Shown here piece after piece: positions 1 to 64,000 of a stretch of DNA of 64,000 bases. A model generated the notes under the pieces. That model had not been told where the DNA came from and did no database searches. It saw only the letters and a program-made list of their open reading frames with translations. This stretch comes from Vicinamibacterales bacterium. Lineage in GTDB: Bacteria > Acidobacteriota > Vicinamibacteria > Vicinamibacterales > CAVVIG01. The first letter of the stretch is position 1, and every line of letters starts with the position of its first letter. Both the position numbers and the translations under genes were made by a program. Location: positions 4,734 to 68,733 of the forward strand of contig DASSGK010000567.1 of NCBI GenBank assembly GCA_035693505.1. The letters are read 5' to 3'.

Positions 1-363
1 GATGGTGAGGTTGGCATGCGCGCCGAATGTCGCGCCGAAGGACGCCGCCCGCGCCAGCTTCTCGGAGACGACCAGCGAGGTCACCTTATCGAGTCCCAGG
101 CCCCCGTATGCCTCCGGCACGTCGACGCCGAGCAATCCAAGGTCGGCGGCGATCTTCACGAGTTGCCGCGCGAGCGTCCAGTCCTTCGTCTCGAGCTGAT
201 CGAGCTTGGTCAGCACTTCGTTGTCGACGAACTCCTGCGCCGTCCGGCCGATCAGCCGGTGTTCCTCCGTCAGGCGCTCGGGCGTGAACACGGAGTCGGC
301 CTCGGAGGGCTGGATCAGCCATTCGCCGCCGCGCAGGATCGATGTTTCGGTTGTTGTCGGCAT
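1..363 (-). CDS. acyl-CoA dehydrogenase, N-terminal 121 codons (gene runs off the left edge)
   Basis: Not in the ORF track because there is no stop in the window. My translation of the reverse complement of 363..1 gives MPTTTETSILRGGEWLIQPSEADSVFTPERLTEEHRLIGRTAQEFVDNEVL...VPEAYGGLGLDKVTSLVVSEKLARAASFGATFGAHANLTI, which looks like an ACAD N-terminal domain. The ATG lies 2 nt after the thiolase stop (TGAttATG). Confidence 0.75.
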   Translation of the reverse strand, partial: MPTTTETSILRGGEWLIQPSEADSVFTPERLTEEHRLIGRTAQEFVDNEVLTKLDQLETKDWTLARQLVKIAADLGLLGVDVPEAYGGLGLDKVTSLVVSEKLARAASFGATFGAHANLTI

Positions 364-365
364 AA

Positions 366-1604
<1,239 letters not shown>

Positions 1605-1616
1605 AACAGTTCTCAT

Positions 1617-1730
1617 GGTCCGGCTAAAGCCGGACACTACCGACGTCGAATCACGGTCCGGCTAAAGCCGGAGACCACCGATTTCAAACGGCCGCCGCCG
1701 TATTCGGTAGTGTCCGGCTTTAGCCGGACC
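1617..1730. repeat. Three copies of a 26-nt palindromic unit, GGTCCGGCTAAAGCCGGA(C/G)AC(T/C)ACCG
   Basis: Copies at 1617-1642 and 1655-1680 are direct. The copy at 1705-1730 is the exact reverse complement of copy 1. Each unit contains the hairpin GTCCGGCT-AA-AGCCGGAC. The element is intergenic, between the thiolase and the upstream hydrolase. Confidence 0.9.
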
Positions 1731-1731
1731 C

Positions 1732-2403
1732 TTATCCCTGCCAATCTCCCAACAAATCCTCGATCGCGTCGGCGACCTCGGCCACCTTCCCGTCGAACAG
1801 ATGATCGGCGGCGTCGATGACGACCATCTCCTTCGGCTCCGCGGCGCGCGCGTAGAAGGCGCGCATGTCTTTCAGGAAACAGATCTCGTCGAACTCGCCC
1901 TGGATGAAAAATTTCGGCTTCGTGCTGCGTTCGACGCTCCCGAAGTCGTAGCGCGTGATTGGCGGCGCGATGCCGATGAGCGCCGAGACACGCGGATCTT
2001 CGGCGCCGACCGACAGGGCCACCCAGGCGCCGAACGACATGCCGGCGGCCCAAATCGCCGCGCCGGGATAGAGCGTCGCCATGTAGTCGAGCGCGGCGCG
2101 AAAGTCGTCCTGTTCGCCCGGCCCGTTCGTGAAGCTCCCTGCGCTCGCGCCCGCACCGCGGAAGTTGAATCGCAGCACCGCGCAGCCGATCCGGCTGAGC
2201 GCCTTCGCCGCCTGATACACGACCTTCGTGTGCATCGTGCCGCCCTGGCTCGTCAGGGGATGCGCAAACACCACGGCGGCGCGCAAGCCATCCGGATGGC
2301 CCTGACTGACGCGGCCGTCGTGGCCGATCGCCCCGGGCGCCATGGGCTCCTCGAGGAGCGCTTCAAGCCGTCCGGCCGGTCCGGCGAATTCACGCGGCGG
2401 CAT
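1732..2403 (-). CDS. alpha/beta hydrolase (COG2945-like)
   Basis: GMSFGAW nucleophile elbow and overall alpha/beta-fold pattern. Start trimmed to MPPREFAGPAGRLEALL, which gives a 14-nt overlap with the upstream gene. Confidence 0.75.
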   Translation of the reverse strand: MPPREFAGPAGRLEALLEEPMAPGAIGHDGRVSQGHPDGLRAAVVFAHPLTSQGGTMHTKVVYQAAKALSRIGCAVLRFNFRGAGASAGSFTNGPGEQDDFRAALDYMATLYPGAAIWAAGMSFGAWVALSVGAEDPRVSALIGIAPPITRYDFGSVERSTKPKFFIQGEFDEICFLKDMRAFYARAAEPKEMVVIDAADHLFDGKVAEVADAIEDLLGDWQG

Positions 2404-3202
2404 GTTCTCTTCTCGACAGAAACTCGTGGACGATACGCGCGAATTCCCGGGAGCGCGTGTTGCAGCCAAGATGGCCGGTCTGCGGGATCGCGACGAGCTT
2501 GGCGCCGGCGATCATCTGCGCGTAGCGCTCCGTGCCGCTGACCGGAACGATGCGATCGAGTGTGCGATCCCCGGTGATGACGAGGGTCGGCGCCGAGACG
2601 CGCGCGCAGTCGCCTTCGACATCGAGCGAGCGCAGCAGTTTGGCGCGCTGCGCAAGGCGGTTGACTGAAATGGGAGCAGTCACCAGCTTCGCTGCCTGGC
2701 CGAGCCCGAACGCCGCCCGGTCGCGCAGCGACGGCAAGGCCGTCAGCATTTCCCGCCTGAGACGCAGCGGCGTTTCGGCGAGAAACAGCGGCATGAAAAT
2801 CCAGGGCAGGCGCACGTACACCTCGTGGCGCCGCTTGAGATGCCACGGCGGTCCCGGCGTCGACACCAGCACGAGCGCCGACGTGCGATCAGGTGCCGCC
2901 GCGGCAAAGCGCAGAGCCGCGAGACCGCCAAACGAGATGCCGCAGATCGCCGCGCGCTCCAGACCACGGTCGTGCATCACCGCGGAGATCTGATCGACAT
3001 AGTTGTCCAGGCCGCGCGCTTCGTCGAACGGCAGGCCGGAGGCACGCTCTCCCGCGAGCGCGAACGTGATGACGCGAAAATGCTCCGCGAGCGCGGCGAT
3101 CGCCGGCTCGACGTACTCCCATCGTCCCTGGACGCCAGGGATCACGATGAGGGCCGGTCCGCTTCCACGGTCGATCAGTTTCACGAAGCCTCTGTTTCTC
3201 AC
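2390..3202 (-). CDS. alpha/beta hydrolase
   Basis: 270 aa with GISFGG (G-x-S-x-G) and a C-terminal TGH histidine. It lies in the same operon as the beta-oxidation genes. Confidence 0.8.
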   Translation of the reverse strand: MRNRGFVKLIDRGSGPALIVIPGVQGRWEYVEPAIAALAEHFRVITFALAGERASGLPFDEARGLDNYVDQISAVMHDRGLERAAICGISFGGLAALRFAAAAPDRTSALVLVSTPGPPWHLKRRHEVYVRLPWIFMPLFLAETPLRLRREMLTALPSLRDRAAFGLGQAAKLVTAPISVNRLAQRAKLLRSLDVEGDCARVSAPTLVITGDRTLDRIVPVSGTERYAQMIAGAKLVAIPQTGHLGCNTRSREFARIVHEFLSRREHAAA

Positions 3203-3230
3203 TTCCTCAAAATCCGCGCTTCCTCGAACC

Positions 3231-5519
3231 CTAATTTCTGAGGGGCTTGCCGGTTTTCAACGTGTGCTGAATACGCTCCAGCGTCTTGCGCTCTCCGCAC
3301 AGTTTCAGGAACGCTTCGCGCTCCAGCTCGAGGATGTACTCCTCGCTGACCGTCGTCTGGTGCGGCAGTGCACCGCCCGATAACACGTTCGCGAGCGCGC
3401 GGCCGACGACCGCGTCGTGATCGCTGATGCGGCCGGCTCTCCATGCCAGGTGGACGCCGAGCTTGATCGCCGCGAGCACGGTCTGGCCGCCGGCCAGGAT
3501 CGCGGTCCGCCGCGCGGGACGCTGGTAGCCTTCCTGCACGCGCTCGAGCGCATACGCCTTGGCGTCGGCCATGAGGCGCTCGCGGTTCATCGTCACGCGA
3601 TCGGCGTCGCCCAGGAAACCGAGCCGTCTTGCATCCGCGGCGCTCGTCGACACTTTCGCAAATCCGATGGTCTCGAAGGCCTGCTGAACGAACGGCAGCA
3701 GGTCGGGGTGGTTGGCCGGCAGTCCGTGAACCGCTCGCGCCAGCATTTCCTTGGTGCCGCCGCCGCCGGGTATCAGGCCGACGCCGACTTCGACGAGTCC
3801 GATATAACTTTCCGCGGCAGCCTGGACTCGGTCGGCGTGCAATGCCATCTCGCAGCCGCCGCCGAGCGTCAGCCCGGCGGGTGCGACGATCACGGGAACG
3901 TCGGCGTAGCGCAGCGCCTGGGTCGCGCCCTGGAACGTGCGAATCATCAGGTCGATCTCGTCCCAGTTGCCCTCCTGCGCCTCCAGCAGGAGCAGCATCA
4001 GGTTGGCGCCCGCGGAGAAGTTCGCCGCGTCGTTTCCGACGACGAGCGCCGCGAAGTTCGCCGCAGCCTCTTTTACGCCGGCGTGGATCATTTGAATCTG
4101 ATCGCCGCCGATGGCGTTCATCTTCGCGTGGAACTCGAGGGCCAGGACGCCGTCGCCGAGGTCGACGAGGCTCGCACCGGAGTTCTTGCGGACGATCCTG
4201 TTCCGTTCACGCGCGGACTTCAGGATCCACAGGTCGCTCGGCTGAAGCGTTCCGTGATCGCTCGGCTGAAGCCTTCGCGCTACATTCGATGCTGAGGAGC
4301 CTTCCTGTAGCGCGAAGGCTTTAGCCGAGCGTTCGTCGGTGGCTTGAGCCGAGCGTTCACTGCCTGTGAGGGTCGAGCGCCCGAGCGCCTCGATGATCGC
4401 GAACGGGCCCAGCTCCCAGCCGAATCCCCATCGCATCACCCGGTCCACATCGTCAGGCGAGTGCGCGATGTCGGGAGTGACTTTGGCCGTGTACTCGAGG
4501 GTCGGACCCAGTGTCTCGCGCAGGAATTCGCCGACCTTGTCCTTGCCGTGATAGAGCGACTTGATCCGTTCGCCGGTGTCTTCGATCGACTTTCCGGCCT
4601 CGATGGATGCCAGGCGCGCCGGTTGCTTCGGCCGGTACTCGAGCGTCGCGGGATCGAGCGTCAGGATCTCGCTGCCATCCTTTGTCTTTACGCGCTTGTA
4701 GAAGCCTTGACCGGCTTTCTCGCCGATCATCCCCTTCTCGATCATCGCCTTCACGAACGCCGGCAGCTCGAAGCCGAGGTTCTTCGCGACGTGCGCCAGG
4801 ATGTCGATGCCGGCAATGTCCATCGTCCGGAACGTGGCGCTTTTGGGGCGCCCGAGCGCCGGCCCGGTGATCGCGTCAATTTCCTCGATCGTGTAGCGGC
4901 CGCTCTCGAGCGCCTTCAGCGTCAGCATCACGCCATACAGTGCGAGATGGTTGCCGATGAAGTTCGGCGTGTCCTTCGCGAGCACCACGCCTTTGCCGAG
5001 TCGATGATCCGTGAACTGTGAGACGCGTTCGACGACGTCCGGATCGGTTTCGGCCGTCGGGATGACTTCGACGAGATGAAGGTAGCGGGGCGGGTTGAAG
5101 AAGTGCGTGCCGAGCCAGTGTCGTCGAAAATCGTCGCTTCGCCCTTCAGCGAGCGTCGCAATCGGAATTCCGGACGTGTTCGACGACACGATCGTGCCGG
5201 GACGACGAACGGCGTCGACGCGCTCGAGCAGCGTGCGCTTGATGTCGAGCTGTTCGACGACTGCTTCCGTGATCCAGTCCACCGACGCCAGCGCCGCGAA
5301 GTCTGTGTCGAACCCACCTATCGTGATGCGGGTGGCGGTGTCGCCTGTAAAGAATGGATCGGGCTTGAGCGACCGCGCGCGCTTGAGCCCCTCGCGCGCC
5401 ACGTCCGCGGTCAGGTCGAGCAGCATCACCGGGACGCCCGCATTCGCGAAGTGCGCGGCGATCTGCGCGCCCATCGTTCCGGCTCCGAGAACCGCCACCG
5501 ATCGGATCGTGTGCGCCAT
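3231..5519 (-). CDS. fused 3-hydroxyacyl-CoA dehydrogenase / enoyl-CoA hydratase (FadB/FadN-like)
   Basis: N-terminal VAVLGAGTMGAQIAAH Rossmann motif and HAD domain, plus a C-terminal crotonase fold (GGGCEMALHAD). A 42-codon repeat-derived insert sits in the interdomain linker. Confidence 0.9.
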   Translation of the reverse strand: MAHTIRSVAVLGAGTMGAQIAAHFANAGVPVMLLDLTADVAREGLKRARSLKPDPFFTGDTATRITIGGFDTDFAALASVDWITEAVVEQLDIKRTLLERVDAVRRPGTIVSSNTSGIPIATLAEGRSDDFRRHWLGTHFFNPPRYLHLVEVIPTAETDPDVVERVSQFTDHRLGKGVVLAKDTPNFIGNHLALYGVMLTLKALESGRYTIEEIDAITGPALGRPKSATFRTMDIAGIDILAHVAKNLGFELPAFVKAMIEKGMIGEKAGQGFYKRVKTKDGSEILTLDPATLEYRPKQPARLASIEAGKSIEDTGERIKSLYHGKDKVGEFLRETLGPTLEYTAKVTPDIAHSPDDVDRVMRWGFGWELGPFAIIEALGRSTLTGSERSAQATDERSAKAFALQEGSSASNVARRLQPSDHGTLQPSDLWILKSARERNRIVRKNSGASLVDLGDGVLALEFHAKMNAIGGDQIQMIHAGVKEAAANFAALVVGNDAANFSAGANLMLLLLEAQEGNWDEIDLMIRTFQGATQALRYADVPVIVAPAGLTLGGGCEMALHADRVQAAAESYIGLVEVGVGLIPGGGGTKEMLARAVHGLPANHPDLLPFVQQAFETIGFAKVSTSAADARRLGFLGDADRVTMNRERLMADAKAYALERVQEGYQRPARRTAILAGGQTVLAAIKLGVHLAWRAGRISDHDAVVGRALANVLSGGALPHQTTVSEEYILELEREAFLKLCGERKTLERIQHTLKTGKPLRN
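4233..4358. repeat. 126-nt compound palindromic element embedded in frame in the fadB-like CDS
   Basis: Inner arms are 4259-4283 (CGCTCGGCTGAAGCCTTCGCGCTAC) and 4307-4331 (GTAGCGCGAAGGCTTTAGCCGAGCG), with one mismatch. Outer arms are CGCTCGGCTGAAGCG and TTGAGCCGAGCG. The element is 126 nt, exactly 42 codons. Confidence 0.9.
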
Positions 5520-6148
5520 TACCTGGCCCGCGCGCCGCTGATGAAGACGTCGACCACCGTGTCGGCCTCGGCTTCGAGGGAATAGCGGCGGCGACTCAGG
5601 ATCCAGTTGGTGGCCATCTCGTCGAGCGCGCCGAAGAGCATCTTCGCCATCGCCGTCGCCTTCACGTCGGAGCGGAATAGACCCTCACGCTGACCATCGG
5701 CAACCGCCTCGCGGATGAGCCCGAGGTAATCACGCAGCAGCGTTGCGGAAAAGCGTTCCATGAACTTCGTGGACTGTCGCAGCTCCACCTGAAACACGAT
5801 CGCCAGGTTGCGGTCGCGGCCAAGCCGTGCGAGGTGAGCGCGCGCCAGGCGCAACAGGCGCTCGCGGGGATCGGACTCGTCCGCCACGGCCGCGCGCCCC
5901 TTCGTCAGGCCTTCGCGCATGCTGCGCTCGAAGATGGAAACCAGGAGGTCGTCTTTGCTCTTGAAGTAGAGATAAACGGTGCCGGCGGCGACGCCGGCGG
6001 CGCGGGCGACATCGGCGACCTGTGCGTTGAAGAAGCCGCGCTCGGCGAAGACATCGATCGCCGCGCGGAGGATCGCGTCTCGTTTGGGACCCGGCGGCGC
6101 CTCAGGGGCGGCGGGCCGGCTGCGGCGCGCGACAACGTTCAGCGGCAT
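5519..6148 (-). CDS. TetR/AcrR-family regulator, probably a FadR-type repressor of the beta-oxidation operon
   Basis: TetR helix-turn-helix region (ILRAAIDVFAERGFFNAQVADVARAAGVAAGTVYLYFKSKDDLL). It is the first gene of the fad operon. Start trimmed to MPLNV (ATG at 6148) because the track start at 6166 lies inside the operator palindrome. Confidence 0.8.
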   Translation of the reverse strand: MPLNVVARRSRPAAPEAPPGPKRDAILRAAIDVFAERGFFNAQVADVARAAGVAAGTVYLYFKSKDDLLVSIFERSMREGLTKGRAAVADESDPRERLLRLARAHLARLGRDRNLAIVFQVELRQSTKFMERFSATLLRDYLGLIREAVADGQREGLFRSDVKATAMAKMLFGALDEMATNWILSRRRYSLEAEADTVVDVFISGARAR

Positions 6149-6172
6149 GACTGAATGAATGTTCATTCAGTC
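6149..6172 (-). promoter_or_regulatory. Palindromic operator GACTGAATGAA-TG-TTCATTCAGTC with an overlapping putative promoter
   Basis: Perfect 11-bp inverted arms with a 2-nt spacer, directly abutting the TetR start codon. On the minus strand there is a TTGACA at 6188-6183 and a GAACAT -10 candidate at 6164-6159 inside the operator, with an 18-nt spacer. Confidence 0.7.
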
Positions 6173-6196
6173 CGCCGCCGGATGTCAATGTTGCGA

Positions 6197-7237
6197 TTAC
6201 TCCGGCGAACGGGTTGGGAACTCGAACAGGCCCGGCGTGACGAGCAGCCGGCCCTTGCCGCCGAAAAACAGGCTGTTCGGCGACATGATTCCGGCCGCCC
6301 GAAACTGCACCGTCCGGATCTTGTCGCCGTCGCGATCGAACACGTAGGTGTAGGGAACGGTGAACGCGACCCAGAGACGGCCCGCCGGATCCACGGCGGC
6401 CGTACGAATCGTCGGCGTCACCAGCGGCAGCTCGCCCTCGTCAGTCTTGCGTGTGGGCCACTTCGACGGCAGGGCGGCGACCAGCGCATCGATCTCGCGA
6501 CCCTGGATGCGGCGCTCGAACACGAGTTGTCCTGCGGCGTCGTACTTCTGGAACACCGGCTCGCCGGTTTGAAAGACGAAGAAGAAGCCCCCCGACGGAT
6601 CGACGAGCGGAATCCCGCTGTTGAGTGCCAGGTGCAATTCCGCATCCTCTTCATGGCCGGTATGCCTCAGGCGGCCGAATGTCCGGTGCACGCCGCCGTT
6701 CAACTCGTACTCGCTGATGAGCGCACCCGTCTCGGGTTGCGACATCAGGATCGACGTGCCGGTGTATTGCAGGGACCCAATCCCGCTCAACACCGCGCTG
6801 TCGAAGACGACGCGTGGTTTCAACCGGCCGGGCAGCATGAACCCGCCGATCCGGAAACCGGCGGGCGAGAAAATCTGGATCCGCTCCCGATTGTTCGGAG
6901 CGTCGGCGACGATGAAGGTGCCGTTGGGTTCGACGGCAAACGCTGTGGGGTCGATGATCTTGCCAGATTCGCCGCCGATCGTGACGATCGTCCACGCGCT
7001 CGACATCTGGGCGTCGAGTCCATAGACCGTGTGCGCGCGTCGATCGAAGACGAAGTACTGCCCCGAGGACGACTGCTGGAACCCGACCGGCTCTCGAAAC
7101 TGACCCGCGACGTGCGCGGGCACGGCGCCTGACGAACGAATCACATCCGGCGCCAGCGCCTCCAGGGAGATCACGAACACGAAGAAACCGCAGAGACCGC
7201 TGAGACCGCGGAGAGATTTCCTGGAAAGAGAAAACAC
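6197..7237 (-). CDS. exported NHL-repeat beta-propeller protein
   Basis: NHL-like repeats (DPTAFAVEPNGTFIVADAPNNRERIQIFSPAG). N-terminal hydrophobic signal SLRGLSGLCGFFVFVISLEA. Start set to the GTG at 7237, because the track ORF (to 7636) would overlap the upstream E1 gene. Confidence 0.65.
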   Translation of the reverse strand: MFSLSRKSLRGLSGLCGFFVFVISLEALAPDVIRSSGAVPAHVAGQFREPVGFQQSSSGQYFVFDRRAHTVYGLDAQMSSAWTIVTIGGESGKIIDPTAFAVEPNGTFIVADAPNNRERIQIFSPAGFRIGGFMLPGRLKPRVVFDSAVLSGIGSLQYTGTSILMSQPETGALISEYELNGGVHRTFGRLRHTGHEEDAELHLALNSGIPLVDPSGGFFFVFQTGEPVFQKYDAAGQLVFERRIQGREIDALVAALPSKWPTRKTDEGELPLVTPTIRTAAVDPAGRLWVAFTVPYTYVFDRDGDKIRTVQFRAAGIMSPNSLFFGGKGRLLVTPGLFEFPTRSPE

Positions 7238-7281
7238 GACAACTCTGCGGTCTTTGCGGTCTCCGCCGTTCCTTCTTGCCG

Positions 7282-9402
7282 TCAGTAGCGTGCGGTTTCG
7301 CGGATTGCCTTCAGGATGTCGGAGGACTGCGGGAGGATCGCCTCTTCGAGATCGGGACTGTACGCCACAGGCACGTTCTTCGCCCCGATGCGCTTCACCG
7401 GCGCGTCGAGATGTTCGAACAGCTCGCCGGCGATCCTCGCGGCGATCTCGGCGCCGAATCCGCACATCAGCTGGTCCTCGTGCGCGACCACCACGCGGTT
7501 GGTCCGTTTGACGTGCGCGGCGATGGCGTTCCAATCGTAGGGAACGATCGTCCGCAGATCCAGCACGGCGACGCTGAAATGATCCTTCTCGGCCTGCTGT
7601 GCCGCCAGCAGCGAGCGCTGAACCAGCGCTCCCCACGTGATGACCAGCACATGGTCACCTTCGCGGCGCAAGCTCGCCTTCCCGAAGGGGATCATGAAAT
7701 CTTTGCCCTGATATTCACCCTTGTTGTAGGTCTGCCGGTAGAGATGCTTGTGCTCGAGGAAGAGGACCGGGTCGTCGCAGCGGATCGCGGTTCGGAGGAG
7801 TCCGGCTGCGTCGATCGCCGTCGACGGATAGGCGATTCGTATCCCCGGGCAGTGCGCGAAGATGCTCTCGCCCGACTGACTGTGGTACGGCCCGCCGCCG
7901 CGCAGGTAGCCGCCAATCGGCACGCGCATCACGACCGGCGCCGACCAGCTGTTGCCTGACCGGTACCGCATCATCGACAGCTCGTCGCGGATCTGCATCA
8001 TCGCCGGCCAGATGTAGTCGAAGAACTGAATCTCGACAACCGGCTTCAGCTTTCGCGCCGCCATCCCGGTCGCGCGTCCGACGATGCCGGCCTCGGCGAG
8101 GGGAGCGTTGAACACGCGATCGTCGCCGTAAAGCCGCTGCAGACCGTGGGTCAGCTTGAACACGCCGCCTTTGCCGGACACAACCGGCAGCGCATCCCGC
8201 TTGCTGGCGTCCGCGACGTCTTCGCCAAAGACGACGATGCGCGGATTCCGCGCCATTTCATCTTTCAGCGTGCGATTGATGGCCGAGACCATCGTGTCGG
8301 GCTTGCCTTCCGGTTGCGCCGGCGTCTCGAATGCCGACGAGGTCGGATCGACGTCCGGAGAATAGAGCCACATCTCGGCGCTGTTCTTCGGCGGCTTGGG
8401 CGCCGCGAGCGCCTGCAGTGCGGCCTCGTTGACCTCACGCTCGACGTCAGCGGCAAGCGCGGCGAGCTCTTCGTCTGTGGCGAGCCCGTTCTTCTTCAGG
8501 AACTCGCTGAACCTCGCGATCGGATCGCGCTTCGCCTCCGCCTCCCGCTCGGCCGGCGGCTTGTAGAGCTTCTCGTCGTCGGAGAGCGAGTGCGAATAAG
8601 GACGGATGCAGCGCGCGTGAACGAATGCCGGACCTTTCCGCTCGCGCACGTAGGCCGTGGCCTTGCGCATGGTCCGGAGGCTGCTGAAGAAATCGGTCCC
8701 GTCGATGGAGTCGACGTGCAAGCCGGGGAAGGAGCGGACGAGGCGCGAGATGTCGCCGCCGGCTGTCTGCACTTCGACCGGGACCGAGATCGCGTAGCCG
8801 TTGTCCTCGACGAGAAAGAGCACCGGAAGCTGCTTGATGCAGGTCGCGTTGAGCGCTTCCCAGAACTCTCCCTCGCTCGTGGCGCCTTCGCCGAGCGAGA
8901 CGTACGTGATTTCGTCGGCCTTGAATCGCGCCTCGCGATCGGGAATCTGCGTCACGCGGCTGTAGATGACGCCGGCTTCGGCGGCGCCCACGGCCTGCAG
9001 CACCTGCGTGCCGGTGGGACTCGAGCCCGACACGATGTTCAACTTCGGATGGCCCCAGTGCGACGGCATCTGCCGTCCGCCCGACGCGGGATCGTCCTTG
9101 GCGCCGACGGCCGCGAGCAGCATTTCGAGCGGCGTGACACCCAACTGGAGACAGAGCGCGCGATCCCGGTAGTACGGATAGAACCAGTCGTAGCCCGCGC
9201 GCAGCGTCAGGCCCGCGGCGGCCAGCACCGCTTCGTGTCCGGCGCCGCTGATCTGAAAGAAGATCTGACTCTGGTTTTTGAGCTGAATCTCCTTGTCGTC
9301 CAGCTTGCGCGACAGGAGCATGCAGCGGTGCACGGCGAGCAGTTGATCGCGCGACAATCCCTCGACGGATTGCGCGTCACGCTCGTTCAAAACGGCTTTC
9401 AT
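7282..9402 (-). CDS. 2-oxoacid (branched-chain type) dehydrogenase E1 component, fused alpha and beta subunits
   Basis: 706 aa. The N-terminal half is a TPP-binding E1-alpha ([32 protein letters not shown]). The C-terminal half is E1-beta ([32 protein letters not shown]). Confidence 0.9.
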
Positions 9403-9450
9403 CCGGGCGGAATTATATCATCCGGCCCTGTTGGTATATGCTCGACTTTC

Positions 9451-9813
9451 ATGAGCAGTCAGACGGTTCGTCTGCACCGGTGGGACGAGATCGCCCTCGA
9501 AAAAGTGACAGAAATGCTGTCGCGCAAGCTGGTGACCGGCGAGCGCGAGATGCTCGCGCAGATCTACCTGAAGCGCGGCTGCCTGGTACCGAAGCACTCG
9601 CACGAGAGCGAACAAATCACTTACGTGCTGCAAGGCGCGTTGAAGTTCCTGATCGGCGGCGAGGAGATCACGGTGCGCGAGGGCGAAGTGCTGCACATCC
9701 CGTCGTGGGTGGAGCACCAGGCCGAAGCGCTCGACGACACGTTCGAGCTCGATATCTTCAGCCCGATTCGGCAGGACTGGCTCGATCACACCGACGACTA
9801 CTTCCACCGGTAA
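9451..9813 (+). CDS. cupin-domain protein
   Basis: This is the last 121 codons of track ORF 8146..9813, starting at ATG 9451 (MSSQTVRLHRW...). Cupin motifs are PKHSHESEQITYVLQG and VLHIPSWVEHQ. The rest of that ORF is antisense to the E1 gene. Confidence 0.8.
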   Translation: MSSQTVRLHRWDEIALEKVTEMLSRKLVTGEREMLAQIYLKRGCLVPKHSHESEQITYVLQGALKFLIGGEEITVREGEVLHIPSWVEHQAEALDDTFELDIFSPIRQDWLDHTDDYFHR

Positions 9814-9875
9814 ACGGACGATCGCGGCCGCACATTTCACCGATCTCGCCGCGGCATCGTTGAAGGAGCTGTGTC

Positions 9876-12035
9876 ATGGCACCTCGTAAAGGCGCGGTAT
9901 CGCTTTTTGCGGTGCTCGCGTCGCTGGCGGCGGCCGGGTGGCTGTCCGCGCAGAGCACCACGCCTTCTGTGGCGCGCATCCGCGGATTCTCCGCGGCGGC
10001 GAGCGCAGCGCAGGCCGCCCGCGAGAACACGCTGAAGGCGATGCCGTCGGCAAAGGCCGCCGAAGCCGACTTCGACGTGATGACCGCCGAGCCGCATCAC
10101 ACCGGATCGCCCTACGAGATCAAGCTCGCCGACTACGTCAGCGATCAGTTCAAGCAGATCGGCATCGAATCGACGAAGTACGAGTACAGCGTTCTCCTCC
10201 CGTGGCCCAAACAGCGCCGCATCGACATTGTCGCGCCCGATCAGCTGCGGCTCGAGGTCGAAGAAGAGAAGATCCGCGGCGATCAGTGGGCCGACAAGCC
10301 GGGCATTCTGCCGGCGTACAACGCCTACTCTCCATCGGGCGATGTGACCGGCGAGATCGTCTACGTGAACTTCGGGATCCCCGCGGATTACGAGACGCTC
10401 GACAAGCTCGGCATCAGCGTCAAAGGACGAATCGTCCTCGCGCGATACGGCGGGAGCTGGCGCGGGATCAAGCCGAAGGTCGCGGCGGAGCACGGCGCGA
10501 TTGCCTGCATCATTTACTCGGATCCGCACGAAGACGGCTATTTCCAGGGCGATGTCTATCCCGACGGTCCGTATCGCGGGTGGGGCATGATCCAGCGCGG
10601 CAGTGTGATGGACATGCCGCGCTATCCGGGCGATCCGTCCACGCCGGATCGACCGTCGAAAGCCGGCGTCGAACGGCTCCCGATGGACAAGATCGAGACG
10701 TTCGCGCCGATTCCGGTGCAGCCGATGTCGTATCGCGACGGCGTCGAGCTGCTGAAACGGTTGAAGGGACCGGTCGCGCCACCGGAGTGGCGCGGTGCGC
10801 TGCCAATCACCTATCGCATTGGTCCAGGGCCCGCCCGGGTTCACATGAACCTGCAGATGGACTACGGCCAGCGGCGTCTGATCAACGTGGTAGGCAAGAT
10901 TACGGGTTCGGTCGCGCCTGACGAGTGGGTGATTGTCGGCTCGCATCGTGATGCATGGACGTTCGGCGCATCCGATTCGGTCAGCGGTCACGTGTCGATG
11001 ATGGCCGTGGCGCGCGCGATGAGCGCGATGATGAAGACCGGATGGAAACCGCGGCGAAGCGTCCTTTTCATCAGCTGGGATGGAGAAGAGCAGGGGCTCC
11101 TCGGCTCGACCGAGTTCGTCGAAGATTTGACGGCCGAGTTGAAGGCAAAGACGGCCGTCTACGTGAACCGCGACGCCGGCGCCGGCGGGTTGAACTTCTC
11201 GAGCAGCGCCGTTCATTCGCTGACGCCGTTCGTTCACGAGCTGGCGCAATCGATCCAGCCGCAAGGCGCCACCAGGAATTTGTACGAAGGATGGCTCGAG
11301 CGAGCCCGCGAGCAGGCGCCTGCCCGCGACGGCCGCCCGCTGCTGAAATCGCCGCCTGTGGGCGCGCTTGGCTCGGGATCCGACTACACCGCGTTCCTCG
11401 ATCACGCCGGCATCGCCTCGATGGACATGGGCCTGAACGGGCCCGGCGGCGACGGCAGCTATCACTCGACGTACGACAACCCGACCTGGTTCAAGAAGTA
11501 CATCGATCCGCAGTTCACCTTCAGCGTGCTCGCTGCGCAGGTCACCGGTGTCGCGTTGCTGCGGTTGGCCGATGCCGAAGTGCTGCCGTTCGATTACGAG
11601 GCGTACGGCAGGCAGATTCTCGAGTACATCGACGAGATCGAGCAGCAGGCGTCAAAAGCGTCGGCGGATGGCGCGAAGAAGGTCGACTTTGCCGGACTTC
11701 GGTCGGCGGCGAACGCATTCGCGCGGGCGGGCGCCGGCGCGCGCGATCGAGGCGACTCGCTGCTCGCCTCCGCCTCGACGCCGCAGGATCTTGCCGCGTT
11801 GAACCATCGCCTGATCATGGCCGAGCGGGATCTCATCGAGCCGGCCGGCCTGCCGGATCGACCCTGGTATCGCCACGTGATCTACGCCCCCGGCCTCTAC
11901 ACCGGTTACGGCGTGAAGACCATTCCGGGCGTGCGCGAAGCCGTCGACGCCGGCAACTACACGCGCGCGGCCGAGCAGGCGGCGATCGTCATTCGGGCGC
12001 TGCAGCGCGCGACCCGCACGCTCGAAGGCAGTTAG
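9876..12035 (+). CDS. M28-family metallopeptidase, glutamate carboxypeptidase II / transferrin-receptor-like, secreted
   Basis: Signal peptide LFAVLASLAAAGWLSAQS. HRDAWTFGASDSVSG and SWDGEEQGLLGSTEF zinc-ligand motifs. PA-domain insert and a C-terminal dimerisation-like helical domain. Confidence 0.85.
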   Translation: MAPRKGAVSLFAVLASLAAAGWLSAQSTTPSVARIRGFSAAASAAQAARENTLKAMPSAKAAEADFDVMTAEPHHTGSPYEIKLADYVSDQFKQIGIESTKYEYSVLLPWPKQRRIDIVAPDQLRLEVEEEKIRGDQWADKPGILPAYNAYSPSGDVTGEIVYVNFGIPADYETLDKLGISVKGRIVLARYGGSWRGIKPKVAAEHGAIACIIYSDPHEDGYFQGDVYPDGPYRGWGMIQRGSVMDMPRYPGDPSTPDRPSKAGVERLPMDKIETFAPIPVQPMSYRDGVELLKRLKGPVAPPEWRGALPITYRIGPGPARVHMNLQMDYGQRRLINVVGKITGSVAPDEWVIVGSHRDAWTFGASDSVSGHVSMMAVARAMSAMMKTGWKPRRSVLFISWDGEEQGLLGSTEFVEDLTAELKAKTAVYVNRDAGAGGLNFSSSAVHSLTPFVHELAQSIQPQGATRNLYEGWLERAREQAPARDGRPLLKSPPVGALGSGSDYTAFLDHAGIASMDMGLNGPGGDGSYHSTYDNPTWFKKYIDPQFTFSVLAAQVTGVALLRLADAEVLPFDYEAYGRQILEYIDEIEQQASKASADGAKKVDFAGLRSAANAFARAGAGARDRGDSLLASASTPQDLAALNHRLIMAERDLIEPAGLPDRPWYRHVIYAPGLYTGYGVKTIPGVREAVDAGNYTRAAEQAAIVIRALQRATRTLEGS

Positions 12036-12046
12036 CAGGCTGAGAC

Positions 12047-12523
12047 ATGGCGATCGATCGACAGGGCACCGGCCTCACCATCGTCCGCATCTGCATCGGC
12101 ATCTTCTTCGTCTTCGAAGGGATTGGGAAGGTTCGCTGGTTCGCCGACCCTTCGCAGCTTGCGAGCCAGCTTGCCGGCTGGGCGCAGGCGGTTCCGTCAG
12201 CATCGTGGAGCCACGCGTATCTGACGCGGGTCGCGATCCCTTACGTGTCCGTCTTTGCGCGGCTCGTCCCGCTCGGCGAAATCGTGTCGGGCGCCGCGCT
12301 GATTGCCGGATGCTGGACGCCGCTGTTTGCCTTCGTCGCCTTCTTCATGGCGTTCAATTTCCAGTTCGCGAGCGGCGCGCTCTTCAAGTACAGCTTCCTG
12401 ACGAGCGGATACGGTCTGCCGGTGCTCGGGTCTACGCTCGCACTGGTTGTGGGAGGAGTACGGCTGCCGTGGAGCATTGGCGTTTCAACACCGCCGCGTG
12501 CCATGAAAGCAAGAAGCAGTTGA
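12047..12523 (+). CDS. DoxX-family membrane protein
   Basis: 158 aa with four predicted TM segments and the N-terminal LTIVRICIGIFFVFEGIGKV pattern typical of DoxX. Confidence 0.7.
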   Translation: MAIDRQGTGLTIVRICIGIFFVFEGIGKVRWFADPSQLASQLAGWAQAVPSASWSHAYLTRVAIPYVSVFARLVPLGEIVSGAALIAGCWTPLFAFVAFFMAFNFQFASGALFKYSFLTSGYGLPVLGSTLALVVGGVRLPWSIGVSTPPRAMKARSS

Positions 12524-13802
12524 CGATCGCCAGGATCACCGTGAGGTCGATGACGGTGATGCCGCGTGGCACCGCGTAACCGATGCCGTCGCCAAATCCA
12601 TAAAACAGGTTCAGGTTCAGCGCGACCACCGCGCTGACGCCGACCGCAATCGGCGCGAAGGCTCGGCGCCCCGCAGACGCCAGGACGAGCAAAGGCACCG
12701 CGGCGAACAGGTGGTTTTCGTGGACCTGCGCCGAAAGCGTCGCGTACGCGTGGACGATGAACGCGGCCACGCCGGCGATCAGCCACAAATCAATTGAAAA
12801 TTGCCAATTGCTGATTGCAAATTGATAGGCCCTCCAGACTGCCCACGCGGCCGCGGCGACAGTCAGCACGATGCCGATCGTTCGCGGATCCGGATAGCCG
12901 ATCTCGATGACGCGCTGGATGCCGAGAATGCGCGCCGGCGCGGTGAACGCGGCCCACGCGCCCATGTCGTGGATCGAGTACCGCACGCGAAACAGATAGC
13001 CGATCACCCACCACAGGTTCGCCGCGTTGGCGGACAGCATGTCGTGCTGCGCCAACCGTCCGAGCGCCTGCAGCATGTTGCGCCATCCGCCGGCGGCGAT
13101 GACAGGGGCCAGGATCAGGACCGCGGCTGCGCTCGCTCCGCCCGCGGCAGACAGGAAGCGCCTGATGCGCGTGTCTCGCGCGCCGCTCGTCCATAGCGCA
13201 AGCGCCACAGCCGGCGCGACGAACACACCCTGCGCCTTGGTGAGGATCGACGCGGCGATCAGCGCACCGGCGATTGCGGGCCAGCCCGCGACGGCAGCGG
13301 CCAGGGCAGCCATCGCCGGCAGCACGTACGGCGCGTCCAGATAGCCGAGGATGCTCGCGTCGAACAAGGCCGCCGGGTTCAGCCAGAACGCGGCAGCCGC
13401 GAGCCGCGCGGCGCCGACTCCTAGGTTCCTTCGCACCAGGGCGAACAGGAGGACGACAAGTCCGACTTCCGCGGCGACTGCCGGCAGCTTGACGAAGGCG
13501 TTCAGCGGCGTGGCGTTGGGAAACCTGTGATGCGACCACAGCCAGTACGCGTTGCCCGCGACGCCGAGCTCGAGCAGCGCGAGCGGCGGATAGTCGACCG
13601 TGGCGCTGGCTCCGGCGTACATCAGTTCACGCCGTTCGAGCGGCACGCCGCCGACGCCGTACATGTCGCCGACGCCGTGTCTCGCGGCGTTATAGCTCCA
13701 GACTTTCCAGACCGTGAGATCGCCGGTGCCGGGCCCCGGCAGCGCAACGGCGCGGATCAGCGCGCCAGCAATGATGAGCGCAGCAAATTGGGAACGTGAC
13801 AC
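12432..13802 (-). CDS. GT-C fold polytopic membrane glycosyltransferase (PMT/ArnT/DUF2029-like)
   Basis: 456 aa with many TM helices. The first periplasmic loop carries an acidic/aromatic motif (TVDYPPLALLE), as in polyprenyl-phosphate-sugar-dependent GT-C enzymes. Confidence 0.6.
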   Translation of the reverse strand: MSRSQFAALIIAGALIRAVALPGPGTGDLTVWKVWSYNAARHGVGDMYGVGGVPLERRELMYAGASATVDYPPLALLELGVAGNAYWLWSHHRFPNATPLNAFVKLPAVAAEVGLVVLLFALVRRNLGVGAARLAAAAFWLNPAALFDASILGYLDAPYVLPAMAALAAAVAGWPAIAGALIAASILTKAQGVFVAPAVALALWTSGARDTRIRRFLSAAGGASAAAVLILAPVIAAGGWRNMLQALGRLAQHDMLSANAANLWWVIGYLFRVRYSIHDMGAWAAFTAPARILGIQRVIEIGYPDPRTIGIVLTVAAAAWAVWRAYQFAISNWQFSIDLWLIAGVAAFIVHAYATLSAQVHENHLFAAVPLLVLASAGRRAFAPIAVGVSAVVALNLNLFYGFGDGIGYAVPRGITVIDLTVILAIVNCFLLSWHAAVLKRQCSTAAVLLPQPVRA

Positions 13803-13817
13803 GCGTGTGCGCCGCGT

Positions 13818-14558
13818 TCAATGCACGCGGCGATCGTAATCGTTGGCCCGGCCGCCCGAGTAAACGTCGAACTTCTTGCGGACGCGGTTGATCTTCCACT
13901 TCAGGTAGCGGTACTTCAGTTCCGAAATCGGGTGAATCCGGGCGCCCTTCAGTAGCAGATACCCGACGACGAGACCGCCGAGATGCGTGGCGTTCGCGGT
14001 GCCGCCCGACTCGGAGAGCGAGGTGAGCAGCGCGATGCCGGCGAGAATCGCGACGCACACCTTGGCCGGAACCCAGAAGACGATCATCAGGATGGGACGG
14101 TCGGGGAAATACAGCGCGTACGCGAGCAGGAGTCCGTAAATCGCACCGGACGCGCCGATGATGACGGAGTGCTGCACCTGCTGCGCGAAGCCGAACGGCA
14201 GCAGCGAGAACACGACCGTGAGTGCGCCGGCGCCGATGCCCGTGAGGAAATAAAACTTCAGGAAATAGCGCGTGCCCCAGATCCGTTCCAGCTCCGTTCC
14301 GAACATCCAGAGCGCGAGCATGTTGAACAGGATGTGAAACAGCCCGCCGTGCAGAAACATGTACGTCGCGATCTGCCACAGCCAGAACTGGTGCAGGACG
14401 AGCGCGGGCACAAGGCCCAGGTAGTCCTGCAGCGTTGGCATGAACGACGTGAGGACGAACATCGCAACGTTCGCCCCGATGAGCGCCTTGAGCGATGTCG
14501 AGAGCGGGCCGGGACCGAATGAGAAAGAAGAGCCGTAGTACGAGGCAGGACGTCGCAT
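13818..14558 (-). CDS. rhomboid-family intramembrane serine protease
   Basis: FLHGGLFHILFNMLALWMFG, GASGAIYGLL (catalytic Ser) and HLGGLVVG (catalytic His). Start trimmed to MRRPASYYG (14558), because the track start at 14735 lies inside the upstream intrinsic terminator. Confidence 0.85.
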   Translation of the reverse strand: MRRPASYYGSSFSFGPGPLSTSLKALIGANVAMFVLTSFMPTLQDYLGLVPALVLHQFWLWQIATYMFLHGGLFHILFNMLALWMFGTELERIWGTRYFLKFYFLTGIGAGALTVVFSLLPFGFAQQVQHSVIIGASGAIYGLLLAYALYFPDRPILMIVFWVPAKVCVAILAGIALLTSLSESGGTANATHLGGLVVGYLLLKGARIHPISELKYRYLKWKINRVRKKFDVYSGGRANDYDRRVH

Positions 14559-14704
14559 GTTCAGCTTCTCGAGAATCGTATCACTTGCCGAGCAACAACC
14601 GTACCCCGCGAACATCTCACAGCCAGCGACAACGACGTGGCCCACCAGGTCGGCCTCGTCGAAAAAACTTACGCGCGAGCAAGGCGGGCGCAGTGCGGAA
14701 CGGC

Positions 14705-14740
14705 AAAAAAAAGGCCCTTGCCGGGTGAAGGGCAAGGGCC
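14705..14740 (-). terminator. Rho-independent terminator downstream of yqeY
   Basis: On the minus strand: GGCCCTTGCC, an 8-nt loop, GGCAAGGGCC, then TTTTTTTT. The stem is a perfect 10 bp followed by a T8 tract. Confidence 0.85.
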
Positions 14741-14808
14741 AAAGGAGGATGGATGAGAGGCTATGTTTGCCGTCTCGAAACCTTAGACGGACGCCCCTCG
14801 AAGAAAGT

Positions 14809-15261
14809 TTAAGGACCAGCCAGCTTTCGGCGTACGAGTTCGTTGATCGCTTTTCCGTCGATGGTCTGGCCGGAAAGTCGAGCCAGAACGGCCTTCATCA
14901 CGCGGCCCATGTCCTTCGGCGACGTCGCGCCGGTCTCTTGAATAGCATCCGCGACGGCTTGCTCGACTACGGCTGGCTCAGCAGCAGCGGGCAGGTATGT
15001 TTCAAGGACCTGAATCTCGGCGCGCTCTTTATCGGCCAGTTCGAGCCGACCACCCTGCGTGAACTGCTCGATGGAATCTTTACGCTGTTTTACGAGAGAT
15101 GCGACGACCTGGAGCGACTCGCCGTCGTCAAGCGTATGGCCGCGTTCGATTTCGCGATTCATCAACGCGGCTTTGAGCATGCGGAGCGTGCTCAGACGGA
15201 CGGCGTCGTGCTTCTTCATCGCGTCCGCGATGCCGGCGCTGACTTGTTCGACGAAGGCCAA
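14809..15261 (-). CDS. GatB/YqeY-domain protein
   Basis: 150 aa. DAMKKHDAVRLSTLRMLKAAL...KQRKDSIEQF...AEIQVLETYLP matches the YqeY family pattern. Confidence 0.85.
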   Translation of the reverse strand: MAFVEQVSAGIADAMKKHDAVRLSTLRMLKAALMNREIERGHTLDDGESLQVVASLVKQRKDSIEQFTQGGRLELADKERAEIQVLETYLPAAAEPAVVEQAVADAIQETGATSPKDMGRVMKAVLARLSGQTIDGKAINELVRRKLAGP

Positions 15262-15264
15262 CGG

Positions 15265-16014
15265 CTACTGACCGCCGGGTCCACCGGGCCGGCGGACAGG
15301 CGGCACTTGCCCGGGTACTTGTCCCTGTGTCGGCGGCGGCGGCGCCACCATTCCAGGAACGGCCACGCCGCCGTACGGTGCGACGGGCGTCGGCGACGTC
15401 GCCGGCGCGGGGTTGCCGTTGGGCACCGGGACGGCGTTCGGGACATTCGGCATCTGCCCTGGCATATTGGGCATCGGCTGCGGCTGCGGCTGCTGTGGGT
15501 TCCCAACCTGCGGCTGCGGGAACTGGTTGAAAACGGGTCCCCGCGCTGGGACAGGCACGTTCGGCATCGGCCGCTGATCGTCGTCGTCGTCGGCCGGCTG
15601 CGGCGGCTGGAACTGCGGGTTCTGCTGCTGGAACACCGGCGACGGTGACGATTGCGTCGGCGGCCGCGCGGCCGCGAGCGTCGGCATCAGGATGATGCGA
15701 TCGAATCGCGAGAGGTTTGACGCTTCGACCGGGCGCGGCGCCGCAATGTAGCCGCTCAGCGAACGCAGCACGACGTCGAGCGCCTGCGCCTCCGGCACGT
15801 TGGTCAGTTCGAGCGTCACCGGTCCACCCGGCACGCGTTCGATGTTCACGATTTTCGTGTCGCCGACGCGCGCCCACTCGGTCAGGATCTGGCGGACGGT
15901 CGCGTCTTTCGCGACGAGCGAGACGCGCCCGTTCTGCATCGTGAGCTGCACCTCGGCCGACGCGGTGGTGACCGCAAAGAGCCAGGCGACGACGCCGATG
16001 GTTGCTGTCTTCAT
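15265..16014 (-). CDS. secreted protein with an STN/secretin-N-like domain and a long Pro/Gln-rich tail
   Basis: Signal peptide MKTATIGVVAWLFAVTTASA. A roughly 90-aa domain (ATVRQILTEWARVGDTKIV...AQALDVVLRSLSGY). About 140 aa of P/Q/N/V low complexity follow. Confidence 0.5.
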   Translation of the reverse strand: MKTATIGVVAWLFAVTTASAEVQLTMQNGRVSLVAKDATVRQILTEWARVGDTKIVNIERVPGGPVTLELTNVPEAQALDVVLRSLSGYIAAPRPVEASNLSRFDRIILMPTLAAARPPTQSSPSPVFQQQNPQFQPPQPADDDDDQRPMPNVPVPARGPVFNQFPQPQVGNPQQPQPQPMPNMPGQMPNVPNAVPVPNGNPAPATSPTPVAPYGGVAVPGMVAPPPPTQGQVPGQVPPVRRPGGPGGQ

Positions 16015-16039
16015 GGTGAGATTTCAGTATACGCCCAGG

Positions 16040-17002
16040 CTATTTCTTGCGGAAATAATCGATCACCTGCGTCAGAATTTCGTCAAGCTGGAGCGTCGCC
16101 TTGTACCCGATGAGCCCTTCGACGCGGGTCAGGTCGGGAACCCGCCGCGGCATATCCTCGAATCCCGATTCATACGCGTCGTCGTAGGGCACGAGCTTGA
16201 TCGGGGAATCCGAACCGCTGAGTTCCCGCACCCGCTCGGCGAGCGCCAGGATCGTAATTTCCTGCTTGTTCCCGATGTTGATGACCTGCCCGACGGCCTT
16301 CGGCTCTGCGATCAGCTTCAGCAGCGCACCGACGACGTCGGTCACGTGTGTAAAAGCGCGCTGCTGCGTGCCGTCGCCGAAGACGGTGATCGGCTCGCCG
16401 GCGAGCGCCTGACGGACGAAATTCGGAATGACCATCCCGTACTGCCCCGACTGCCTCGGGCCGACCGTGTTGAAGAAGCGCACGATGATCACCGGCAGCT
16501 TGCGCTCTTTCCAGTAGGCGAGCGCGAGGAACTCGTCGATCGCCTTGCTGCACGCGTACGCCCAGCGGTGCTTCGGCGTCGGTCCCATCACCAGGTCCGA
16601 ATCTTCGCGGAACGGCACATCTTCGCTCTTGCCGTAGACCTCGGACGTCGACGCGATGACGACGAGCTTCTTCTTCTTGTTCGCGTGCTTCAGCACGACT
16701 TCCGTGCCGTGCACGTTCGTCTCGATGGTGTAGACCGGCTGCTCGACAATCAGCTTCACGCCGACTGCGGCGGCAAAATGAAAGACGACGTCGCTGCGAT
16801 CGATCAGTTCGGCGAGCAGCGGTTCGTTGGTCACCGTGTCGACGAAGTACTCGAACCCGCGGCGTCCCTTGAGGTGCGCGATGTTGTCGATGGAACCGGT
16901 CGACAGGTTGTCGAGGATGAGCACGTCGTGCCCGTTGTCGAGCAGCGCCTCGGAGAGATGGGACCCGATGAACCCGGCCCCGCCAGTTATCAACGCTCGC
17001 AC
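16040..17002 (-). CDS. NAD-dependent sugar-nucleotide epimerase/dehydratase, ArnA C-terminal (UDP-GlcA decarboxylase)-like
   Basis: GGAGFIGSHL, STSEVYG, GPTPKHRWAYACSK (YxxxK), RFFNTVGPR and GQVINIGN resemble my recollection of the ArnA decarboxylase domain and UXS. Start is a GTG at 17002 preceded by GGAAAGGA. Confidence 0.75.
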   Translation of the reverse strand: MRALITGGAGFIGSHLSEALLDNGHDVLILDNLSTGSIDNIAHLKGRRGFEYFVDTVTNEPLLAELIDRSDVVFHFAAAVGVKLIVEQPVYTIETNVHGTEVVLKHANKKKKLVVIASTSEVYGKSEDVPFREDSDLVMGPTPKHRWAYACSKAIDEFLALAYWKERKLPVIIVRFFNTVGPRQSGQYGMVIPNFVRQALAGEPITVFGDGTQQRAFTHVTDVVGALLKLIAEPKAVGQVINIGNKQEITILALAERVRELSGSDSPIKLVPYDDAYESGFEDMPRRVPDLTRVEGLIGYKATLQLDEILTQVIDYFRKK

Positions 17003-17018
17003 TCGGCTGTCCTTTCCG

Positions 17019-18128
17019 TCAGGAGACCACGGCCCGCGGCTTGAAGGCGTGCACGGCCGCGGCAATCTCGTCTACTTCATCGTCGCGCAAGGCGGGGTGA
17101 AGGGGTAACGAGAGTATCTCGCGGCACGTGCGTGCCGCAACCGGACAATCGTCCGGGTGCTGTCCCGCCAATGCAGGCTGCCGCGGGATGGCCACAGGGT
17201 AGTGAATCAGCGTCTCGACGCCGTTCGCCGCGAGATGCGCCTGCAGCGCGTCGCGCTCGCTCGATCTTACGACGAACAGATGATAGACGTGGCCGTCGTC
17301 GCGCTGCGGCAGCACATCGACTGGCGCGCCTGCGAGGCGGCTGCGGTAGCGCGCGGCCAGCGCGCGCCGGCGTTCGGTCCAGCCTCGCAGCCGCGGCAGC
17401 CTCGCGCGCAGGACGGCCGCCTGCATGTCGTCGAGACGCGAGTTGATGCCGGGTTCCTCGTGGTGGTAGCGGTCGATCTGCCCGCCGTTGCGGATGCGCT
17501 TCACGCGGTCTGCCAGGGCACGATCGTTGGTAACCACCGCACCGCCGTCGCCAAGCGCGCCGAGATTCTTCGTCGGGTAGAAGCTGAACGCGCCGGCGAC
17601 GCCGATCGTGCCGACGGGTCGTCCCTGACAGGTCGCCAGATGGGCCTGGCAGCAGTCCTCGACGATAGCGAGAGCGTGGCGCGCGGCGACGCGCTCAATC
17701 GCGGCCATGTCGGCCGCCTGGCCGTAGAGATGCACCGGCAGGATCGCGCGCGTGCGAGGACCCACGCGCTCCGTGATCCGCTCGGGGTCGAGTGTCGCGC
17801 GTTCGGCGTCGATGTCGGCGAAGACAGGTCTTGCACCCACCATCATGATCGCGAGCGCGCTGTACGCCGCCGACAGCGGCGACGTGATCACCTCGTCGCC
17901 GGCGCCGATCCCGAGCGCTCGCAGGATGAGTGCGATGGCGTCCGTTCCTGTACCGACGCCAACCGCGCGGGCCGCGCCGGAAGCGGCGGCGAATTCCTCT
18001 TCGAAGCCGACGACTTCCGGCCCGAGGATGAACCATCCGCGATCGATCACGCGATCGATCGCGCGACGCACGTCGTCGGCGTCCTCGCGGGGCACCAGCG
18101 ACATGAACGGGATTCGATGCGCGCTCAC
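17019..18128 (-). CDS. DegT/DnrJ/EryC1-family PLP aminotransferase (ArnB-like)
   Basis: The pattern RIPFMSLVPRED...GWFILGPEV...FYPTKNLGALGDGG (PLP lysine). Start is a GTG at 18128 overlapping the upstream stop as GTGA. Confidence 0.85.
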   Translation of the reverse strand: MSAHRIPFMSLVPREDADDVRRAIDRVIDRGWFILGPEVVGFEEEFAAASGAARAVGVGTGTDAIALILRALGIGAGDEVITSPLSAAYSALAIMMVGARPVFADIDAERATLDPERITERVGPRTRAILPVHLYGQAADMAAIERVAARHALAIVEDCCQAHLATCQGRPVGTIGVAGAFSFYPTKNLGALGDGGAVVTNDRALADRVKRIRNGGQIDRYHHEEPGINSRLDDMQAAVLRARLPRLRGWTERRRALAARYRSRLAGAPVDVLPQRDDGHVYHLFVVRSSERDALQAHLAANGVETLIHYPVAIPRQPALAGQHPDDCPVAARTCREILSLPLHPALRDDEVDEIAAAVHAFKPRAVVS

Positions 18129-19195
18129 GTGCGCGACGGCTCCTGTTCGCCGCCGATGTACCGGCCCAGATGCTCGCGGTAGTACGCGACCGTGCGCCGC
18201 AGACCTTCGGCGAGCGGCACGGCAGGCGACCAGCCCGTCGTCTTCTTGAATTTCGAGGAGTCGGCGTAGAAGCTGCCGATGTCGATCGCCTTCTTGTCCG
18301 CAGGCCACTCGACGTACTCTACACGGCCGGTTCCCGCCACTTTAAGAAGCAGGCTCGTCAGGTCACGGTGGCTGACGGCTTCCTCGCCTCCGACGTTGAA
18401 GACTTCGCCGTTGCACGCGTCGCTCGCGCCAGCCCGGAGAAATGCGTCGGCGGCGTCGTCGACGTACACGAAATCGCGAAGCTGTGAACCGTCGCCGTAG
18501 ATCTGAATCGTCCGATCTTCGATGGCGAGACGGATGAACCAGCCGATGAAGCCTTGCCGGTTGTGGCTGATCAACTGCCGCGGACCGTACACGTTCGTGA
18601 GGCGCAGCGAGCAGCCGCGCACACCGAACACATTGTTGTAGACCAGGTGGTAGTACTCGCCGGCGGCCTTGTTGATGCCGTTGACGTCGGTCGGCCGCAC
18701 GAGATGCCGTTCGGTCACCGGCAGCGAGTCGGGTTTGCCGTACACCTGGCGCGTGCCCGCGAACACGACCTTGACGTTCGGGTTGTGGTTCCGGCACGCC
18801 TCGAGCACCGTCAGCTGACTGCGGCAGTTGATCTCGAGATCGGTGTACGGATCGCGCATGCTGTCGATGTGGCTGACCTGTCCGGCGAGGCTGAAAATCA
18901 CATCAAGCCCGCGGACGAGATAGTTCATCGTCGACTGCTGCCGGATGTCCGCGACGTTGACCTGTACTCGGCCGCTGAGACCGTCGATGTTGAACAGATT
19001 GCCGCCGTAATCGGGAATGAGCGAGTCGACGAGCAGCACGTGCGCGCCGAGATCCGCCAGCGCGCGCGCAAGGTTGCTGCCGATGAAGCCAAGGCCGCCG
19101 GTGATCATGACCGCGCGGCCGCGGTAGAACTCGCGGTAGTCGCCGGTCACCCCTAGACCAGGCTCGGGGTGACTCTGAGACTGTCGAAGAGTCAC
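18125..19195 (-). CDS. NAD-dependent epimerase/dehydratase (SDR)
   Basis: ITGGLGFIGSNLARAL Rossmann motif and YHLVYNN (YxxxK-type region). The GTG at 19195 overlaps the upstream stop (GTGA). A GTG at 19150 is the alternative start. Confidence 0.8.
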   Translation of the reverse strand: MTLRQSQSHPEPGLGVTGDYREFYRGRAVMITGGLGFIGSNLARALADLGAHVLLVDSLIPDYGGNLFNIDGLSGRVQVNVADIRQQSTMNYLVRGLDVIFSLAGQVSHIDSMRDPYTDLEINCRSQLTVLEACRNHNPNVKVVFAGTRQVYGKPDSLPVTERHLVRPTDVNGINKAAGEYYHLVYNNVFGVRGCSLRLTNVYGPRQLISHNRQGFIGWFIRLAIEDRTIQIYGDGSQLRDFVYVDDAADAFLRAGASDACNGEVFNVGGEEAVSHRDLTSLLLKVAGTGRVEYVEWPADKKAIDIGSFYADSSKFKKTTGWSPAVPLAEGLRRTVAYYREHLGRYIGGEQEPSRT

Positions 19196-19992
19196 GACCG
19201 CGGAGAGCTCCGGTAAGCGTGTTCGGCGTCGGAGTGCGAGGTGAGCGGCCGGACACCCGGCCGCAGATGCTGCTTCCGGATCACCAGTTCGTACCACAAG
19301 CGGAGCACGTCGACGCCGGTCTTGGCGATGCGGCGGAAGTTGAAGAACTGCGATTTGCCGAAGGCGCGGTGATAGTGGTGCACCGGAACTTCCACGATCC
19401 GGAAGCCCGCGTCCTCGATCTTCTTCATCAGTTCCAGGCAGATCACGCCGCTGGTCTTCTCGACATCGATCTTTTCGAAAATCGCGCGGCGCATCAGCCG
19501 GAAATCGCAGTCGACGTCGCGCACGGTCAATCCGAACATCACCTTGACGATGTGATGGTAGACGCGGCCGATGACGATGCGATGGAACGGATCGGACCGG
19601 CTGATCTTGTAGCCGTTGACCATGTCCGCGGTGGGCGACATCTTCGCCCAGAGCGCCGAGAGCTCCGCCGGGTCGTACTGAGCGTCGCCGTCGGTGTAGA
19701 AGATGAATTCCTTCGATGCGGATCGAAACCCCGTCTGAAGCGCTCCACCGTAGCCGCGATTCTTCGGGTGGTGGACGACGCGCACGTGCGGGTACGTGCG
19801 CGCGAGCTCGTCGAGGATCTCGGGCGTCGAGTCGGCGCTGCCGTCATTGACGACGATGACTTCGTAGTCCGACGTCAACTCCGACGCGGCCTGCACGGCG
19901 CGAATCACCATGCTCGCGATGGTGCCGCTGTCGTTGTACGCCGGGAAAAAGACGCTCAGACCCGCAGGTTTTTCAGCGGGAGCGGCTGACAT
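19192..19992 (-). CDS. glycosyltransferase family 2
   Basis: GT-A signature FFPAYNDSGTI...VIVVNDGSADST...YTDGDAQYD (DxD). Confidence 0.85.
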   Translation of the reverse strand: MSAAPAEKPAGLSVFFPAYNDSGTIASMVIRAVQAASELTSDYEVIVVNDGSADSTPEILDELARTYPHVRVVHHPKNRGYGGALQTGFRSASKEFIFYTDGDAQYDPAELSALWAKMSPTADMVNGYKISRSDPFHRIVIGRVYHHIVKVMFGLTVRDVDCDFRLMRRAIFEKIDVEKTSGVICLELMKKIEDAGFRIVEVPVHHYHRAFGKSQFFNFRRIAKTGVDVLRLWYELVIRKQHLRPGVRPLTSHSDAEHAYRSSPRS

Positions 19993-20026
19993 GTGAAAAG
20001 TCTCTAAACCATAGCACGAAAAGGGC

Positions 20027-20776
20027 TCAGCGGGCCGTGGGCCGCGCCGACTTTCGCGAGGCGATCAGGCGCCACGGCGTGATGGCCGATTCGAGGAGGA
20101 CGGCGTTCGACAGCTTCGATTCGCCGAGTCTCCGTTCGACGAACGTGATTGGCACCTCGGCGAACGTGAGCCCCGCGGCGGACGCCGCAAACAGCATCTC
20201 GACCAGGAAGGAATAGCCCTCGGAGCCGGTCTGATCGAGCGGCACCGACGCCAGCGCTTCGCGCCGCCAGCAGCGATAGCCGCTGGTGCAGTCGCGCGCG
20301 CTCAGGCGCGTGACCAGCCGGATGTAGCTGTTGGCGAACCGGCTGAGCAACCGCCGGCGCAAGGGCCAGTTCACGACCGCACCGCCGGGAATGTATCGGG
20401 ATCCGATGACCACGTCGGCGCGCTCGCTGGCCGCGATCAGATCGCGCAGGTGACGCGGGTCGTGCGACAGGTCGCAGTCCATCTGGCAGATCACATCGAC
20501 CGGGCGATTGAGCACGGAGCGGATGCCGTCGACGTAGGAACGGCCAAGGCCCGGGCGCTCGGTACGGTGCATCACGTCGACGCGTCCCGGGTATTTCCGC
20601 GCGAGGTCGTCCGCCAGCGCGCCGGTTCCGTCGGGCGACGCGTCGTCGACGACGAGCACGCTGACTTCGGGGTACGCCATGAGTGCGGTGACCAGCACCG
20701 GCAGGTTCTCACGCTCGTTGAACGTCGGCACGACCACGAGCGCCGTTCGCGCCGGCTTGTGCGCGTCCGCGGTCAT
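20027..20776 (-). CDS. polyprenol-monophosphomannose synthase (Ppm1/DPM1-like GT2)
   Basis: VVPTFNERENL...VLVVDDASPDGTG...MDCDLSHDP matches the DPM1/Ppm1 soluble catalytic-domain pattern. Confidence 0.75.
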   Translation of the reverse strand: MTADAHKPARTALVVVPTFNERENLPVLVTALMAYPEVSVLVVDDASPDGTGALADDLARKYPGRVDVMHRTERPGLGRSYVDGIRSVLNRPVDVICQMDCDLSHDPRHLRDLIAASERADVVIGSRYIPGGAVVNWPLRRRLLSRFANSYIRLVTRLSARDCTSGYRCWRREALASVPLDQTGSEGYSFLVEMLFAASAAGLTFAEVPITFVERRLGESKLSNAVLLESAITPWRLIASRKSARPTAR

Positions 20777-21645
20777 TGCCGGCGCCCTTCGACGCGAAGC
20801 GAGGAGATTTGCTCGGAGACGAGACCCACGAGCAGGATGACGACGCTCAGGAGAATCAGCAGCACCGACGAGTTCGTGACATGCGATTGCGTGGCGATCG
20901 TCCAGCCGGCGTAGGCCGCGCCCAGCAGGAACGCGGCGGCGCTGACCGGCGCAAAAATCCGCAGCGGGCTGAAGATCGTGATCACCTTCAGCAGGATCAG
21001 AAAGAAATTGAAGCCATCCGCACCGAGGCGGATCTTCGACACGCCTTCGCGCTGACCTGCGTCGATGGGCTCGAAGCGCACGCTGTATCCGGCACGCATG
21101 AACGCAAGCGTCGTCGTCGTCGGTGTGGAGAAACCGTTCGGCAGCAGATGGATGAACTCGAGAAGGTACTCACGCCGCGCCGCGCGGAAGCCGGAGGTTA
21201 AGTCTGGAATCGGCTGCTCGGTGAGATAGCTGGCGATGCCGTTCAGCGTAGCGTTGCCGAGCCTGCGCGCGAGCGTCGCCTGCGACTGGCCGGAGCGCGC
21301 GCCGACGACGAGATCGTAGGCGCCAAGATGCGCAACCAGACGCGCGGCGTCGGCTGGACGATGCTGACCGTCGGCGTCGGTGATCAGGATGAACACGCCG
21401 GCCGCATTCCGGATACCTGTCTTGACGGCCGCGCCGTTGCCTTTGTTGTACGGATGCCGGATGACGCGGGCGCCGGCCGCGGCCGCACGCGCTCCGGTCT
21501 CGTCCGTCGAACCATCGTCGACGACGAGAATCTCCTGCCAGCGTGCCGCGGACGAGAGATCGTTGACGACGCCAGCGATCGACACGGCTTCGTTGAAGGC
21601 GGGAATCACGACCGAGGTCTGCGCGGCGATTGGAGCCTCAGCCAT
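20773..21645 (-). CDS. GT2 polyprenyl-phosphate glycosyltransferase with C-terminal TM hairpin (ArnC/GtrB-like)
   Basis: VVIPAFNEAVSI...VVDDGSTDET...TDADGQH plus two C-terminal TM helices (FFLILLKVITIFSPL..., LLILLSVVILLVGLV). Confidence 0.8.
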   Translation of the reverse strand: MAEAPIAAQTSVVIPAFNEAVSIAGVVNDLSSAARWQEILVVDDGSTDETGARAAAAGARVIRHPYNKGNGAAVKTGIRNAAGVFILITDADGQHRPADAARLVAHLGAYDLVVGARSGQSQATLARRLGNATLNGIASYLTEQPIPDLTSGFRAARREYLLEFIHLLPNGFSTPTTTTLAFMRAGYSVRFEPIDAGQREGVSKIRLGADGFNFFLILLKVITIFSPLRIFAPVSAAAFLLGAAYAGWTIATQSHVTNSSVLLILLSVVILLVGLVSEQISSLRVEGRRQ

Positions 21646-21649
21646 GCGA

Positions 21650-22690
21650 TCAACCTTCAGCCATCAGGCGATCGACCACGCCATCCCAGGTGATTGCCGA
21701 GGCCCGCTCGTAGCCAGCTTCACCGAGTGAGGCCGCCACACGCGGATTGGCGGAGAGTCGAGCGATCGCTGATCCGAGCGCCTCGGGCGTCGGATCGCAC
21801 ACCAGTCCGGTCACCCCTTCCTCGACGAACTCGAGAGGGCCGCCGGCATCGGTCGTCGTGATCACCGCCTTGCGGGCCAGGAATGCCTCCAGGGTGACGT
21901 AGCCGTAGTCCTCGTCGAACGGTGGAAACACGACAGCGAGCGCTCCTGCGTAAAGGTCGATCAGCTGCTGCTCCGACACGCTGCCGGTGAATGCCACTCG
22001 ATCGGCGACCCGCAGCTCCTCCGCCGTTTGCTCGAGCTGTCCGCGCAGCGGCCCTTCTCCCGCGACCACCAGACGCGTGCGAGGACCGGCGTGGACGAGC
22101 GCGCGCACGATCAGGTCCACTCGTTTGTTCGCCTCGAGCCGTCCCACCGACAGCACGTAGTCGCCCGTCGCGCCGGCCTTCAACTTTCCGGCAAGCGGTG
22201 GAGGATGGTACAGCGGTTCGGCTGTGAGTCCGTTGTAGCGCGAAAGCCGCTCGGCGGTATTGCGCGCATTCGAGAACAGGCGCCTCGATTCGCCGAGTAC
22301 CTCGTTGTCGAGCTCCATCAACCGTGCGCGCAGACGCACGTCAGCCTCGGTGTGCGCGAACTCGCTGTACGGCGTCCCGAACAGGTCGTAGATGGCCCGG
22401 TACTGATGGAACAACCACGTGACCTTGCGCGGATGGCGCACGAAGTAGGTCGGAAACTTCGTCGCGATGACGGTGTCGATCCGTTCGCCGTTCGATTCCG
22501 ACAGATCGACCAGCCGCCAGGCCGCGGCCTGCGCGAGCAGCTCGGTCTTGGGATACCACTTGAACGGAACGGACACCTTTTCCGCCCGGTACCCGCGTCG
22601 CGTGAGCTCGGCGACGAGACCTCGTACGTGCAACTCAGCGCCGCCATGGACGAACGGCACGTGCGCCTCGCACACGAGCACCGACTTCAT
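21650..22690 (-). CDS. glycosyltransferase family 4 (GT-B)
   Basis: 346 aa. N-terminal HGGAELHVRGL and a C-terminal EDYGYVTLEAFLARKAVITT EX7E-like motif. Confidence 0.8.
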   Translation of the reverse strand: MKSVLVCEAHVPFVHGGAELHVRGLVAELTRRGYRAEKVSVPFKWYPKTELLAQAAAWRLVDLSESNGERIDTVIATKFPTYFVRHPRKVTWLFHQYRAIYDLFGTPYSEFAHTEADVRLRARLMELDNEVLGESRRLFSNARNTAERLSRYNGLTAEPLYHPPPLAGKLKAGATGDYVLSVGRLEANKRVDLIVRALVHAGPRTRLVVAGEGPLRGQLEQTAEELRVADRVAFTGSVSEQQLIDLYAGALAVVFPPFDEDYGYVTLEAFLARKAVITTTDAGGPLEFVEEGVTGLVCDPTPEALGSAIARLSANPRVAASLGEAGYERASAITWDGVVDRLMAEG

Positions 22691-22922
22691 GCGTAAGTGG
22701 TCGGCTGGAACCGGGCGGGTGCGGCGAAGGCCGCGATGCCGAAGCGGGCTGATCCCAGCATTGTGAAGCCCTCATCGTATACCGCCTACGCGGAACGGAC
22801 CCGAATCGCGAGCTGTGGCCTTGCGTCTGGGGTGGGATCGATGGCGTACCCAACCGGTTGTAGGACTGGGCGATTAAAAGGCGAAAATTTGGCGTAACTT
22901 ACTGAGTGGCTGGATTTTGCGG

Positions 22923-22951
22923 TTGACAGGCACGTGGCCGTCCCTTAGTAT
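22923..22951 (+). promoter_or_regulatory. sigma70-type promoter of the dcw cluster (Pmra)
   Basis: TTGACA (22923-22928), a 17-nt spacer, then TAGTAT (22946-22951), about 50 nt upstream of the mraZ GTG. Confidence 0.65.
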
Positions 22952-22955
22952 CTCC

Positions 22956-22980
22956 GTGGAAATTTGTGGAGAAAAGTGGG
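22956..22980 (+). promoter_or_regulatory. MraZ operator: three direct GTGGR repeats with a 10-bp period
   Basis: GTGGA at 22956, GTGGA at 22966 and GTGGG at 22976, immediately downstream of the -10 element. The architecture matches the described E. coli MraZ site. Confidence 0.7.
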
Positions 22981-22999
22981 TCGATTCTGAGGGTTCGGT

Positions 23000-23440
23000 G
23001 TGTTTAGAGGGCACGAACAGGCACGCATAGATGATAAGGGCAGACTCAAGGTTCCGAACGTTTTTCGTTCGCTCCTCGAGAGCAAGTACGGCCGCGAGCT
23101 GTTCCTCACCAGCCTCACGGGCGAATACGTGCGCCTGTACCCGATGCCGGTCTGGCTCGACATCGAAGAGAAGCTCGGAAAAATGCCGTCGACCCATCCC
23201 TCCCGACTCCGGTTTCTCGATCGCGTGAACTTCTACGGGCAGGCCGTGGAGCTGGACACGCAGGGACGCGTGCTGATCCCCGCGCGCTTGCGCGAAACGG
23301 CCGCGATCGCCGGCGACGTCGACGTGCTCGGCCAGTACAACTACCTCGACACCTGGAACCACGATCGCCTGCAGGCCAGGCTCCAGCGCGATCCTTTCAC
23401 CGACGACGACGCGAAGGCGCTGTCGGAGTTCGGGATCTGA
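23000..23440 (+). CDS. mraZ: transcriptional regulator MraZ
   Basis: MFRGHEQARIDDKGRLKVP and a second SpoVT/AbrB-like repeat (LDTQGRVLIPARLR). GTG start with GAGGG 6 nt upstream. Confidence 0.95.
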   Translation: MFRGHEQARIDDKGRLKVPNVFRSLLESKYGRELFLTSLTGEYVRLYPMPVWLDIEEKLGKMPSTHPSRLRFLDRVNFYGQAVELDTQGRVLIPARLRETAAIAGDVDVLGQYNYLDTWNHDRLQARLQRDPFTDDDAKALSEFGI

Positions 23441-24324
23441 TGACGCACGTTCCTGTCATGACCGCCGAGGTCCTCCAGCATCTTCGGCCCGAACAGGGCG
23501 GGCTCTTCGTCGATTGTACCGTCGGCCTCGGCGGGCACACGCGCGCGCTGCTCGAAGCTGGCGCCTCTCGCGTCATTGGTTTCGACCGCGACCCGGATGC
23601 GCTCGCACGCGCCCGCGAAACCCTCGCGCCGTGGAACGACCGCGTCGAGCTCGTGCACGCCGACTACCGCGACATCGACGAAGTGCTCGACAGCCGCCGG
23701 ATCGCCCGTGTCGACGGCGCGCTCGCCGATCTTGGCGTCTCGTCGATGCAATTCGACGCGCCGGGCCGCGGCTTCAGCTTTCAGCGCGACGAGCCCCTCG
23801 ACATGCGGATGGACCGCACGACTCACGAGACCGCCGCGGATCTCGTCTCACAGTCGAGCGAGGAGGACTTGGCCAACGCGATCTTTCAGTACGGCGAGGA
23901 GCGTTTCTCGCGCCGCATCGCGCGCGCCCTCGTGGAGGCGCGCCGCGAGGCGCCCGTCGACACGACGGGGCGTCTCGCGACGATCGTGCGGCGAGCCATT
24001 CCGCACCGGGGCAGACACGTACGCATCGATCCCGCGACCAGGACGTTCCAGGCGCTGCGCATCTGGGTCAACCGTGAGCTCGACGGCCTCGATCGCTTCG
24101 TCGAAGCGGCGGCTCGCCGTCTGCGCGCCGGCGCACGACTCGTCGTGATCACGTTTCACTCGCTCGAAGACCGTATCGTCAAACACACATTGCGCGCCCT
24201 GCAGCAGCGCGACCAGCTGGTGCAGGTGCTGACGAAGAAGCCGCTGGTGCCGACCGGCGGCGAGGTGGACCGCAATCCCAGAGCCCGGAGCGCCAAGCTC
24301 CGCGCGGCGGAAAGGTTGGCCTGA
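23440..24324 (+). CDS. rsmH: 16S rRNA (cytosine1402-N4)-methyltransferase
   Basis: HVPVM, DCTVGLGGH, DLGVSSMQFD and FHSLEDRIVK motifs. Second gene of the dcw cluster. Confidence 0.95.
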   Translation: MTHVPVMTAEVLQHLRPEQGGLFVDCTVGLGGHTRALLEAGASRVIGFDRDPDALARARETLAPWNDRVELVHADYRDIDEVLDSRRIARVDGALADLGVSSMQFDAPGRGFSFQRDEPLDMRMDRTTHETAADLVSQSSEEDLANAIFQYGEERFSRRIARALVEARREAPVDTTGRLATIVRRAIPHRGRHVRIDPATRTFQALRIWVNRELDGLDRFVEAAARRLRAGARLVVITFHSLEDRIVKHTLRALQQRDQLVQVLTKKPLVPTGGEVDRNPRARSAKLRAAERLA

Positions 24325-24710
24325 TGGAAGCATTCGAGTACGCCATCAAAAAAGACGTCCGCAACAACCCGATCGTCCGCGAGGTGGACGACCAGCGTCA
24401 GCGCGAGCTCTGGCAATCGATCGGCGTCGCCGGGTTCCTCGTCCTCGTCCTGCTCGTCTCGGCCTGGCAGCACTTCGAGCTACTCCGTCACGGCTACCAG
24501 GTCGAGGAACTGCAGCGGCAGCGCGCGGCCGAGGAAGACGTCGCACGCCGGCTGCGCCTCGAGATCGACACGCTGAAATCGCCGAAGCGCATCGAATCGC
24601 TCGCCACCGGCCAGCTGCACCTCGTCGTCCCATCGCGCGACGAGGCCATCGTCATCGAACGCGTCGTTCCGTCGGAGCCGCCGGCGACGTCTGTGGTCGC
24701 GCGCCGGTAA
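24324..24710 (+). CDS. ftsL: cell division protein FtsL
   Basis: 128 aa with a single TM segment (IGVAGFLVLVLLVSAW) followed by a coiled coil. It sits in the conserved position between rsmH and ftsI. Confidence 0.8.
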   Translation: MEAFEYAIKKDVRNNPIVREVDDQRQRELWQSIGVAGFLVLVLLVSAWQHFELLRHGYQVEELQRQRAAEEDVARRLRLEIDTLKSPKRIESLATGQLHLVVPSRDEAIVIERVVPSEPPATSVVARR

Positions 24711-24717
24711 GAGAGAC

Positions 24718-26748
24718 ATGACGTCGCCCGTGACCGCCGCAACACACGACTGGCGTCCGATCCTGAAGCGCCGCGTCGCGTTCGTGTCGGTGCTGATCGG
24801 CCTCTGGGTCGCGGGGATCGAAGCCAGGCTGGTCTACCTGCAGGTGTACGATCGCGCCGACCTTGCCGCCCGCGCGGAACGGCAGCAGGAACGGACGCCC
24901 CCCTCCCCGGCACGGAGGGGCGACATCCTCGATCGACGCGGGCGCGTGCTGGCGACGAGCGTCGACGCGGACACCATCTACGCCGTTCCAACAGAAATCA
25001 GCAACCCGGCAGACGTCTCGAAAAAGATCTGCGACGCGCTGGGTGATTGCGACGCGAAGGATCGTCAATCAATCACGGAGAAGCTGGGCCAGAAGCGCGC
25101 GTTCGCGTACGTCAGACGCCAGGTCGCGCCCGACCAGGCGGAGCGCGTCGCGGCACTGAATCTCGACGGCATCGGCTTCATCAAGGAAAGCAAGCGCTTC
25201 TATCCGAACAAGGAACTCGCGTCGCACCTCCTTGGCTGGGTCGGCGTCGACAACACCGGCCTCAGCGGCCTCGAGCACACCTACGATCCGCAGATCCGCG
25301 GCAAGGCCGGCACGATCCTGGTGCACACCGACGCGCGCCACAAGGCGTTCAGCCGGTCCGAGCGGCCGCCGACGACCGGCTCGAGCATCGAATTGACGAT
25401 CGACGAGAACCTGCAGCACATCGCCGAGCGCGAGCTCCACGCGGGCGTGCTCGAGAATCGCGCCGCCGGCGGCACGGCCATCATCATGAATCCGCACACC
25501 GGCGAGATTCTCGCGATGGCGAACGAGCCGACGTTCAACCCAAATGCGTTCCGCGATTTCGGCGATGACGACCGCCGCAACCGCGCGGTGCAGGATCTGT
25601 ACGAACCCGGATCGACGTTCAAGGTCGTGACCGCGTCGGCGGCCATCGAAGAGAAGCTGATGCCGATCGATACGATCATCGACGTCAGCGGCGGGCAGAT
25701 TCGTGTGGACAAGGGCCGGATCGTCCACGACACGCACAACTACGGCGCGCTGTCCTTCACCGACGTCATCGTCAAATCGAGCAACGTCGGCGCGATCAAA
25801 ATCGGATTTAAGCTGGGCAAGGAGCGCCTGAGCGAGTACGTCGCGCGGTACGGCTTCGGCCACACGGTGTCGCCCGACTTTCCCAGCGAGAGTCCGGGCA
25901 TCGTCTGGCGCCAGGACAAATGGACCGACAGCGCGCTGGCCTCCGTGTCGATGGGCTATCAGGTCGGCGTGACGCCGCTCCAGATGCTTGCCGCCGTCAG
26001 CTCCGTCGCCAACGGCGGACAGTACGTCGAGCCGCGGGTGATCCGCGCGGTCTACAAGGACAACCGGCGCTATGCGGTCCAGCCGAAGATCGTGCGGCGG
26101 ACGATCAGCGCCGACACTGCGGCCACCATGACGGGGATCATGGAAGGCGTCGTCGAGCGCGGCACCGCGAAGGCGGCGCAGATTCCCGGCTACACGATCG
26201 CCGGCAAGACGGGCACCGCCGCAAAGCTGGTGAACGGCCACTACTCCACGACGAACTGGAACGCGTCGTTTGTCGGGTTCCTGCCGTCGCGCGATCCAGC
26301 CGTCGCCATCATCGTCGTTACCGATTCGCCGCACACGAAGGGACATACCGGCGGCGTTGTGTCGGCACCCGTCTTCAAGAAGATTGCCGAGGAGACGCTG
26401 CGTTACCTCGGCATCGGCCCGACGATCAATCCCTCGTCGCCGGTGCTCGTAGCGCGCAGAGACGACTCGGGCGAACACGCGACCGCGGAGAGCGAGCGCG
26501 AGGCCTCGCCCGTGGTCAGCCTCGTTGCTGACGGACCGCCCGGCACAGTGCCGGATCTGACCGGCCTGAGCGCGCGCGACGCGGTTCGACGGCTCGTAAA
26601 GCTCGGCATGAGCGCACGCGTGACCGGCGACGGATTCGTCGTGTCGCAGACACCCTCGGCCGGTTCACCGATCGACGGTGATGCCGTCTGCAAACTGGTC
26701 CTGGAACGCTGGCCCACACGGCACGCCGCCGCTGCGAACCATCCATGA
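24718..26748 (+). CDS. ftsI: penicillin-binding protein 3-type transpeptidase (FtsI) with C-terminal PASTA domain
   Basis: STFK, SSN and KTGT motifs, plus a C-terminal PDLTGLSARDAVRRLVKLGMSARVTGDGFVVSQTPSAG PASTA-like module. Confidence 0.9.
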   Translation: MTSPVTAATHDWRPILKRRVAFVSVLIGLWVAGIEARLVYLQVYDRADLAARAERQQERTPPSPARRGDILDRRGRVLATSVDADTIYAVPTEISNPADVSKKICDALGDCDAKDRQSITEKLGQKRAFAYVRRQVAPDQAERVAALNLDGIGFIKESKRFYPNKELASHLLGWVGVDNTGLSGLEHTYDPQIRGKAGTILVHTDARHKAFSRSERPPTTGSSIELTIDENLQHIAERELHAGVLENRAAGGTAIIMNPHTGEILAMANEPTFNPNAFRDFGDDDRRNRAVQDLYEPGSTFKVVTASAAIEEKLMPIDTIIDVSGGQIRVDKGRIVHDTHNYGALSFTDVIVKSSNVGAIKIGFKLGKERLSEYVARYGFGHTVSPDFPSESPGIVWRQDKWTDSALASVSMGYQVGVTPLQMLAAVSSVANGGQYVEPRVIRAVYKDNRRYAVQPKIVRRTISADTAATMTGIMEGVVERGTAKAAQIPGYTIAGKTGTAAKLVNGHYSTTNWNASFVGFLPSRDPAVAIIVVTDSPHTKGHTGGVVSAPVFKKIAEETLRYLGIGPTINPSSPVLVARRDDSGEHATAESEREASPVVSLVADGPPGTVPDLTGLSARDAVRRLVKLGMSARVTGDGFVVSQTPSAGSPIDGDAVCKLVLERWPTRHAAAANHP

Positions 26749-28262
26749 CCTGGGCCGAGCTTCACGGTGTGCTCCGCGAATGCGGACTCGTCCCCGCGGG
26801 GGACGCGCCGCGAGGCGAGGCCGGTGCCCGCGCCGTGACCGGCGTCGCCTACGATTCGCGCGCGGTTGCTCCCGGGTATGTCTTCGTCGCGCTCAAGGGA
26901 CAGCACGCCGATGGCACGGCGTTCGTCAGGCAGGCGATCGATCTTGGCGCCGCAGCGATCGTGTCTGAACAGGCGCCGTCAGGCGACGTCGAGGCGCCGT
27001 GGGCGATCGTGAAAGACGCGCGTCTTGCGCTCGCGCAACTCGCCGTCGCGTTCTACGGCAACCCGAGCCGCGAGATGCGGGTGATCGGGATCACCGGCAC
27101 GAACGGCAAGACGACGACGGCATATCTGGTCGCTGCGATTTTCGATGCCGCAGGCATCCGGTGCGGAATCCTCGGCACGGTCGGTTATCGGATCGGCGAC
27201 GAAGTGCGCGAATCGACGAGGACGACGCCTGAAGCGCCGGACGTGCAGGCGCTGCTGCGCGAGATGGTCGATCGACGCTGCGGTGCGTGCGCGATGGAAG
27301 TGTCGTCGCACGCCCTGTCGCTGCACCGCGTCAGCGGCATCACCTTCGCGGCGGGCGTCTTCACGAACCTCACGCGCGATCACCTCGACTTCCATGCCGA
27401 CATGGACGACTACTTCCGCGCGAAGCGCCGGCTGTTCGAGATGCTGCCGCGCGACGCACCGAGCCTGATCAACCTCGACGATCCGCGCGGCGCCAGCCTG
27501 CTCGAAGCTGGCGGCCGGCCGACGACGTACGCGATTCACCGGGCCGCGGACGTCATGCCGGGACCGCTCTCGTTCTCACTCGGGGGCTTGTCGTTCGATG
27601 TTCGAACGCCGCGCGGGCCGCTGCGGGTTGTGTCGAAGCTCGTGGGTCGACCCAACGTCTACAACATTCTCGCGGCTGTCTCGGTGGCCAACGCGCTCGA
27701 CATTCCGCTGGACGCGATTGAGCGGGGACTCCGATCGCTCGAGGGCGTCCCGGGCCGGTTTCAGGTCGTCTCCGACACCAAGGACGAAGTCACCGTCGTC
27801 GTCGACTACGCGCATACCGATGACGCCCTTCGCAATCTGCTCGAGACCGCACGGCCACTGGCGCACGGGCGGCTCATTACGGTGTTCGGGTGCGGCGGCG
27901 ATCGCGACCGGACGAAGCGTCCGTTGATGGGCGCCGTCGCAGGGCGCCTGAGCGACCTCATCGTGATCACGTCGGACAACCCCCGCAGCGAGGATCCGAA
28001 CCGGATCATCGAGGAAATCCGCCGCGGGATCACGCCGGACACCCGGAGGGACAGCTCGCAGGGCGTGCTGACGATCGTCGACCGGCGCGCGGCGATTGCC
28101 AAAGCGATCGAGGTCGCCGGTTCCGGCGACGTCGTGCTCGTCGCCGGCAAGGGACACGAGAAGTACCAGGTGATCGGCGATCGCACGCTGCCATTCGACG
28201 ACGTTGCGGTCGCGCGTGAGGCGTTGGCGCGGCGGCGGACCAAGCCGAGCGTCGCGAAATGA
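26745..28262 (+). CDS. murE: UDP-N-acetylmuramoyl-L-alanyl-D-glutamate--2,6-diaminopimelate ligase
   Basis: GITGTNGKTTT P-loop, a DNPR motif (meso-DAP type), and dcw position. Confidence 0.95.
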   Translation: MTWAELHGVLRECGLVPAGDAPRGEAGARAVTGVAYDSRAVAPGYVFVALKGQHADGTAFVRQAIDLGAAAIVSEQAPSGDVEAPWAIVKDARLALAQLAVAFYGNPSREMRVIGITGTNGKTTTAYLVAAIFDAAGIRCGILGTVGYRIGDEVRESTRTTPEAPDVQALLREMVDRRCGACAMEVSSHALSLHRVSGITFAAGVFTNLTRDHLDFHADMDDYFRAKRRLFEMLPRDAPSLINLDDPRGASLLEAGGRPTTYAIHRAADVMPGPLSFSLGGLSFDVRTPRGPLRVVSKLVGRPNVYNILAAVSVANALDIPLDAIERGLRSLEGVPGRFQVVSDTKDEVTVVVDYAHTDDALRNLLETARPLAHGRLITVFGCGGDRDRTKRPLMGAVAGRLSDLIVITSDNPRSEDPNRIIEEIRRGITPDTRRDSSQGVLTIVDRRAAIAKAIEVAGSGDVVLVAGKGHEKYQVIGDRTLPFDDVAVAREALARRRTKPSVAK

Positions 28263-29713
28263 CGATGGCTTCGGCGGTGCTGCACCTGATGGCGGGCTGG
28301 GTCGCGACGCAGATGGACGGGTCGATCGTGGCCGGCGAGCGCGCGCGGGAGTTTACCGATGTTTCGATCGACAGCCGCACGGTGAAGGCGGGCGAGTTGT
28401 ACGTCGGCATCCGCGGCGAACGCTTCGACGGCGCTGAGTTCGCGTCGGCCGCGATCGAGGCCGGTGCCGCCGGCGTCGTCGTGCCGCGTGGATGGAGCGC
28501 GAACGCTTCAGCCGAGCGAGATGCCGTGACAGGTAGCGCGAAGGCTTTAGCCGAGCGGGGCGTCGTCGTGATCGAGGTCGACGATACGACCGCGGCGCTG
28601 CAGGCGCTGGCGCACGGAGTCCGGCGCGAGGCGGGCACGAAGGTCGTGGCGATCACCGGGAGCGCCGGCAAGACCACGACCAAGGAAGTGACGAGCGAGT
28701 TTCTCGAGACGCGGTACCGCGTGGTCCGCAACCGGGGGAATTTCAACAATCACATCGGCTTGCCGCTGTCGCTGATTGAACTGAGGCTGCGGCCGGAGGT
28801 CGCCGTCGTCGAGCTGGGAATGAATCACGCGGGCGAAATCAGCACGCTGGTGCGAGTTGCCGAGCCGGACGTCCGTGTGTGGACGAACGTCGGCGAAGCG
28901 CACCTGGGCTTCTTTGCGTCGATCGATGCCATCGCCGATGCCAAGGCGGAGATTCTCGAGAGAGCCGACGCTTCGACGCTGCTCGTCGCGAATGCCGACG
29001 ATCCCAGGATCAGCGCGCGGATCGGTGCGTTTCCCGGCCGCGTCGTCACGTTCGGAATCGACTCCGACGCCGACGTGCGTGCCCGCGACGTCGTGGACCG
29101 CGGCATCGAGGGGACCAGCGCGCGGGTGAGCGCGCGGAGCGGAGTCGTGGAGATCTCCACGCCGCTCGTCGGAAAAGCCAATCTCGCGAACATCCTCGCG
29201 GCCACGGCCGTCGCCGAGGAGTTCGGTGTTCCACTGGCGGAGATCTCGGCGAAGGCAGCCGGCCTTCGGCCGGCCGCGCACCGCGGCGAAATCGTCCGCC
29301 TTGCCAGCGGCGTGACCGTCGTCGACGACAGCTACAACGCGAACCCGACGGCGACCAGGAAGGCCCTCGAGGTGCTGGCATCGGGACGAGCATCACGCCG
29401 GATCGCGGTCATCGGCGAGATGCTCGAGCTCGGAGACGGCTCGGCGGAACTCCATGCCGGCGTTGGACGAGCGGCGGCGAAAGCCGGCGTGAACCTGCTC
29501 TTCGCGGTCGGGGGCGCTCCAGCGAAGGCGCTGGCTGATGCCGCCGTTCAATCAGGCATGACGGCAGCGAGCGTGCAGTACTTTGCGACGAGCGACGACG
29601 CTGCGCTCGCCGTCGTGGCGTCGGTGAAGGCCGGCGATCTCGTGCTGGTGAAGGGATCGCGTGGCGTGAAGACGGATCGTGTCGTCGAGCGCCTGAAGGC
29701 GGAGCGTGGCTGA
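28259..29713 (+). CDS. murF: UDP-N-acetylmuramoyl-tripeptide--D-alanyl-D-alanine ligase
   Basis: ITGSAGKTTTKE P-loop and MurF order in the dcw cluster. The N-terminal domain carries a repeat-derived insert of about 20 codons. Confidence 0.95.
   Translation: MTMASAVLHLMAGWVATQMDGSIVAGERAREFTDVSIDSRTVKAGELYVGIRGERFDGAEFASAAIEAGAAGVVVPRGWSANASAERDAVTGSAKALAERGVVVIEVDDTTAALQALAHGVRREAGTKVVAITGSAGKTTTKEVTSEFLETRYRVVRNRGNFNNHIGLPLSLIELRLRPEVAVVELGMNHAGEISTLVRVAEPDVRVWTNVGEAHLGFFASIDAIADAKAEILERADASTLLVANADDPRISARIGAFPGRVVTFGIDSDADVRARDVVDRGIEGTSARVSARSGVVEISTPLVGKANLANILAATAVAEEFGVPLAEISAKAAGLRPAAHRGEIVRLASGVTVVDDSYNANPTATRKALEVLASGRASRRIAVIGEMLELGDGSAELHAGVGRAAAKAGVNLLFAVGGAPAKALADAAVQSGMTAASVQYFATSDDAALAVVASVKAGDLVLVKGSRGVKTDRVVERLKAERG
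28497..28557. repeat. Repeat element inside murF (a degenerate copy plus an exact 25-mer copy)
   Basis: 28533-28557 is GTAGCGCGAAGGCTTTAGCCGAGCG, identical to 4307-4331. 28497-28518 is GCGCGAACGCTTCAGCCGAGCG, a degenerate direct copy. Translated in frame as SANASAERDAVTGSAKALAERG. Confidence 0.9.
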
Positions 29714-30801
29714 TGCTGTATCACCTGCTCTACCCGTTCCACACTCAGCTGTCGGTGCTGAACGTGACGCGCTACATCACGTTCCGCACGGCCGCGTCGA
29801 CGTTGTCCGCACTCGCCATCAGTCTCGTGTTCGGACCCTGGCTGATCCGGAAGCTGCGCGAGTTCCAGATCGGGCAGGTCATCCGCACCGAAGGTCCGCA
29901 GTCTCATCGTCCGAAAGCCGGAACGCCGACGATGGGAGGTCTGCTGATCCTGACGGCGGCGCTCGTTCCGACACTGTTATGGGCCGACCTGACGAACGCG
30001 TACGTCTGGATCGCGGTGCTGACGACGGCGGGATACGGCGGCATCGGGTTTGCCGACGACTATTTGAAGATCGTGCGCCGCTCTCACCATGGCCTGCTGC
30101 CGCGCTACAAGATGGGCTGTCAACTCGCCATCGGCATCGCCGTTGGGATCGCGTTGATCATCCTGCAGCGCGAGGGCCTGTACAACACGCGCCTGGTTTT
30201 TCCATTTTTCAAGCGCCTGATTCCCGATCTCGGCTACGGCTACCTCGCGTTCGCGGTGTTCGTGCTTGTCGCGGAGTCGAACGCGGTGAACCTCACCGAT
30301 GGCCTGGACGGACTCGCGATCAGCGTGTTCGCGATTGCCGCGAGCGCGTACACGGCGCTCGCGTACGTCACCGGTCACCGCGTGTTCGCCGAGTATCTGC
30401 TGCTCGTTCGCTTTCCGCAGGCCGCCGAGCTGACGGTGTTCTGCGGATCGCTGGTCGGCGCCTCGCTGGGTTTCCTTTGGTACAACTCGTACCCGGCAGA
30501 AATATTCATGGGCGACGTCGGATCGCTGGCCCTTGGCGCCGCGCTCGGCATCGTCGCCATCCTGATCAAGCAGGAACTGCTGCTGTTGATTGTCGGCGGT
30601 GTCTTCCTGCTCGAAGCCGCGTCGGTTGTTCTCCAGGTCGGCTACTTCAAGGCGACTGGAGGTCAACGCATCTTTCGCATGGCGCCGCTGCACCACCATT
30701 TCGAACTGATCGGTTGGAGCGAGCCGAAGGTGATCACGCGCTTCGTGATCGTCGGAATCATCTTCGCGCTGTTCAGCCTTGCGACGTTGAAGCTTCGCTA
30801 G
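29713..30801 (+). CDS. mraY: phospho-N-acetylmuramoyl-pentapeptide transferase
   Basis: Polytopic membrane protein with NAVNLTDGLDGLA and MGDVGSLALG motifs. Confidence 0.95.
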   Translation: MLYHLLYPFHTQLSVLNVTRYITFRTAASTLSALAISLVFGPWLIRKLREFQIGQVIRTEGPQSHRPKAGTPTMGGLLILTAALVPTLLWADLTNAYVWIAVLTTAGYGGIGFADDYLKIVRRSHHGLLPRYKMGCQLAIGIAVGIALIILQREGLYNTRLVFPFFKRLIPDLGYGYLAFAVFVLVAESNAVNLTDGLDGLAISVFAIAASAYTALAYVTGHRVFAEYLLLVRFPQAAELTVFCGSLVGASLGFLWYNSYPAEIFMGDVGSLALGAALGIVAILIKQELLLLIVGGVFLLEAASVVLQVGYFKATGGQRIFRMAPLHHHFELIGWSEPKVITRFVIVGIIFALFSLATLKLR

Positions 30802-30871
30802 GGGCTGGGGACTTAGGGGCTAGGGACTAGGGATTTAGGGGCTAGGGCTAAGGGCTGGGGGCTAGGGCTAG
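30799..30871 (+). repeat. G-rich heptamer array (about 10 units of GGGNCTA) filling the mraY-murD spacer
   Basis: TAGGGGCTGGGGACTTAGGGGCTAGGGACTAGGGATTTAGGGGCTAGGGCTAAGGGCTGGGGGCTAGGGCTAG. It has ten G3-5 tracts and six CTAG tetramers, and starts on the mraY TAG stop. No inverted partner is present. Confidence 0.9.
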
Positions 30872-30875
30872 AAAC

Positions 30876-32237
30876 GTGGGATTCGACGTGACCAACAAAC
30901 GCGTGACCGTTGTCGGCGCAGCGAGGAGCGGCCTTGCCGCCGCCGAGTTGCTGGCGCGCCGTGGTGCGCGCGTCACGCTGTCGGATGCGCGGGCTGATGT
31001 GCCTGAAGCCGACTATCTGCGCGGACTGGGCATCGCGCTGGAGCTTGGCGGACATGTGCCGGACACGTTCACCTCGGCGGACCTCGTCGTCCTCAGCCCC
31101 GGCGTGCCGCCGGAGCAGGACGTCGTGCAGGCGGCGCGCGATCGCGGCGTTCCGGTGATCGCGGAGATCGAGCTCGCGTCGCGATGGCTCCAGGGCCGCC
31201 TCATCGCGATCACCGGCACCAAGGGGAAGTCGACGACGACGGCGCTGACTGGCCGGATTCTGGAGGCGGCGGGATTCAAAGTGACCGTGGGCGGCAACAT
31301 CGGATCACCACTGAGCGCGCAGGTGTCGGAGTCGACGCCCGAGACGTTCCATGTCGTCGAGACGAGCAGCTTTCAGCTCGAGCAGATCGACACCTTCCAT
31401 CCGTGGATCGCGGTGATGCTCAATTTCTCGCCGGATCACCTCGATCGTCATCCAGACGTCGCGGCGTACGGAGCCGCGAAGGCGCGGGTCTTCGAGAATC
31501 AGGCCGTCGGCGATTTCGCTGTGATCAATGCCGACGATCCCGCGGTCCTGGCGCTCGCGAAGAAGGGAAGGGCGGCGGCGCGGAGATTCTCGGCCAGCGG
31601 ACAAATCGACTTCGGCACGGTCGTGGACGAGGGATGGATTGTCGATCGGCAGCCGGCGCGGTCGCAGCGGCTCGTGCCACTCGACGCGATTCATCTGCTC
31701 GGTCCGCACCTGGTCAACGACGTCATGGCCGCGGCTACCGTCGGCGCGATCGCCGGTGCCGCGCCGGAAGCGATGACATCAGCCGTCGACGCGTTCCACG
31801 GTCTCGAGCACGCGATGGAGCTCGTTGCCGACGTGGACGGCGTGCGGTTCGTCAACGACTCGAAGGCGACCAACGTCGAATCGGCGCTCCGCTCGATTGA
31901 GAGCTTCGATCGGGATCTGGTGCCGATCATGGGTGGACGGTTCAAAGGCGGCGATCTCCGGCTGCTGCGCGATCCGCTGAAGGCGCGCGGGAAGGCGGTC
32001 GTGGCGATCGGAGAAGCGAGAGCGCTCCTGCGCGATGCGTTGAGCGATGTCGTACCGGTCGAAGAGGCCGACAGCTTCCCGGCGGCCATCGATCGCGCGT
32101 ACGAGCTTGCGAAGCCGTCGGGCGTGGTGCTGCTCGCCCCTGCATGCGCGAGCTTCGACATGTTCCGTGACTACGCGGAGAGGGGGCGGCGCTTCAAAGA
32201 AGAAGTGAAGCGACTCTCGAGGAGGGCTGAGAGCTAA
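30876..32237 (+). CDS. murD: UDP-N-acetylmuramoylalanine--D-glutamate ligase
   Basis: VVGAARSGLAAA Rossmann-like N-terminus, GTKGKSTTT P-loop, and dcw position. A GTG at 30888 is an alternative start. Confidence 0.95.
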   Translation: MGFDVTNKRVTVVGAARSGLAAAELLARRGARVTLSDARADVPEADYLRGLGIALELGGHVPDTFTSADLVVLSPGVPPEQDVVQAARDRGVPVIAEIELASRWLQGRLIAITGTKGKSTTTALTGRILEAAGFKVTVGGNIGSPLSAQVSESTPETFHVVETSSFQLEQIDTFHPWIAVMLNFSPDHLDRHPDVAAYGAAKARVFENQAVGDFAVINADDPAVLALAKKGRAAARRFSASGQIDFGTVVDEGWIVDRQPARSQRLVPLDAIHLLGPHLVNDVMAAATVGAIAGAAPEAMTSAVDAFHGLEHAMELVADVDGVRFVNDSKATNVESALRSIESFDRDLVPIMGGRFKGGDLRLLRDPLKARGKAVVAIGEARALLRDALSDVVPVEEADSFPAAIDRAYELAKPSGVVLLAPACASFDMFRDYAERGRRFKEEVKRLSRRAES

Positions 32238-32318
32238 GGGCTCAGGGCAGAGTCGAGGGCCACTGAGCGCTCTGCGCCAATGAGCCCTCAGCGCTAAGCC
32301 CTAAGCCCTGACAGGTTC
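32225..32318. repeat. GGCTNAG heptamer-based imperfect hairpin overlapping the murD stop
   Basis: Left arm GGCTGAGAGCTAAGGGCTCAGGGCAGAG and right arm CTCAGCGCTAAGCCCTAAGCCCTGACAG pair in a 7-nt register. The inner pair is GAGGGCCACTGAGCGC / GCGCCAATGAGCCCTC. Confidence 0.75.
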
Positions 32319-32328
32319 TATACGTCTT

Positions 32329-32449
32329 GAGCGGTGAACAGTCGTCAGTCGGTTCTCGCGGTGGAGGACTGACTGCTGGGAACCCAGGCTGCCCCGGTCT
32401 GGGAAGTTGGTGCCTCGGCCCGAGCCCGACTGATGACTGTTGACCGCTC
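32329..32449 (+). ncRNA. 121-nt stem-loop element in the murD-ftsW gap (candidate structured RNA or MITE; function unknown)
   Basis: The 24-nt arms GAGCGGTGAACAGTCGTCAGTCGG (32329-32352) and CCGACTGATGACTGTTGACCGCTC (32426-32449) are complementary at 22 of 24 positions. The 73-nt interior has further small hairpins (for example CTGGGAACCCAG). Confidence 0.35.
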
Positions 32450-32513
32450 ACGGCGATCGTATATCCGTTGCCGGGGATAGTTTCGGGACGACGAGCCAGG
32501 ATCTTTAGGAAGT

Positions 32514-33614
32514 ATGGCGAGAAAGCTGAAGTCGGACAAAGTGATGTTCATCGCGACCCTGCTGCTGGTCGCGTTGAGCGTGGTCATGGTCTACAGCGCC
32601 TCGGCGCCGATGGCCCTGGATCGCTTCGGCCGCGCGACCAGGTTTCTGACGACGCAGGCGATGTGGGCCGTGCTCGGCATCGCCATGCTCACGCTCGTGA
32701 TGCGCATCGACTATCGCCACTACCGCGAGCCGACGTTCATCTGGTGCGGCCTGGCGTTCGTTGCCTTCGCGCTCGTCTGCGTCTATTTCCGCGCGCCCGT
32801 GAACGGCGCGCGGCGGTGGTTCGGCGTCGGCGGCATTGGCGTGCAGCCATCCGAGCTCGCGAAGCTGGTCGTCATCTTCTTCATCGCCGCGCTGCTCGAA
32901 CGGCGGATGCACCGCATCGACGAGGTCACCTATTCGGTGCTGCCGATCGCGATCGTCGTGCTCGGCCTGGTTGCGTTGATTCTCCCCGAACCTGATTTCG
33001 GGACGTCGATGGCGATCCTCCTGATTGCGGCCGTCATGATTTTTGCCGCCGGGCTCAACTGGCGCTACCTCGTGGGGGTCACGCTCGCTGCGCTTCCAGT
33101 CCTCTACTTCGTGGTCATGGGCTCCGCCTATCGCCGGCGGAGGACGCTGGCGTTCCTCAACCCGTGGGACGACCCGCTTGGCGACGGTTTTCAGATCATC
33201 CAGTCGTTGATCGCGATCGGTACGGGCGGCGTGTGGGGCAAGGGGCTGATGAACGGCGTGCAGAAGCTGTTCTACCTCCCCGAACCGCACACGGACTTCA
33301 TCTACTCGGTCATCTCCGAGGAGCTCGGGCTCGTCGGCGCCACCGCCGTCGTGATCTGCTTCTGCGTCGTCACGTGGCGCGGCATGCGCGTCGCGATGCG
33401 TGCGCCCGACACCTTCGGGTCGTTTCTCGCGCTGGGCCTGACGACGATGGTCGCGGTGCAGGCGTTCGTGAACATCAGCGTGGTGCTCGGGTTGATGCCG
33501 ACGAAAGGCATTCCGCTGCCGTTCGTCAGCTCCGGCGGATCGTCACTGCTCATCAATCTGGTCGGCATGGGGATTCTGCTCAACGTCTCGCAGCACGCGT
33601 CGACAGAAGCATGA
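32514..33614 (+). CDS. ftsW: peptidoglycan glycosyltransferase FtsW (SEDS family)
   Basis: 10-TM SEDS protein with PEPHTDFIY and GIPLPFVSSGGSS motifs. AGGAAG RBS upstream. Confidence 0.95.
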   Translation: MARKLKSDKVMFIATLLLVALSVVMVYSASAPMALDRFGRATRFLTTQAMWAVLGIAMLTLVMRIDYRHYREPTFIWCGLAFVAFALVCVYFRAPVNGARRWFGVGGIGVQPSELAKLVVIFFIAALLERRMHRIDEVTYSVLPIAIVVLGLVALILPEPDFGTSMAILLIAAVMIFAAGLNWRYLVGVTLAALPVLYFVVMGSAYRRRRTLAFLNPWDDPLGDGFQIIQSLIAIGTGGVWGKGLMNGVQKLFYLPEPHTDFIYSVISEELGLVGATAVVICFCVVTWRGMRVAMRAPDTFGSFLALGLTTMVAVQAFVNISVVLGLMPTKGIPLPFVSSGGSSLLINLVGMGILLNVSQHASTEA

Positions 33615-33635
33615 AAGGGATCTGGGGCTGTTCTC

Positions 33636-34784
33636 GTGATGACCGATTCGGGCGCTTCCCGCGCGACGCAAAGTCCCACCGGCGACTTGCGTGTGGTGAT
33701 TGCCGGCGGCGGCACCGGCGGTCATCTCTATCCGGGGATCGCGGTGGCGCGCGAGCTGCTGGCAAGACGGCCTGCAGCGACGGTGACGTTTGCCGGGACG
33801 GCGCGTGGAATCGAGTCGCGCGTCGTGCCGCGCGAGGGGTTCGTGCTCGACGTGATCCGCAGCAGCGGCGTGAAGGGCAAATCCGTGTTCGATCGTGCGC
33901 GCGGTGCGGCCCTGGTGCCGATCAGCCTGATGGATGGCTGGCGGATCGTGTCGGCGCGGCGTCCGTCGCTCGTGATCGGCGTCGGCGGCTACAGCTCGGG
34001 ACCGGTCGTCATGGTCGCCGCGCTGCGCGGCGTGCCGACGATGCTGCTCGAGCAGAACGCGGTGCCCGGATTGACCAATCGATTGCTCATCCGGGTCGTG
34101 CAGGCGGCGGCGGTGACGTTCGACTCGACGCAGGCGTTGTTTGGAGAGAAAGCGTTCGTCAGCGGTAACCCGGTCCGGCCGGAGTTTTTCGCGACGTCCG
34201 GATCTCACAAGGAGTCGGCGCTCGATGACCAGACTTCCGTCACGCGGGTTTTAGTTTTTGGCGGCTCTCAGGGCGCGCACGCAATCAACGTGGCCATGGT
34301 GGAGGCAGCACCGCAGCTGGCGGCCGGCGGCTCGCATCTTCGTCTCGTTCACCAGACCGGCGAACGAGACGTGGAGATGGTGCGCGCCGCCTACCGGCAG
34401 GCGGGGCTTCAGGCCGACGTCGAGCCGTTCCTCTTCGACATGGGACGGCAGCTCGGAGAAGCGGACGTAGTCGTCTGTCGTGCCGGCGCGACGACGCTGG
34501 CCGAGATTACCGCGGCGGGAAAGGCTTCGGTGCTGATTCCGCTGCCGACGGCGACCGACGATCACCAGCGCAGGAATGCCGAAGCGCTGGTGGCCGCGGG
34601 CGCCGCGGATTTGCTGCTGCAGCGCGAGCTGACGGGCGCAGCGCTGGCGGCGCGCGTCCTCGCGCTGGCGGGCGATCGCGGCAAGCGAGAGCGCATGTCG
34701 GCGAACGCGCGCACGCTCGCAAGGCCCGACGCGGCGCGAGTGATCGTCGATCGAGCGTTGCAGCTCGCGGGGCAGGGATCGTGA
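33636..34784 (+). CDS. murG: undecaprenyldiphospho-muramoylpentapeptide beta-N-acetylglucosaminyltransferase
   Basis: GGGTGGHLYPGIAVA G-loop and a GT28 C-terminal domain (RAGATTLAEI). Confidence 0.95.
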   Translation: MMTDSGASRATQSPTGDLRVVIAGGGTGGHLYPGIAVARELLARRPAATVTFAGTARGIESRVVPREGFVLDVIRSSGVKGKSVFDRARGAALVPISLMDGWRIVSARRPSLVIGVGGYSSGPVVMVAALRGVPTMLLEQNAVPGLTNRLLIRVVQAAAVTFDSTQALFGEKAFVSGNPVRPEFFATSGSHKESALDDQTSVTRVLVFGGSQGAHAINVAMVEAAPQLAAGGSHLRLVHQTGERDVEMVRAAYRQAGLQADVEPFLFDMGRQLGEADVVVCRAGATTLAEITAAGKASVLIPLPTATDDHQRRNAEALVAAGAADLLLQRELTGAALAARVLALAGDRGKRERMSANARTLARPDAARVIVDRALQLAGQGS

Positions 34785-34786
34785 CG

Positions 34787-34932
34787 GGTGCTGGGTTCAG
34801 CGTGCCGAGTTCAGGGTTCGTTCGCAGTTCGGGGTTCGGGGTTCGGGATTCGAAAGAACGCTGCACCCTGCACTCGGAACCCGGAACCCTGGACGAATGC
34901 TGCACTTTGAACCCTGAACCAGGAACCCGACT
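34787..34932. repeat. GGGTTCR heptamer-based imperfect hairpin filling the murG-murC spacer
   Basis: The left arm is G/T-rich (…GAGTTCAGGGTTCGTTCGCAGTTCGGGGTTCGGGGTTCGGG). The right arm is the imperfect complement (…CTCGGAACCCGGAACCCTGG…TTTGAACCCTGAACCAGGAACCCG). Confidence 0.8.
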
Positions 34933-34941
34933 GGTGACAGC

Positions 34942-36423
34942 GTGCTAGGGAAAACTAGGCACGTTCATTTTGTCGGGATCGGCGGGATCGGGATGAGCGG
35001 CATCGCCGAGCTGCTCGCGAACCTTGGGTACGTCGTGAGCGGATCGGATGCGAAGGGATCCGCGGTCACCGATCGGCTGAAGACGCTCGGCATCCGGGTT
35101 GACGTCGGACACGACGCGGCAAATGTCGGCGATGCCGACGTCGTGGTCATCTCGTCGGCGGTGCGGCCGACGAACCCGGAAGTCATCGAAGCGGGGCGCC
35201 GGCAGGTACCCGTGATTCCCCGGGCCGAGATGCTCGCCGAGCTCATGCGGCTGCGCTTTTCGATTGCGGTGGCCGGGGCACACGGCAAAACGACGACGAC
35301 CTCGATGATCGCGCTGGTGCTGGAGCGGGCGGGGCTGGATCCGACAGCGGTGATTGGCGGACGTCTGAGAGCGTTCGGCAGCAACGCGCGGCTGGGGCAG
35401 GGCGAGTTCATGGTCGCCGAGGCGGACGAGAGCGACCGATCGTTTTTGAAACTGTTTCCGACGATTGCGGTGATTACGAACATCGACCACGAACACCTCG
35501 AGAACTACGGCGGCTTCGAGGACCTGCAGCAGGCCTTCGTCGACTTCGCCAACAAGACGCCGTTCTACGGCGGCGTGGTCGCGTGTCTGGACGACCGGAA
35601 CCTGGCGTCCGTGCTGCCGCGGATGACTCGTCGCGTCACGACATACGGTCTCGACTCGCCGACGGCCGACGTCCTCGGTACCGGCGTGACCCTGGCGCCG
35701 ATGAGCGTGTCGGCGACGGTCATGCGGCGGGATCGCGTGGCTCGTGGTTCCACCTATTCGACAGGCTCAGGGCAGGCAAGCTCACCGCGAGCGGAGTCCG
35801 CTGCTGCTGAGCGGCCCCTTGTGCCGCTTGGGACGCTGACTCTCGCGGTTCCGGGGCGTCACAACCTGCTGAACGCCCTCGCGGCGATCGCGGTCGGCCT
35901 GGAACTGGGCCTGTCGTTCGAACGGATCGCATCCGGGTTGAAGGATTTCCGCGGCGCCGAACGGCGCTTCGACGTTCGCGGTGAACCGCGCGGGATTCTC
36001 GTGGTCGACGATTACGGACATCACCCAACCGAGATCGCTGCGGTGCTCGCCGCCGCGCGAACGCTGGGCCGCCGCATCGTGGTCGCGTTCCAGCCGCACC
36101 GGTATTCGCGGACAGCGTCGCTGATGGACTCCTTCGGTCCAGCGCTCTCCGACGCCGATCACGTCGTCTTGACCGACATCTATTCCGCCGGCGAGGAACC
36201 GATCGCCGGCGTGACTCTCGACACGCTGGGCGCGGCGATCCGGAAGAGCGTCGCGGCTCCCGTCGATCTGGTGCCGCGCCTCGACGATGTCGTGGCCGCG
36301 ATTGTGCGCATCGTGAAACCGGGCGATCTCGTCATCACGCTCGGCGCCGGGTCGATCGGGAACGTGCCCGATCGGCTGATTGCGGCGCTGGAGAGCGGAG
36401 CCCCGGCAGGAGTCGAATCGTGA
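34942..36423 (+). CDS. murC: UDP-N-acetylmuramate--L-alanine ligase
   Basis: HFVGIGGIGMSGIAE, GAHGKTTTTSM P-loop, PGRHNLLNALAA. A low-complexity insert of about 25-30 codons (GSTYSTGSGQASSPRAESAAAERPLVP) precedes the PGRHN motif. Confidence 0.95.
   Translation: MLGKTRHVHFVGIGGIGMSGIAELLANLGYVVSGSDAKGSAVTDRLKTLGIRVDVGHDAANVGDADVVVISSAVRPTNPEVIEAGRRQVPVIPRAEMLAELMRLRFSIAVAGAHGKTTTTSMIALVLERAGLDPTAVIGGRLRAFGSNARLGQGEFMVAEADESDRSFLKLFPTIAVITNIDHEHLENYGGFEDLQQAFVDFANKTPFYGGVVACLDDRNLASVLPRMTRRVTTYGLDSPTADVLGTGVTLAPMSVSATVMRRDRVARGSTYSTGSGQASSPRAESAAAERPLVPLGTLTLAVPGRHNLLNALAAIAVGLELGLSFERIASGLKDFRGAERRFDVRGEPRGILVVDDYGHHPTEIAAVLAAARTLGRRIVVAFQPHRYSRTASLMDSFGPALSDADHVVLTDIYSAGEEPIAGVTLDTLGAAIRKSVAAPVDLVPRLDDVVAAIVRIVKPGDLVITLGAGSIGNVPDRLIAALESGAPAGVES
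35757..35830. repeat. GCTCAGGGCAGGC-type repeat element embedded in murC
   Basis: TTCGACAGGCTCAGGGCAGGC (35757-35777) shares TTCGAC-N3-GCTCAGGGCAGGC with the reverse complement of 44113-44134. A small central palindrome GCGGAGTCCGC lies at 35791-35801. Confidence 0.7.
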
Positions 36424-37268
36424 GCGCCGTCGCCGCTCAGACCGATCGCCGATTCCGGAGGGCGCACGTGAAACCAGCGCGCCGGAAGAAGAGCTGGCGC
36501 GGCTTGCTCGTGCCGTTGCTGATCTGGGTCACCCTGACGCCGGCGTTGATCTTCGGCGCCTACCGCAGCGTGGCGATGGCCGCGCACGCGCACGTCCTGC
36601 AGGTCGACAAGATCGCGGTGCACGGCAACGAGCGGCTGTCGAAGGAAGACGTGATCGCGGTGCTCAGCGGGCTGCGCGGCGAGAACATCATCTGGACCGA
36701 CCTCGAGCACTGGCGCACCCGGCTGAAAGCGTCCCCCTGGGTGCGGGACGCCGTGATGCGCCGTTCGCTGCCGTCGACGGTCGACGTCTTCGTCTCCGAG
36801 CGCGAGCCGATCGGCATCGGCCGCATCCACTCGGACATGTACCTCGTCGACGAGCGGGGCGTCATCATCGATCAGTACGGTCCCCAGTACGCGGATCTGG
36901 ACCTGCCGATCATCGACGGCCTCTCGGCGGCGCCCGGCGAGAACGGCGCGCTGACCGATGAAGGCCGCGCGGATCTCGCCGCACGGGTGATCGCCGCCGT
37001 GAAATCGAAGCCGGCCATCGCCAAGCGCCTGTCGCAGGTCGACGTGTCCGATGCGCACAACGCCTCGGTGATCCTCAACAGCGATCCCGCGATGATTCAG
37101 CTCGGCGAGGACCAGTTCCTCGCACGGCTGCAGTCGTACCTCGATCTGGCGCCCGCGTTGCGCGAGCGCGTGACCGACATCGACTACGTCGATCTGCGGT
37201 TCGACGATCGCATCTACGTAAGACCGACCAAAGGAAGTCAGAAGTTACAAGGTAGAAGGCAGAAGTAA
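36420..37268 (+). CDS. ftsQ: cell division protein FtsQ
   Basis: N-terminal TM segment (LLVPLLIWVTLTPALIFGAY), POTRA-like region (IAVHGNERLSKEDV), and dcw position. The GTG start overlaps the murC stop (GTGA). Confidence 0.9.
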   Translation: MSAVAAQTDRRFRRAHVKPARRKKSWRGLLVPLLIWVTLTPALIFGAYRSVAMAAHAHVLQVDKIAVHGNERLSKEDVIAVLSGLRGENIIWTDLEHWRTRLKASPWVRDAVMRRSLPSTVDVFVSEREPIGIGRIHSDMYLVDERGVIIDQYGPQYADLDLPIIDGLSAAPGENGALTDEGRADLAARVIAAVKSKPAIAKRLSQVDVSDAHNASVILNSDPAMIQLGEDQFLARLQSYLDLAPALRERVTDIDYVDLRFDDRIYVRPTKGSQKLQGRRQK

Positions 37269-37288
37269 GAAGGCAGAAGTTAGAACGC
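37233..37288 (+). repeat. Purine-rich heptamer array (8 units of AGAAGKN) spanning the ftsQ stop codon
   Basis: GGAAGTC AGAAGTT ACAAGGT AGAAGGC AGAAGTA AGAAGGC AGAAGTT AGAACGC. It encodes the FtsQ tail KGSQKLQGRRQK and contains its TAA stop. AAGTCAGAAGTTA is shared with 53511-53523. Confidence 0.85.
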
Positions 37289-37310
37289 AGCGCAGGCCTG
37301 CGGGTCTGCC

Positions 37311-38564
37311 GTGAGGGGAGTGGAGTTGGCGCGAAAAGAGCGATACCTGGTCGGCCTGGACGTCGGTACTTCCAAAGTGTCGGCCGTCGTCGGTGAGATC
37401 CTCGAGGGGAACAGCCTCGACATCGTCGGGATCGGCGTCGCCGAGTCGCGCGGGATCCGGCGCGGCGTCGTCGTGAACCTCGAAGCCGCCGTCGACTCGA
37501 TCAAGAAGGCGATCGAGGAAGCCGAACTGATGGCGGGCGTCGAGATCGACTCGGTGCACCTGGCGCTGTCGGGCCCGCACATCAAGGGCTTCAACAGCCG
37601 GGGCGTGATCGCGGTGGCCGGCAAGAACCGGGAGATCACCCGCGAGGACGTGCGCCGTGCGATCGACGCGGCCAAGGCCGTCTCGCTGCCGACCGGCCGA
37701 GAGATTCTCCACGTGCTGCCCCAGGATTTCGTGGTCGACGAGCAGGACGGGATCGGAGCACCGGTGGGGATGACCGGCGCGCGTCTCGAGGTCAACGTCC
37801 ACATCGTCACCGGCAGCCAGAGCTCGACGCAGAACATCGTCGCGTGCGTGAACCGGGCCGGCGTGACGGTGGCCGAGACGCTCGTCGAGCAGTTGGCTGC
37901 GAGCGAGTCTGTGCTGACGGAGGACGAGAAGGAACTGGGCGTCGCGCTCGTCGACATCGGCGGCGGCACGACGGACATCGCGATCTACGAGCGTGGCAGC
38001 CTCTGGCACACGGCCGTGATCGGCGTCGGCGGTGATCACTTCACGAACGACATCGCCGTCGGCCTTCGAACGCCGGTACCGGATGCTGAAAAAATCAAGC
38101 GCAAGTGCGGCTGTGCGCTCTCGGGGATGGTCGACGAAGAAGAGACGATGGAAGTCGCGAGCGTCGGCGGGCGCAAGCCGCGCGTGATGGCGCGCCGGAT
38201 CCTGTCCGAAATCCTCCAGCCGCGTGCGGAGGAGATCTTCCATCTCGTCTGGGACGAAATCCGGCGCGCCGGGTACGAGAAGAGCCTGAATTCAGGAATC
38301 GTCCTGACCGGCGGCGGCGCGATTCTCGACGGCATGCCTGAAATCGCCGAGCAGATTTTCGATCTGCCGATCCGTCGCGGCTGCCCCGTCGGCGTCGGCG
38401 GGCTCGCCGATCACGTGAACAGCCCCACGTTCGCCACGGGCGTCGGGCTGGTGCTGTACGGCTGTCGGAATTCGACGGGTGAATCTTCGCGTGCTCCGCT
38501 CGGTGCGGGCGCGCTGGTGCGGGCCGCGGGGCGACTTCGCGGCTTGTTCAGGGAATTTTTCTAA
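37311..38564 (+). CDS. ftsA: cell division protein FtsA
   Basis: Actin-fold motifs (VGLDVGTSKV, VDIGGGTTDIA, LTGGGA). The start is uncertain: GTG at 37311, GTG at 37320 or TTG at 37326. Confidence 0.95.
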   Translation: MRGVELARKERYLVGLDVGTSKVSAVVGEILEGNSLDIVGIGVAESRGIRRGVVVNLEAAVDSIKKAIEEAELMAGVEIDSVHLALSGPHIKGFNSRGVIAVAGKNREITREDVRRAIDAAKAVSLPTGREILHVLPQDFVVDEQDGIGAPVGMTGARLEVNVHIVTGSQSSTQNIVACVNRAGVTVAETLVEQLAASESVLTEDEKELGVALVDIGGGTTDIAIYERGSLWHTAVIGVGGDHFTNDIAVGLRTPVPDAEKIKRKCGCALSGMVDEEETMEVASVGGRKPRVMARRILSEILQPRAEEIFHLVWDEIRRAGYEKSLNSGIVLTGGGAILDGMPEIAEQIFDLPIRRGCPVGVGGLADHVNSPTFATGVGLVLYGCRNSTGESSRAPLGAGALVRAAGRLRGLFREFF

Positions 38565-38599
38565 AGCGGGCTTCCAGCACCGCTGCATAGGAGCGATGA

Positions 38600-39958
38600 A
38601 TGGACGATTACACCAGCACCAGTGACGAGGCTCGACGACTGAGACTGCGCCTCGACGAGGAGGCGTGCGCGGGCGCCCGCATCAAAGTGGTCGGCGTGGG
38701 CGGCGGCGGCAGCAACGCCGTCAACCGGATGGTGCAGGCCGGATTCGACGGCGTGGAGTTCGTGGTCGCGAACACCGACCTCCAGGCGCTGCGCGCCAAC
38801 GCCGCGACCGTCAAGCTGCAGATCGGGAGCAAGCTGACGAAGGGGCTCGGCGCCGGCGCGGATCCGAACGTCGGGCGCCAGGCGGCGCTCGAGGACACGG
38901 AAAAAATCATCCAGGCGCTCGACGGCGCCGACATGATCTTCGTCACGACCGGGCTCGGCGGCGGCACCGGCACCGGCGCGGCGCCGGTAATTGCGAGTCT
39001 CGCCAGCGAGCTCGGCGCGCTGACGGTGGCCGTGGTCACCAAGCCGTTCAAGTTCGAAGGCCGCAAGCGCCAGATTCAGGCGGAGCAGGGACTCGAGGCG
39101 TTGCGCGACTGCGTCGACACGATCATCACGATTCCGAACGAGCGGCTGCTGACGATCATCGACCGCACGACCTCGATGACAGATGCCTTCATGACGGCCG
39201 ACGATGTGCTGCGTCAGGCGATTCAGGGCATCTCCGACCTCATCCTGGTGCCAGGCCTCATCAACCTCGACTTCGCGGACGTGAAAACGATCATGTCCGG
39301 CATGGGGTTGGCGATGATGGGCACCGGCATCGCCGAAGGTTCCGATCGCGCGATGGAGGCGGCGCGCCGGGCGATTTCGAGCCCGCTGCTCGAAGGCGCA
39401 TCGGTCAACGGCGCCCGCGGCGTGATCATCAATGTCACCGGCGGGCCGGACCTCTCGCTCGTCGAGGTCAGCGAAGCCTCGTGCATCGTCCAGGAAGCCG
39501 CCGACGAGGACGCCAACATCATCTTCGGCGCGGTGATCGATCCTTCCTTGAAGGGCAAGGTCAAGATCACCGTGATCGCCACCGGGTTCGCGGCATCCGC
39601 AATCTCGCAGCCCGTTGCGCCGTCGGCGCAGACCACGCCGGTGGACATGACGCAGTACACCGACTACGCGAAACAGCGCGGCGACATCGCTCCGGCGCCG
39701 GCGCCGGCGATGCCGGCGGCACGGATGACCATCGCGCGGCGTCCGCTGCTCGATCTGCCGATGGCCGCCAGCGGCGGCTCCTCGATGCCTTCCAGCTCGT
39801 CAGCGCCGCCCGCGAGTCAGCAGACATCGTCGGCTGCACTGCCCGGAGCTGATTCCCTGCGAATCAGGGCTGGAGTCGATCCCGAACCGGCGGATCCCGA
39901 CTACGAGCTCAGCACGACGTTCGATGTCCCGGCGTTCCTCCGGAGGCAGGAAGGCTGA
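38600..39958 (+). CDS. ftsZ: cell division GTPase FtsZ
   Basis: [11 protein letters not shown] and [13 protein letters not shown] tubulin signature. Disordered linker and a conserved C-terminal DVPAFLRRQ peptide. AGGAG RBS upstream. Confidence 0.97.
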
Positions 39959-39982
39959 GCGATCGGCGCCTTTCCCTACGAT

Positions 39983-40032
39983 CGGCGTTCTCGGTGGTAG
40001 AGTAGATAGATCCACGGCACACGAGAACGCCG
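39983..40032 (+). terminator. stem-loop downstream of ftsZ (possible terminator; no U-tract)
   Basis: CGGCGTTCTCG (39983-39993) pairs perfectly with CGAGAACGCCG (40022-40032). The 28-nt loop contains a smaller GTGG/CCAC stem. Confidence 0.35.
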
Positions 40033-40091
40033 ACGTCCGAGCGTGAGCGCGCGGACGCCCCGACCCGGTGCAGGACAGGCCGGATCACCGC

Positions 40092-41837
40092 ATGAATTCC
40101 TGGGAACAGCGCGAACGCGCACAGCTCACCCTTTCGAAAGAAGTCGGCTACGTCAAGAAGCCGCACGGCAGCCGCCTGCGCGTCGCCCTGGCGTTTCCAA
40201 ACACGTACTGGGTCGGGATGTCGAATCTCGGCTTCCAGACCATCTACCGGCTCTTCAACGCCGAAGACGACATCGTCTGCGAGCGGTTCTTTCTGCCGCC
40301 GAAGCAGGAGCTTGCCGCGATGTCTTCGGCGAAATCGCCGCTCCTGACGCTGGAATCACAAACGCCGGTCGGCGACTTCGACGTGGTGGCGTTCTCCGTC
40401 TCCTTCGAGTGGGACTACGTGAACGTGCTCACGCTGCTGCGCCTCGCCGGCATTCCTGCCTACGCCGCCGAGCGCTCGTCGCGTCATCCGCTGATTGTCG
40501 TCGGCGGCGCGGTGACGTTCGTCAACCCTGAACCGCTCGCGCTGTTCGCCGACGTGATTGCCGCCGGCGAAGGCGAAGTGCTCGTGCCCGGCCTTCGCCG
40601 CTCGGTTGCGGCCGCCGCCGACCGAGATCACCTGCTGCAACTCCTCGCCGCGGAGCGCGGCTTCTACATTCCCGCCTTCTACGAGCCGCGCTACGCCGCC
40701 GACGGGACGCTGGCGGGATACGCCGTGCGCGAAGGCATCGACGCTCCGGCGATCGTGAAGAAGGCGGCGCTGAAGGTGACCGACGCGGTCGATCCACCGG
40801 CGACCGGCATCTTCACTCCCGACACGGAATTCGGATCGCGCTTTCTGGTCGAAGTCGTTCGCGGCTGCGCGAACCTCTGCCGCTTCTGCTGGGCGGGCTA
40901 CAACTATCTACCCGTCCGTGCGTTCCCCGCCGATCGGATCCTGCAGCTCGCGCGAGAGGCGCGGGTACATTCGAACCGGGTCGGCCTTGTCTCGATTGCA
41001 CTCTGCGATCATCCCGAGATCGATCGCATTCTCGCGAACCTTCTCGAGATGGGGTACGCCATCAGCCCCGCGTCTTTACGGCTGGACGATCTCACGCAGT
41101 CGATCGTCCAGGTGCTGACGGCGAGCGGCGAGCGAACGATCACCATCGCGCCGGAGACCGGTTCCGATCGCCTGCGCCGCGTGATCAACAAGACGGTGAC
41201 CAACGACGAAATCCTCGATCGCGCCGATTTGATCTTCGCGAACGGCATCGAGAACCTGAAGCTCTACTACATGATCGGCCTCCCCACCGAGACGGACGAA
41301 GACCTGGTGGCGATTCGGGATCTCACCCTCCAGATCCGCGATCGCATGTTGAAGTACGCGCGCTCCAAGGGACAGGTCGGCCGGATTGTCGGCAGCGTGA
41401 ACCCGCTGATTCCCAAACCCGGCACCGCGTACCAGTGGATCCCGATGGAGGACCCGGCCGTGATCGATCGCAAGATCAAACGGCTGCGGTCGCTCACCGC
41501 CGACATCGACAACGTCTACTTCAACATCAAGTCGGAGCGGCACTCCTACTTCCAGGCGCTGCTGTCGCTCGGCGACCGTCGCGTGGCGCCGGCGATTGCC
41601 ATCGCCGAACAGAACGGACAGAACTGGCGCGCCGCCGTCGCCGACGCGGGCATCGACGGCGACTTTTACATCTTCCGCGACCGCAGCAAGGACGCCGCGC
41701 TGCCGTGGGACATCATCGACGGCGGCATGAAGCGCTCGTTCTTCGAGGCCGAGTACGGCAAGAGCCTTCGAGAGGAGTGGACGCTCCCACCCAAGCGCGC
41801 GCAGGAGAACGCCAAGCTACTGCCGGTAATTCAGTAG
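40092..41837 (+). CDS. B12-binding-domain radical SAM protein (TIGR03960-like)
   Basis: LRVALAFPNTYWVGMSNLGFQTIY N-terminal domain and the CANLCRFCWAGY CxxxCxxC cluster motif. A GTG at 40068 is an alternative start. Confidence 0.8.
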   Translation: MNSWEQRERAQLTLSKEVGYVKKPHGSRLRVALAFPNTYWVGMSNLGFQTIYRLFNAEDDIVCERFFLPPKQELAAMSSAKSPLLTLESQTPVGDFDVVAFSVSFEWDYVNVLTLLRLAGIPAYAAERSSRHPLIVVGGAVTFVNPEPLALFADVIAAGEGEVLVPGLRRSVAAAADRDHLLQLLAAERGFYIPAFYEPRYAADGTLAGYAVREGIDAPAIVKKAALKVTDAVDPPATGIFTPDTEFGSRFLVEVVRGCANLCRFCWAGYNYLPVRAFPADRILQLAREARVHSNRVGLVSIALCDHPEIDRILANLLEMGYAISPASLRLDDLTQSIVQVLTASGERTITIAPETGSDRLRRVINKTVTNDEILDRADLIFANGIENLKLYYMIGLPTETDEDLVAIRDLTLQIRDRMLKYARSKGQVGRIVGSVNPLIPKPGTAYQWIPMEDPAVIDRKIKRLRSLTADIDNVYFNIKSERHSYFQALLSLGDRRVAPAIAIAEQNGQNWRAAVADAGIDGDFYIFRDRSKDAALPWDIIDGGMKRSFFEAEYGKSLREEWTLPPKRAQENAKLLPVIQ

Positions 41838-41953
41838 GGCATTGAGTAATTGGGTAATCTGGTAATTGGGTAATGGTTGGGTGATTGCCAATCAACTACC
41901 CGACGATCCGATTACCCGATTACCCGATTATCCAATTCCCCAATTACCAGCTG
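41838..41953. repeat. TGGGTAA heptamer-based imperfect hairpin between convergent genes
   Basis: Left arm GAGTAATTGGGTAATCTGGTAATTGGGTAATGGTTGGGTGATTG. Centre GATTG-C-CAATC at 41883-41893. Right arm CAACTACCCGACGATCCGATTACCCGATTACCCGATTATCCAATTCCCCAATTAC. It fills the whole gap between two stop codons. Confidence 0.85.
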
Positions 41954-42250
41954 CTAACTGGCGATTGCGGCTCGCTCCTCGTATTCCTGAAACGCTTCCA
42001 GAATCAGATCCCGCAGCTTCGCCTGCGCCGTACTGTCGACGATGGGCCGCAACAGCGCGAAGCTGCGGCGGTCACCGTTGACCACGTACGATCGCGCCGG
42101 GAACGTGACGTTGCGGCCGTTGCCGCCGCGGCGTTCCCAGACGGAGAAGCCAATCAGCTTCAGGCCTTCCATCGGACCATCGCTGAAGTGGAGCTCGGCG
42201 TCGGCGAGCTTTCCGGGCGGATTCCCTTTGTCGTTCGGCATAATCTTGAT
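41954..42250 (-). CDS. small SpoVG-like protein (hypothetical)
   Basis: MTIKIMPNDKGNPPGKLADAELHFSDGPMEGLKLIGFSVWERRGGNGRNVTFPARSY...FALLRPI... follows the beta-rich SpoVG-like layout. That assessment rests on my pattern recognition, not a search. Start chosen at the ATG at 42250; 42274 is possible. Confidence 0.4.
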   Translation of the reverse strand: MKIMPNDKGNPPGKLADAELHFSDGPMEGLKLIGFSVWERRGGNGRNVTFPARSYVVNGDRRSFALLRPIVDSTAQAKLRDLILEAFQEYEERAAIAS

Positions 42251-42405
42251 CGTCATGCCGCCGGAATCATCAAGGCGCATGCCGGTTGCATGATTCGAAC
42301 GGCGATGCCGCAAGGGGAAGCGAACGTTGATGTTGATGGATCGGGACAGGCGGACTGCTCGTGGGGGGCGCGAAGAGACGGCGGAGAATGCCAACCGGCG
42401 TTGCG

Positions 42406-42789
42406 TCAGTCGCCCAGAATCATCACCTGCGCCATCGCCAGCGCGTCGGTGTGAGTAATAGTCAACAACGAGGATCGTCCGCCCATCGTCGCGAATCGGC
42501 GGGCGGCGCCGCCATGCAACCGTAGTTGCGGAGGACCGCCGCGGCGGACCACTTCGACGTCACGCCAGAGGACGCCCTGCGAGTGGCCGGTCCCGAGCGC
42601 CTTCATTGCCGCTTCCTTCGAGGCGAAGCGACCCGCGAAATGAATCGCCGCCTCCTTCCGGCGCATGCAGTAGGCGATCTCGCCTTCCGTGAAGATGCGC
42701 TGCAGGAACCGTGTCCCGTACCGATCGATCGTGCTGACGATGCGGGGGATCTCGGTGAGGTCGATACCCAGGCCGATGATGTTTGGCAT
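42406..42789 (-). CDS. acpS: holo-[acyl-carrier-protein] synthase
   Basis: IIGLGIDLTEIPRI, FTEGEIAYC, FAGRFASKEAAMKALG and LTITHTD are the classic AcpS pattern. Confidence 0.95.
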   Translation of the reverse strand: MPNIIGLGIDLTEIPRIVSTIDRYGTRFLQRIFTEGEIAYCMRRKEAAIHFAGRFASKEAAMKALGTGHSQGVLWRDVEVVRRGGPPQLRLHGGAARRFATMGGRSSLLTITHTDALAMAQVMILGD

Positions 42790-42807
42790 GATCAGGAATC
42801 AGAACCG

Positions 42808-43599
42808 ATGAATTCACAGCCTAACGACGGTTTCGAGTGGGTGCAAGCGGCCGGCGGCCCGGCGCTGGTGTGTGTGCCACTCCGGCCGTTTGCCGATCAT
42901 CTCTTTACGACGCGCGATTGGGCGCTCGGGTCCCCCGCCGGCGGCGCGGACGCGGATTGGCAGCCGGTGGCGGCCTCGCTCGGCGTCGATGCGGCTCACC
43001 TCGTCCGATTGCACCAGGTCCACGGCGCCGCGGTCGTCGTCAGGCGCGCGGGAGACGGCCGGCCAGTCCAGCCGCGTCCCAATGCCGACATCGTTGTCTC
43101 AGACGACGCGTCGGTGGCGCTGGCCATCCAGACGGCGGACTGCGTGCCTTTGCTGATCGCGGACCGCGCGACCGGTGTGGTAGCGGCAGCGCACGCGGGG
43201 TGGCGCGGCCTTGCCGCCGGGGTTCCAGGAGTGACGGTCGTCGCCCTCACGCACGAGTTCGGAAGCGCGCCCGCGAACTTGATCGCCGCGGTCGGCCCTT
43301 CGATCAGCGCCGAGCGCTACGAGGTCGGGGAGGACGTGCGAGCGCATTTTCTCGCGTCGGGATGGCCCGCCGCCCGGCTCGAACGATGGTTTCCGTCCGC
43401 CACGCGTCAGGGTCACTGGCTGTTCGATGGATGGGAATCGGTGCGCGATCAGTTGCTGTCGGCGGGCGTTCCTGGTTCCAGCATCTATTCGGCGGCGCTC
43501 TGCACGTCCGCCAATCCCGATCTGTTCTGCTCGTACCGCCGCGATGGCAAAGGCGCCGGGCGGATCGCGGCTGCTATTCGACGATCGTCGCTCGGCTAA
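42808..43599 (+). CDS. pgeF: peptidoglycan editing factor PgeF (YfiH/DUF152 laccase-domain protein)
   Basis: LHQVHGAAVVV, TADCVPLL, HAGWRG and CTSANPDLFCSYRRDG motifs. Start is the ATG at 42808; the track ORF start at 42526 is antisense to acpS. Confidence 0.9.
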   Translation: MNSQPNDGFEWVQAAGGPALVCVPLRPFADHLFTTRDWALGSPAGGADADWQPVAASLGVDAAHLVRLHQVHGAAVVVRRAGDGRPVQPRPNADIVVSDDASVALAIQTADCVPLLIADRATGVVAAAHAGWRGLAAGVPGVTVVALTHEFGSAPANLIAAVGPSISAERYEVGEDVRAHFLASGWPAARLERWFPSATRQGHWLFDGWESVRDQLLSAGVPGSSIYSAALCTSANPDLFCSYRRDGKGAGRIAAAIRRSSLG

Positions 43600-43613
43600 A
43601 GCCTTCGCGCTAC
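43589..43613. repeat. Third exact copy (reverse orientation) of the 25-mer element, containing the pgeF stop codon
   Basis: CGCTCGGCTAAAGCCTTCGCGCTAC is the reverse complement of GTAGCGCGAAGGCTTTAGCCGAGCG. The TAA at 43597-43599 in the GGCTAAAGCC loop is the pgeF stop. Confidence 0.9.
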
Positions 43614-43652
43614 GGCCTGCATCGGATGAAAACGTTTTCGGCGTTCGATGAG

Positions 43653-44141
43653 TTAGCGCGACGCGGCGTCGTCCATCGCCGTGTTGGCCAGACGATCGGC
43701 GTGCGCGTTCAGCGAACGTCCCACGTGCTCGAAGGTGACGCGGCCGATCTCGTGCGCGAGCATGCGCGCCTTGGCGTGCAGCGGCTGCAACCCTGCGTTC
43801 TTCACCTTGTAGTTGCCGAGCATCTGCTGGACGAGCAGGAGCGAATCGGACCGCACGTGCAATCGCTCCGCGCCATGACGTTTGGCCCAGTCGAGCGCGG
43901 CCAGCAGCGCGCGGTATTCGGCCACGTTGTTCGTAGCGACGCCGATGGATTCCGCGAATTCTTCGACGAGCGTGCCGTCAGGCTGCTCGATGCGGACGCC
44001 GAAGCCCGCCGGTCCCGGGTTACCACGCGCGCCGCCGTCGATGTAGGCCACGATGTGGCCCGTTGACGGGCCGTCCGAGAAAGGCAGCGTCTGCCCTGAG
44101 CCCTTTTGAGGGGCCTGCCCTGAGCTTCGTCGAAGGGTCAC
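43653..44141 (-). CDS. rnhA: ribonuclease HI
   Basis: YIDGGARGNPGPAG, TNNVAEYRALL and HADRLAN catalytic motifs. Start set to the GTG at 44141, which overlaps the upstream stop (GTGA). If the repeat-derived first ~28 codons are untranslated, the GTG at 44051 is the start. Confidence 0.85.
   Translation of the reverse strand: MTLRRSSGQAPQKGSGQTLPFSDGPSTGHIVAYIDGGARGNPGPAGFGVRIEQPDGTLVEEFAESIGVATNNVAEYRALLAALDWAKRHGAERLHVRSDSLLLVQQMLGNYKVKNAGLQPLHAKARMLAHEIGRVTFEHVGRSLNAHADRLANTAMDDAASR
44061..44137. repeat. Two GCTCAGGGCAG units at the rnhA 5' end
   Basis: The minus strand reads TTCGACGAAGCTCAGGGCAGGCCCCTCAAAAGGGCTCAGGGCAGACGCTGCC. The 16-mer AAGGGCTCAGGGCAGA is also present at 32236-32251. 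Confidence 0.8.
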
Positions 44142-44890
44142 GATGCCGGCTGGGGCGACGCGTCTGCCGCGGGAGTCGCCGCCTTCACGGGAACGAAGAA
44201 CAGGATCCGGTTGCAGCTGTCGCACTGAACGATCTCTTCGTTGCGGCGCACCGTGTTGAAGACCTGCGGGCGGAGCCGCACGTGGCAGATCGTGCAGATG
44301 CCATCGCGCGCCTCGGCCACCGCCACACCGTTGCGCTTGCGCGACACGGCCTCGAACGTCGTGAGCACCTGTTTGTCGAGGCTGCCGACCAGCGAGGAAC
44401 GTTCCGCGACGATGCGCTCGAGCGCGGCTTCCATTTCACCGTGGGCGGCCTTCATCGTCTTGCGATCGGCATCCACGGCCTTCGTTTCGGCGGCAAGCTT
44501 GCCCTCGGCGGCTTTCAGGCTGGCGGTGAGGTCGTCGCTCTCCACCATCCGCTCGAGGATCGAATCTTCGATTTTCTTGACTTCGGTTTGCGCGAAGGTG
44601 ATTTCGTGCTGAATCGCGTGGTATTCCTGGTTGGTCTTGACCGCCATCGCCTGCTCGCGGAACTTCGACAGGCGTCCCTGCTGCACCGCGACATCCTTCT
44701 CGAGCGCGGCGCGGGCGCTCTTGTTGGCCGCGACCCGGTCTTTCGCGGCGGCCACCTCCTGCCGCGCCGCTTCGAGCCGCGCTTCGAGCGCGCGCTCGTG
44801 CTCCGGCTCCGACGCGAGCTGCTTGCGCGCGGCGTCCGCCGTGTTGTCGAGTTTCTGCAGTGCGATGAGTCGTTCCAGGTCGGCGTTCAT
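44138..44890 (-). CDS. zinc-ribbon coiled-coil protein (COG1579/DUF164 family)
   Basis: Long coiled coil followed by CTICHVRLRPQ...CDSCNRILF, a C4 zinc ribbon. It shows the usual neighbourhood with RNase H. Confidence 0.8.
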   Translation of the reverse strand: MNADLERLIALQKLDNTADAARKQLASEPEHERALEARLEAARQEVAAAKDRVAANKSARAALEKDVAVQQGRLSKFREQAMAVKTNQEYHAIQHEITFAQTEVKKIEDSILERMVESDDLTASLKAAEGKLAAETKAVDADRKTMKAAHGEMEAALERIVAERSSLVGSLDKQVLTTFEAVSRKRNGVAVAEARDGICTICHVRLRPQVFNTVRRNEEIVQCDSCNRILFFVPVKAATPAADASPQPAS

Positions 44891-44904
44891 GAGTCCTTTG
44901 GGGC

Positions 44905-44932
44905 AAAAAAAAGGCCCCGCCGAAGCGGAGCC
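44905..44932 (-). terminator. Rho-independent terminator downstream of tRNA-Met
   Basis: On the minus strand: GGCUCCGC-UUCG-GCGGGGCC followed by U8. The stem is 8 bp with one G-U pair and a UUCG tetraloop. Confidence 0.8.
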
Positions 44933-45045
44933 TGAATTCTACACGTTGTGATGACCGTGTCCGCCTTCGCCGCCTTGCGGCTTCGGCGCGACACCTTCGC
45001 GTGGGCTTGCCACGCCGAAGCTCGCGCGGCAAGCGCGAGCGAAGG

Positions 45046-45118
45046 TGGGCCCACCAGGATTCGAACCTGGAACAGGCCGGTTATGAGCCGGCGGCTCTAA
45101 CCGTTGAGCTATGGGCCC
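45046..45118 (-). tRNA. tRNA-Met (anticodon CAT), elongator-type or possibly tRNA-Ile2
   Basis: The reverse complement folds as a cloverleaf: GGGCCCA TA GCTC AACGGTTA GAGC C GCCGG CTCATAA CCGGC CTGTT CCAGG TTCGAAT CCTGG TGGGCCC A. The G1-C72 pair argues against an initiator tRNA. CCA is not fully encoded (ACCt). Confidence 0.9.
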
Positions 45119-45122
45119 TTGG

Positions 45123-45206
45123 GAAGTATGAAGGAAGAAGTTAGAAGTGAGAAGGAAGAACTTTCCCGCTTCCACTTCTAACTTCTTCCTTCTCCCTTCT
45201 ACCTTC
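45123..45206. repeat. GAAGKNA heptamer hairpin immediately after rpoD (probable terminator)
   Basis: Perfect 20-bp stem between GAAGGAAGAAGTTAGAAGTG (45130-45149) and CACTTCTAACTTCTTCCTTC (45173-45192). Both arms are tandem heptamers. The pyrimidine arm runs into the rpoD stop codon. Confidence 0.85.
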
Positions 45207-46989
45207 ATGAAGTGCGTCCTTCGAGGAACGCCCGAAGTTTGCGCGACCGCGACGGATGCCGCAGCTTGCGCAGCGCCTTGGCTTCGATCTGACGGATGCG
45301 CTCGCGCGTGACCGCGAAGCTCTGGCCGACTTCTTCGAGCGTGTGCTCGCTGCCGTCGCCGACGCCGAACCGCATCTTGATGACTTTTTCCTCGCGCGGC
45401 GTGAGCGTCTTCAGCACCGATTCGGTCTGTTCCTTGAGATTCAGGTTGATGACCGCTTCGGCCGGCGACACCACCTGCCGATCCTCGATGAAGTCGCCAA
45501 GATGCGAATCTTCCTCCTCGCCGATCGGTGTTTCGAGCGAGATGGGCTCCTGCGCGATCTTCAGCACCTTGCGGACCTTCGAGACCGGGATGTCCATCCG
45601 CTTGGCGATCTCTTCAGAGGTCGGTTCGCGTCCAAGCTCCTGCACCAGCGCGCGAGAGGTTCGAATCAACTTGTTGATCGTCTCGATCATGTGGACCGGG
45701 ATGCGGATCGTCCGCGCCTGGTCGGCGATCGCGCGCGTGATGGCCTGGCGGATCCACCAGGTTGCGTACGTCGAGAACTTGTAGCCGCGGCGGTACTCGA
45801 ACTTGTCGACCGCCTTCATCAGGCCGATGTTGCCTTCCTGAATCAGGTCGAGGAACTGCAGTCCGCGGTTGGTGTACTTCTTTGCGATCGACACGACGAG
45901 GCGCAGGTTGGCTTCGACGAGCTCTTTCTTCGCCTGCTCGGCCTGGTACTCGCCGCGCAGAATCACGTCGAGCGTCTGCTTCAACTCGTCCGGCGACTGC
46001 TCGAGACTGTCGGTGATGCCCTTGATCTTGAGCTTCAGCTCCTTGATCTGGCGCTGGATGTTCTTCTTTTCCTCGTCCTTCAGCTTCGACTTCTTGTTCT
46101 TCGGGTTCAGCAGCCGCTCGTTCGCGTCGACCTCGCGCTGCACCGCGCGCACGCTCTCGACGGCATCTTTCATGTCCTCGATCAGGCGCCGCTTGACCGA
46201 TTCGGTGAACTCGATCTTCCGGATGTAGTTCGACAGCTCCACCTGCGCGCGCATCGTCTGCCACTTGCACTTGCGGTACTTGCGCTTGTCGCGGCTGGTC
46301 GTGCCTTTCGGCGTCTCCTGGAGCTTCTCGTCGAGTTTCTCGTAGACGGCGCGGGCGCGGCGGACTGCGTCGATCTGCTTCTGCACCTGCTTCGAGCGCT
46401 CGACGATGCGCTCGTCGGTGATTTCCTCGTCGTTGAAGATCACCAGTTCGCGGATCGTGCGGTCGCCGGTGTGCAGCTGGTCGCCCAGGTGGATGACCTT
46501 CTTCGAAATCAGCGGCGTGCGCGAGATCGACTTGATGACCGCCAGCTTGCCTCGCTCGATGCGGCGGGCGATTTCGACTTCGCCCTCGCGCGTCAGCAGC
46601 GGCACGGTGCCCATCTCGCGGAGGTACATCCGGACGGGGTCGTTGGTCTTGTCGAGCGCTCCTGGTGTGAGATCGAGCTCGAGCTCTTCCGCGCCTTCCG
46701 CGGTGCGGTCGATCGGCTTGACGTCGTCGCGCAGATATTTCTGATCGGAGTCGATGACTTCGATGCCCGCGCTGCCGAACGTGTTGAACAGATCGTCCAG
46801 CTCGTCGGGCGACGTGATGTCGGCCGGCAGGAGCTCGTTCACCTCGTCGTAGAGGAGATAGCCCTTCTCCTTGCCGATATTGATGAGCTGCCGAACCTCG
46901 TCGTATTTCTCCTCGATCGAGAGGTGCGGGGCGCCGGGCGCTACGTCAGTTCCTCGATGCGATGGAGTAGGTCTTTTTTCCGCTGCCAT
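45205..46989 (-). CDS. rpoD: RNA polymerase sigma factor RpoD (sigma-70)
   Basis: Regions 1.1 to 4.2 are present ([48 protein letters not shown]; [20 protein letters not shown]). Confidence 0.97.
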
Positions 46990-48713
46990 AAAGTATCAAT
47001 CTCTCGTCCGTGTTGAGTGGCGCCCAGCTCCTGTAGCCGGTCGATTTCCCGTTGAATGGCCGCCCGTTCGCGTTCCCACCTGAGCCGCTTGAGCGCGCGT
47101 GCGCAAGCGGCCGGCGGGGCCTGGGCAATGTCGGTGGCTGCGATGCTCGTGACCAGCTGGGCGTTCACTGTACTTAGACGCTGCAATAGCGTCGACGGTA
47201 AGAGGTCCAGCGGCTCGTCGTGCAGGCTCCGCGCCATTTCCAGGATGTGGCGGCCGGCCAATTCTTCGAGATCTTCGTCGTCCAGCCCGGCGAGCGCCTC
47301 CAGCGCCGCGCTGGTATTGTGGATCAGTCCCCAGATGAGTGCTTTTTCAGCGTGTTTGAGCTGTCCAAACGAGGGCAGCTCGCGGGTGGTGACGACCGTC
47401 TGGCGATTGACGGCCGCCTTCCGGATTTCCGCCCGAACGACGTCCTCTGTAATCCTCGCTTTGTGAGCGATCCGGTCCGCGAATTGGTCTCGTGCGGCAG
47501 CGTCCGGGATCCGCGCCGCGACCGTGAGCATCTTGCCGAGAAACTGGCGCCGGTTGTCGTCGTGGTTGAGGTCAAGTCCTTCCGCGGCCTGGTCCAGCAG
47601 ATATTCCAGGTACGGCCGCGACGCCTTCAATCGATCTCTGTACTGATCGCCGCCCTTGCGCCTGATGAACGTATCGGGGTCTTCGCCCTTGTCCAGCACC
47701 ACGACATTGACGTCAAACCCTTCCGCAACCAGAAGTTCACACGATCGAACCGCCGCCCCGAGTCCTGCCGCGTCGGGATCGAAGCTCAGAACGACCCTCG
47801 AGGTGAATCGCCTGAGCAACTGCGCCTGCTGCGGCGTCAACGCGGTGCCGCACGAGGCGACCGCCGGGGCCGCCTGTGACTGAAACACCTGCGCAAAATC
47901 GAAATACCCTTCGACCAGGACCGCGAACCCGACTTTTCGAATCTGTCCCTTCGTAAGATGTAGGCCGTACAGCAGCCGACCTTTCGAGTAGATCGGTGTT
48001 TCCGGCGAATTCAAATATTTGGGGCCGCCCTGATCCTGGTCCATTTGACGGCCACCGAACGCGATGACCGAACCTGTATCGCGATAGATCGGGACCATCA
48101 GCCGATTACGAAATCGATCGATCACCTCGCCGCTGTCGCGCTGCACGAGCAGACCGCCCTGTAGTAATACGCCTTGCGCGAAGCCCTGTTTCAGCAGCCG
48201 CTGCTTCAATCCGTCACGCGAACCGGGAGCGAAACCGAGGCCGAGCTGGTCGATCGTCTCCTGCGTCACGCCTCGATCGGCGAGCTGCTTGCGCGCGCGT
48301 CCACCGGCTGGTGACGCCAACTGCTCCTTGAAATAGGCGGCGGCAATCTCGTGCGCTTTCAGCAGTCCCTCGCGCAGCGCCGAATCGCGGCGGGCGTCGT
48401 CGCCGCTGCCTTCGACCGGCTCCGGCAGCGCGACGCCGAATTTCTGCGCCAGCATCCGGACGGCGTCCTGGAATCCCACCTTCTCGTGCAGTTCCAGGAA
48501 CTTGAACACGTCGCCGCCCGCGTTGCACCCGAAGCAGTGAAAGAAACCTTTTTCAGGGTTCACGCCGAAGGACGGCGTCTTCTCGTTGTGAAACGGGCAG
48601 AGTCCGGTGTACCGCGTCCCGGAGCGCTTCAGCGGTACGTATTCCTGCACGACCTGCAGGATGTTGGCCTGCAGCCGGAGATCGTCGATGAACGCTTGGG
48701 GAAACAGCGCCAT
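46941..48713 (-). CDS. dnaG: DNA primase
   Basis: Zinc finger [31 protein letters not shown] domain (VLVEGYFD), and a C-terminal helicase-binding region. Start trimmed to [10 protein letters not shown] (ATG at 48713). Confidence 0.95.
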
Positions 48714-48720
48714 CAGTCGA

Positions 48721-51105
48721 TCATTCCTTGAGCTCCACGACCGTGACGCCGCCGCCGCCCTGTTCCGGGGGCGCTGTTGCAAATCTCGCGACCAACGGGT
48801 GCTGCTGCAGAAAGCCGGTAAGCGCGCGCTTCAACTGACCGGTGCCGTACCCGTGAATCAAACGGATGACGCGTTGATCCGTGAGCAGCGACTCGTCGAG
48901 AAAACGCTCGGCGCGCGTCAACGCTTCATCGACGGTGCAGCCGATCACGTTCAGATCCAGCGCGGTCGTCTCGCGCGGCTGAAGTTCGACGTTGACGTTG
49001 ACGCGAGGCGCAGCCGGCTGGCCTCCGATAATTCGGAGGTCGCGGATGCTCGCGCGCATGCGCTTGCCTCGGACGTCGAGTTCGGCGGTGCCGTCGTGGA
49101 CGGCAGTCACCGTTGCTTCGAGGCCGAGGCCGCCGACTATTACGCGACAACCGACGACGACATGGCTCAAGGCGGAGGGCTGAGGGCTCAGGGCTGAGGG
49201 CTCAGGAATCGCCTCACCGGCGTTCGCGCGCGCCGCGATCGCATCGACGGCGTTGCGCGCGTCGCTGCGTGCCGTGCCGGCGTCGCCGGTCGACACCAGC
49301 CGCGGCGCCTTAGCCATCGCGTCTGCTTTTGCCTTCAGCGCGGCGATGACTTCGTCGATCTCCTTGCGGGCTTGACGCACCTGTGTGTTCAACTCGTCGT
49401 TCAGCCGGCGCTTGAACGTTTCCTCACGCTGGTGCAGCGCGTTCTCGCGGTGCTGCATCCGCGATTCGGCGTCCTTCAAGGTCTCGCGCTCGCGTGCCGC
49501 GAGGCGCTGCTCGTGCTCGAGCGCGCGCATGTCGCGATCGATCTTCGCCAGATGCTCGGCGAGTTGAGCCTCGCGCGCGCTCAGGTTGTCGCGCGCGGCG
49601 GCGACAACGGCGGGGTTCAGGCCAAGCCGCCCGGCGATCTCGAGCGCCAGGCTCCGTCCGGGGCTGCCGTAGATCAACTGGTAGGTCGGCTCGAATGTCG
49701 TCAGCTCGAAACCGAACGCCGCGCTCGCGACGCCCTCCGTCGTTGACGCGTACGTCTTCAGCTGGTCGTAGTGGCTCGTTGCGATCACGGTCGCGCCGCG
49801 GCGCCGGAAGTGATCCACGATGGCCACGCCGAGCGCGCCGCCTTCGATCGGATCGGTTCCCGACCCGACTTCGTCGAGCAGCACGAGCGCAGGCGTGACC
49901 AGCCCACGGTCCATCGACGCAATGTTCGTGATGTGCGCCGAGAAGGTGCTCAGGCTGGCTTCGATCGATTGCTCGTCGCCGATGTCGGCGAACAGCGACC
50001 GGAACACCGGCAGCTGCGACCCATGCGCGGCAGGAATGCGAAGACCGGCCTGCATCATGATGGCGAGTAACCCTGCCGTCTTCAATGCAACGGTTTTGCC
50101 GCCCGTGTTGGGGCCGGTGACGAGCAGGATGGTCGCCGGCGGGATCACCTTGATCGTGACCGGGACAGGGTTTTTCAGCAGCGGGTGTCGGGCCGCCTGC
50201 AGTTCGAAGGCGCCATCGGTTGAAATCCGCGGCTCGGCGCCGTCGATCGACTGGGAGAACCGGGCGCGTCCCTGCCTGATGTCGAGCTCGGTCGCCGCCT
50301 CGATCGTCCGCTCCATCTCGCCGGCGCGGCGTCGGAACGCATCGGTCAGGGCGAGCAGAATTCTCCGGACCTCTTCGGCCTCCTGCTCTTCGAGTGCGAC
50401 GATGTCGTTGTTGATCTCGACGGTGCTCAACGGCTCGAGAAACAGGCTGGCGCCGCTGGTCGACGTGCCGTGAACGATGCCGGGGATGCCGCTGCGATGC
50501 TCGGCCTTCACGAGCAGGACGTACCGGCCATTCCGTTCCGAGACGACCTGATCCTGGAGGTATTTCGCGGTCTCCTTGCCTCGCAGGTACGACTCGAGCG
50601 TGCTCCGCAGGCGCGTCTTCTGCTTGCGGACCCGTTCGCGAATCAGCCGCAACTCCGGGCTGGCGTGATCGACGACCTCACCCGACGGGTCGATCTTCTC
50701 GCGCACTTGAGCCGACTCGCCCTTGAACGACGCGGCGCCCGCAGCGACGGCCTCGAGCAGCGGAAAGGCTTCGGGAGCGCGGCGGATGCTGGCGCGCGAT
50801 TCGTCAATCGAATCGAGAAACGTCGCGAGCCCCAGCAGCCGAAGCGATTCGAGCGCCCGTCCCTGGACCCCGAGCGCCTCGAGAATCGCCGGCAAATCGC
50901 TCGAGGCGCGCAGCGGAAACAGGCCGTGAGCCGTTACGAACCGCACGGTCTCGCTCGTCGCGGCCTGCCAGTCGGCGACCTGCTGCGGATCGGTGGACGG
51001 CGCCAGCCGCGACAGCCGCTCGGCGCCCATGGGCGTTACGGCGAAGCCGGCGACGGCTTCCACAATGCGGTCGAATTCGAGAGCCCGAAGGGCGCCTTGT
51101 TGCAT
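48721..51105 (-). CDS. mutS2: endonuclease MutS2 (MutS domain plus C-terminal Smr)
   Basis: This is the real part of the 1520-aa track ORF, running from MQQGALRALEFDRIV (ATG at 51105) for 794 aa. GPNTGGKT Walker A and Smr domain LIHGYGTGQLK. Confidence 0.9.
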   Translation of the reverse strand: MQQGALRALEFDRIVEAVAGFAVTPMGAERLSRLAPSTDPQQVADWQAATSETVRFVTAHGLFPLRASSDLPAILEALGVQGRALESLRLLGLATFLDSIDESRASIRRAPEAFPLLEAVAAGAASFKGESAQVREKIDPSGEVVDHASPELRLIRERVRKQKTRLRSTLESYLRGKETAKYLQDQVVSERNGRYVLLVKAEHRSGIPGIVHGTSTSGASLFLEPLSTVEINNDIVALEEQEAEEVRRILLALTDAFRRRAGEMERTIEAATELDIRQGRARFSQSIDGAEPRISTDGAFELQAARHPLLKNPVPVTIKVIPPATILLVTGPNTGGKTVALKTAGLLAIMMQAGLRIPAAHGSQLPVFRSLFADIGDEQSIEASLSTFSAHITNIASMDRGLVTPALVLLDEVGSGTDPIEGGALGVAIVDHFRRRGATVIATSHYDQLKTYASTTEGVASAAFGFELTTFEPTYQLIYGSPGRSLALEIAGRLGLNPAVVAAARDNLSAREAQLAEHLAKIDRDMRALEHEQRLAARERETLKDAESRMQHRENALHQREETFKRRLNDELNTQVRQARKEIDEVIAALKAKADAMAKAPRLVSTGDAGTARSDARNAVDAIAARANAGEAIPEPSALSPQPSALSHVVVGCRVIVGGLGLEATVTAVHDGTAELDVRGKRMRASIRDLRIIGGQPAAPRVNVNVELQPRETTALDLNVIGCTVDEALTRAERFLDESLLTDQRVIRLIHGYGTGQLKRALTGFLQQHPLVARFATAPPEQGGGGVTVVELKE
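49165..49206. repeat. Six GCTNAGG heptamers (42 nt, 14 codons) in frame inside mutS2
   Basis: GCTCAAG GCGGAGG GCTGAGG GCTCAGG GCTGAGG GCTCAGG on the plus strand. I checked the codon boundaries against the mutS2 frame; it is translated on the minus strand as PEPSALSPQPSALS. Confidence 0.9.
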
Positions 51106-51138
51106 TTGAGGGGGAACCCTCAATACTACCGTACAGAC

Positions 51139-51226
51139 AGGGGCTAGGGACTGGGGACTAGGGGCTAGAAAAAAAGAAAAAGCGCCTGGCCTCAAGCTAG
51201 CCCCGAGTCCCGAGCGCCCAGCCCCT
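51139..51226. repeat. GGGNCTA heptamer hairpin after larB, overlapping its stop codon
   Basis: The left arm AGGGGCTAGGGACTGGGGACTAGGGGCTAG (51139-51168) pairs imperfectly with CTAGCCCCGAGTCCCGAGCGCCCAGCCCCT (51197-51226). The A-rich 28-nt loop is T-rich on the larB sense strand. Confidence 0.85.
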
Positions 51227-51986
51227 ACAAGTGATTGATCAGCGAGGCAATTGAAGCGGCCCCGAACCCGTTGTCGATGTTGACCACCGACACGCCGGAC
51301 GCGCAGCTGTTCAACATGCCCAACAGCGCGGCAATGCCGCCGAAGCTGGCGCCGTAGCCGATGCTGGTGGGGACCCCGATCACCGGCACGCTGACCAGGC
51401 CCGCGACCACGCTGGGCAGCGCGCCTTCCATCCCGGCGACGACGATGATGACGCGCGCGGCCGCGAGGCGTTCGCGCTCTCCCAGCAGCCTGTGAATACC
51501 AGCCACGCCGACGTCGTACAGGCGGCCGACCTCGTTTCCCATCAATTCGGCGGTGAGCGCCGCCTCTTCGGCAACCGGCAAATCCGACGTCCCGGCGGCG
51601 GCGACGAGGATGGTGCCCCGGCCCGGGCTCACGTCTTGCTGGCGAAGCGTGATGAGAGCGGCATCGGCATGGTAAACGGCACTCGGGACAGCGGCTCGGA
51701 CGGCCTCGTAGGAGGCGCTGCTCGCGCGTGTGACCAGCAGCGTCGAGCCGCGGGCTACGATTTCCTGCGCGATCGCCGCGATCTGGGCCGGCGTCTTCCC
51801 AAGGCCAAGGACGACTTCCGGAAAACCCTGGCGGAGCGATCGGTGGTGATCGACGCGCGCAAATCCCAGATCCTTGAAGGGTTGCGCACGCATCGCCTCC
51901 AGCAGCCGCTCCTTGGCGATCGCCGGATCGAGTGCGCCGGACGCGACCTGATCGATCAGATCCTGGAGCTGTTTGTTTGACGTCAT
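51225..51986 (-). CDS. larB: nickel-pincer cofactor biosynthesis protein LarB (NaAD carboxylase/hydrolase, PurE-like)
   Basis: About 250 aa with a PurE-like C-terminal domain (ILVAAAGTSDLPVAEEA...VIIVVAGMEGALPSVVAGL...VIGVPTSIGYG) and the typical LarB N-terminal extension. Confidence 0.8.
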   Translation of the reverse strand: MTSNKQLQDLIDQVASGALDPAIAKERLLEAMRAQPFKDLGFARVDHHRSLRQGFPEVVLGLGKTPAQIAAIAQEIVARGSTLLVTRASSASYEAVRAAVPSAVYHADAALITLRQQDVSPGRGTILVAAAGTSDLPVAEEAALTAELMGNEVGRLYDVGVAGIHRLLGERERLAAARVIIVVAGMEGALPSVVAGLVSVPVIGVPTSIGYGASFGGIAALLGMLNSCASGVSVVNIDNGFGAASIASLINHL

Positions 51987-52041
51987 CGAATACCCAACAG
52001 TACAATAACTGCTTGTGCCGGTGGGGGTTCCACCTTAAACC

Positions 52042-53538
52042 ATGACGCCAGCTGAAACCCTCACCCTCGCCGCATATTTCTTCGTCGTCATCGTGCTCGC
52101 CATCTACGGATGGCACCGGTACTACCTCGTGTACCTCTACATGAGTAACCGGGACAAAGAGCCGCAACTCGGCCGCCCGCTCGATCCGCTGCCGATCGTG
52201 ACCATCCAGCTTCCGCTCTACAACGAGATGTACGTCGCGGAGCGCCTGATCGACGCGGTGTGCGCGATCGACTATCCGCGGCACCTGCTCGAGATTCAGG
52301 TACTGGACGACTCGACCGACGAGACGCGCAATATCGCCGAGCTGGCCGCCCGCCGCTACGCCGACGAAGGCATCGATATCAAATACATTCACCGTATCGA
52401 TCGCGTCGGATTCAAGGCCGGCGCGCTCGAGGCCGGGCTGAAGATCGCCCGCGGGGAATTCGTCGGCATTTTCGACGCTGACTTCATCCCGACCACCGAT
52501 TTCCTGACAAGGCTGCTGCCGCATTTCGCCGATCCGAAGGTCGGGATGGTGCAGGCGCGCTGGGGGCACATCAACCAGGACTACTCGCTGCTCACGAAGA
52601 TCCAGGCGATCCTGCTCGACGGCCATTTCATTCTCGAACACGGCGGCCGCAACCGCGGCGGGCGTTTCTTCAATTTCAACGGCACCGCCGGCGTGTGGCG
52701 GCGAACCGCAATCGACGAGGCTGGCGGGTGGCAGCACGACACCCTCACCGAAGATCTCGATCTGAGCTACCGCGCGCAGCTCGCGGGCTGGCAGTTCGTG
52801 TTCGTCCCGGGCCTGATTGCGCCCGCGGAAGTGCCCGTCGAAATGAACGCCTTCAAGTCGCAGCAGCACCGCTGGGCCAAGGGTTCCATCCAGACCTGCC
52901 GGAAGCTGCTGCCGCGGATCCTGAAATCGAACCTGCCGATCGGCGTGAAGGCCGAGGCGTTCTTTCACCTGACGGCGAACTTTAACTACATCCTGATGTG
53001 CATCCTGTCCATCCTGATGTTCCCGTCGATGGTGATCCGCTACAACATGGGCTGGTACGAGATGATCCTCATCGACGTCCCCCTGTTCTTCGCCGCGACC
53101 TTTTCGTTCTGCAATTTCTACATGGTGTGTCAGCGTGAACTGCACAAGGACTGGGTGTCGCGCCTGAAGTACGTGCCGTTCCTGATGTCGGTCGGAATCG
53201 GGCTGTCGGTCAACAACACCCGCGCCGTGTTCGAAGCGCTGTTCAACAAGAAAAGCGAATTTACGCGGACGCCCAAGTACCACATCGAAGGCGACGGCGA
53301 CGAGTGGGTCGGCAAGAAGTACCGGCAGTCGGTTGCCGTGCAGCCGCTGGTCGAGCTGGCGCTGGGCCTGTACTTCACGTGGACGGTCTTCTACGCGCTC
53401 GCCAACGGCATCTATGCGACCATCCCGTTCCTGGTCCTCTTCCAGGTGGGTTTCCTCTACACGGGCCTGCTCTCGATCGTGCAGCAGTACGCGAGCTCGG
53501 TCGGTCTTGAAAGTCAGAAGTTAGAGGTTAGAAGTTAG
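52042..53538 (+). CDS. membrane-embedded processive-type GT2 (cellulose-synthase-like / CslA-MGlcDG-synthase-like)
   Basis: N-terminal TM, QLPLYNE, VLDDSTDET, FDADF, TEDLDLSYR and the QQHRWAKG (QxxRW) motif, plus C-terminal TM helices. Confidence 0.85.
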   Translation: MTPAETLTLAAYFFVVIVLAIYGWHRYYLVYLYMSNRDKEPQLGRPLDPLPIVTIQLPLYNEMYVAERLIDAVCAIDYPRHLLEIQVLDDSTDETRNIAELAARRYADEGIDIKYIHRIDRVGFKAGALEAGLKIARGEFVGIFDADFIPTTDFLTRLLPHFADPKVGMVQARWGHINQDYSLLTKIQAILLDGHFILEHGGRNRGGRFFNFNGTAGVWRRTAIDEAGGWQHDTLTEDLDLSYRAQLAGWQFVFVPGLIAPAEVPVEMNAFKSQQHRWAKGSIQTCRKLLPRILKSNLPIGVKAEAFFHLTANFNYILMCILSILMFPSMVIRYNMGWYEMILIDVPLFFAATFSFCNFYMVCQRELHKDWVSRLKYVPFLMSVGIGLSVNNTRAVFEALFNKKSEFTRTPKYHIEGDGDEWVGKKYRQSVAVQPLVELALGLYFTWTVFYALANGIYATIPFLVLFQVGFLYTGLLSIVQQYASSVGLESQKLEVRS

Positions 53539-53543
53539 AAGTG
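53509..53543 (+). repeat. AGAAGTT heptamer array bridging the GT2 stop and the DUF362 start
   Basis: GAAAGTC AGAAGTT AGAGGTT AGAAGTT AGAAGTG. The TAG stop (53536-53538) and the GTG start (53541) both lie inside heptamer units. Confidence 0.85.
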
Positions 53544-54719
53544 AAGGCGTCGAAGTCGAAAGTTGCGGTCATCCGCGTTACTCCCGACACCATCCTTTCA
53601 GACATCGATCGGCTGATCGACCTGGCCGGCGTCTCCACGGCGCTCGCGCCGGGAAAGACGACGATCCTGAAAGACAACATCTCCTGGCACTTTCCGTTTC
53701 CCGCCGCCAACACGACGCCGTGGCAGCTCGAGGGCACCATCCAGGCGCTGGCCAGACGGGGCTACCGCGATCAGGTCTGCGTTCAGAACAAGACCGTCGT
53801 CACTAACGCGTTCAAGGGCGAAGATCTCAACCACTACGTCCCGATCTTCAAGAAGTACGAGATTCCCGTTCTCTACAACTTCAAGGACGAGGACATGACG
53901 TGGGTGCGGTTTCAGCCGAAAGCGCGGATGCGCGTGCTGGATCGCATTTTTCCCGAGGGCATCCAGATCCCCGACTACTTCTTCGGCAAGAACATCGTCC
54001 ACCTGCCGACGACCAAGTGCCACATCTACACGACGACCACGGGGGCGATGAAGAACGCGTTCGGCGGCCTGCTGAACACGCGGCGGCACTACACGCACTC
54101 GTGGATACACGAGACGCTCGTCGATCTTCTCGCGATTCAGAAGGAAATCCACGCCGGGCTGTTCGCGATCATGGACGGGACGACCGCCGGCAACGGCCCG
54201 GGACCGCGCACGATGTATCCCGTCGTGAAGAACGTCATGCTGGCATCGGCCGACCAGGTCGCGATCGATGCGGTGTCGGCCAAGATGATGGGTTTCGATC
54301 CGATGTCGCTGGACTACATCCGTCTCGCGCACGAAGACGGACTCGGCGTCGGCGATCCCAGGGACATCGAGATTGCCGGAGATGTTGACGCCGCGCGCGA
54401 GAACTGGAAGTTTCACGTCGGCAAGAACCTGGTGCGGGTCGGCGGCGGCGATCTGATCTGGTTCGGTCCTCTGAAGCGCTTTCAAAAGCTGTTCTTCCAC
54501 ACGCCCCTGGTCAACGGTTTCATCCTGGCGAGCGACGTCTACCACGACTTCTATCGATGGCCGCTGGTCGACCGCAAGGTGTTCGAGCGCTGGTGCGAGA
54601 CGACCCCCTGGGGGCAGATGTTCCTGCGCTACGCCCAATCCGGACCCCAGGGCGTGCCGATCGACGCGCTCGTTCCGCCCCTCGACACGACGGTTTCCCC
54701 CTCCACGCGAATCCACTGA
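53541..54719 (+). CDS. DUF362-domain protein
   Basis: 392 aa. KVAVIRV...ILKDNISW...TTKCHIYTTTTGAMKNAFGG...DGTTAGNGPGP...ASADQVAIDAVSAKMMGF matches my recollection of the DUF362 family pattern. Confidence 0.7.
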   Translation: MKASKSKVAVIRVTPDTILSDIDRLIDLAGVSTALAPGKTTILKDNISWHFPFPAANTTPWQLEGTIQALARRGYRDQVCVQNKTVVTNAFKGEDLNHYVPIFKKYEIPVLYNFKDEDMTWVRFQPKARMRVLDRIFPEGIQIPDYFFGKNIVHLPTTKCHIYTTTTGAMKNAFGGLLNTRRHYTHSWIHETLVDLLAIQKEIHAGLFAIMDGTTAGNGPGPRTMYPVVKNVMLASADQVAIDAVSAKMMGFDPMSLDYIRLAHEDGLGVGDPRDIEIAGDVDAARENWKFHVGKNLVRVGGGDLIWFGPLKRFQKLFFHTPLVNGFILASDVYHDFYRWPLVDRKVFERWCETTPWGQMFLRYAQSGPQGVPIDALVPPLDTTVSPSTRIH

Positions 54720-54737
54720 ATCGTTCAACCCCATGTA

Positions 54738-54923
54738 ATGCAGGTCTTCAAGCCTGCCACGACGGCGGACCTGAACTACGCCACGCTCAACATCGGCCGC
54801 AAGCTGGCGGTTACCGACGCTCCTGCCGCGTTTGTCGAGTGGCTGGCTATTGGAACGATCATCGGCCTGGTTTACAAGCCTGCGCAGAAGTCGGTGCGCC
54901 AGCTGCCGGCGCGGTATGATTGA
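54738..54923 (+). CDS. small hypothetical protein (61 aa, one hydrophobic segment)
   Basis: Strong G/C third-position bias consistent with coding sequence. FVEWLAIGTIIGLVY hydrophobic stretch. No obvious Shine-Dalgarno sequence. Confidence 0.35.
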   Translation: MQVFKPATTADLNYATLNIGRKLAVTDAPAAFVEWLAIGTIIGLVYKPAQKSVRQLPARYD

Positions 54924-54928
54924 GCGTT

Positions 54929-56077
<1,149 letters not shown>

Positions 56078-56091
56078 GGCCGGCCGATTTC

Positions 56092-56523
56092 CTAGGCGAG
56101 GATCGGTTTTGGAAGGATCGGCCAGATCGGCCCGGTCCCCGGTTTCACGTGCGGACGGCTCGTTGATTCGCCGCCCCCGTCGGTGCGGTCCAGAAACTCC
56201 GACAGATCTTCGGCCGTCATACCTCTGACCTGTTCGGTCCTGGTCTGGTTGGACGGCGGAGTGCCGTCGGACCATTCGGATTCGAAGAGGTCGCCCAACA
56301 TCGCCACCGACAGCGAGTCATCGTCGGCCTCGGCGGCTAAAGTCGCGCCGTTCGTTGCCGGGTGAACGACCGGCGCGCCGTTCCCGGTGGCTGCCGCGTC
56401 AGCCTGGAACCGGTCTGCAATCCAGTGCAACACGCGGGCGCGAGTGGGCTGATCGAGGTGATGGAGAATTGTCGCGATATCCTGCATCGCACGCAGTTCG
56501 GCGTCGAGGCTGACATCCGCCAT
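56092..56523 (-). CDS. hypothetical protein (small helical N-domain plus acidic disordered tail)
   Basis: Coding-like third-position GC. I recognised no family. Start trimmed to MADVSLDAEL (56523). Confidence 0.45.
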   Translation of the reverse strand: MADVSLDAELRAMQDIATILHHLDQPTRARVLHWIADRFQADAAATGNGAPVVHPATNGATLAAEADDDSLSVAMLGDLFESEWSDGTPPSNQTRTEQVRGMTAEDLSEFLDRTDGGGESTSRPHVKPGTGPIWPILPKPILA

Positions 56524-56608
56524 GTCGAAACATTGTTTCACCGCGTAGACTAAAATGCTACCTGTCAATAACTGACGAGACAGAAACGTTCCTGCGTTCG
56601 AACTGACC

Positions 56609-58416
<1,808 letters not shown>

Positions 58417-58417
<1 letters not shown>

Positions 58418-59118
58418 TGGCTGACTTCAAGAAATCGACGCTGCGGGAGTACTTCGAGTCGATCGTCATCGCGGTGATCCTCGCGCTCTTCATCCGCACG
58501 TTCGTCGTGCAGGCCTTCAAGATCCCGACCGGATCGATGGAGGAGAACCTGCTCATCGGCGATCACCTGCTCGTCAACAAGATGGTCTTCGGTCCGACCG
58601 AGACCGGACTCGAACGGGCAGTGCTTCCCATCGGGACCATCAAGCGCCGCGACATCATCGTGTTCAAGTATCCCGAGGAGCCGGAGCGCGACTTCATCAA
58701 GCGTGTGATCGGCCTCCCTGGCGAGACGGTGGAAGTGCGCGAGAAGAAGGTCTACATCAACGGCACCATGCTGGATGAGCCCTACGTGCACTTCCTCGCG
58801 CCGCCGAGCGGCCCGTCCGAGTTTCGCGAGGTGACATCGTTCGACGTCCGCGAGCGCTACGGTCCGGTCACCGTGCCGCCCAATCATTACTTCGTGATGG
58901 GCGACAACCGTGACAACTCGCAGGACAGCCGCTACTGGGGCTTCCTGTCGCGGGACCTCATCAAAGGCAAGTCGCTGGTCATCTACTGGTCGTACCAGGC
59001 CGAACGCGAAGACTATCAGGACGAGAGCGCAAGCGCGACGGCGAAGGGGCTCGTGTCGGTGTTCGCGCACTTCTTCACGCGCACACGCTGGGATCGGATG
59101 TTTCACCAGACGCGCTGA
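58417..59118 (+). CDS. lepB: signal peptidase I
   Basis: TM anchor, the catalytic Ser (PTGSMEENL) and Lys (DFIKRVIGLPGE) boxes, and GDNRDNSQDSRYWG. The ATG at 58417 overlaps the lepA stop as TGATG. A GTG at 58414 is also possible. Confidence 0.95.
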
Positions 59119-59462
59119 TGCTCCGCACGCTCCTGAAACTGGCGGTCGTGGCGTTGGTGGCCAATGCGGCCTGGCACCTCTTCGGTGCCTACTCGCCGAA
59201 CTACCGGTTTCAGGACAGCGTTCAGTACGTCGCGCAGAATCGCGGGCAAATGAGCGACGAGACCTTGAGGGACAAGGTCGTCGAGCTCGCGGGCCAATTC
59301 GACGTGCCTGTCACCGCCAATGATGTGACGGTCAGCCAGCAGGGCACGCACACTCTCGTCGACGTCTCGTACGTGCGGCGAATCGAGCTGGCGCCCGGCT
59401 TCACGTATCCGTGGAATTTCTCCGTCCACGTCGACGTCATCAGTCTCTCGTCGCTAAAGTAG
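59118..59462 (+). CDS. small membrane-anchored protein, DUF4845-like
   Basis: N-terminal TM (LLKLAVVALVANAAW) followed by a YRFQDSVQYVAQ...DVTVSQQGTHTLVDVSYVRRIEL layout. It is translationally coupled to lepB (TGATG). Confidence 0.5.
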   Translation: MLRTLLKLAVVALVANAAWHLFGAYSPNYRFQDSVQYVAQNRGQMSDETLRDKVVELAGQFDVPVTANDVTVSQQGTHTLVDVSYVRRIELAPGFTYPWNFSVHVDVISLSSLK

Positions 59463-60068
59463 CGCGTCAGCCTCGTCGGCAGAGCGCGCGGCCTCCGCGC
59501 CCAGCCGGTTGATTTCCGCGGTCACAGAGCTGGTGTATTCGGCGTCGGTCAGGCTGCCGACGTTGATCTCGACGTTCAAGCGAGCTCCACGCAGTCCCGC
59601 GCGGAGCAAGGCGATCGCGACTCCCACATCGCTCCCAGCGGCTTTGTGCCCGTGCGCGGCGACGAGTGCGGCCTGCACGAGCGCCGCGGCCGAGAGGCGA
59701 ACGACGCCGAGCGGAACGTCGGTCGCCTCGCGCAGCGCGCGCTGAATGGCGGCCTTTCGCGCCCTCTGCTCGTCAGCGGACATCTTCGGCATCTTGTAGG
59801 CGGCGACGACGTGGTCGTAAGCCGCGGTGTCGGCGTCGACCGCTTCGGTCAAGCGGTCTCTGAGATCGGCGAGCACGGCACCCGCCGCTGTCAGCCGCGC
59901 ACGGTCATCGTCGGATCCCGTGCGTGTCTTCGGCAGGCCGGCGACCATCATCAGGAGTGAAGCGCCGATCGCCGACGAGAGGGCCGCGGCCGACCCGCCG
60001 CCGGGTGTCGGATCGGAGGAGCTGAATGCGGTCAGCAAATCCCGAACGGAGCGATCGATGAGCGACAT
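59454..60068 (-). CDS. cyclodeaminase/cyclohydrolase-family protein (FTCD C-terminal domain)
   Basis: FSSSDPTPGGGSAAALSSAIGASLLMMV is the characteristic N-terminal motif. It lies downstream of hutI. Confidence 0.85.
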   Translation of the reverse strand: MSLIDRSVRDLLTAFSSSDPTPGGGSAAALSSAIGASLLMMVAGLPKTRTGSDDDRARLTAAGAVLADLRDRLTEAVDADTAAYDHVVAAYKMPKMSADEQRARKAAIQRALREATDVPLGVVRLSAAALVQAALVAAHGHKAAGSDVGVAIALLRAGLRGARLNVEINVGSLTDAEYTSSVTAEINRLGAEAARSADEADALL

Positions 60069-60080
60069 ATGCGTTTCCAG

Positions 60081-60352
60081 GGAGCGGAGGGTACGGAGGA
60101 AACGGAATCACACAGAGGAACGGAGGAGCAGAGGACGAACGGAGCAGGATGTGCGCGACCGGCGGCCGGCGAAGCCGGCCTCGCACCGGGACAGAACGAA
60201 CGACGCAAAGCAAAACACACGGACTCAAGTTTTTGCTTTGCGTCGTTCGTTCTATCCCGGTGGCCCGCGTTGCGGGCCGGTCGCGCACGCATCTCTTCTC
60301 TGCTCGTCTCTGCTGCTCCGCTGCTCTGTGTGATCCCGTTCCCTCCGTCTCC
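60081..60352. repeat. 272-nt compound palindrome (cruciform / MITE-like) between hutI and the cyclodeaminase gene
   Basis: Apical perfect 23-bp stem (60193-60215 with 60231-60253). A 7-bp CACCGGG/CCCGGTG stem. Two side hairpins (GGCCGGC-GAA-GCCGGCC and GGCCCGC-GTT-GCGGGCC). A 12-bp GTGCGCGACCGG/CCGGTCGCGCAC stem. Imperfect outer arms of about 65-70 nt share AACGGRATCACACAGAG. Confidence 0.85.
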
Positions 60353-61603
60353 TCAGTTACCAATGACGACCTTGCCGCGTTTGATCACGGCACGTATCGT
60401 GTCGGCGCCGACGCGGATCAAGTTGATGGCGGGGCCGTGGACGACGACGGCGTCCATCTGCTTGCCCAGTTCCAGGCTGCCGATGCGATCCTGGCGGCCC
60501 AGCGAACACGCCGCGTTGATGGTCGCCGCGACCAGTGCCTCTTCGAAGGTGAGGTGCATGCCGAAGCAGGCCAGCGTCATCGCAAACGGGATCGACGGCG
60601 AGTAGCCGGCGCCAGGGTTGACGTCGGTGGCCAGCGCCACGGCGACGCCGCTCGCCATCAGCATGCGCGCCGGCGCAAAGCGTCCCAGCTTGAGATAGAA
60701 CGACGCGATTGGCAACAGCGTGGCGACCACGCCGGAGGCCGCCAGGCCAGCCGCATTCACCTCCTCGATGAAGATCAAGTGATCCGCTGATCGCGCACCG
60801 ACTTCAGCCGCGACGACCGATCCGCCGCTGGACGCGAACTCGTCGGCGTGAATTCGCGGCGCGAGACCCGCGGCGCGGCCGGCTTGCAGGATCTCGCGCG
60901 ATTCATCCGGCGTGAATACGCCTGTCTCGCAGAACACGTCGCACGATTCCGCCGAGCCTTCGCGGGCGACGGCCGGAATCATTTCGTGCACGACGAGATC
61001 CACGTAATCGCGACGCCGATGGCGATACTCGACCGGCACTTCGTGTGCGCCCATGAATGTCGGCGATATCTCAATCGGATGCGTCGCGGCGAGCATCCGA
61101 ATCGTTCGCAGCATCTTCAGCTCGCCGACGGTCGTGAGCGCGTAGCCGCTCTTGGCTTCGCACGTCGTCGTGCCGCAGCGCAGCATCTCGTCCAGTCGCT
61201 GTCTTGTGACAGCCGCGAGATCCTCGCCAGACGCAGCACGCGTCGCCTTCACGCTGCCGACGATCCCACCTCCCTCGGCGGCGATTTCAGCATAGGTGGC
61301 GCCGGCGAGGCGACGACGGAGTTCGTTGCGCCGATCGCCGGCGAAGACGACATGCGTGTGGGGATCCACGAAGCCGGGGACGACGGCACCGCCTTCCGCG
61401 TCGACGACAAGAGCAGCGTCAGCCAGAGTGCCGTTGCGGCGCCAGTCCGCCTCGTCGCCCACGAAGACGATCGTTCCGCGATGAGCGGCGATGACGGCCT
61501 TCGGCCTGGAGACCGCGTCTGCCTGGCGCGGTCCGATTCGCGGCGCAGGACCGGCGCAGGTGAGGACCTCCGATGTGTTGTGGATCAGGAAATCGGCGAC
61601 CAC
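60353..61603 (-). CDS. hutI: imidazolonepropionase
   Basis: Amidohydrolase fold with PGFVDPHTHVVFAG, SGYAL, ADEF and DVNPG motifs. GTG start. Confidence 0.9.
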   Translation of the reverse strand: MVADFLIHNTSEVLTCAGPAPRIGPRQADAVSRPKAVIAAHRGTIVFVGDEADWRRNGTLADAALVVDAEGGAVVPGFVDPHTHVVFAGDRRNELRRRLAGATYAEIAAEGGGIVGSVKATRAASGEDLAAVTRQRLDEMLRCGTTTCEAKSGYALTTVGELKMLRTIRMLAATHPIEISPTFMGAHEVPVEYRHRRRDYVDLVVHEMIPAVAREGSAESCDVFCETGVFTPDESREILQAGRAAGLAPRIHADEFASSGGSVVAAEVGARSADHLIFIEEVNAAGLAASGVVATLLPIASFYLKLGRFAPARMLMASGVAVALATDVNPGAGYSPSIPFAMTLACFGMHLTFEEALVAATINAACSLGRQDRIGSLELGKQMDAVVVHGPAINLIRVGADTIRAVIKRGKVVIGN

Positions 61604-61609
61604 GACGCC

Positions 61610-61870
61610 CTATTGTAGGGCGAGCGCGTGAATCTGTTCCGCGGTGACGCCGTCGATCGCCACGCGCTTCTGGCGGCTGCGATCGCCGCTGACGATGCGC
61701 ACGGCCCGTCTGGGGACACGAAGCGCGGCGGAGAGAAACCGGACGAGGGCGATGTTGGCGGCGTCGTCGACCGGCGGCGCGGCGATGCGCACGACGAGGA
61801 CGTCATCCCTGAACCCCGCGCATTCCGTTTTGCGGGCTCGCGGGATGACGCGGACGTCGAGCGTGATCAC
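61610..61870 (-). CDS. yggU: DUF167 (YggU) family protein
   Basis: LDVRVIPRARK...VRIAAPPVDDAANIALVRFLS...VSGDRSRQKRV pattern. The GTG at 61870 overlaps the divIVA stop (GTGA). Confidence 0.8.
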   Translation of the reverse strand: MITLDVRVIPRARKTECAGFRDDVLVVRIAAPPVDDAANIALVRFLSAALRVPRRAVRIVSGDRSRQKRVAIDGVTAEQIHALALQ

Positions 61871-62412
61871 CCGACGATTTTGCGGGCCTGGTGTGCCTCG
61901 GGGTCGAGCGGTTCGGCGAGCCGCGGCCAATGGAACCGGATCCGTTCGTCGCGTTCGCGCGCTTCCTGTTCGCGAACGAACTCCAGCGTATTGCGCAATG
62001 TGGCGATGTTTGCTTCGATGGACGTCTCGACGTCCTTGCGTTTCAGCTTGAGCCCGTCGATCTCCCGCTGAATGTCCTCGAGACGGGCCTGGGTCCGTTC
62101 GAGCAGCAGCTCCGAATGGCCTTCGGCCTCGCGAACGATCCGCTGCGCGTCCAGCTCGGCGGTGGCCCTGATGTCGTCGGACACCTTTTGAGCGGTCAGC
62201 AGCGTGTTCTGAAGGTTCTTTTCGTGCTCGCGGTGCTCGTTGAGGACCGCCTCCATGCGCATGAGATCCTGCCTCAGCCGGTCGGTCTCGCGGAGGGCCT
62301 GCTCGTAGTCGTCGGCGACAGCGGCCAGGAACGAGGTCACCTCGACCGGGTCGAAACCGCGGAAAGCCTTGCGAAAGCGCTGCTGGCGAAGGTCGAGCGG
62401 GCTGACATTCAT
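61867..62412 (-). CDS. divIVA: DivIVA-domain protein
   Basis: SPLDLRQQRFRKAFRGFDPVEVTSFL N-terminal DivIVA motif followed by a coiled coil. Confidence 0.9.
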   Translation of the reverse strand: MNVSPLDLRQQRFRKAFRGFDPVEVTSFLAAVADDYEQALRETDRLRQDLMRMEAVLNEHREHEKNLQNTLLTAQKVSDDIRATAELDAQRIVREAEGHSELLLERTQARLEDIQREIDGLKLKRKDVETSIEANIATLRNTLEFVREQEARERDERIRFHWPRLAEPLDPEAHQARKIVG

Positions 62413-62473
62413 GCGAGTCGTTCTCCCCGGTGTGGGTTATCGGACGGAACGCGTCCCTGGGACAGGGGTCGGG

Positions 62474-63178
62474 TCAGGGGTAGGAGCGCTCTCCGAAGAT
62501 CGCCGAGCCCACTCGTACCATCGTTGCGCCTTCTTCGACGGCCACCTCGAAATCGTGGCTCATGCCCATGGACAACTCCTGGAGCATCGACGCGTCCACG
62601 CCTCGAGCCAGCAGCCGGTCCCGCACGTCGCGGAGCTCGCGGAAGTAGGGTCGTGCGGCGTTGGGATCGTCGACGGCCGGCGGCAGGATCATCAGCCCGA
62701 TGCAGCGGCACGAGCGCGCGGATCGCGCCTGCTCGAAAATCGCTGTCAGCTGGTCTTCGCGAGCGCCGTGCTTGGTGGCTTCGCCCGCGAGATCGGTTTG
62801 AACGAGCAGATCCAGCCGGCGTCCCGCGGCGTTGGCCGCTTCGTCGAGTTTTTCCAGGAGGGGAGCGGTGTCGACCGAGTGGACCAGATCGAAGCGTGCG
62901 GCCTTCCTGGCCTTGTTCGATTGGAGGTGTCCGATCAAATGCCAGCGCAGGTGCAGATCCGAGGTCTGGTCCATCTTGCCCAGCGCCTCTTGAACCTTGT
63001 TCTCGCCGAAGTCGATTTGACCCGCGTCGGCGGCCGCGCGCACGTGCTCCGCAGAAAATGTTTTCGAGACGGCGATGAGCCTGATGGAGGAAGGATCGCG
63101 TCCGGCCCGGCCGGCCGCGCGCGCGATGCGCGCGCGAACGTCAGCCAACCGGGCCTGGAGCGCGGAAGGGTCGATCAC
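62474..63178 (-). CDS. yggS: YggS-family pyridoxal-phosphate homeostasis protein
   Basis: LIAVSKTF (PLP lysine), FGENKVQE, HLIGHLQSNK and SMGMSHDFEVA motifs. Confidence 0.9.
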   Translation of the reverse strand: MIDPSALQARLADVRARIARAAGRAGRDPSSIRLIAVSKTFSAEHVRAAADAGQIDFGENKVQEALGKMDQTSDLHLRWHLIGHLQSNKARKAARFDLVHSVDTAPLLEKLDEAANAAGRRLDLLVQTDLAGEATKHGAREDQLTAIFEQARSARSCRCIGLMILPPAVDDPNAARPYFRELRDVRDRLLARGVDASMLQELSMGMSHDFEVAVEEGATMVRVGSAIFGERSYP

Positions 63179-64000
63179 TATTTCTTCAGCGTGCCGAGAA
63201 TGCCCTTCGCAGTGGCCGCGTTCGGGCCCGAGGGGGCCAGCTTCAGATAGGTTTCGAATTCCGTCGCGGCGCCTGCGAGGTTGCCTTCGTTCACGAGCGC
63301 CATGCCGAGTTGATAGTGCGATTCCGCGTGGTTCGGGTTCGCGGCGATCGCGCCCTCGAACTGCTTCTTCGCCTCAGGAATCTTCCCGGCGTTCCAGAGA
63401 ATCACGCCCTGGTTGAACATGGCGTCCGCGTTGCCGCCGCCGCCCGCCGCACCTGCGGCGCCGCCGCCGCTCAATTCCATCGCCTTCGCGCTGGCCGTCG
63501 CGGCCTCGTCGAACTTGCGCTGCGCGTTGTACACGTTGGCGAGCCCGCTGTACGCCTCGGCGTAATCCGCCTTGAGCTCGATCGCCTTCTTGTACGCAGC
63601 CTCGGCCTTGTCGTAGTCCTTCTTCTGCGTCTGCGAGTAAGCGATGTTGTAGTAGCAGTCGAAGCAGTTCGGGTTCATCTCCGCGGCCGACTGAAAACTC
63701 GTGATCGCCGCGTCGTGGTTTCCCGCGCGGCTCGCGGCGACGCCTTCCTCGAAGGCCTTCTTCATCGCGGTCGCCTTGGCCGCGGCTTCAGGCGACACGC
63801 CGCCGCCAGCGCCCAAGACGAGTGTGATCGGATTTCCCGCCGCGATTCGCACGGTCACGTTGCTCGGTGCCGAGACGACCTTGTCTTTCTCGGCGGTCAC
63901 CTTGTAGGCGCCGGGCGCCAGGCCGATTTGCAGGAACTCGCCCTTCTTGTCCGACTTGGTCTCGAAATGGCGGTTGTTGGCGTCGGCGTCGATCGTGATC
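63178..64000 (-). CDS. TPR-repeat protein with an upstream Ig/CarboxypepD_reg-like segment (5' end beyond the window)
   Basis: At least four TPR-like units (AITSFQSAAEMNPN..., AEAAYKKAIELKADY..., AKKQFEGAIAANPNH...). The frame stays open from 63900 to the window edge (ITIDADANNRHFETKSDKKGEFLQIGLAPGAYKV...), so the GTG at 63900 is probably not the true start. Confidence 0.7.
   Translation of the reverse strand, partial: ITIDADANNRHFETKSDKKGEFLQIGLAPGAYKVTAEKDKVVSAPSNVTVRIAAGNPITLVLGAGGGVSPEAAAKATAMKKAFEEGVAASRAGNHDAAITSFQSAAEMNPNCFDCYYNIAYSQTQKKDYDKAEAAYKKAIELKADYAEAYSGLANVYNAQRKFDEAATASAKAMELSGGGAAGAAGGGGNADAMFNQGVILWNAGKIPEAKKQFEGAIAANPNHAESHYQLGMALVNEGNLAGAATEFETYLKLAPSGPNAATAKGILGTLKK

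Follow-up and report, generated by a model that had tools for sequence, protein, structure and literature searches.

A palindrome in the interdomain linker of a FadB-like protein is very probably a cluster of GTAG-type REP units of a family dispersed in the Vicinamibacterales

The window (i.e., the whole 64-kb stretch of DNA that was analyzed) carries an intact fadB-like gene of the Staph_FadB type (positions 3231 to 5519, minus strand), which encodes a 762-aa enzyme of fatty-acid oxidation with an N-terminal 3-hydroxyacyl-CoA dehydrogenase and a C-terminal enoyl-CoA hydratase. A two-level palindrome of 126 nt (positions 4233 to 4358), i.e., 42 codons, lies within this gene and encodes residues 388 to 429 (ERSAQATDERSAKAFALQEGSSASNVARRLQPSDHGTLQPSD). 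The 762-aa open reading frame (ORF) crosses the palindrome without a stop codon or frameshift. Pfam matches were obtained at residues 7 to 275 (3HCDH_N/3HCDH) and 458 to 597 (ECH), and an NCBIfam Staph_FadB-type profile matched residues 4 to 381; since these domains flank residues 388 to 429, the element lies in the interdomain linker. An earlier note on this DNA had described a palindrome read through in frame between the two domains, and both the palindrome and the read-through were borne out. A split or frameshifted gene, which the note had named as one outcome that would speak against its reading, was not found at positions 3231 to 5519.

The palindrome is built of two inverted arms of 50 nt each (positions 4235 to 4284 and 4306 to 4355), which are separated by 21 nt and show 82% complementarity. 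The inner right arm (4307 to 4331, plus strand) is an exact copy of the 25-nt GTAG-type unit of a repetitive extragenic palindrome (REP), GTAGCGCGAAGGCTTTAGCCGAGCG, with the antisense reading RSAKAFAL, and the inner left arm (4259 to 4283, minus strand) is the same unit with a C at position 16 (GTAGCGCGAAGGCTTCAGCCGAGCG), reading VARRLQPS. These inner arms are those delimited in the earlier note; they have zero mismatches and one mismatch to the 25-mer, respectively, and are 24/25 complementary to each other within the ORF. They are separated by a 23-nt spacer (4284 to 4306), and their GTAG heads point inward, an arrangement named the "TT" dimer type (PMC3733652). The outer arms, placed previously at approximately 4236 to 4247 and 4344 to 4355, were found as half-units without a GTAG head, i.e., GAACGCTTCAGCCGAGCG at 4235 to 4252 (minus strand) and a sequence beginning with GGCTTGAGCCGAGCG at 4341 to 4358 (plus strand), within which the unit matches span 4235 to 4248 (minus strand) and 4342 to 4355 (plus strand). 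Each is a direct repeat of the adjacent inner unit at a 24-nt spacing. In FadB, a REP dimer with its GTAG heads inside is nested within a second, truncated dimer, which gives four units in all. The predicted RNA fold of positions 4225 to 4365 has an energy of -84.1 kcal/mol, compared with -48.0 ± 3.9 kcal/mol for shuffled sequences (z = -9.3; 0 of 200 as good). As in REPINs, the two inner units (4259 to 4283 and 4307 to 4331) are inverted relative to each other, closely spaced, and form one hairpin. A possible third unit, very degenerate, was observed at approximately 4359 to 4382.

A search of the 64-kb window for the 25-mer gave five matches at three sites (0.00 expected; 100 shuffles), and the two recurrences reported earlier, in murF and at the pgeF stop codon, proved to be exact. 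In murF, the exact unit (28533 to 28557, plus strand) is in frame, reading GSAKALAER, and is preceded by a GGAG-headed unit with three mismatches (28494 to 28518, plus strand), also in frame and reading WSANASAER; the two are in direct orientation to each other and not inverted. The MurF insert falls in a gap relative to the solved structures 4cvk and 1gg4, i.e., in a loop that is absent there. The third site (43589 to 43613, minus strand) lies between the convergent pgeF and an RNase H-like ORF, and its TAA (43597 to 43599) is the pgeF stop codon. A repeat at the protein level was ruled out, since the unit appears in three different frames/orientations (RSAKAFAL and VARRLQPS in FadB; SAKALAER in MurF); the repeat therefore exists at the DNA level.

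What is repeated is a sharply bounded 25-mer, G[T/G]AGCGCGAAGGCTT[C/T]AGCCGAGCG (also written G[TG]AGCGCGAAGGCTTYAGCCGAGCG), rather than the 126-mer. Among 166 copies, positions 1 to 25 are 91 to 99% conserved, except for two positions that alternate between two bases, and conservation drops abruptly at both unit edges, with no conserved flanks or duplications. The composition of the head is G (98%), T (66%) or G (26%), A (91%), and G (98%); the head positions had been left out of the search pattern. In each unit, the GTAG head precedes a small imperfect hairpin that comprises a CGC/GCG pairing, a tandem G.A mismatch and a bulged A, and GGCT-TY-AGCC. Sister REP families have perfect stems where the present unit has mismatches, and the arms of one of them (in contig L112) show G-C to C-G swaps at paired stem positions.

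In related genomes, more than 109 genomic loci with the 25-mer were found among the matches listed, so that it is far from being confined to the three sites in the window, as the earlier note had considered it might be. Among these listed matches, a single one lay outside Vicinamibacterales/Acidobacteriota gp6 MAGs, a head-less chance match from Mesorhizobium that was rejected as a family member, being a single copy without a GTAG head. Single MAGs carry at least 15 (CAVWRG), at least 12 (QHWJ01), and at least 11 (JANYHS) loci. The best overlap between the window and the collected family loci had 79% identity (L083). When the copies were sorted by location, as the note had proposed, most adjoined gene ends; on the basis of a simple GC3/ORF heuristic used in place of a gene caller, approximately 88 to 93% lie outside ORFs, and approximately 7 to 12% are in frame inside ORFs (12 of 169 units; 15 of 122 clusters). 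Singletons account for 94 of the 129 clusters, while direct tandem arrays and inverted dimers are equally common, in counts that are biased by the search pattern; given this bias, the preponderance of singletons speaks only weakly against the doublet as the replicating unit, as it is for REPINs. Terminal inverted repeats with a target-site duplication, as expected of a MITE, were not seen in the 166 copies, in which conservation ends at the 25-nt unit. The unit represents a new REP sequence family in the Vicinamibacterales, and we found no described REP family for this order or its phylum in the literature.

On three related contigs (L115, L120, and L114), genes scoring 94 to 102 bits against the NCBIfam model NF047646 REP_Tyr_transpos (REP-associated tyrosine transposase, RAYT; cut-off, 80 bits) are flanked by the 25-mer (exact or with one mismatch), upstream on the plus strand and, on the minus strand, at the stop codon or beyond it. 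GGAG-headed sister variants show the same inverted flanking arrangement on two further contigs (L101 and L113); the RAYT of L101, located by an HUH...Y motif scan, matches Pfam Y1_Tnp and PDB 4er8 (TnpA_REP). On sequence grounds, these arrangements associate the family with a RAYT of the Y1/HUH TnpA_REP type on related metagenome contigs, from which, and not from the window's own genome, the association is drawn; a tblastn search with four RAYTs gave nothing significant in the 64-kb window. Opposed units 600 to 900 nt apart on three other contigs (L005, L018, and L031) were also considered as RAYT flanks, and the ORFs between them are ordinary genes.

The FadB linker varies from 20 to 63 aa among proteins that are 78 to 95% identical elsewhere, and orthologue linkers of every length stay in frame. 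At the linker site, one orthologue (L110) carries a clean single REP dimer with a 14-nt spacer, another (L112) carries a sister REP family, and a third (L195) retains a native, REP-free linker; others contain different REP families, fewer units, or degenerate remnants. REP pairs occur in the linkers of 26 of the 112 close orthologues, and the site has been colonized by several sister REP families across lineages. The earlier note had allowed that orthologues might share the peptide through ordinary divergence; the whole-unit differences and the REP-free linker argue against this. As judged from the aligned orthologues, the FadB linker consists essentially of REP units, which points to replacement of the ancestral linker rather than a simple insertion. 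The presence/absence polymorphism anticipated for murF was also found: the murF of L193 is approximately 99% identical in DNA to that of the window and has one additional 39-nt unit (14-nt spacer plus 25-nt REP), i.e., REP copy number differs between contigs at this level of identity. The extra unit is not a copy of the neighboring unit plus its spacer, and the 39-nt difference could equally be a deletion via recombination between units.

Stop codons occur in two of the six frames of the REP unit, and the reading used in FadB falls among the four that lack them. The inner arms differ from each other only at position 16 of the unit (C in the left arm, T in the right), where a T in the left arm would give an in-frame TAG. 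An AlphaFold2 model of the 762-aa protein (37 close homologues) was confident for residues 1 to 383, while the whole C-terminal half had a pLDDT of <50; the surface loop that the earlier note expected such a model to reveal was therefore left unconfirmed. The pLDDT of the insert itself (approximately 27) hints that it may be disordered. A PDB search returned no solved structure with both FadB domains in the same order.

The family closely resembles the known GTAG REPs and their RAYTs (Nunvar et al. 2010, PMC2817692; Di Nocera et al. 2013, PMC3733652; Escherichia coli TnpA_REP, PDB 4er8), with which it shares the 25-nt length, a GTAG head at the 5' end with a degenerate second position, a short imperfect stem with a TY loop, and the occurrence as singletons, dimers with heads outside or inside, and clusters. 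Likewise, the known elements lie mostly near gene 3' ends, their RAYT genes are flanked by inverted copies, and a minority are in frame in genes, contributing tens of residues to what are presumed to be linkers or loops. In contrast to these, the Vicinamibacterales family has a new sequence with a tandem G.A mismatch plus a bulge in its stem, a whole interdomain linker has been replaced, and the same loop has been taken by several sister families. The earlier note knew of no description of in-frame insertion for such an element, a view that has to be given up: a 2013 paper (PMC3733652) had reported intragenic GTAG/CGTC REPs from other phyla that encode 20 to 82 residues and were proposed to form part of flexible linkers or loops. 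Only the family and the host are new; since REPs read in frame had been documented before, what is currently understood about REPs is unchanged.

REPINs share the two inverted REPs with a short spacer, the one long hairpin, and the link to RAYTs (Bertels and Rainey 2011, PMC3116915), whereas the present family consists mainly of singletons and direct tandem arrays, and the heads of the FadB dimer point inward; moreover, REPINs are described as extragenic (PMC3116915). The analogy to Rickettsia palindromic elements (RPEs) drawn in the earlier note held for a dispersed palindromic repeat read in frame in a linker, but not for the 126-nt element as the mobile unit, which is the 25-nt GTAG REP. 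RPEs (Ogata et al. 2000, cited in PMC3733652) are likewise in-frame palindromic repeats in functional genes, tolerated in surface or linker regions. They differ in host and sequence, and the present unit is accompanied by a RAYT, whereas RPE-1 is described as "longer palindromic insertions" and RPE-4 and RPE-6 belong to a CGTC-tagged superfamily without transposase-gene association (PMC3733652). The likeness is one of analogy.

MITEs have target-site duplications and are derived from DDE-type insertion sequences. Those found in frame in bacterial genes (Nezha, Correia/NEMIS, and ERIC; PMC3184786, PMC10969869) are, like the present unit, small nonautonomous palindromes that add peptide to ORFs. 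However, MITEs measure 70 to 300 bp and have terminal inverted repeats (PMC3733652), whereas the present unit is 25 nt long, shows no target-site duplication, and is associated with a Y1/HUH transposase.

Taken together, the FadB element is in all likelihood a cluster of GTAG-type REP units that are dispersed in the Vicinamibacterales and associated with RAYTs. We infer that REP units arrived in the interdomain linker either through single-strand transposition mediated by a RAYT or through recombination or conversion among REP copies, and that they then multiplied locally and over time displaced the ancestral linker. Their persistence may be explained by a linker that tolerates changes in length and is probably disordered, and by a frame and orientation free of stop codons, the C at position 16 of the inner left arm avoiding the in-frame TAG. 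The element would most likely be a neutral passenger, translated into a low-complexity linker segment of approximately 42 residues. A surface loop of MurF would be subject to the same process, which at pgeF would have supplied the stop codon.

Alternatively, the palindrome may be kept for an RNA or DNA function of its own, such as a translation pause between domains, mRNA processing or stabilization, or protein binding. REPs elsewhere act as RNA elements (PMC3733652), the inner arms pair at 24 of 25 positions despite the ORF, the hairpin is predicted to be highly stable (-84 kcal/mol; z = -9.3), and REP pairs recur at the same linker in many lineages (26/112 close orthologues). We nevertheless consider such a function improbable, because orthologues vary in REP family and unit number, or carry remnants or no REP at all, so that no particular structure is conserved. 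High identity between arms also fits young copies of an active repeat family, the murF copies are direct rather than inverted, and the element matched no Rfam family (only a subthreshold chance match to mir-55; 22.9 bits, gathering score 53) and no promoter-like or terminator-like site in a scan. A further reading, in which REP hairpins are retained in coding regions as RNA pause or processing sites between the FadB domains or as RAYT- or recombination-driven in-frame "length switches," is likewise improbable.

Spread and variation of the units through general recombination and replication slippage among short repeats rich in G+C, i.e., a fossil family in which a transposase has no current role, would account for the common direct tandem arrays with short spacers and is compatible with the periodic duplication at 24 nt in FadB as well as with the murF difference of 39 nt; a RAYT is also absent from the 64-kb window. 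This explanation appears very unlikely given the exact copies at unlinked sites, the conservation that stops precisely at the unit edges, the canonical inverted arrangement of the unit around RAYT genes on several contigs, and an extra murF unit that differs from its neighbor plus spacer. That the gene is a pseudogene or a misassembly with fortuitous read-through can be practically dismissed: although palindromes can cause assembly errors and two of the six REP frames contain stop codons, the ORF is open over 762 codons, the sequence flanking the insert keeps every column invariant in 37 orthologues, the identical protein occurs on four contigs from two sources (JGI and ENA), and all orthologue linkers, whatever their length, are in frame.

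The REP cluster reading adds an undescribed REP/RAYT system in the Vicinamibacterales, a soil lineage that is abundant but little studied, and offers a clear example of mobile REP units going beyond the decoration of a protein to replace an interdomain linker entirely. For annotation, REPs account for segments of variable length and low complexity in Acidobacteriota proteins and for some of their stop codons. In protein evolution, the loops of FadB and MurF serve as natural experiments in linker tolerance; if the length-switch reading were true, the FadB linker and the MurF N-domain loop would be hypervariable, programmable sites throughout a bacterial order. The predicted tryptic peptides of the FadB insert region, which bear on its translation, are AFALQEGSSASNVAR and LQPSDHGTLQPSDLWILK.

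The palindrome at 4233 to 4358 (126 nt) in the fadB-like gene is read through by a 762-aa ORF (3231 to 5519, minus strand). Its inverted arms (4235 to 4284 and 4306 to 4355; 50 nt each) are 82% complementary and 21 nt apart, which bears out the two-level, in-frame palindrome of the earlier note. Its assignment to the linker between dehydrogenase and hydratase also holds: the Pfam domains 3HCDH_N/3HCDH (residues 7 to 275) and enoyl-CoA hydratase (residues 458 to 597), together with the top NCBIfam model (Staph_FadB type; dehydrogenase first, hydratase second), flank the 42 codons (residues 388 to 429), which therefore lie in the interdomain linker. Within each arm, a segment is directly repeated at a 24-nt spacing (left, 4234 to 4252 and 4258 to 4276; right, 4317 to 4334 and 4341 to 4358). 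Since units with a 24- or 25-nt period, of which three lie to the left and two to the right, make up nearly all of the linker, the ancestral linker was replaced and not just interrupted. The palindrome is a heads-inward dimer nested in a truncated dimer, probably generated by local duplication or nested insertion. The region folds as RNA into a single long hairpin (-84.1 kcal/mol; shuffled sequences, -48.0 ± 3.9; z = -9.3). Selection for an RNA- or DNA-level function of the palindrome seems unlikely to us; we infer that the segment is translated and neutral. A structure model hints no more than weakly at a disordered insert, because its entire C-terminal half was modeled poorly.

The 25-mer of the inner arms (GTAGCGCGAAGGCTTTAGCCGAGCG) has five matches in the window at ≤3 mismatches (0.00 expected). 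Besides the two FadB inner arms, these are two directly oriented copies in murF (28494 to 28518 and 28533 to 28557) and a minus-strand copy (43589 to 43613) whose TAA (43597 to 43599) terminates pgeF, the recurrences that had been noticed earlier. In 166 copies aligned with 40-nt flanks, the conserved stretch was exactly 25 nt and ended abruptly on either side. The first five bases (G, 98%; T/G, 66/26%; A, 91%; G, 98%; C, 95%) are conserved although they were outside the search pattern. The consensus, G[T/G]AGCGCGAAGGCTT[C/T]AGCCGAGCG, folds from CGC/GCG through a tandem G.A mismatch with a bulged A to GGCT-TY-AGCC. Sister families from the same material (e.g., GTAGAGCGGAGGCTTYAGCCTCCGC and GTAGAGCGCAGGCTTCAGCCTGCG) have perfect stems where this unit is mismatched, and the two arms of the element in L112, an orthologous fadB locus, differ by G-C/C-G swaps at paired positions. 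Two of the six unit frames are closed by a stop codon (TAG within the head; TRA on the opposite strand), and a T at position 16 closes one more; the FadB arm read in that frame carries C (CAG), the sole inner-arm mismatch. A protein-level repeat was ruled out: depending on frame and orientation, one DNA unit encodes RSAKAFAL, VARRLQPS, or SAKALAER, and the repeat is thus one of DNA.

When one genome from each GTDB species was scanned for the pattern, the unit came up at >109 loci among the matches listed, so that it is not confined to the three sites of the window. Among the matches listed, all loci belonged to Vicinamibacterales/Acidobacteriota subdivision-6 MAGs, save one. This sole non-Acidobacteriota match of the 20-nt pattern (L087, Mesorhizobium tianshanense; 7800 to 7819) was rejected as a family member, being probably a chance match because it is a single copy with no GTAG head. 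Singletons accounted for 94 of 129 clusters, and paired units were seen in both inverted and direct orientations. By a GC3/ORF heuristic, the majority of copies lie at gene ends or just past them, and 15 of 122 clusters are intragenic and in frame (12 of 169 units by a stricter per-unit test).

A scan of the fetched loci for the HUH...Y motif found a single ORF (L101, CAVRVT010000004.1; 7171 to 7707), which matched NCBIfam REP_Tyr_transpos (86.2 bits; cutoff, 80), Pfam Y1_Tnp, and PDB 4er8 (Escherichia coli TnpA_REP). Upstream of this REP-associated tyrosine transposase gene (RAYT; region 7023 to 7724) are five tandem units of a variant shorter by one base, with a 30- to 35-nt period, and an inverted unit overlaps the stop codon at the gene end. 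The upstream array is readable as part of a long ORF, and automatic annotation may therefore start the transposase too early, within REP-coded sequence. Scanning metagenome contigs with this RAYT gave 80 related loci, three of which (94 to 102 bits) are flanked by the 25-mer of the window itself (at most one mismatch), with plus units upstream of the gene and minus units at or after its stop: L115 (three units, 1335 to 1438; RAYT, 1501 to 1953; one unit, 1960 to 1984), L120 (exact unit, 1411 to 1435; RAYT, 1501 to 1932; exact unit, 1952 to 1976), and L114 (exact unit, 13 to 37; RAYT, 143 to 613; unit array, 602 to 794). Judged from sequence, this layout matches the canonical REP/RAYT arrangement. 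Within the 64-kb window, no RAYT gene was found. The units are presumably transposed by RAYT, and we regard spread by recombination or slippage alone, without an active transposase, as very unlikely. A RAYT-associated GTAG REP family is most probably the source of the FadB and MurF elements; its units may now and then land in, or spread within, length-tolerant protein loops, and the survivors would be copies in stop-free frames.

The closest 112 FadB homologues with a recognizable linker (77 to 100% identity outside it) have linkers of 20 to 63 aa, that of the window being the longest, and 26 of them contain recognizable REP-coded peptides. We compared linker DNA in six orthologues: a clean single dimer (a reverse unit followed after 14 nt by a forward one) in L110 (P0012), two sister-family dimers in L112 (P0002), short degenerate palindromes in L111 and L197, a remnant of the right-hand unit only in L196, and a REP-free linker (IRELLDAIGSPEEVPRLFAEQFAAGRNRFRDGAVPPAAPDL) in L195 (P0101), whose MAG has the 25-nt family elsewhere. 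In intermediates (e.g., P0087 and P0111), a REP dimer in the first linker half is followed by native sequence in the second. A pseudogene or assembly artifact is extremely improbable, since no linker variant breaks the reading frame and four contigs from two sources encode an identical 762-aa protein; the split gene envisaged in the earlier note is absent, the ORF being uninterrupted. The gene order TetR-family regulator, fadB-like gene, and alpha/beta hydrolase (window, 2390 to 6166) is shared by all fetched orthologous contigs (L110, L111, L112, and L195 to L197), and the TetR and fadB ORFs of the window share one base (5519).

Presence/absence variation, which the earlier note had proposed to look for in both proteins, extends to MurF. 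Its loop between PRGW and VVIEVDD varies from 8 to 41 residues among close orthologues, 21 of 100 of which carry REP-coded peptides there; the window's REP segment aligns to a gap in MurF structures 4cvk and 1gg4. The murF of L193 (ERZ27252459 k141_3467947) is ~99% identical in DNA to that of the window but has 39 additional nucleotides, made up of a 14-nt spacer and a 25-nt unit, giving three in-frame units versus two (window region, 28494 to 28560). This difference is a unit-sized, in-frame, strain-level protein length polymorphism, whether by gain or loss. Another recurring peptide, GLKPRAT, occupies the same loop in P0134, P0137, P0147, P0148, P0161, and P0184 and would be consistent, by its sequence, with a further translated sister REP of the type GTAGCGCGGGGCTTCAGCCC. 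At pgeF (43589 to 43660 region), the gene ends within the REP unit, from which it takes its final three codons and its TAA stop; the unit lies between the convergent pgeF and RNase H-like ORFs (the latter at 43653 to 44225, minus strand). A small palindrome (GAAAACGTTTTC) lies just downstream of this unit.

In published GTAG-type REPs, a GTAG head precedes a short, imperfectly paired stem with a TY loop (PMC3733652), features that the window's 25-mer shares. Di Nocera et al. described intragenic GTAG and CGTC REPs in several species, in clusters coding for up to 43 to 82 aa, and considered that such insertions may be neutral, being in flexible linkers or loops (PMC3733652). The analogy with Rickettsia palindromic elements (RPEs) drawn in the earlier note is apt, because the same study assigned RPE-4 and RPE-6 to the CGTC REPs, but the phenomenon itself had already been reported (PMC3733652). 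No account of REPs or RAYTs in Vicinamibacterales turned up in a literature search. The novelty lies in the REP family and its host, in the exchange of an entire linker for REP units, and in the repeated colonization of the same two loops by sister families. The window also contains a second GTAG-type REP family (GGTAGTGTCCGGCTTTAGCCGGACC; perfect 8-bp stem; same GGCT-TT-AGCC core), with three copies in ~115 nt at gene ends (1617 to 1641 and 1655 to 1679, minus strand; 1706 to 1730, plus strand; 0.00 expected), one of which has a GTGG head.

Follow-up and report, generated by a model that had tools for sequence, protein, structure and literature searches.

Palindromic repeats of the GTAG and CGTC types (REPs) are known inside genes of several phyla, where they often form dimers or groups encoding 20-30 aa and were argued by the authors to occupy loops or linkers (PMC3733652). 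In the survey by Di Nocera et al. (2013), GTAG repeats were reported from Proteobacteria, Cyanobacteria, Chloroflexi and the PVC group but not from Acidobacteria (PMC3733652), and our literature search found no account of palindromic repeats in Vicinamibacteria. The Rickettsia palindromic elements (RPE) are the precedent for selfish DNA residing in protein-coding genes (cited in PMC3733652). They are CGTC-tagged, have no dedicated transposase and are restricted to Rickettsia (PMC3733652).

The repeat analyzed here lies in murF of a Vicinamibacterales genome and is termed the murF-type unit. It shared with the GTAG REPs (PMC3733652) a length within 20-40 nt, a terminal GTAG, a predicted stem-loop that is imperfect and has a short loop, a dispersed and mostly intergenic distribution near gene 3' ends, the occurrence as singletons, dimers and groups with a minority in frame, and the presence of sister families in one genome. 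It differed from them in its weak stem, in the excess of direct over inverted arrangements and in that no RAYT flanked by the unit was found in the window or the fetched DNA. In addition, the murF site displayed a polymorphism of one, two or three units among near-identical strains. In-frame GTAG REPs have already been described, and what is new is the Vicinamibacterales (Acidobacteriota) case. Its stand-out features are the decoration of two essential or core enzymes in one 64-kb window, i.e., the whole stretch of DNA that was analyzed, and the documented 1/2/3-unit polymorphism. Taken jointly, the data make it probable that a REP-type unit became resident in a loop of MurF and has since acted there as a small in-frame minisatellite.

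The features at the murF site were as follows.

28259..29713, plus strand: murF (UDP-MurNAc-tripeptide--D-Ala-D-Ala ligase), 484 aa; Pfam Mur_ligase, Mur_ligase_M and Mur_ligase_C
28494-28518, plus strand: murF unit 1, degenerate, GGAGCGCGAACGCTTCAGCCGAGCG, 3 mismatches (22/25), GGAG head
28519-28532, plus strand: murF spacer, 14 nt, AGATGCCGTGACAG, separating unit 1 from unit 2
28533-28557, plus strand: murF unit 2, canonical, GTAGCGCGAAGGCTTTAGCCGAGCG, 0 mismatches

The murF ORF was identical to NCBI HET6960086.1 (MurF, Vicinamibacterales MAG) and was located within the dcw cluster (murE-murF-mraY-murD...). Both units were in frame, and the peptide they encode (SANASAERDAVTGSAKALAER) lay directly N-terminal to VVVIEVDD, in agreement with the first-pass annotation, which had placed about 20 added codons directly before the V-x-V-D-D strand. 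Unit 1 encoded (W)SANASAER, its first bases overlapping the Trp-Ser-Ala codons, and unit 2 encoded (G)SAKALAER. The start-to-start distance of the two units, one unit plus spacer, was 39 nt or 13 codons. The same annotation had reported a degenerate copy upstream of the canonical one; this copy is real (22/25, 0.00 expected), but its limits are 28494-28518, three bases longer than the 28497-28518 given before.

The canonical sequence of unit 2 was identical (25/25, direct reading) to 4307-4331, as had been claimed, and the reverse complement of GTAGCGCGAAGGCTTTAGCCGAGCG occurred without mismatch at 43589-43613. A pattern search of the window allowing up to three mismatches detected five copies of the 25-mer, compared with 0.00 expected from 100 shuffles. 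The 14-nt core GCTTNAGCCGAGCG occurred seven times (0.4 expected). The copies outside murF and their host genes were as follows.

3231..5519, minus strand: FadN-like ORF, 762 aa; Pfam 3HCDH_N, 3HCDH and ECH
4235..4355, both strands: four-unit cluster of 121 nt, in frame in the FadN-like ORF at about aa 388-428, an inter-domain linker
4235-4259, minus strand: cluster unit, partial
4259-4283, minus strand: cluster unit, 25-mer copy with 1 mismatch
4307-4331, plus strand: cluster unit, 25-mer copy with 0 mismatches
4331-4355, plus strand: cluster unit, partial
42526..43599, plus strand: PgeF/YfiH-like ORF; Pfam Cu-oxidase_4 at residues 146-351 of 357
43589-43613, minus strand: single 25-mer copy, 0 mismatches

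All three loci of the 25-mer in the window touch genes, namely murF, the FadN-like ORF and the PgeF-like ORF. The position of the 4307-4331 copy inside a coding sequence and the third perfect copy over a stop codon (43589-43613) were absent from the first-pass annotation. The PgeF/YfiH-like ORF, which ends in ...SSLG, takes its stop codon from the loop TAA of the latter unit. The 4235-4355 cluster consisted of 50-nt inverted arms around a 21-nt loop, and this 121-nt hairpin had a folding energy of -94.9 kcal/mol on the plus strand (z about -10) and -84.1 kcal/mol on the mRNA strand (z about -9). The FadN-like linker was hypervariable among relatives and is a second in-frame locus behaving like the murF site. 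A second GTAG family was observed in the window at 1613-1735 (GTAGTGTCCGGCTTTAGCCGGAC), and its GGCTTTAGCC core was common to the murF-type unit. An Rfam search of the whole window at gathering thresholds identified tRNA-Met only, and the murF-type unit matched no Rfam family.

To define the unit, 165 copies were aligned, taken from the window and from the matches listed (at least 109 loci) of a pattern scan that covered one-genome-per-species contigs and was seeded with an exact 18-mer. The unit was 25 nt long and sharply bounded, positions 1-25 being conserved and the flanks random on both sides. Positions 1-7 were conserved at 56-83% although they lie outside the search pattern. The head tetranucleotide, likewise unconstrained by the pattern, was GTAG in 74 of the 165 copies, GGAG in 26 and GCAG in 9. 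The predicted fold, ....(((...(((....)))..))), comprised GTAG, 3 bp, an internal loop, another 3 bp and a TTYA loop; in these copies the 3' arm of the palindrome was fixed by the search pattern. The hairpin was weak (-3.8 kcal/mol as DNA, -7.7 as RNA) as compared with the sister families (-8.0 and -11.2), and murF unit 1 did not adopt the predicted unit hairpin. Judged by these features, the 25-mer is probably a unit of a REP-type interspersed repeat with a GTAG head and a predicted short imperfect palindrome, CGCGAAGGC-TTYA-GCCGAGCG.

The matches listed comprised at least 109 loci, about 93 of them with a full unit, and nearly all came from MAGs of Acidobacteriota/Vicinamibacterales. These fetched loci contained at least 131 unit copies in many MAGs, and the window contained three loci per 64 kb. 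The few matches listed from other phyla consisted of the 18-mer seed only and appeared chance-like. The location of 103 clusters among the matches listed was determined with heuristic gene calls (stop-free spanning frame plus flank GC3). By this census 67 clusters (about 65%) were intergenic, in 26 (about 25%) an ORF from upstream extended into the unit and terminated within it, and 10 (about 10%) were intragenic and in frame. In the gene-end class the unit itself usually supplied the stop codon, through the TAG of its GTAG head or, in reverse, through the loop TAA/TGA. Stops were present in two of the six frames of the unit, and in the census those two frames were found only at gene ends. The intragenic class used all four stop-free frames (SAKALAER, VARRLQPS, RSAKAFAL and ARLKPSRY). 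One of its ten clusters came from an unrelated genus and matched by chance. Seven intragenic hosts outside the window, again among the matches listed, had clear Pfam domains: a GT4 glycosyltransferase, a BNR/sortilin-like protein, an amidohydrolase, a MobA-like transferase, a penicillin amidase, TruB (L084) and a Fer4/CCG oxidoreductase. Since the unit is dispersed in both orientations and four frames and mostly outside genes, it is a repeat at the level of DNA and not a protein motif. Among the matches listed, the census of frames and orientations that the first-pass annotation had proposed came out with both orientations, four frames and 67 of 103 clusters intergenic.

Several other classes of elements were considered for the unit. 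MITEs are 70-300 bp long with terminal inverted repeats and target-site duplications; the unit has 25 nt and random flanks, and its position matrix displayed neither terminal inverted repeats nor a duplication. A REPIN, the inverted REP pair as the replicating unit, was rejected on the arrangement of neighbouring unit pairs among the matches listed (20 direct, 7 head-to-head and 4 tail-to-tail), in which direct pairs outnumber inverted ones 20 to 11; the murF copies are also direct. A CRISPR-like array in murF was rejected because repeats of 25 nt and spacers of 14 nt are too small for one, no more than two or three units are present and the array is intragenic. The comparison with RPE showed in-frame palindromic repeats in conserved functional proteins and a tolerated added peptide on both sides. 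TruB is decorated in both cases (L084 for the murF-type unit; PMC3733652 for RPE), and the 121-nt hairpin of the FadN-like ORF (4235-4355) resembles RPE-1, one of the longer palindromic insertions, in size and behaviour. However, the murF-type unit is GTAG-tagged, 25 nt long, mostly intergenic and found in Acidobacteriota, and has no sequence similarity to RPE. Membership in the RPE was rejected, as in-frame residence is shared but tag, size and host differ.

As in the REPIN/RAYT systems described by Bertels and Rainey (2011, PMC3116915), the clade has GTAG palindromes together with a RAYT carrying inverted GTAG flanks. In contrast to those systems, the REPtron family of the clade (GTAGGGCGACCCTTTCAGGGTCGCC) differs from the murF-type unit, and the latter does not occur mainly as inverted doublets. 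RAYTs were searched in the window and all loci by tblastn with an approximate E. coli RAYT query, by a regular expression for HUH/Tyr motifs and by tblastn with a RAYT rebuilt from L194. The sole match, a remnant of 66 aa, lay in the gp6 MAG L036, about 2.8 kb from the murF-type unit that this MAG also contains. A Pfam search with this remnant alone gave no match. A protein search with it identified four relatives named RayT by JGI, and their contigs displayed REPtrons of another GTAG family. The 173-aa protein rebuilt from L194 matched NF047646 ("REP-associated tyrosine transposase") with 94.7 bits against a cut-off of 80 and also passed the Pfam Y1_Tnp cut-off. It was flanked by inverted GTAGGGCGACCCTTTCAGGGTCGCC repeats, a REPtron of the other GTAG family, and this family was absent from the 64-kb window. 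The RAYTs recovered from the clade were flanked by the GTAG family GTAGGGCGACCC..., which is distinct from the murF-type unit, and neither the window nor about 1.3 Mb of fetched DNA contained a RAYT flanked by the murF-type unit (GTAGCGCGAAGGCTTYAGCCGAGCG). By these matches, REP/RAYT systems are present in the clade. As the RAYTs of the clade belong to a different repeat family, we infer mobilisation of the murF-type unit from its anatomy and distribution.

The murF site was compared with MurF structures and relatives. Aligned with the window protein, solved MurF structures lacked about 19 residues at precisely the place of the units and had a short turn there instead. The AF2 model (mean pLDDT 84) had a TM-score to 4QDI of 0.79 (query-normalised) or 0.83 (target-normalised). 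Its flanking strands, residues 72-76 and 103-107, were confident, and the insert had a pLDDT of 57-63, falling below 50 at residues 87-90, with two short helices (79-86 and 94-99) drawn within this low-confidence part. In this model the units sit in a predicted surface loop of domain 1, between the strands VVVPR and VVIEV. The additional residues, about 20, most likely form a flexible excursion that the enzyme tolerates and that takes no part in catalysis, and the insert would be neutral.

In the alignment of MurF relatives that had been proposed in the first-pass annotation, the site was hypervariable, the segment being 9-42 residues long across 119 relatives (73-97% identity). An 8-mer peptide pattern (11 protein letters, not shown) occurred at the site in 36 of the 119, as compared with 1 of 121 elsewhere in the protein, and a SAKALAER-like peptide was kept there in 34. 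Other relatives carried different recurrent peptides at the site, e.g., AGLKPRAT and VAQPFRAAD. In the DNA of L111 one such peptide corresponded to a sister GTGG/GTAG-type palindrome in the opposite orientation. Among close relatives, L110 (which looks empty), L192, P0043, P0049 and others had no unit at the site. Relatives at 40-60% identity had a short loop and no units. A metagenome scan for murF relatives yielded mostly distant loci (up to 79% identity), informative on the ancestral short loop and not on close alleles. Conservation of the segment at the protein level across phyla, which the first-pass annotation had named as contrary evidence, was not found, given the gap of the solved MurFs and the unit-less distant relatives, and the segment is repeat DNA specific to the lineage.

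Alleles were compared within the single 90%-identity protein cluster that holds the window MurF.

P0246, 497 aa: three units, 100% identical to the window MurF outside the indel, on 20 contigs
Window MurF, 484 aa: two units
P0252, P0253 and P0255, 471 aa: one unit (GW-SAKALAER-GVVV), 92-97% identical
P0258, 469 aa: one unit (GW-SAKALAER-GVVV), 92-97% identical

At the DNA level, L190 (99.6% identical outside the site) had units 1, 2 and 3 in this order, with a first spacer between units 1 and 2 and a second between units 2 and 3, and L200, with 95.6% identity across 21.4 kb of the dcw cluster, had one unit. The window differed from each of them by exactly 39 nt. The window allele was recovered exactly when 39 nt of the three-unit allele were removed between the 14-nt tails (GCTTTAGCCGAGCG) that its units 2 and 3 have in common. 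The two spacers of the three-unit allele matched at only 7 of 14 positions, thus the murF array did not arise from one recent simple duplication. The second spacer and the unit 3 head differ from the first spacer and the unit 2 head, so that no simple duplication yields the three-unit allele, and the two-unit allele of the window is most simply a contraction. On the basis of these alleles, the best explanation of the two-unit state is that an older array of three units lost 39 nt, and not that a new insertion took place. The 21-nt partial tandem duplications of the unit in murF of L198 appear to be a signature of slippage. With a 39-nt period, 13-aa steps and one to three copies at 92-100% identity elsewhere, the site behaved as an in-frame VNTR or minisatellite. 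It differs from such a VNTR in that its unit belongs to a genome-wide dispersed family and the spacers between the units differ.

These alleles bear on two statements of the first-pass annotation. It had spoken of a mobile-looking repeat in murF; the repeat is indeed dispersed, but the present state is best explained by the deletion, and its mobility is putative, as judged from anatomy and distribution. It had also proposed selection for frame-preserving insertions. This is better stated as purifying selection that removes every murF variant that is not in frame and stop-free, as the two unit frames with stops were seen only at gene ends.

One observation could point beyond neutral residence. 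The unit adjoining VVIEVDD kept its position in seven relatives whose murF was 78-91% identical in nucleotides outside the site, and it matched the unit at 25, 24, 23, 23, 23, 20 and 20 of 25 positions; the rest of the loop was unalignable in the same seven. The VVIEVDD-proximal unit is better conserved than expected for a neutral loop, which would need homogenisation, re-insertion or constraint. That the unit is actively kept in murF across about 20% nucleotide divergence, by frequent gene conversion from the genome-wide repeat pool (a concerted evolution extending into an essential coding sequence) or through a DNA or RNA role in dcw, seems rather unlikely to us. If it were so, MurF, the FadN-like protein and possibly MurC would have permissive loops that are standing hot spots, at which the dynamics of the repeats produce length polymorphism of core enzymes within populations. 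Slightly less likely still is a co-option of the murF unit for a DNA or RNA function that would keep its sequence from drifting, such as the binding of a RAYT-like or nucleoid protein, the processing or stability of the dcw mRNA or a recombination signal. The seven relatives with 20-25 matches and the SAKALAER-like peptide in 34 of 119 relatives would fit such a function. However, close relatives such as L110, L192, P0043 and P0049 do without the unit, and the unit is therefore dispensable. The two direct murF units were no more stably folded than shuffled controls (z = -0.11 as DNA, z = -2.1 as RNA), no Rfam family was matched, and equal conservation is expected from gene conversion by other genomic copies or from repeated insertion.

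Residence of a REP-type unit was also weighed against readings in which the 25-mer is no REP or the murF copies are no insertion. DNA uptake signals, too, are found inside genes, where certain frames are preferred, and related species share them in conserved form. A USS/DUS-like or other genome-wide signal not derived from transposition would be consistent with the near-invariance of the unit across many MAGs (0-2 mismatches among the matches listed), with intragenic copies in several frames and with the failure to find a cognate transposase in the window and about 1.3 Mb of fetched DNA. We regard it as very unlikely, as the density of about three loci per 64 kb in the window is low, the unit has the GTAG head and predicted stem-loop typical of REPs, its direct and inverted groups and its positions at gene 3' ends are REP-like, and the clade has a RAYT with a sister GTAG family as well as the RAYT remnant in the unit-bearing MAG L036. 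An ancestral feature of the MurF protein, an Ala/Glu/Arg-rich helix whose similarity elsewhere is convergent low-complexity coding, would account for the helices drawn by AF2 at 79-86 and 94-99 and for the SAKALAER-like peptide in many relatives. Against it, the murF unit shares 25/25 nt with 4307-4331, which is antisense in a minus-strand ORF, and with 43589-43613, which supplies a stop codon. Most unit copies among the matches listed are intergenic, the segment is absent from solved MurFs and distant relatives, and AF2 confidence is low in the insert, making this reading highly improbable. A repeat-induced misassembly or binning artefact was considered because the window belongs to a genome assembled from metagenomic data and assemblers can stumble over short repeats. 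It is hardly credible, as independent assemblies of JGI, ENA, NCBI and Logan agree, with one, two or three units always in frame, the three-unit form by itself is on 20 contigs, and a 25-nt repeat is below the typical assembly k-mer or read length.

The preferred reading, a REP-type unit resident in the MurF loop, can be laid out as a sequence of putative events. A probable REP-type family populates the genomes of Vicinamibacterales (Acidobacteriota), and in the ancestor of a sub-clade a unit would have lodged in the permissive surface loop of MurF domain 1, having arrived by transposition of the RAYT type or another. The site may then have gained and lost whole and partial units, at times also those of sister families in either orientation, and copy number would change through recombination or replication slippage between unit copies. 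As murF is essential, survival would be limited to variants that lack stops and whose length is divisible by three. The window allele, unit 1 plus spacer plus unit 2, would be the three-unit allele minus 39 nt.

A 57-nt insertion in murC had no second copy in the window or the loci, and its palindrome test gave z = -0.9. No new mechanism is revealed by the murF case. With it, Vicinamibacterales, abundant and little-studied soil bacteria, join the lineages with GTAG-type REPs, including REPs inside essential genes. The case provides a clean natural series at one site, from empty to one, two and three units, together with units of sister families in either orientation, and this series shows how dispersed repeats make a core enzyme vary in length while the frame is kept. 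Annotation, phylogenies built on alignments and structure predictions of Mur ligases can all be led astray by such segments, and the 39-nt polymorphism of murF could serve as a strain marker.

Seven features of the window are considered here, two of them built of the 25-nt GTAG-headed REP-type unit that is also found in murF.

1613-1735, intergenic: second palindrome family with a GTAG/GTGG head (GTAGTGTCCGGCTTTAGCCGGAC), present as two copies facing one way and a third facing the other
4235-4355, inside ORF 3231..5519 (minus strand): four-unit cluster of the murF-unit family with 50-nt inverted arms
30814-30839, between mraY and murD: CTAGGGA-like heptamer run
35755-35811, inside murC (34942..36423): 57-nt in-frame insertion (YSTGSGQASSPRAESAAAE)
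37235-37294, 45117-45205 and 53511-53563, intergenic: AGAAGTN-type heptamer arrays
43589-43613, minus strand: perfect unit overlapping the end of the PgeF/YfiH-like ORF 42526..43599
60080-60361: 54-nt inverted arms, 81% complementary, surrounding a 32-nt inverted repeat

The units of the four-unit cluster were in-frame and located within the linker that joins the 3-hydroxyacyl-CoA dehydrogenase domain to the enoyl-CoA hydratase domain of a 762-aa FadN-like protein, to which the public protein P0121 is identical. On the mRNA strand, the hairpin of this cluster reached -84 kcal/mol (z about -9). The relatives of the FadN-like protein ranged from 699 to 771 aa, and their linker was hypervariable and packed with unit-type peptides (RSAKAFAL, VARRLQPS). 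The largest intragenic array among the matches listed was found in a fetched locus (L063).

L063:7081-7297, inside an amidohydrolase-family ORF: array of six to eight units (strict or core match)

Only the first of these units differed in orientation, and the array encoded about five DRSAEAFALQQR-like repeats downstream of the catalytic domain. The PgeF/YfiH-like ORF took its final three codons and its TAA stop from the perfect unit, and in the wider census the upstream ORF terminated within the unit in 26 of the 103 clusters among the matches listed, the stop being contributed by the GTAG head (as TAG) or by the loop (as TAA/TGA).

Among the remaining repeats, the CTAGGGA-like run was missing in L200, a relative whose dcw cluster matches at 95.6% identity, and the AGAAGTN-type array at 37268 differed from that of L200 by 14 nt (two heptamers). 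The array at 45117-45205 abutted tRNA-Met (45044-45118). The inner inverted repeat (60184-60215/60231-60262) was nearly perfect.

RAYT genes flanked by inverted GTAGGGCGACCCTTTCAGGGTCGCC repeats were identified in three loci, and a remnant in a fourth.

L193:1176-1496, L194:3001-3342 and L195:1454-1795: RAYT genes
L036:1194-1394, between two peptidase genes: 66-aa RAYT remnant

The three genes had been annotated too short by pipelines; the protein rebuilt from L194 has 173 aa. Together with their flanks they are REPtrons, from the same clade as the window.

The murC insertion was also absent from L200; it had no notable structure, and no second copy was found in the window and loci. A resembling peptide, 'SGQAS/SPR', occurred at the MurF site of P0091, P0111 and P0114. 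The second palindrome family shared the core GGCTTTAGCC with the murF unit. In other lineages the MurF loop held different recurrent peptides, AGLKPRAT, VAQPFRAAD, SGRPWSAGGAEQAPPL and ITDNRSASDR (relatives P0014, P0017, P0018, P0022, P0031 and P0095-P0099, and locus L111), and in L111 the DNA behind AGLKPRAT was a reverse-oriented sister palindrome (GTGGCGCGGGGCTTCAGCCCTGC). Therefore, one MurF site serves several repeat families.

Follow-up and report, generated by a model that had tools for sequence, protein, structure and literature searches.

Tandem heptanucleotide arrays in the window

The window, a stretch of 64,000 nucleotides (~64 kb) from a Vicinamibacterales-like soil acidobacterium, carries mraY, murD, ftsW, murG, murC, ftsQ and ftsA, a radical-SAM gene convergent with a 146-aa ORF, rpoD beside a tRNA-Met, mutS2, larB, and a GT2 gene followed by a DUF362 gene, and short tandem arrays are located at the boundaries of these genes (Table 1). 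Pfam confirmed the identities of the genes next to the arrays; the label "SpoVG-like", given to the 146-aa ORF in the initial annotation, is unverified as this ORF had no Pfam match. The arrays were detected by Tandem Repeats Finder and a lag-match scan of the window, and the analysis covered the window and the dcw-region loci of relatives. All the nine loci listed in the initial annotation were recovered at their coordinates and are real, but two further loci outside its range had been missed, 60085-60340 and 12790-12827. The membership of the latter, a weak AATTGCA array, in the family is uncertain.

In the lag-match scan of the window, 11 array segments had period 7, where local shuffling gave 0.1 on average, and two had period 8, where it gave 0.0; the remaining periods in the range of 2-16 gave at most three segments each. 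At a looser threshold, 13 of the 20 period-7/8 arrays in the window were mostly intergenic, where the non-coding share of the window is 11.4% (~5.7-fold enrichment). The reading of the arrays as STRR-like tandem heptamers is supported. It holds for most loci, but 41838-41953 has a period of 8 and 30797-30871 mixes 7- and 8-nt units. GGGGCTA-type units were present at four loci of the window and AGAAGNN units at three.

At four loci, super-periods of 21-22 nt or 24 nt outscored the basic period in Tandem Repeats Finder. Such super-periods would suit arrays bound by a protein with a 7-nt register on DNA or RNA, the candidates being a nucleoid protein or an OB-fold protein of the cold-shock type; three 7-nt units make 21 bp, i.e. 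two helical turns, and the review PMC4679880 describes low-specificity binding of heptamer repeats by CspB. We assign this explanation a very small probability, as the units are wholly different between loci and between genomes and hence offer no common recognition sequence, and multi-unit slippage predicts the super-periods equally well.

Table 1. Tandem arrays in the window, with position, strand, composition and genomic context.
Position	Strand	Array	Context
30797..30871	+	single-armed G-rich array GGGGCTA / GGGACTA, some 8-nt units, ~10.7 copies	mraY-murD junction
32223..32318	+	hairpin, left arm GGGCTGA/GGGCTAA/GGGCTCA, right arm TNAGCCC	murD 3' end
34787..34932	+	hairpin, GGGTTCR units and complement YGAACCC	murG-murC junction
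37233..37288	+	single-armed purine-rich AGAAGKN array	ftsQ-ftsA junction
41838..41953	.	octamer hairpin ATTGGGTA / GATTACCC	spacer of convergent radical-SAM gene and 146-aa ORF
45119..45210	-	hairpin, GAAGNNA units and complement	between rpoD stop and tRNA-Met 5' end
49165..49206	-	intragenic array, 6 GGGCTSA units, 42 nt	mutS2 linker
51134..51230	-	hairpin, GGGGCTA/GGGACTN units and complement	between larB stop and mutS2 start
53509..53543	+	single-armed AGAAGTT array	GT2 3' end / DUF362 start
60085..60340	-	extra locus: long composite hairpin, outer arms of ~8-nt purine-rich units (ACGGAGGA...) and complement	
12790..12827	.	extra weak AATTGCA array, ~5 copies, in coding region of 12432-13802 minus-strand gene	

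Arrays supply or adjoin stop codons

Four genes (mraY, murD, ftsQ and GT2) have their stop within an array, and in five more (murG, radical-SAM, 146-aa ORF, rpoD and larB) the stop is 0-2 nt away from one. The claim that the arrays supply or touch the stops of mraY, ftsQ, larB and GT2 is thereby borne out. The mraY stop TAG (30799-30801) falls within an array that ends 4 nt 5' of the murD GTG (30876), and the murD stop TAA (32235-32237) within the left arm of its hairpin. The murG array begins 2 nt after the stop at 34782-34784. The array 37233-37288, upstream of ftsA (37311), codes for the final 12 residues of FtsQ (KGSQKLQGRRQK) and the stop (37266-37268). The array between the radical-SAM stop (41835-41837) and the stop of the 146-aa ORF (41954-41956) occupies the whole spacer. 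Of two others, one separates the rpoD stop (45205-45207) from the tRNA-Met 5' end (45118), and one the larB stop (51225-51227) from the mutS2 start (51105). The array 53509-53543 supplies the tail ESQKLEVRS at the C-terminus of GT2 and the stop TAG (53536-53538) and, as had been claimed, overlaps the DUF362 GTG start (53541). The intragenic mutS2 array was likewise confirmed to consist of six units, exactly 42 nt, and translates as PEPSALSPQPSALS. The additional hairpin at 60085-60340 lies in a 284-nt spacer of two minus-strand genes.

Placement at gene boundaries was also evident among the dcw-junction arrays of the window and relatives, where 22 of 36 overlap the upstream stop or begin at most 5 nt from it, and the upstream stop is nearer than the next start by 23:10. 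The notion of units carrying stops by design, however, fails: stop triplets, said to occur in most units, were present in only some half of the arms, and composition alone predicts as many (25 observed against 22.5 expected in permuted units, p = 0.25).

Strain alleles differ by whole units

We compared the arrays with 20 independently assembled conspecific contigs (98.6-99.0% identity, at least 10 metagenome samples), in which the same arrays were present with allele differences of whole units. The mraY-murD array had strain alleles of 62, 82, 96 and 103 nt. The murD 3' locus measured 78, 85 or 92 nt (2-4 GGGCTCA units) in nine other spanning strains, all of which lacked the 36-nt imperfect inverted copy (32258-32293) with which the window's hairpin becomes complete. 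The radical-SAM locus had alleles of 132, 141 (two kinds) and 157 nt with changes in the right arm alone, and the larB locus of 121, 122 and 129 nt, the longest having one additional GGGGCTA unit in one arm only. The murG-murC array was of constant length in ten strains with an estimated ~13% substitutions relative to the window; the rpoD hairpin was length-invariant in six strains with one SNP, and the 60085-60340 hairpin was constant in length in three strains, also with one SNP. Arrays that overlap coding sequence were nearly invariant among strains: the GT2 tail array did not vary in nine strains nor the mutS2 array in eight, and the ftsQ-ftsA array differed by one 4-nt deletion and one SNP.

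The alignment of orthologous regions that had been proposed as a test of slippage was therefore positive. Whole-unit alleles in conspecific contigs are the behaviour of replication-slippage VNTRs, and they establish slippage in whole-unit steps as the origin and turnover of the arrays. Short-read assemblers may collapse or mis-extend simple repeats, and an assembly or sequencing artefact would be conceivable on that ground; the recurrence of the same arrays at the same places in all these contigs rules it out for practical purposes, and the alleles are discrete with intact flanking genes and many other MAGs carry analogous arrays.

Recent insertion at contiguous junctions

In most of ~10-12 other Vicinamibacterales, the mraY-murD, murG-murC and ftsQ-ftsA junctions are at most 14 nt long or overlapping. 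The mraY-murD junction was within this limit in 11 of 11 measurable relatives, murG and murC have overlapping or almost adjoining ends in most relatives other than the nearest other species (L017, MurC identity 84%), and ftsQ and ftsA overlap or are 0-4 nt apart in eight of the 12 relatives compared. Four of the five arrays within the span of L017 are missing from it: it lacks the murD 3' array, has no match to FtsQ residues 272-282, and lacks the 41838-41953 array, with ~15 nt between the two genes by tblastn matches. Only the murG-murC array is common to both, shorter in L017 and with the same GGGTTCR unit. As the junctions are short or overlapping in these relatives, the genomic comparison marks the arrays as recent insertions at once contiguous or overlapping junctions, which created most or all of each spacer.

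Arrays of different units were found in the rpoD 3' spacer of two other loci (L009, L070) and just past the tRNA in two more (L007, L010). The dcw spacers of Blastocatellia, some Nitrospira and Geobacter also contain similar arrays of unrelated units, those of Geobacter being at murG-murC itself in L025 and close by within the cluster in L041. Unrelated units thus occupy the same kind of spacer, and the process is common while the sequence is not.

Hairpins, orientation and the terminator reading

RNA folding agreed with the initial annotation that five loci consist of an array and its inverted array forming long hairpins and three are single-armed. Fold energies of the five hairpins range from -46 to -71 kcal/mol and their z-scores from -2.8 to -6.6 (32223-32318, -50.7 kcal/mol, z -2.8; 34787-34932, -70.7, z -3.5; 41838-41953, -54.9, z -6.6; 45119-45210, -45.7, z -6.5; 51134-51230, -55.0, z -5.4), and the sense strand of 60085-60340 folds at -178 kcal/mol. 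The single-armed arrays were without RNA structure (30797-30871, z -0.8; 37233-37288, z +0.9; 53509-53543, z +2.0), as was 12790-12827 (z +0.6). The 5' arm had G>C in 24 of 26 hairpins, or ~21 of 23 once one orthologous element was collapsed (p ~7e-5), and single arrays in dcw operons had G>C on the sense strand by 19:6. In 13 of 19 sense-antisense comparisons the sense strand gave the more stable RNA, not a significant excess.

The hairpins are long stable stem-loops immediately 3' of the murD, murG, radical-SAM, rpoD and larB stops, one of them (41838-41953) between convergent genes, a usual terminator site, and had suggested Rho-independent terminators or attenuators. This function, which we regard as very unlikely, fails on five counts. 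None of the five hairpins is followed by a U-tract, and a terminator scan picked up none of the array hairpins. A canonical terminator with a GC stem and a T8 U-tract exists at 44933-44912, 3' of tRNA-Met. Three of the five hairpins are mid-operon, 5' of the continuing genes ftsW, murC and mutS2. The strain alleles alter one arm and leave the other unchanged. Lastly, with just one array shared within the L017 span, near relatives keep the operon without the hairpins. The hairpins are not dedicated terminators and none is individually essential.

G-quadruplex regulatory elements in DNA or RNA, as in the GGGAATC repeats of Xanthomonas and GGGGAYT repeats of Nostoc, were considered for the G-rich arrays. 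Four of the five G-quadruplex motifs of the 64-kb window fall in arrays (30801-30867, 49177-49200, 51140-51164 and 51201-25), matching 30797-30871, 49165-49206 on the + strand and 51134-51230 on both strands, and the unit pattern G3-4N3-4 agrees with PMC4692102. This explanation is nevertheless improbable: a GGG run is present in only 15 of the 71 period-7 units from the window and related loci, the AGAAGKN, ATTGGGTA and AATTGCA arrays are unable to form G4, and the G-rich arm of hairpin loci is predicted to pair with its complement.

Relation to known repeats

Intergenic heptamers are the most abundant class of short tandem repeats across prokaryotes (Mori 2018, PMC6344855), and prokaryotic heptanucleotide repeats were treated by Mrazek, Guo & Shah 2007, as summarised in PMC4679880 and PMC4692102. 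The present arrays share with them tandem 7-nt units beyond chance length, concentration in intergenic DNA, many units per genome, length change by slippage and an unknown function; slippage is the proposed origin in PMC4692102, PMC4679880 and PMC6344855. As such heptamers are documented across prokaryotes, the acidobacterial arrays belong to this known class. Inverted pairs of heptamer arrays are also described in Xanthomonas (Rehm et al. 2015, PMC4692102). The claim of novelty was accordingly overstated, but our literature search found no report tying heptamer repeats to Acidobacteria. What the present arrays add is strain-resolved unit-step alleles, insertion into formerly contiguous essential-gene junctions and the G-rich-arm-first rule, of which no mention was found in PMC4679880, PMC4692102 and PMC6344855.

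The Xanthomonas and Nostoc repeats (PMC4692102) are likewise intergenic G-rich heptamers with G-quadruplex potential, some in convergent inverted pairs able to form stem-loops, and vary in length and sequence between close relatives at the same junctions; one unit dominates in those genomes, whereas many coexist in the window and most are unable to form G4. Marine Beggiatoaceae TAACTGA direct repeats (MacGregor 2015, PMC4679880) and Geobacter metallireducens heptanucleotide x4-5 elements (PMC2700814) are also short intergenic tandem heptamers with proposed regulatory roles. They are single-unit families of 2-6 copies, mainly 5' of start codons, in contrast to the present arrays, which are longer, differ in unit, adjoin stop codons and are often inverted. 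Cyanobacterial STRR share tandem heptanucleotides between genes and several unit families per genome. STRR were defined for heterocystous cyanobacteria, with few named unit families and about a hundred copies; the present arrays occur in a different taxon with more locus-specific units. Enterobacterial REP/BIME are also imperfect palindromes right after stops, inside and at the ends of operons, and can serve as mRNA 3'-end stabilisers. REPs, which a RAYT transposase mobilises, form a dispersed family with a single conserved sequence, unlike the present locus-specific tandem units altered by slippage.

Origin and persistence of the arrays

We consider it likely that the arrays are simple-sequence repeats with units of seven (locally eight) nucleotides, the acidobacterial counterpart of the cyanobacterial STRR and of the heptamer excess of prokaryotes. 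They are real, fast-changing, often paired into hairpins and located at essential-gene junctions, and do not constitute a new terminator system. Both arms of the hairpins have the same order of unit variants, and in 45119-45210 a 20-nt run, GAAGGAAGAAGTTAGAAGTG, is identical between the two. This order and the strain-specific inverted insertion at murD suggest that hairpins arise when a degenerate array is copied inverted beside itself, probably via intramolecular template switching. Selection would act as a filter through which only arrays that spare genes persist, being tolerated where they reach the 3' end of the upstream gene or extend into its last few codons and leave the next ribosome-binding region intact. 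Arrays near start codons would remain single-armed and unstructured, and the surviving orientation would place the G-rich part of the transcript first and the C-rich part second, so that C-rich RNA is not exposed to Rho. As an incidental effect, the RNA hairpins may make the 3' ends of upstream mRNAs more stable; for example, once RNase P had cut at tRNA-Met, the rpoD message would carry a terminal hairpin.

A more functional reading, which we hold to be possible but rather doubtful, treats the arrays as selected intercistronic RNA elements, with REP/BIME-like hairpins protecting the upstream cistron from 3'-to-5' decay or marking processing sites, purine-rich single arms acting as unstructured leaders with Shine-Dalgarno-like motifs, and slippage as a tuning knob for operon stoichiometry. 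The start of hairpins at stop codons, the unusually unstructured single arms adjoining start codons, and the rpoD hairpin beside the tRNA-Met RNase P site with the canonical terminator only after the tRNA are consistent with it. Moreover, unrelated arrays recur at murD-ftsW, murG-murC and the rpoD 3' end in distant lineages and across Acidobacteriota classes, and this repeated gain together with the G-first bias of hairpins and single arrays suggests selection beyond tolerance. The absence of four of the five arrays from L017, the one-armed strain alleles that yield bulged hairpins, and the non-significant sense-strand stability argue against it.

The murD-ftsW spacer holds a conserved structured RNA with heptad-periodic outer stems. 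These heptad-like stems speak for intercistronic elements, and at least one such hairpin may have become functional.

Placement of the arrays

The window carries tandem arrays of short units that are concentrated at gene boundaries. In a lag-match scan (28-nt windows, self-match of at least 68%, locally shuffled sequence as control), period 7 gave 11 segments against a mean of 0.1 in the shuffles and period 8 gave 2 against 0.0, and none of the other periods from 2 to 16 gave more than 3. With a looser threshold, 13 of the 20 period-7/8 arrays were mostly intergenic, non-coding sequence being only 11.4% of the window; arrays of periods 6 and 9 were mostly coding, as is expected for multiples of three. 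Tandem Repeats Finder returned period-7 arrays at each locus listed in the initial annotation, and they are plain in the raw sequence. Two unit descriptions had to be amended: the array beside the 146-aa ORF is an array, as described, though of octamers (ATTGGGTA / GATTACCC), and that between mraY and murD has units of both 7 and 8 nt. Within the 64 kb, four loci have GGGGCTA-type units and three have AGAAGNN units. The arrays qualify as heptanucleotide long simple sequence repeats (SSR/VNTR), a class of head-to-tail repeats with units of 5-11 nt (7 here, and 8 at one locus) and a length beyond chance expectation.

Pfam searches identified a plus-strand run of mraY, murD, ftsW, murG, murC, ftsQ, ftsA, ftsZ and a B12/radical-SAM gene, on the minus strand genes for ACPS and a CT398-like zinc-ribbon protein, rpoD, dnaG, mutS2 and an AIR-carboxylase/LarB-like gene, and then on the plus strand by a GT2 gene and a DUF362 gene. 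The position of the arrays on the boundaries of these genes was confirmed: for mraY, murD, ftsQ and GT2 the stop falls within an array, and for murG, the radical-SAM gene, the 146-aa ORF, rpoD and larB it lies 0-2 nt from one. The last residues of FtsQ (KGSQKLQGRRQK) and GT2 (ESQKLEVRS) are encoded by array sequence, and a 42-nt array in mutS2 encodes PEPSALSPQPSALS between the MutS_V (residues 343-524) and Smr (from residue 733) domains. For gene callers the arrays are a warning, since array sequence provides stop codons, the C-terminal tails of proteins and apparent starts. The 146-aa ORF, earlier called SpoVG-like, had no Pfam match at E <= 0.001, and only a 108-aa version of it is annotated by metagenome gene callers.

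Among 36 junctions with arrays in dcw (cell-division gene cluster) loci, the upstream stop was nearer to the array in 23 and the next start in 10 (p = 0.035), and 22 of the 36 arrays overlap the upstream stop or begin within 5 nt of it. This is most simply explained if arrays are able to grow up to or into the 3' end of a gene and not into the translation signals of the next one. Within the window, the distance from the end of a single arm to the next start codon is 0-22 nt, and hairpins (an array followed by its inverted array) end at least 28 nt before a start codon or lie between convergent genes; this spacing fits the removal of hairpins that occlude ribosome-binding sites, and with n = 8 it is only suggestive.

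Arrays and other features of the window
Feature	Position	Strand	Remarks
Weak AATTGCA array	12790-12827		Additional array, inside a gene
mraY-murD array	30797-30871		7- and 8-nt units
G4 motif	30801-30867		Inside array
Conserved RNA-like element	32329-32452	+	murD-ftsW spacer
Divergent tract	34745-34935		murG-murC
Conserved box	39993-40019		ftsZ-radical-SAM spacer
Octamer array	41838-41953		
146-aa ORF	41954-42394	-	
Canonical intrinsic terminator	44933-44912	-	Terminator scan; 9-bp GC stem + T8; ~110 nt downstream of tRNA-Met
tRNA-Met	45044-45118	-	
G4 motif	49177-49200		Inside array
G4 motif	51140-51164		Inside array
G4 motif	51201-25		Inside array
Additional hairpin	60085-60340		~255 nt; outer arms of ~8-nt purine-rich units

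Variation among strains

We compared the window with 20 conspecific contigs from at least 10 soil and rhizosphere metagenome samples, obtained by exact-protein lookups with FtsW and LarB (the same lookup with MurG gave no match, probably owing to start-codon choice). The ten FtsW contigs measured were 98.6-99.0% identical to the window, and at this identity the aligned junctions carry whole-unit alleles, which upholds the slippage by unit gain and loss that the initial annotation had put forward for checking. The mraY-murD array is 62, 82, 96 or 103 nt long in the strains. The murD 3' end has alleles of 78, 85 and 92 nt with 2-4 GGGCTCA units, and the window alone has 107 nt, where a further 36 nt that repeat the left arm imperfectly and in inverted orientation complete the hairpin. 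Alleles of the radical-SAM hairpin (132, 141 in two kinds, and 157 nt) change only in the GATTACCC units of the right arm, and those of the larB hairpin are 121, 122 and 129 nt long, the longest having one extra GGGGCTA unit in one arm only. Little or no variation is seen where arrays extend into genes (FtsQ tail, GT2 tail, mutS2 insert), and the rpoD hairpin and the hairpin at 60 kb are nearly invariant, with one SNP each. The murG-murC array has the same length throughout, and its sequence in the window departs from that of the ten strains at ~13% of positions, against a genome average of ~1.2%, the ten strains being near-identical to one another there.

These data show whole-unit slippage, elevated divergence and gain or loss of an inverted arm within one species. 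An assembly artefact is excluded by the strain alleles and their whole-unit differences, and an origin from mobile elements of MITE or REP-like type was rejected, as the units are locus-specific and change by unit steps. The tract of ~13% divergence spans the last ~6 murG codons and the whole murG-murC array with flanks at ~1.2%, which points to a recombination tract or local hypermutation.

The locus is an unusually clean natural experiment, in which one uncultured soil species has about ten recent arrays at essential-gene junctions that are gap-free in relatives, and many conspecific metagenome contigs where the arrays are altered by whole units and inverted arms are gained. In practice, arrays of this kind are also hypervariable markers with which strains of soil Acidobacteriota can be typed.

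Distribution among relatives

A MurC-based scan of species-representative genomes placed the nearest relatives among Vicinamibacterales (Acidobacteriota) MAGs, the best match being L017, the nearest other species (84% identity), with a Luteitalea MAG at 70%. Gene order is conserved from murE to rpoD. With the gene starts of relatives estimated from tblastn, the mraY-murD junction is at most 14 nt in 11 other measurable Vicinamibacterales against a 74-nt array in the window, most relatives have murG and murC overlapping or almost in contact, and ftsQ-ftsA is 0-4 nt or overlapping in 8 of the 12 relatives compared. The GGTTCA/TGAACC unit of murG-murC recurs as a shorter array in L017 only, and this species is without the murD 3' hairpin and the radical-SAM hairpin. 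The related locus L008 has independently gained a GGGCTCC hairpin at ftsQ-ftsA. The arrays are recent insertions.

The data covered the 64-kb window, dcw-centred loci and strain contigs of ~20 kb. Among 80 fetched dcw loci, period-7 arrays were present in many Vicinamibacterales, denser still in Pyrinomonadaceae (Blastocatellia; up to 7 per 20 kb) and found also in some Nitrospira and Geobacter loci; none occurred in the Myxococcota, Syntrophales and most Desulfuromonadales loci of this set. Units are unrelated across loci and genomes (GGTTTCA, AGACCAA, AGTAGTC, GCGGAAT, GGGCAAA and others), and hairpins of array plus inverted array exist at many of these related loci. Long dcw spacers of Acidobacteriota frequently score at least 0.8 for period 7/8, and in most other sampled bacteria the dcw junctions are at most 30 nt.

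Orientation, folding and the terminator question

The two arms of the hairpins have a preferred order. The 5' arm had G>C in 24 hairpins, C>G in 2 and a tie in 1, counts that include some phylogenetic non-independence; with the four orthologous copies of a conserved element counted as one, the ratio was ~21 to 2 (p about 7e-5). As a hairpin reads the same on both strands, replication GC skew cannot explain this G-first rule. The sense strand was richer in G than in C for 19 single arrays of dcw operons and poorer for 6 (p = 0.015), and the first array of a spacer had G>C in 27 of 34 cases. Rho prefers C-rich, G-poor, unstructured RNA. From this preference we infer that an orientation which exposes a C-rich tract ahead of the transcription of its partner would bring about polarity in essential operons and so be purged. 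Alternatively, the order may come from a directional bias of mutation, if inverted copies are only ever added on the 3' side of a G-rich array. The G-first arm, the G-rich sense strand and the abutting of stops are simple, falsifiable constraints for any mechanistic model.

Folding of the five hairpin loci of the window (murD 3' end, murG-murC, radical-SAM, rpoD and larB) gave -50.7, -70.7, -54.9, -45.7 and -55.0 kcal/mol with z-scores of -2.8 to -6.6, and the three single-armed arrays were unstructured (z of -0.8, +0.9 and +2.0). The sense strand folded more stably in 13 cases and the antisense in 6, which as a test of RNA-level selection is a trend short of significance. The initial annotation had viewed the hairpins as terminator-like. 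All five have the GC-rich stem-loop of intrinsic terminators; they are also long and imperfect, at 28-53 pairs far longer than typical terminators, no T run follows any of the five, and a terminator scan of the window reported no array. Given the missing U-tracts, mid-operon positions, absence in close relatives and one-arm alleles, they are unlikely to be dedicated terminators. The units also do not carry stops by design: 25 of 71 period-7 consensus units had a stop triplet on the plus strand against a mean of 22.5 for base-permuted units (p = 0.25). The earlier interpretation is partly upheld: the placement at stops survives, and stop-bearing design and terminator function do not.

The rpoD hairpin ends exactly at the 5' end of tRNA-Met. 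As the terminator is found only after tRNA-Met, rpoD, its hairpin and the tRNA appear to be co-transcribed, with termination only past the tRNA. The gene layout suggests that RNase P cleavage leaves an rpoD mRNA ending in the heptamer hairpin.

G-quadruplexes were considered as well (at least four tracts of G3+ spaced 1-7 nt). Four of the five such motifs in the window fall inside arrays, and none was found in the AGAAGKN, octamer and AATTGCA arrays. With GGG in only 15 of the 71 units, quadruplexes fail as a general explanation and apply at most to a subset of arrays.

A conserved element between murD and ftsW

The murD-ftsW spacer holds a 125-nt structured RNA-like element that is conserved in 19 related loci and the window (element loci L001-L003, L005-L011, L014-L019, L021 and L070). 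RNAalifold predicted 47 pairs, of which 26 show compensatory double changes, with many G-U pairs on the plus strand, and the internal loop GCUGGGAAC is nearly invariant. Its covariance model scored 101-136 bits on the plus strand against 27-46 bits on the minus strand. At the Rfam gathering threshold tRNA-Met alone reached the score in the whole window, so that neither the element nor any array matched a family, and laxer E-value filters applied to 32200-32530 only also gave no family, just chance miRNA matches. We consider the element a candidate for a new cis-RNA ahead of ftsW. Heptad periodicity is present in its outer stem (GAGCAGT GAGCAGT CATCAGY) and the model weakly matched heptamer hairpins in the loci L030 and L029; the element is possibly a fixed heptamer hairpin.

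Relation to known repeats and origin of the arrays

Tandem heptanucleotide units are shared with the STRR sequences of heterocystous cyanobacteria, while the present arrays belong to Vicinamibacterales of the Acidobacteriota. The extragenic position just downstream of stop codons is shared with REP/BIME elements, which unlike these arrays have one conserved palindromic sequence at many loci, whereas here the units differ by locus. According to the summaries of Mrazek 2007 in PMC4692102 and PMC4679880, heptamers are found in excess among the long SSRs of many bacterial genomes, an excess for which slippage of the polymerase was proposed as the cause. Across prokaryotes heptamers are the commonest intergenic short tandem repeat, with no clear clue to function or to the prime-number period (PMC6344855). 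GGGAATC repeats of Xanthomonas form convergent inverted pairs and vary among close relatives at the same junctions (PMC4692102), heptanucleotide elements are annotated in Geobacter metallireducens (PMC2700814), and a Nostoc preprint describes regulatory effects of heptamer repeats near promoters. Our literature search found no paper pairing Acidobacteria with heptanucleotide or heptamer repeats. The class is thus known to specialists, and some descriptive rules are new here. An old question becomes more tractable through the dynamics resolved at strain level, the rule of arm order and the possible connection with a conserved RNA ahead of ftsW.

The arrays are probably best explained as slippage-driven heptamer SSR/VNTR arrays with inverted duplication, on which selection at gene boundaries acts as a filter. 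It is possible, and distinctly less probable, that they have been selected as intercistronic RNA stem-loops, a role which does not exclude slippage. We hold as more doubtful still the wider proposal that heptamer-array hairpins are a selected, Acidobacteriota-wide way of building intercistronic RNA structure, arising by slippage and inverted duplication, retained G-first to avoid Rho loading, used in essential operons to set cistron ratios and the stability of mRNA 3' ends, and occasionally fixed as conserved RNA. The murD-ftsW element, with its heptad-periodic stems in 20 Vicinamibacteria-type genomes, would be the candidate fixed RNA of this proposal. If it were true, strain-resolved soil metagenomes would make directly testable why 7 nt is preferred in bacterial intergenic repeats.

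Additional elements of the window

The ftsZ-radical-SAM spacer contains a box, GGTGGTAGAGTAGATAGATCCACGGCA, which is conserved in every relative for which the spacer was displayed (eleven) and lies within the loop between two short inverted arms (CGGCGTTCTCG...CGAGAACGCCG). Possibly it acts as a promoter or small RNA element ahead of the radical-SAM gene. The hairpin at 60 kb is a composite palindrome (-178 kcal/mol) filling the 284-nt spacer of two minus-strand genes, whose purine-rich outer arms enclose a GC-rich stem and, at the centre, an AT-rich hairpin; its length is constant in three conspecific strains, with a single SNP. The AATTGCA array puts ~5 copies into a gene whose product is probably a membrane protein (translation ...YQFAISNWQFSIDLW...), and the frame stays open even though the length of this period-7 array is not a multiple of three.

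Follow-up and report, generated by a model that had tools for sequence, protein, structure and literature searches.

The mutS2 gene of a Vicinamibacterales bacterium contains a tandem array of 7-nt units within its open reading frame, which raises the question of whether the repeat is a genetic switch or a passenger in a permissive part of the protein. The array was analysed in the context of a 64,000-nucleotide stretch of contig DASSGK010000567.1 (assembly GCA_035693505.1), referred to here as the window, and the features discussed below are collected in Table 1.

Table 1 Coordinates of the mutS2 features and of the other heptamer arrays discussed
Feature	Position	Strand	Basis
mutS2 CDS, 794 aa (ATG at 51105, stop 48721-48723)	48721..51105	-	ORF, translation, Pfam, structure match
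Flexible linker, about residues 628-653, coiled coil to KOW/SH3-like domain	49147..49224	-	AlphaFold2, alignment
Heptanucleotide array, centre of mutS2 linker	49165..49206	-	Sequence, Tandem Repeats Finder, translation
Canonical G-quadruplex motif (GGG N4 x4), mutS2 template strand, formed by array	49177..49200	+	Regex scan
MSSS/KOW-like SH3 domain, residues 651-690, directly 3' of array	49036..49155	-	Pfam PF20297, AlphaFold2
Smr domain, residues 718-793, lost after any array frameshift	48727..48954	-	Pfam PF01713, E 1e-20
In-frame coding heptamer array, loop of 456-aa membrane protein	12792..12824	-	Tandem Repeats Finder, translation
GCTAGGG array, G-rich, single orientation, about 10.7 units, intergenic, from stop codon	30797..30871	+	Tandem Repeats Finder, sequence
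Inverted pair of GGCTNAG-family arrays, intergenic, starting at upstream gene's stop codon, hairpin	32215..32315	+	Sequence, RNA fold
Inverted pair of GGGGCTN/GGGACTN arrays, long hairpin, upstream AIRC-family gene stop to mutS2 start	51125..51240	-	Sequence, fold

The product of the gene is identical to a Vicinamibacterales bacterium protein named endonuclease MutS2 (P0001), and B. subtilis MutS2 (8qpp, 7qv3) was recovered as a full-length match with an E value of about 1e-121. Pfam assigned MutS_V to residues 328-509 and, further downstream, the MSSS/SH3 and Smr domains, the PF20297 (MSSS) match being weak (E 3.5e-4, under the gathering score). By its predicted domain composition, with a domain V ATPase, a KOW/SH3-like domain and an Smr domain and without mismatch-binding domain I, the protein is a MutS2. 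The AlphaFold2 model was poor overall (mean pLDDT 57) and was used solely for local confidence near the linker, where residues 628-647 had a pLDDT <50, residues 629-653 were without secondary structure, and the beta strands of the KOW/SH3-like domain (654-692) reached a pLDDT of about 75. The homologous region of B. subtilis MutS2 has been described as a flexible loop, and the KOW and Smr domains dock on the ribosome apart from the ATPase core (PMC10897456). The array had initially been placed between the MutS2 core and the Smr domain; its position in a linker stands, with the correction that the KOW/SH3-like domain intervenes and Smr is not adjacent.

Read on the plus strand, the array consists of the units GCTCAAG, GCGGAGG, GCTGAGG, GCTCAGG, GCTGAGG and GCTCAGG (CCTGAGC, CCTCAGC, CCTGAGC, CCTCAGC, CCTCCGC and CTTGAGC on the sense, minus strand). 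These six units span 42 nt, four of them being exact GCTNAGG and two carrying a single mismatch, and are translated as PEPSALS-PQPSALS (PEPSALSPQPSALS; MutS2 residues 634-647); the minus-strand translation around the array, GEAIPEPSALSPQPSALSHVVVG, lies inside the intact 794-aa ORF. Tandem Repeats Finder reported period 7 x5.1 with 86% matches (49171-49206), and for the same array period 14 x2.2 at 100% matches and period 21 x2.0. Adjacent units are never identical, and the longest perfect repeat is the 14-mer x2.2. Sequence, Tandem Repeats Finder and translation together confirmed the six-unit heptamer array, translated in frame in the MutS2 linker, that the initial annotation had described.

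A lag-7 scan of the window with a cut-off of at least 18/21 matches passed three arrays, the mutS2 array among them, and found no comparable array in twenty composition-preserving block shuffles used as a control. The tandem 7-nt units at mutS2 therefore exceed chance copy number. The array lies 1.9 kb into the 2.4 kb ORF, at 80% of the length of mutS2, and is an atypical coding case, located away from the intergenic or stop-proximal sites that are typical of the heptamers of this genome. Its stop-bearing units, CCTGAGC and CTTGAGC, occur only in phases that place the TGA out of frame.

The same loop was then compared across related Vicinamibacterales. Among the 96 loci with a locatable anchor, 48 carried a heptamer array of at least 3 units at this position, most often built from CAATCAG (13 loci) or CAATCCG (12), followed by CCATCAG and CCCTCAG (3 each). 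The units of relatives differ by single steps, the arrays comprise 3-13 units, and most of them end at a fixed 3' boundary (...CAAT|GTN). Over 86 distinct linkers, autocorrelation at lags 7, 14 and 21 was 0.446, 0.407 and 0.382, respectively; other lags gave 0.21-0.35, and flanking coding controls gave 0.25-0.27 at lag 7. The array persists across lineages whose MutS2 C-terminal parts are only about 65% identical. Many clade members have a short linker and no array, and the nearest species-representative genomes (L017, L019 and L001; 74-83% identity) have unrelated linker DNA.

The initial annotation had regarded the array as an insertion of exactly 3n units. In an alignment of 24 orthologues the linker was hypervariable throughout and was no longer here than in array-free orthologues, so that an inserted array was rejected in favour of in-situ turnover; because the relatives include intermediate-type arrays such as that of L089, an old array evolving in situ is the better description. 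As a rule, the 3n count did not hold either. It needs the two degenerate units to be counted, and any segment within an intact gene must preserve the frame. The Tandem Repeats Finder arrays of relatives were mostly 4.6 units (32 nt) long with lengths modulo 3 spread 18/7/24, indicating that it is the linker as a whole, rather than the number of units, that maintains the frame.

Between close alleles, changes in length were in frame. A clean indel of 21 nt, or three units, distinguishes P0106 from P0114, whose identity outside the linker is 98.2%, and linker length was equal in 93% of pairs at a flank identity of at least 98% and in 32% of pairs at 96-98%. The window and L086 differ at 5/42 array positions (3 nonsynonymous), compared with 5.3% over the whole gene, which suggests, at the sequence level, relaxed constraint on the array. 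The MutS2 loop of three relatives contains, in frame, a REP-like (repetitive extragenic palindrome) element, which in L148 has heptamer units on both sides; these elements likewise suggest a permissive site.

Similar behaviour was found in a second coding array of the window, located in a membrane protein. Its units, CAATTTG, CAATCAG, CAATTGG, CAATTTT and CAATTGA, are translated as QFAISNWQFSI. In 120 relatives the membrane-protein loop behaves like the MutS2 loop: its arrays draw on the unit families of the MutS2 loop, and its lengths cluster at 7, 14, 21, 28 and 42 aa. The CAATCCG (QSAIRNP) unit family recurs in these two unrelated genes. Genome-wide homogenisation left no sign, as the unit families of the two coding arrays differ within the same-contig pairs P0030/P0173 and P0047/P0242.

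We consider it probable that the mutS2 array is not a switch but a coding microsatellite carried as a passenger in a disordered, permissive linker, where selection filters it for frame and against stop codons. On this reading, Vicinamibacterales genomes produce and keep dense 7-nt arrays, mostly just past stop codons, many of them as inverted pairs that fold as hairpins, and arrays in coding DNA survive only at permissive sites. Read in three phases, a heptamer array yields one 7-residue period (PSALSPQ in the window, QSAISNQ or QSAIRNP in relatives). Selection then needs two things only, that the linker as a whole be in frame and that no unit bring a stop into phase. The array in the MutS2 loop would be old and drift through point mutation, homogenisation of its unit variants and, from time to time, in-frame slippage, for example in 21-nt steps, encoding a disordered spacer of little sequence constraint that tethers the KOW/SH3 and Smr domains to the coiled coil. 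We infer both slippage as the generating mechanism and near-neutrality. Two observations weigh against this reading: persistence across divergent lineages could mean selection for an extensible linker, and the CAATCCG family shared by two unrelated genes is not obviously explained by local slippage alone.

A broader proposal, which we regard as tentative and rather unlikely, is that Vicinamibacterales have a sequence-biased process creating or copying heptamer arrays beyond local slippage. If so, this process would seed the CAATCCG/CAATCAG, GCACCTC and GGGCTNN families widely, in intergenic hairpins as well as in the permissive loops of proteins that are unrelated to one another, and the coding arrays would give proteins linkers with quick 7-residue length steps.

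Selection could also act on linker length itself, with 7-residue steps serving as a 'tuning knob' that quickly alters the length of the tether and adapts the reach of MutS2 on collided ribosomes. Linker length changes far faster than the remaining protein, alleles with 98% identity outside the linker are set apart by a clean step of three units, and the array is kept at a single site across a deep clade; separate docking of KOW and Smr from the ATPase core on the ribosome (PMC10897456) would also fit. However, the loop of a membrane protein of unrelated function shows like behaviour, and many clade members do without an array on a short linker. We regard selected tuning as improbable.

Another reading is that of a contingency locus, in which slips of one or two heptamers would reversibly frameshift mutS2 and remove the KOW and Smr domains, implying subpopulations altered in recombination, repair or ribosome rescue. 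The 7-nt unit is not a multiple of three and lies inside an ORF, and the frameshift claimed by the initial annotation for slips of one or two units was borne out in simulation, all such slips truncating MutS2 at 636-728 aa. Loss of one unit led to a stop at codon 637 and gain of two units to a stop at codon 644, while gain of one or loss of two units gave products of 728 and 721 aa, respectively, with out-of-frame tails and without KOW and Smr. ORF-internal heptanucleotide repeats are, moreover, accepted candidates for phase variation in Haemophilus influenzae, where heptanucleotide tracts reach 7-38 units at their longest and those inside ORFs 8-14 units, as in (AATTTTG)14 inside hmw1A and (AACAACC)8-13 in an HI1369 homologue (Power et al. 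2009, PMC2651432). The mutS2 heptamers resemble these tracts in being ORF-internal and in that a one-unit change shifts the frame. The H. influenzae tracts, however, are long and perfect and vary in unit number between strains, out-of-frame alleles included, whereas the mutS2 tract is short, imperfect and invariant in close strains; it was not once observed out of frame, and the gene that carries it is a housekeeping gene in a soil bacterium.

Comparison of unit number in related strains, which had been suggested as a check, showed it to be invariant among all close strains, as represented by consensus assemblies. Sixteen protein clusters (92-100% identity, about 30 contigs) retain all 14 residues of the segment's length and differ by point changes only, and no indel separates the window from L086 at a nucleotide divergence of 5.3%. 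All 80 of 80 metagenome loci were in frame, and no array frameshift occurred among the best 120 matches to the N-terminal part of MutS2. No out-of-frame allele was found in close strains, metagenome loci or N-terminal homologues, these being assemblies that give a consensus in which minority out-of-frame subpopulations would not show. Truncated proteins from the N-terminal search were inspected individually. In the one apparent array frameshift, P0129/L167, the contig departs from mutS2 within the array and continues as unrelated DNA, probably through chimeric assembly; P0122, P0124 (which is without a gene record) and P0125 end inside the linker, probably at contig ends; and the frameshift of P0121 lies about 50 codons downstream of the array. 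The position of the array at 80% of the ORF and the presence of a similar array in the membrane-protein loop also speak against a switch. With a short, imperfect tract so far into the gene, of constant unit number in close strains and with no out-of-frame allele, the contingency claim of the initial annotation is not supported, and we judge such a locus very unlikely. Phase-variable mutS2 in a soil acidobacterium was a tempting idea that has been removed as unsupported; nothing indicates an on/off genetic switch at this array.

A nucleic-acid element that modulates transcription or translation of the 3' part of mutS2, be it through a template-strand G-quadruplex or through RNA structure or an RNA binding site, appears more improbable still. 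The array forms a canonical G3N4 x4 motif on the plus strand, and G-quadruplex formation is described for the G-rich heptamer repeats of Xanthomonas and Nostoc (PMC4692102). Against this, the CAATCAG or CAATCCG arrays of relatives at the same site are without G tracts, folding of the array's sense RNA is not significant (z = -1.22), and there is no inverted partner array, unlike in the intergenic hairpins; conservation of G tracts or of pairing across the array types of relatives was looked for and was absent. A chance low-complexity Pro/Ser/Ala linker of no repeat origin, which the frequency of Pro/Ala/Ser-rich linkers in unrelated MutS2 proteins might suggest, has a negligible probability, being refuted by the DNA-level periodicity with its perfect 14-mer x2.2, by shuffles that yield no comparable array, and by a lag-7 signal in 86 distinct linkers that is not present in flanking coding DNA.

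Returning to the passenger microsatellite, the 7-nt microsatellites of this clade are common enough to reside inside conserved genes, which matters for annotation and for protein evolution. Coding heptamers, translated in all three phases, yield peptides of 7-residue periodicity and linkers that outpace the rest of the protein. Heptamer arrays also break or mis-join short-read assemblies, as is probable for L167 and for several database proteins that end in the linker.

Insertion of repeats in frame into conserved genes is reportedly known from the Rickettsia palindromic elements, which are said to be discrete palindromic mobile elements of about 100-150 bp. The mutS2 array is comparable in that a genome-wide repeat is tolerated at a surface-exposed permissive site and translated as an extra or variable peptide, and differs in being a tandem microsatellite evolving in place. 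The short tandemly repeated repetitive (STRR) heptanucleotides of heterocystous cyanobacteria are reportedly tandem families scattered through the genome and described as intergenic; they share with the present arrays the dispersal of heptamer families in a genome and differ in phylum and in units. Calothrix heptanucleotides are mentioned in PMC4692102. A search for literature on heptamer repeats in Acidobacteria or Vicinamibacter returned nothing relevant.

The clade arrays also resemble the heptamers that Rehm et al. 2015 (PMC4692102) describe from Xanthomonas (GGGAATC) and Nostoc (GGGGA(T/C)T). Heptanucleotide repeats are over-represented in many bacterial genomes (Mrazek et al. 2007, cited in PMC4679880), lie near stop codons, form inverted pairs and vary between relatives (PMC4692102; PMC4679880). 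The clade arrays likewise have 7-nt units, typically in 4-5 copies, with a genome-wide excess of period 7, overlap stop codons or sit only a few bases away from one, form inverted pairs, and vary in length and sequence in close relatives; many of their units are G-rich and G-quadruplex-capable, and the Vicinamibacterales units GGGGATT and GGGGACT fit the Nostoc consensus. Coding DNA is depleted of the Xanthomonas and Nostoc repeats, which were not traced in translated form, whereas the mutS2 array lies deep in a conserved gene, is translated, and is kept in the same loop across a clade of Acidobacteriota, a phylum that PMC4692102 and PMC4679880 do not cover. 

If a specific generating mechanism were proven, this clade would suit the question of why heptamers dominate long bacterial repeats. 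Of the tandem arrays in the window, 11/22 have period 7; across 657 kb of clade DNA the share is 150 of about 240 arrays with three or more copies, compared with 8/34 in other bacteria; period 7 is thus in genome-wide excess over other periods. Outside the linker, the period-7 arrays are intergenic or overlap ORF ends. The intergenic arrays at 30.8, 32.2 and 51.1 kb had been assigned to the same heptamer family as the mutS2 array, which is supported: the array at 32.2 kb has the GGCTNAG unit in common with mutS2, and those at 30.8 and 51.1 kb share the GGGCT core. The single-orientation array at 30.8 kb contains two G-quadruplex motifs by regex scan and forms no hairpin (fold z = 0.38). The inverted pair at 32.2 kb folds as RNA at -53.9 kcal/mol (z = -2.65), and that next to the mutS2 start at -55.3 kcal/mol (z = -4.62), its unit sequences being strongly different in strains with 98% shared MutS2 residues.

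The heptamer array lies in an intact minus-strand gene for MutS2. The encoded protein aligned end to end with the Bacillus subtilis MutS2 of structures 8qpp and 7qv3, determined on collided ribosomes (E about 1e-121), and an identical database protein is annotated as endonuclease MutS2 of a Vicinamibacterales bacterium. Tandem Repeats Finder described the array as 5.1 copies of period 7 (86% matches), 2.2 perfect copies of period 14 and 2.0 copies of period 21. Its 42 nt translate on the minus strand to PEPSALS-PQPSALS, MutS2 residues 634-647. A lag-7 scan of the window (threshold at least 18/21 matches) returned three arrays, this one included, and none in 20 shuffles. The array is real, and its initial annotation as a coding heptamer array is confirmed.

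Coordinates of the mutS2 array, its host gene and related repeat features
Feature	Position	Strand	Details
Heptamer array	49165-49206	+	GCTCAAG GCGGAGG GCTGAGG GCTCAGG GCTGAGG GCTCAGG; direct sequence
mutS2 ORF	48721-51105	minus	intact, 794 aa
MutS_V domain	MutS2 residues 328-509		Pfam
MSSS/SH3 domain	MutS2 residues 651-690		Pfam, weak match
Smr domain	MutS2 residues 718-793		Pfam
Inverted-pair hairpin, 51.1 kb	51125-51240	minus	7-mers, z = -4.6
Inverted-pair hairpin, 45.1 kb	45120-45215	minus	7-mers, z = -6.4
Inverted-pair hairpin, 41.9 kb	41830-41955	plus	8-mers, z = -6.2
Inverted-pair hairpin, 34.8 kb	34800-34900	plus	7-mers, z = -3.3
Inverted-pair hairpin, 32.2 kb	32210-32320	plus	7-mers, GGCTNAG unit, z = -2.7
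Second in-frame heptamer array	12792-12824	minus	CAATTTG CAATCAG CAATTGG CAATTTT CAATTGA; encodes QFAISNWQFSI
REP-like palindrome in mutS2 linker of relatives	L148 3319-3360; L100 3337-3375; L111 3313-3352		in frame

Among orthologues from Acidobacteriota, Firmicutes, Chloroflexi and other lineages, the stretch from the long C-terminal coiled coil to the KOW/SH3-like domain was unalignable and of lineage-specific length, and the linker of the window protein was no longer than theirs. An AlphaFold2 model, poor overall (mean pLDDT 57) and therefore read locally, gave a confident helix at 498-597, pLDDT below 50 for residues 628-647, no secondary structure up to 653, and confident β strands at 654-692. 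The KOW domain and the Smr domain of B. subtilis MutS2 dock on collided ribosomes (PMC10897456). The array thus codes for the central part of a flexible tether. It had been placed between the MutS2 core and the Smr domain; the linker position stands, but the KOW/SH3-like domain intervenes, so that the array does not adjoin Smr.

A protein search with the window MutS2 produced a graded series of relatives, from 100% down to 82% identity. The 14-residue segment was kept, with point changes only (for example SALSPQPSPL, SALGTQPSAL and SAISPQASAL), in all 16 clusters at 92-100% identity (P0001-P0010, P0012-P0015, P0017 and P0059; about 30 contigs). In proteins further removed, this site holds different peptides with a 7-residue period (QSAIRNPQSAI, QSISNQQSAIS, ESAIESAIRNPQSAM). 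The DNA of six relatives was read there: five have heptamer arrays of the types (CAATCAG)n, (CAATCCG)n, (CCATCAG)n, or (GCTCTCA)4 followed by (CAATCAC)4.7, and the sixth, the close strain L086, has the window type. A metagenome scan added 80 mutS2 loci; pooled with earlier clade loci, 96 had a recognisable downstream anchor, and 48 of these carry an array of at least three units in the loop. Arrays of relatives span 3-13 units, most commonly 4.6 (32 nt), and the majority stop at a fixed boundary, ...CAAT followed by GTN, directly before the downstream domain. The window's own unit type, CCCTCAG, is linked with CAATCAG, CCATCAG and CAATCCG in a set of single-step neighbours, and a relative at 90% identity (L089) mixes CCATCRG and CCCTCAG units in a 42-nt array. 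Across 86 distinct linkers, mean autocorrelation was 0.446, 0.407 and 0.382 at lags 7, 14 and 21, against 0.21-0.35 at other lags and 0.25-0.27 at lag 7 in flanking coding DNA. These data fit one old array that has changed in situ, through point mutations and the propagation of variant units, rather than a recent or private insertion.

Linker length was equal in 93% of protein pairs at 98% or higher identity outside the linker and in 32% of pairs at 96-98%; indels elsewhere in MutS2 were almost absent. One pair (P0106 and P0114, 98.2% identical outside the linker) differs by a clean 21-nt, three-unit indel within a CAATCCG array. The array had been described as exactly 3n units. This is no rule, since the frame is maintained by the linker as a whole: array lengths in relatives (Tandem Repeats Finder limits) are not multiples of 21 nt and split 18/7/24 modulo 3, and two of the six window units are degenerate. 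By direct reading, the TGA-bearing window units CCTGAGC and CTTGAGC occur solely in phases that keep TGA outside the reading frame; it would fall in frame in units 2 and 5, which read CCTCAGC and CCTCCGC. Despite 95% overall identity, P0011 has a CAATCAG-type linker; because the adjacent codons diverge too, this suggests that the region was replaced by recombination.

The second in-frame array falls within a loop of a membrane protein (ORF 12432-13802) that is multi-pass, has 456 aa and lacks a Pfam match. Among 120 relatives (434-501 aa), the loop reads QSAIRNPQSAI or TIQSTIQSAIRNP, the CAATCCG family of mutS2 linkers, in others APRTSHLAPRTSHL (APRTSHL-type heptads, which by back-translation fit a GCACCTC unit), and in some is missing. 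Loop lengths cluster at 7, 14, 21, 28 and 42 residues, with 47/121 equal to 0 modulo 7. Three relatives have a REP-like imperfect palindrome, CCTTCGACAAGCTCAGG..CCTGAGCTTGTCGAAGG, within their mutS2 linker; it encodes SGRPELVEGR and is flanked in L148 by heptamer units on either side. Repeat DNA of different kinds can thus be accommodated in this loop. A further copy of the element lies in L014 (-) near 4514. The membrane-protein arrays and the palindrome speak against any special targeting of mutS2, which would simply offer a permissive site. The same unit families recur in genes unrelated to one another, which makes a sequence-biased process that generates or copies heptamer arrays conceivable.

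The window array belongs to a coding microsatellite that occurs across the clade in the flexible MutS2 tether. Most likely the heptamer-repeat dynamics of Vicinamibacterales genomes generate it, and selection for reading frame and stop-free phases filters it. A selected role of the array as an extensible linker is improbable.

Still less credible is a contingency locus in which unit slippage switches mutS2 on and off. In simulated slips, loss of one unit gave a stop at codon 637 and gain of two a stop at 644; gain of one or loss of two gave 728- or 721-aa products without KOW and Smr, and loss of three retained the frame. Slippage by one or two units would therefore frameshift the gene, as anticipated. 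Adjacent units are never identical (Tandem Repeats Finder). In Haemophilus influenzae, the heptanucleotide tracts put forward as phase-variable have up to 7-38 units, 8-14 where they lie within ORFs, and vary from strain to strain (PMC2651432), unlike these six units with no identical neighbours. Against L086 (5.3% nucleotide divergence over mutS2), the array has five substitutions in 42 nt, three of them nonsynonymous, and no indel. All 80 metagenome loci are in frame and stop-free, and the 16 clusters all keep the 14 residues. A search with MutS2 residues 1-633, meant to catch products truncated at the linker, had none with a frameshift in the array in its top 120 hits, and the array sits at 80% of mutS2 length. 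All hypermutability tests on the available consensus assemblies, from which rare subpopulations would escape, are negative.

Several apparent exceptions were discarded. L167 (P0129) equals L168 up to a CAATCAG/CAATCAC array and continues in unrelated DNA (L167 1920-2086), and for this reason is most likely a chimeric assembly join at a repeat common to two loci. P0122, P0124 and P0125 end within the linker, probably at contig ends, and the frameshift of P0121 lies elsewhere. Several database MutS2 fragments end within the linker; with the probable chimera, they suggest that heptamer arrays break short-read assemblies.

Among tandem arrays of at least three copies, period 7 accounted for 11/22 in the window, for 150 of about 240 across 657 kb from the clade and for 8/34 across 453 kb from other bacteria, in agreement with the general heptanucleotide excess of Mrazek et al. 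2007 (summary in PMC4679880). The window arrays match published heptameric repeats of Xanthomonas and Nostoc (PMC4692102). The mutS2 array belongs to this known class as a new member, atypical in being coding; heptamer arrays elsewhere than in the MutS2 linker were intergenic or overlapped ORF ends. The five intergenic inverted-pair arrays, which fold into long hairpins, lie immediately 3' of stop codons, each with a locus-specific unit, and may be terminators or 3'-end stabilisers made from microsatellites. The mutS2 array lacks an inverted partner and does not fold significantly (z = -1.2). Of the kinship suggested with the 30.8, 32.2 and 51.1 kb arrays, the GGCTNAG unit is common to the 32.2 kb pair, but the other two (GGGGCTA/GGGACTA types) have only a GGGCT core in common.

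In the spacer between the upstream AIRC-family gene and mutS2, hairpin units are very different in a strain with 98% identical MutS2 while the flanks are conserved, which points to fast turnover of intergenic arrays. Window 51090-51260 compared with L086, L088, L081 and L083 has almost wholly different units despite 95-98% identical MutS2, and both arms still resemble inverted arrays there, suggesting that the two arms turn over rapidly and in concert. Gene order across the clade is conserved as AIRC, mutS2, dnaG, rpoD, apart from one relative with a PIN/PhdYeFM toxin-antitoxin pair between the AIRC-family gene and mutS2 (L082 2678-3303). Between mutS2 and dnaG, L161 carries (AGCACCC)x9.9 (2894-2963), reading PSTEHQTPSTEHPSTQHPAPSTQH in a putative open frame 5' of dnaG. 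An (AAGTTAG)x4.6 array at 53511-53542 (+) spans the final ~nine codons and TAG stop of a glycosyltransferase gene (52039-53538) and runs up to where the following gene (DUF362 family) starts. The window as a whole is depleted of canonical G-quadruplex motifs (6 observed, about 14 in shuffles), and five of the six lie within heptamer arrays (two at 30.8 kb, one at 49.2 kb and two at 51.1 kb).
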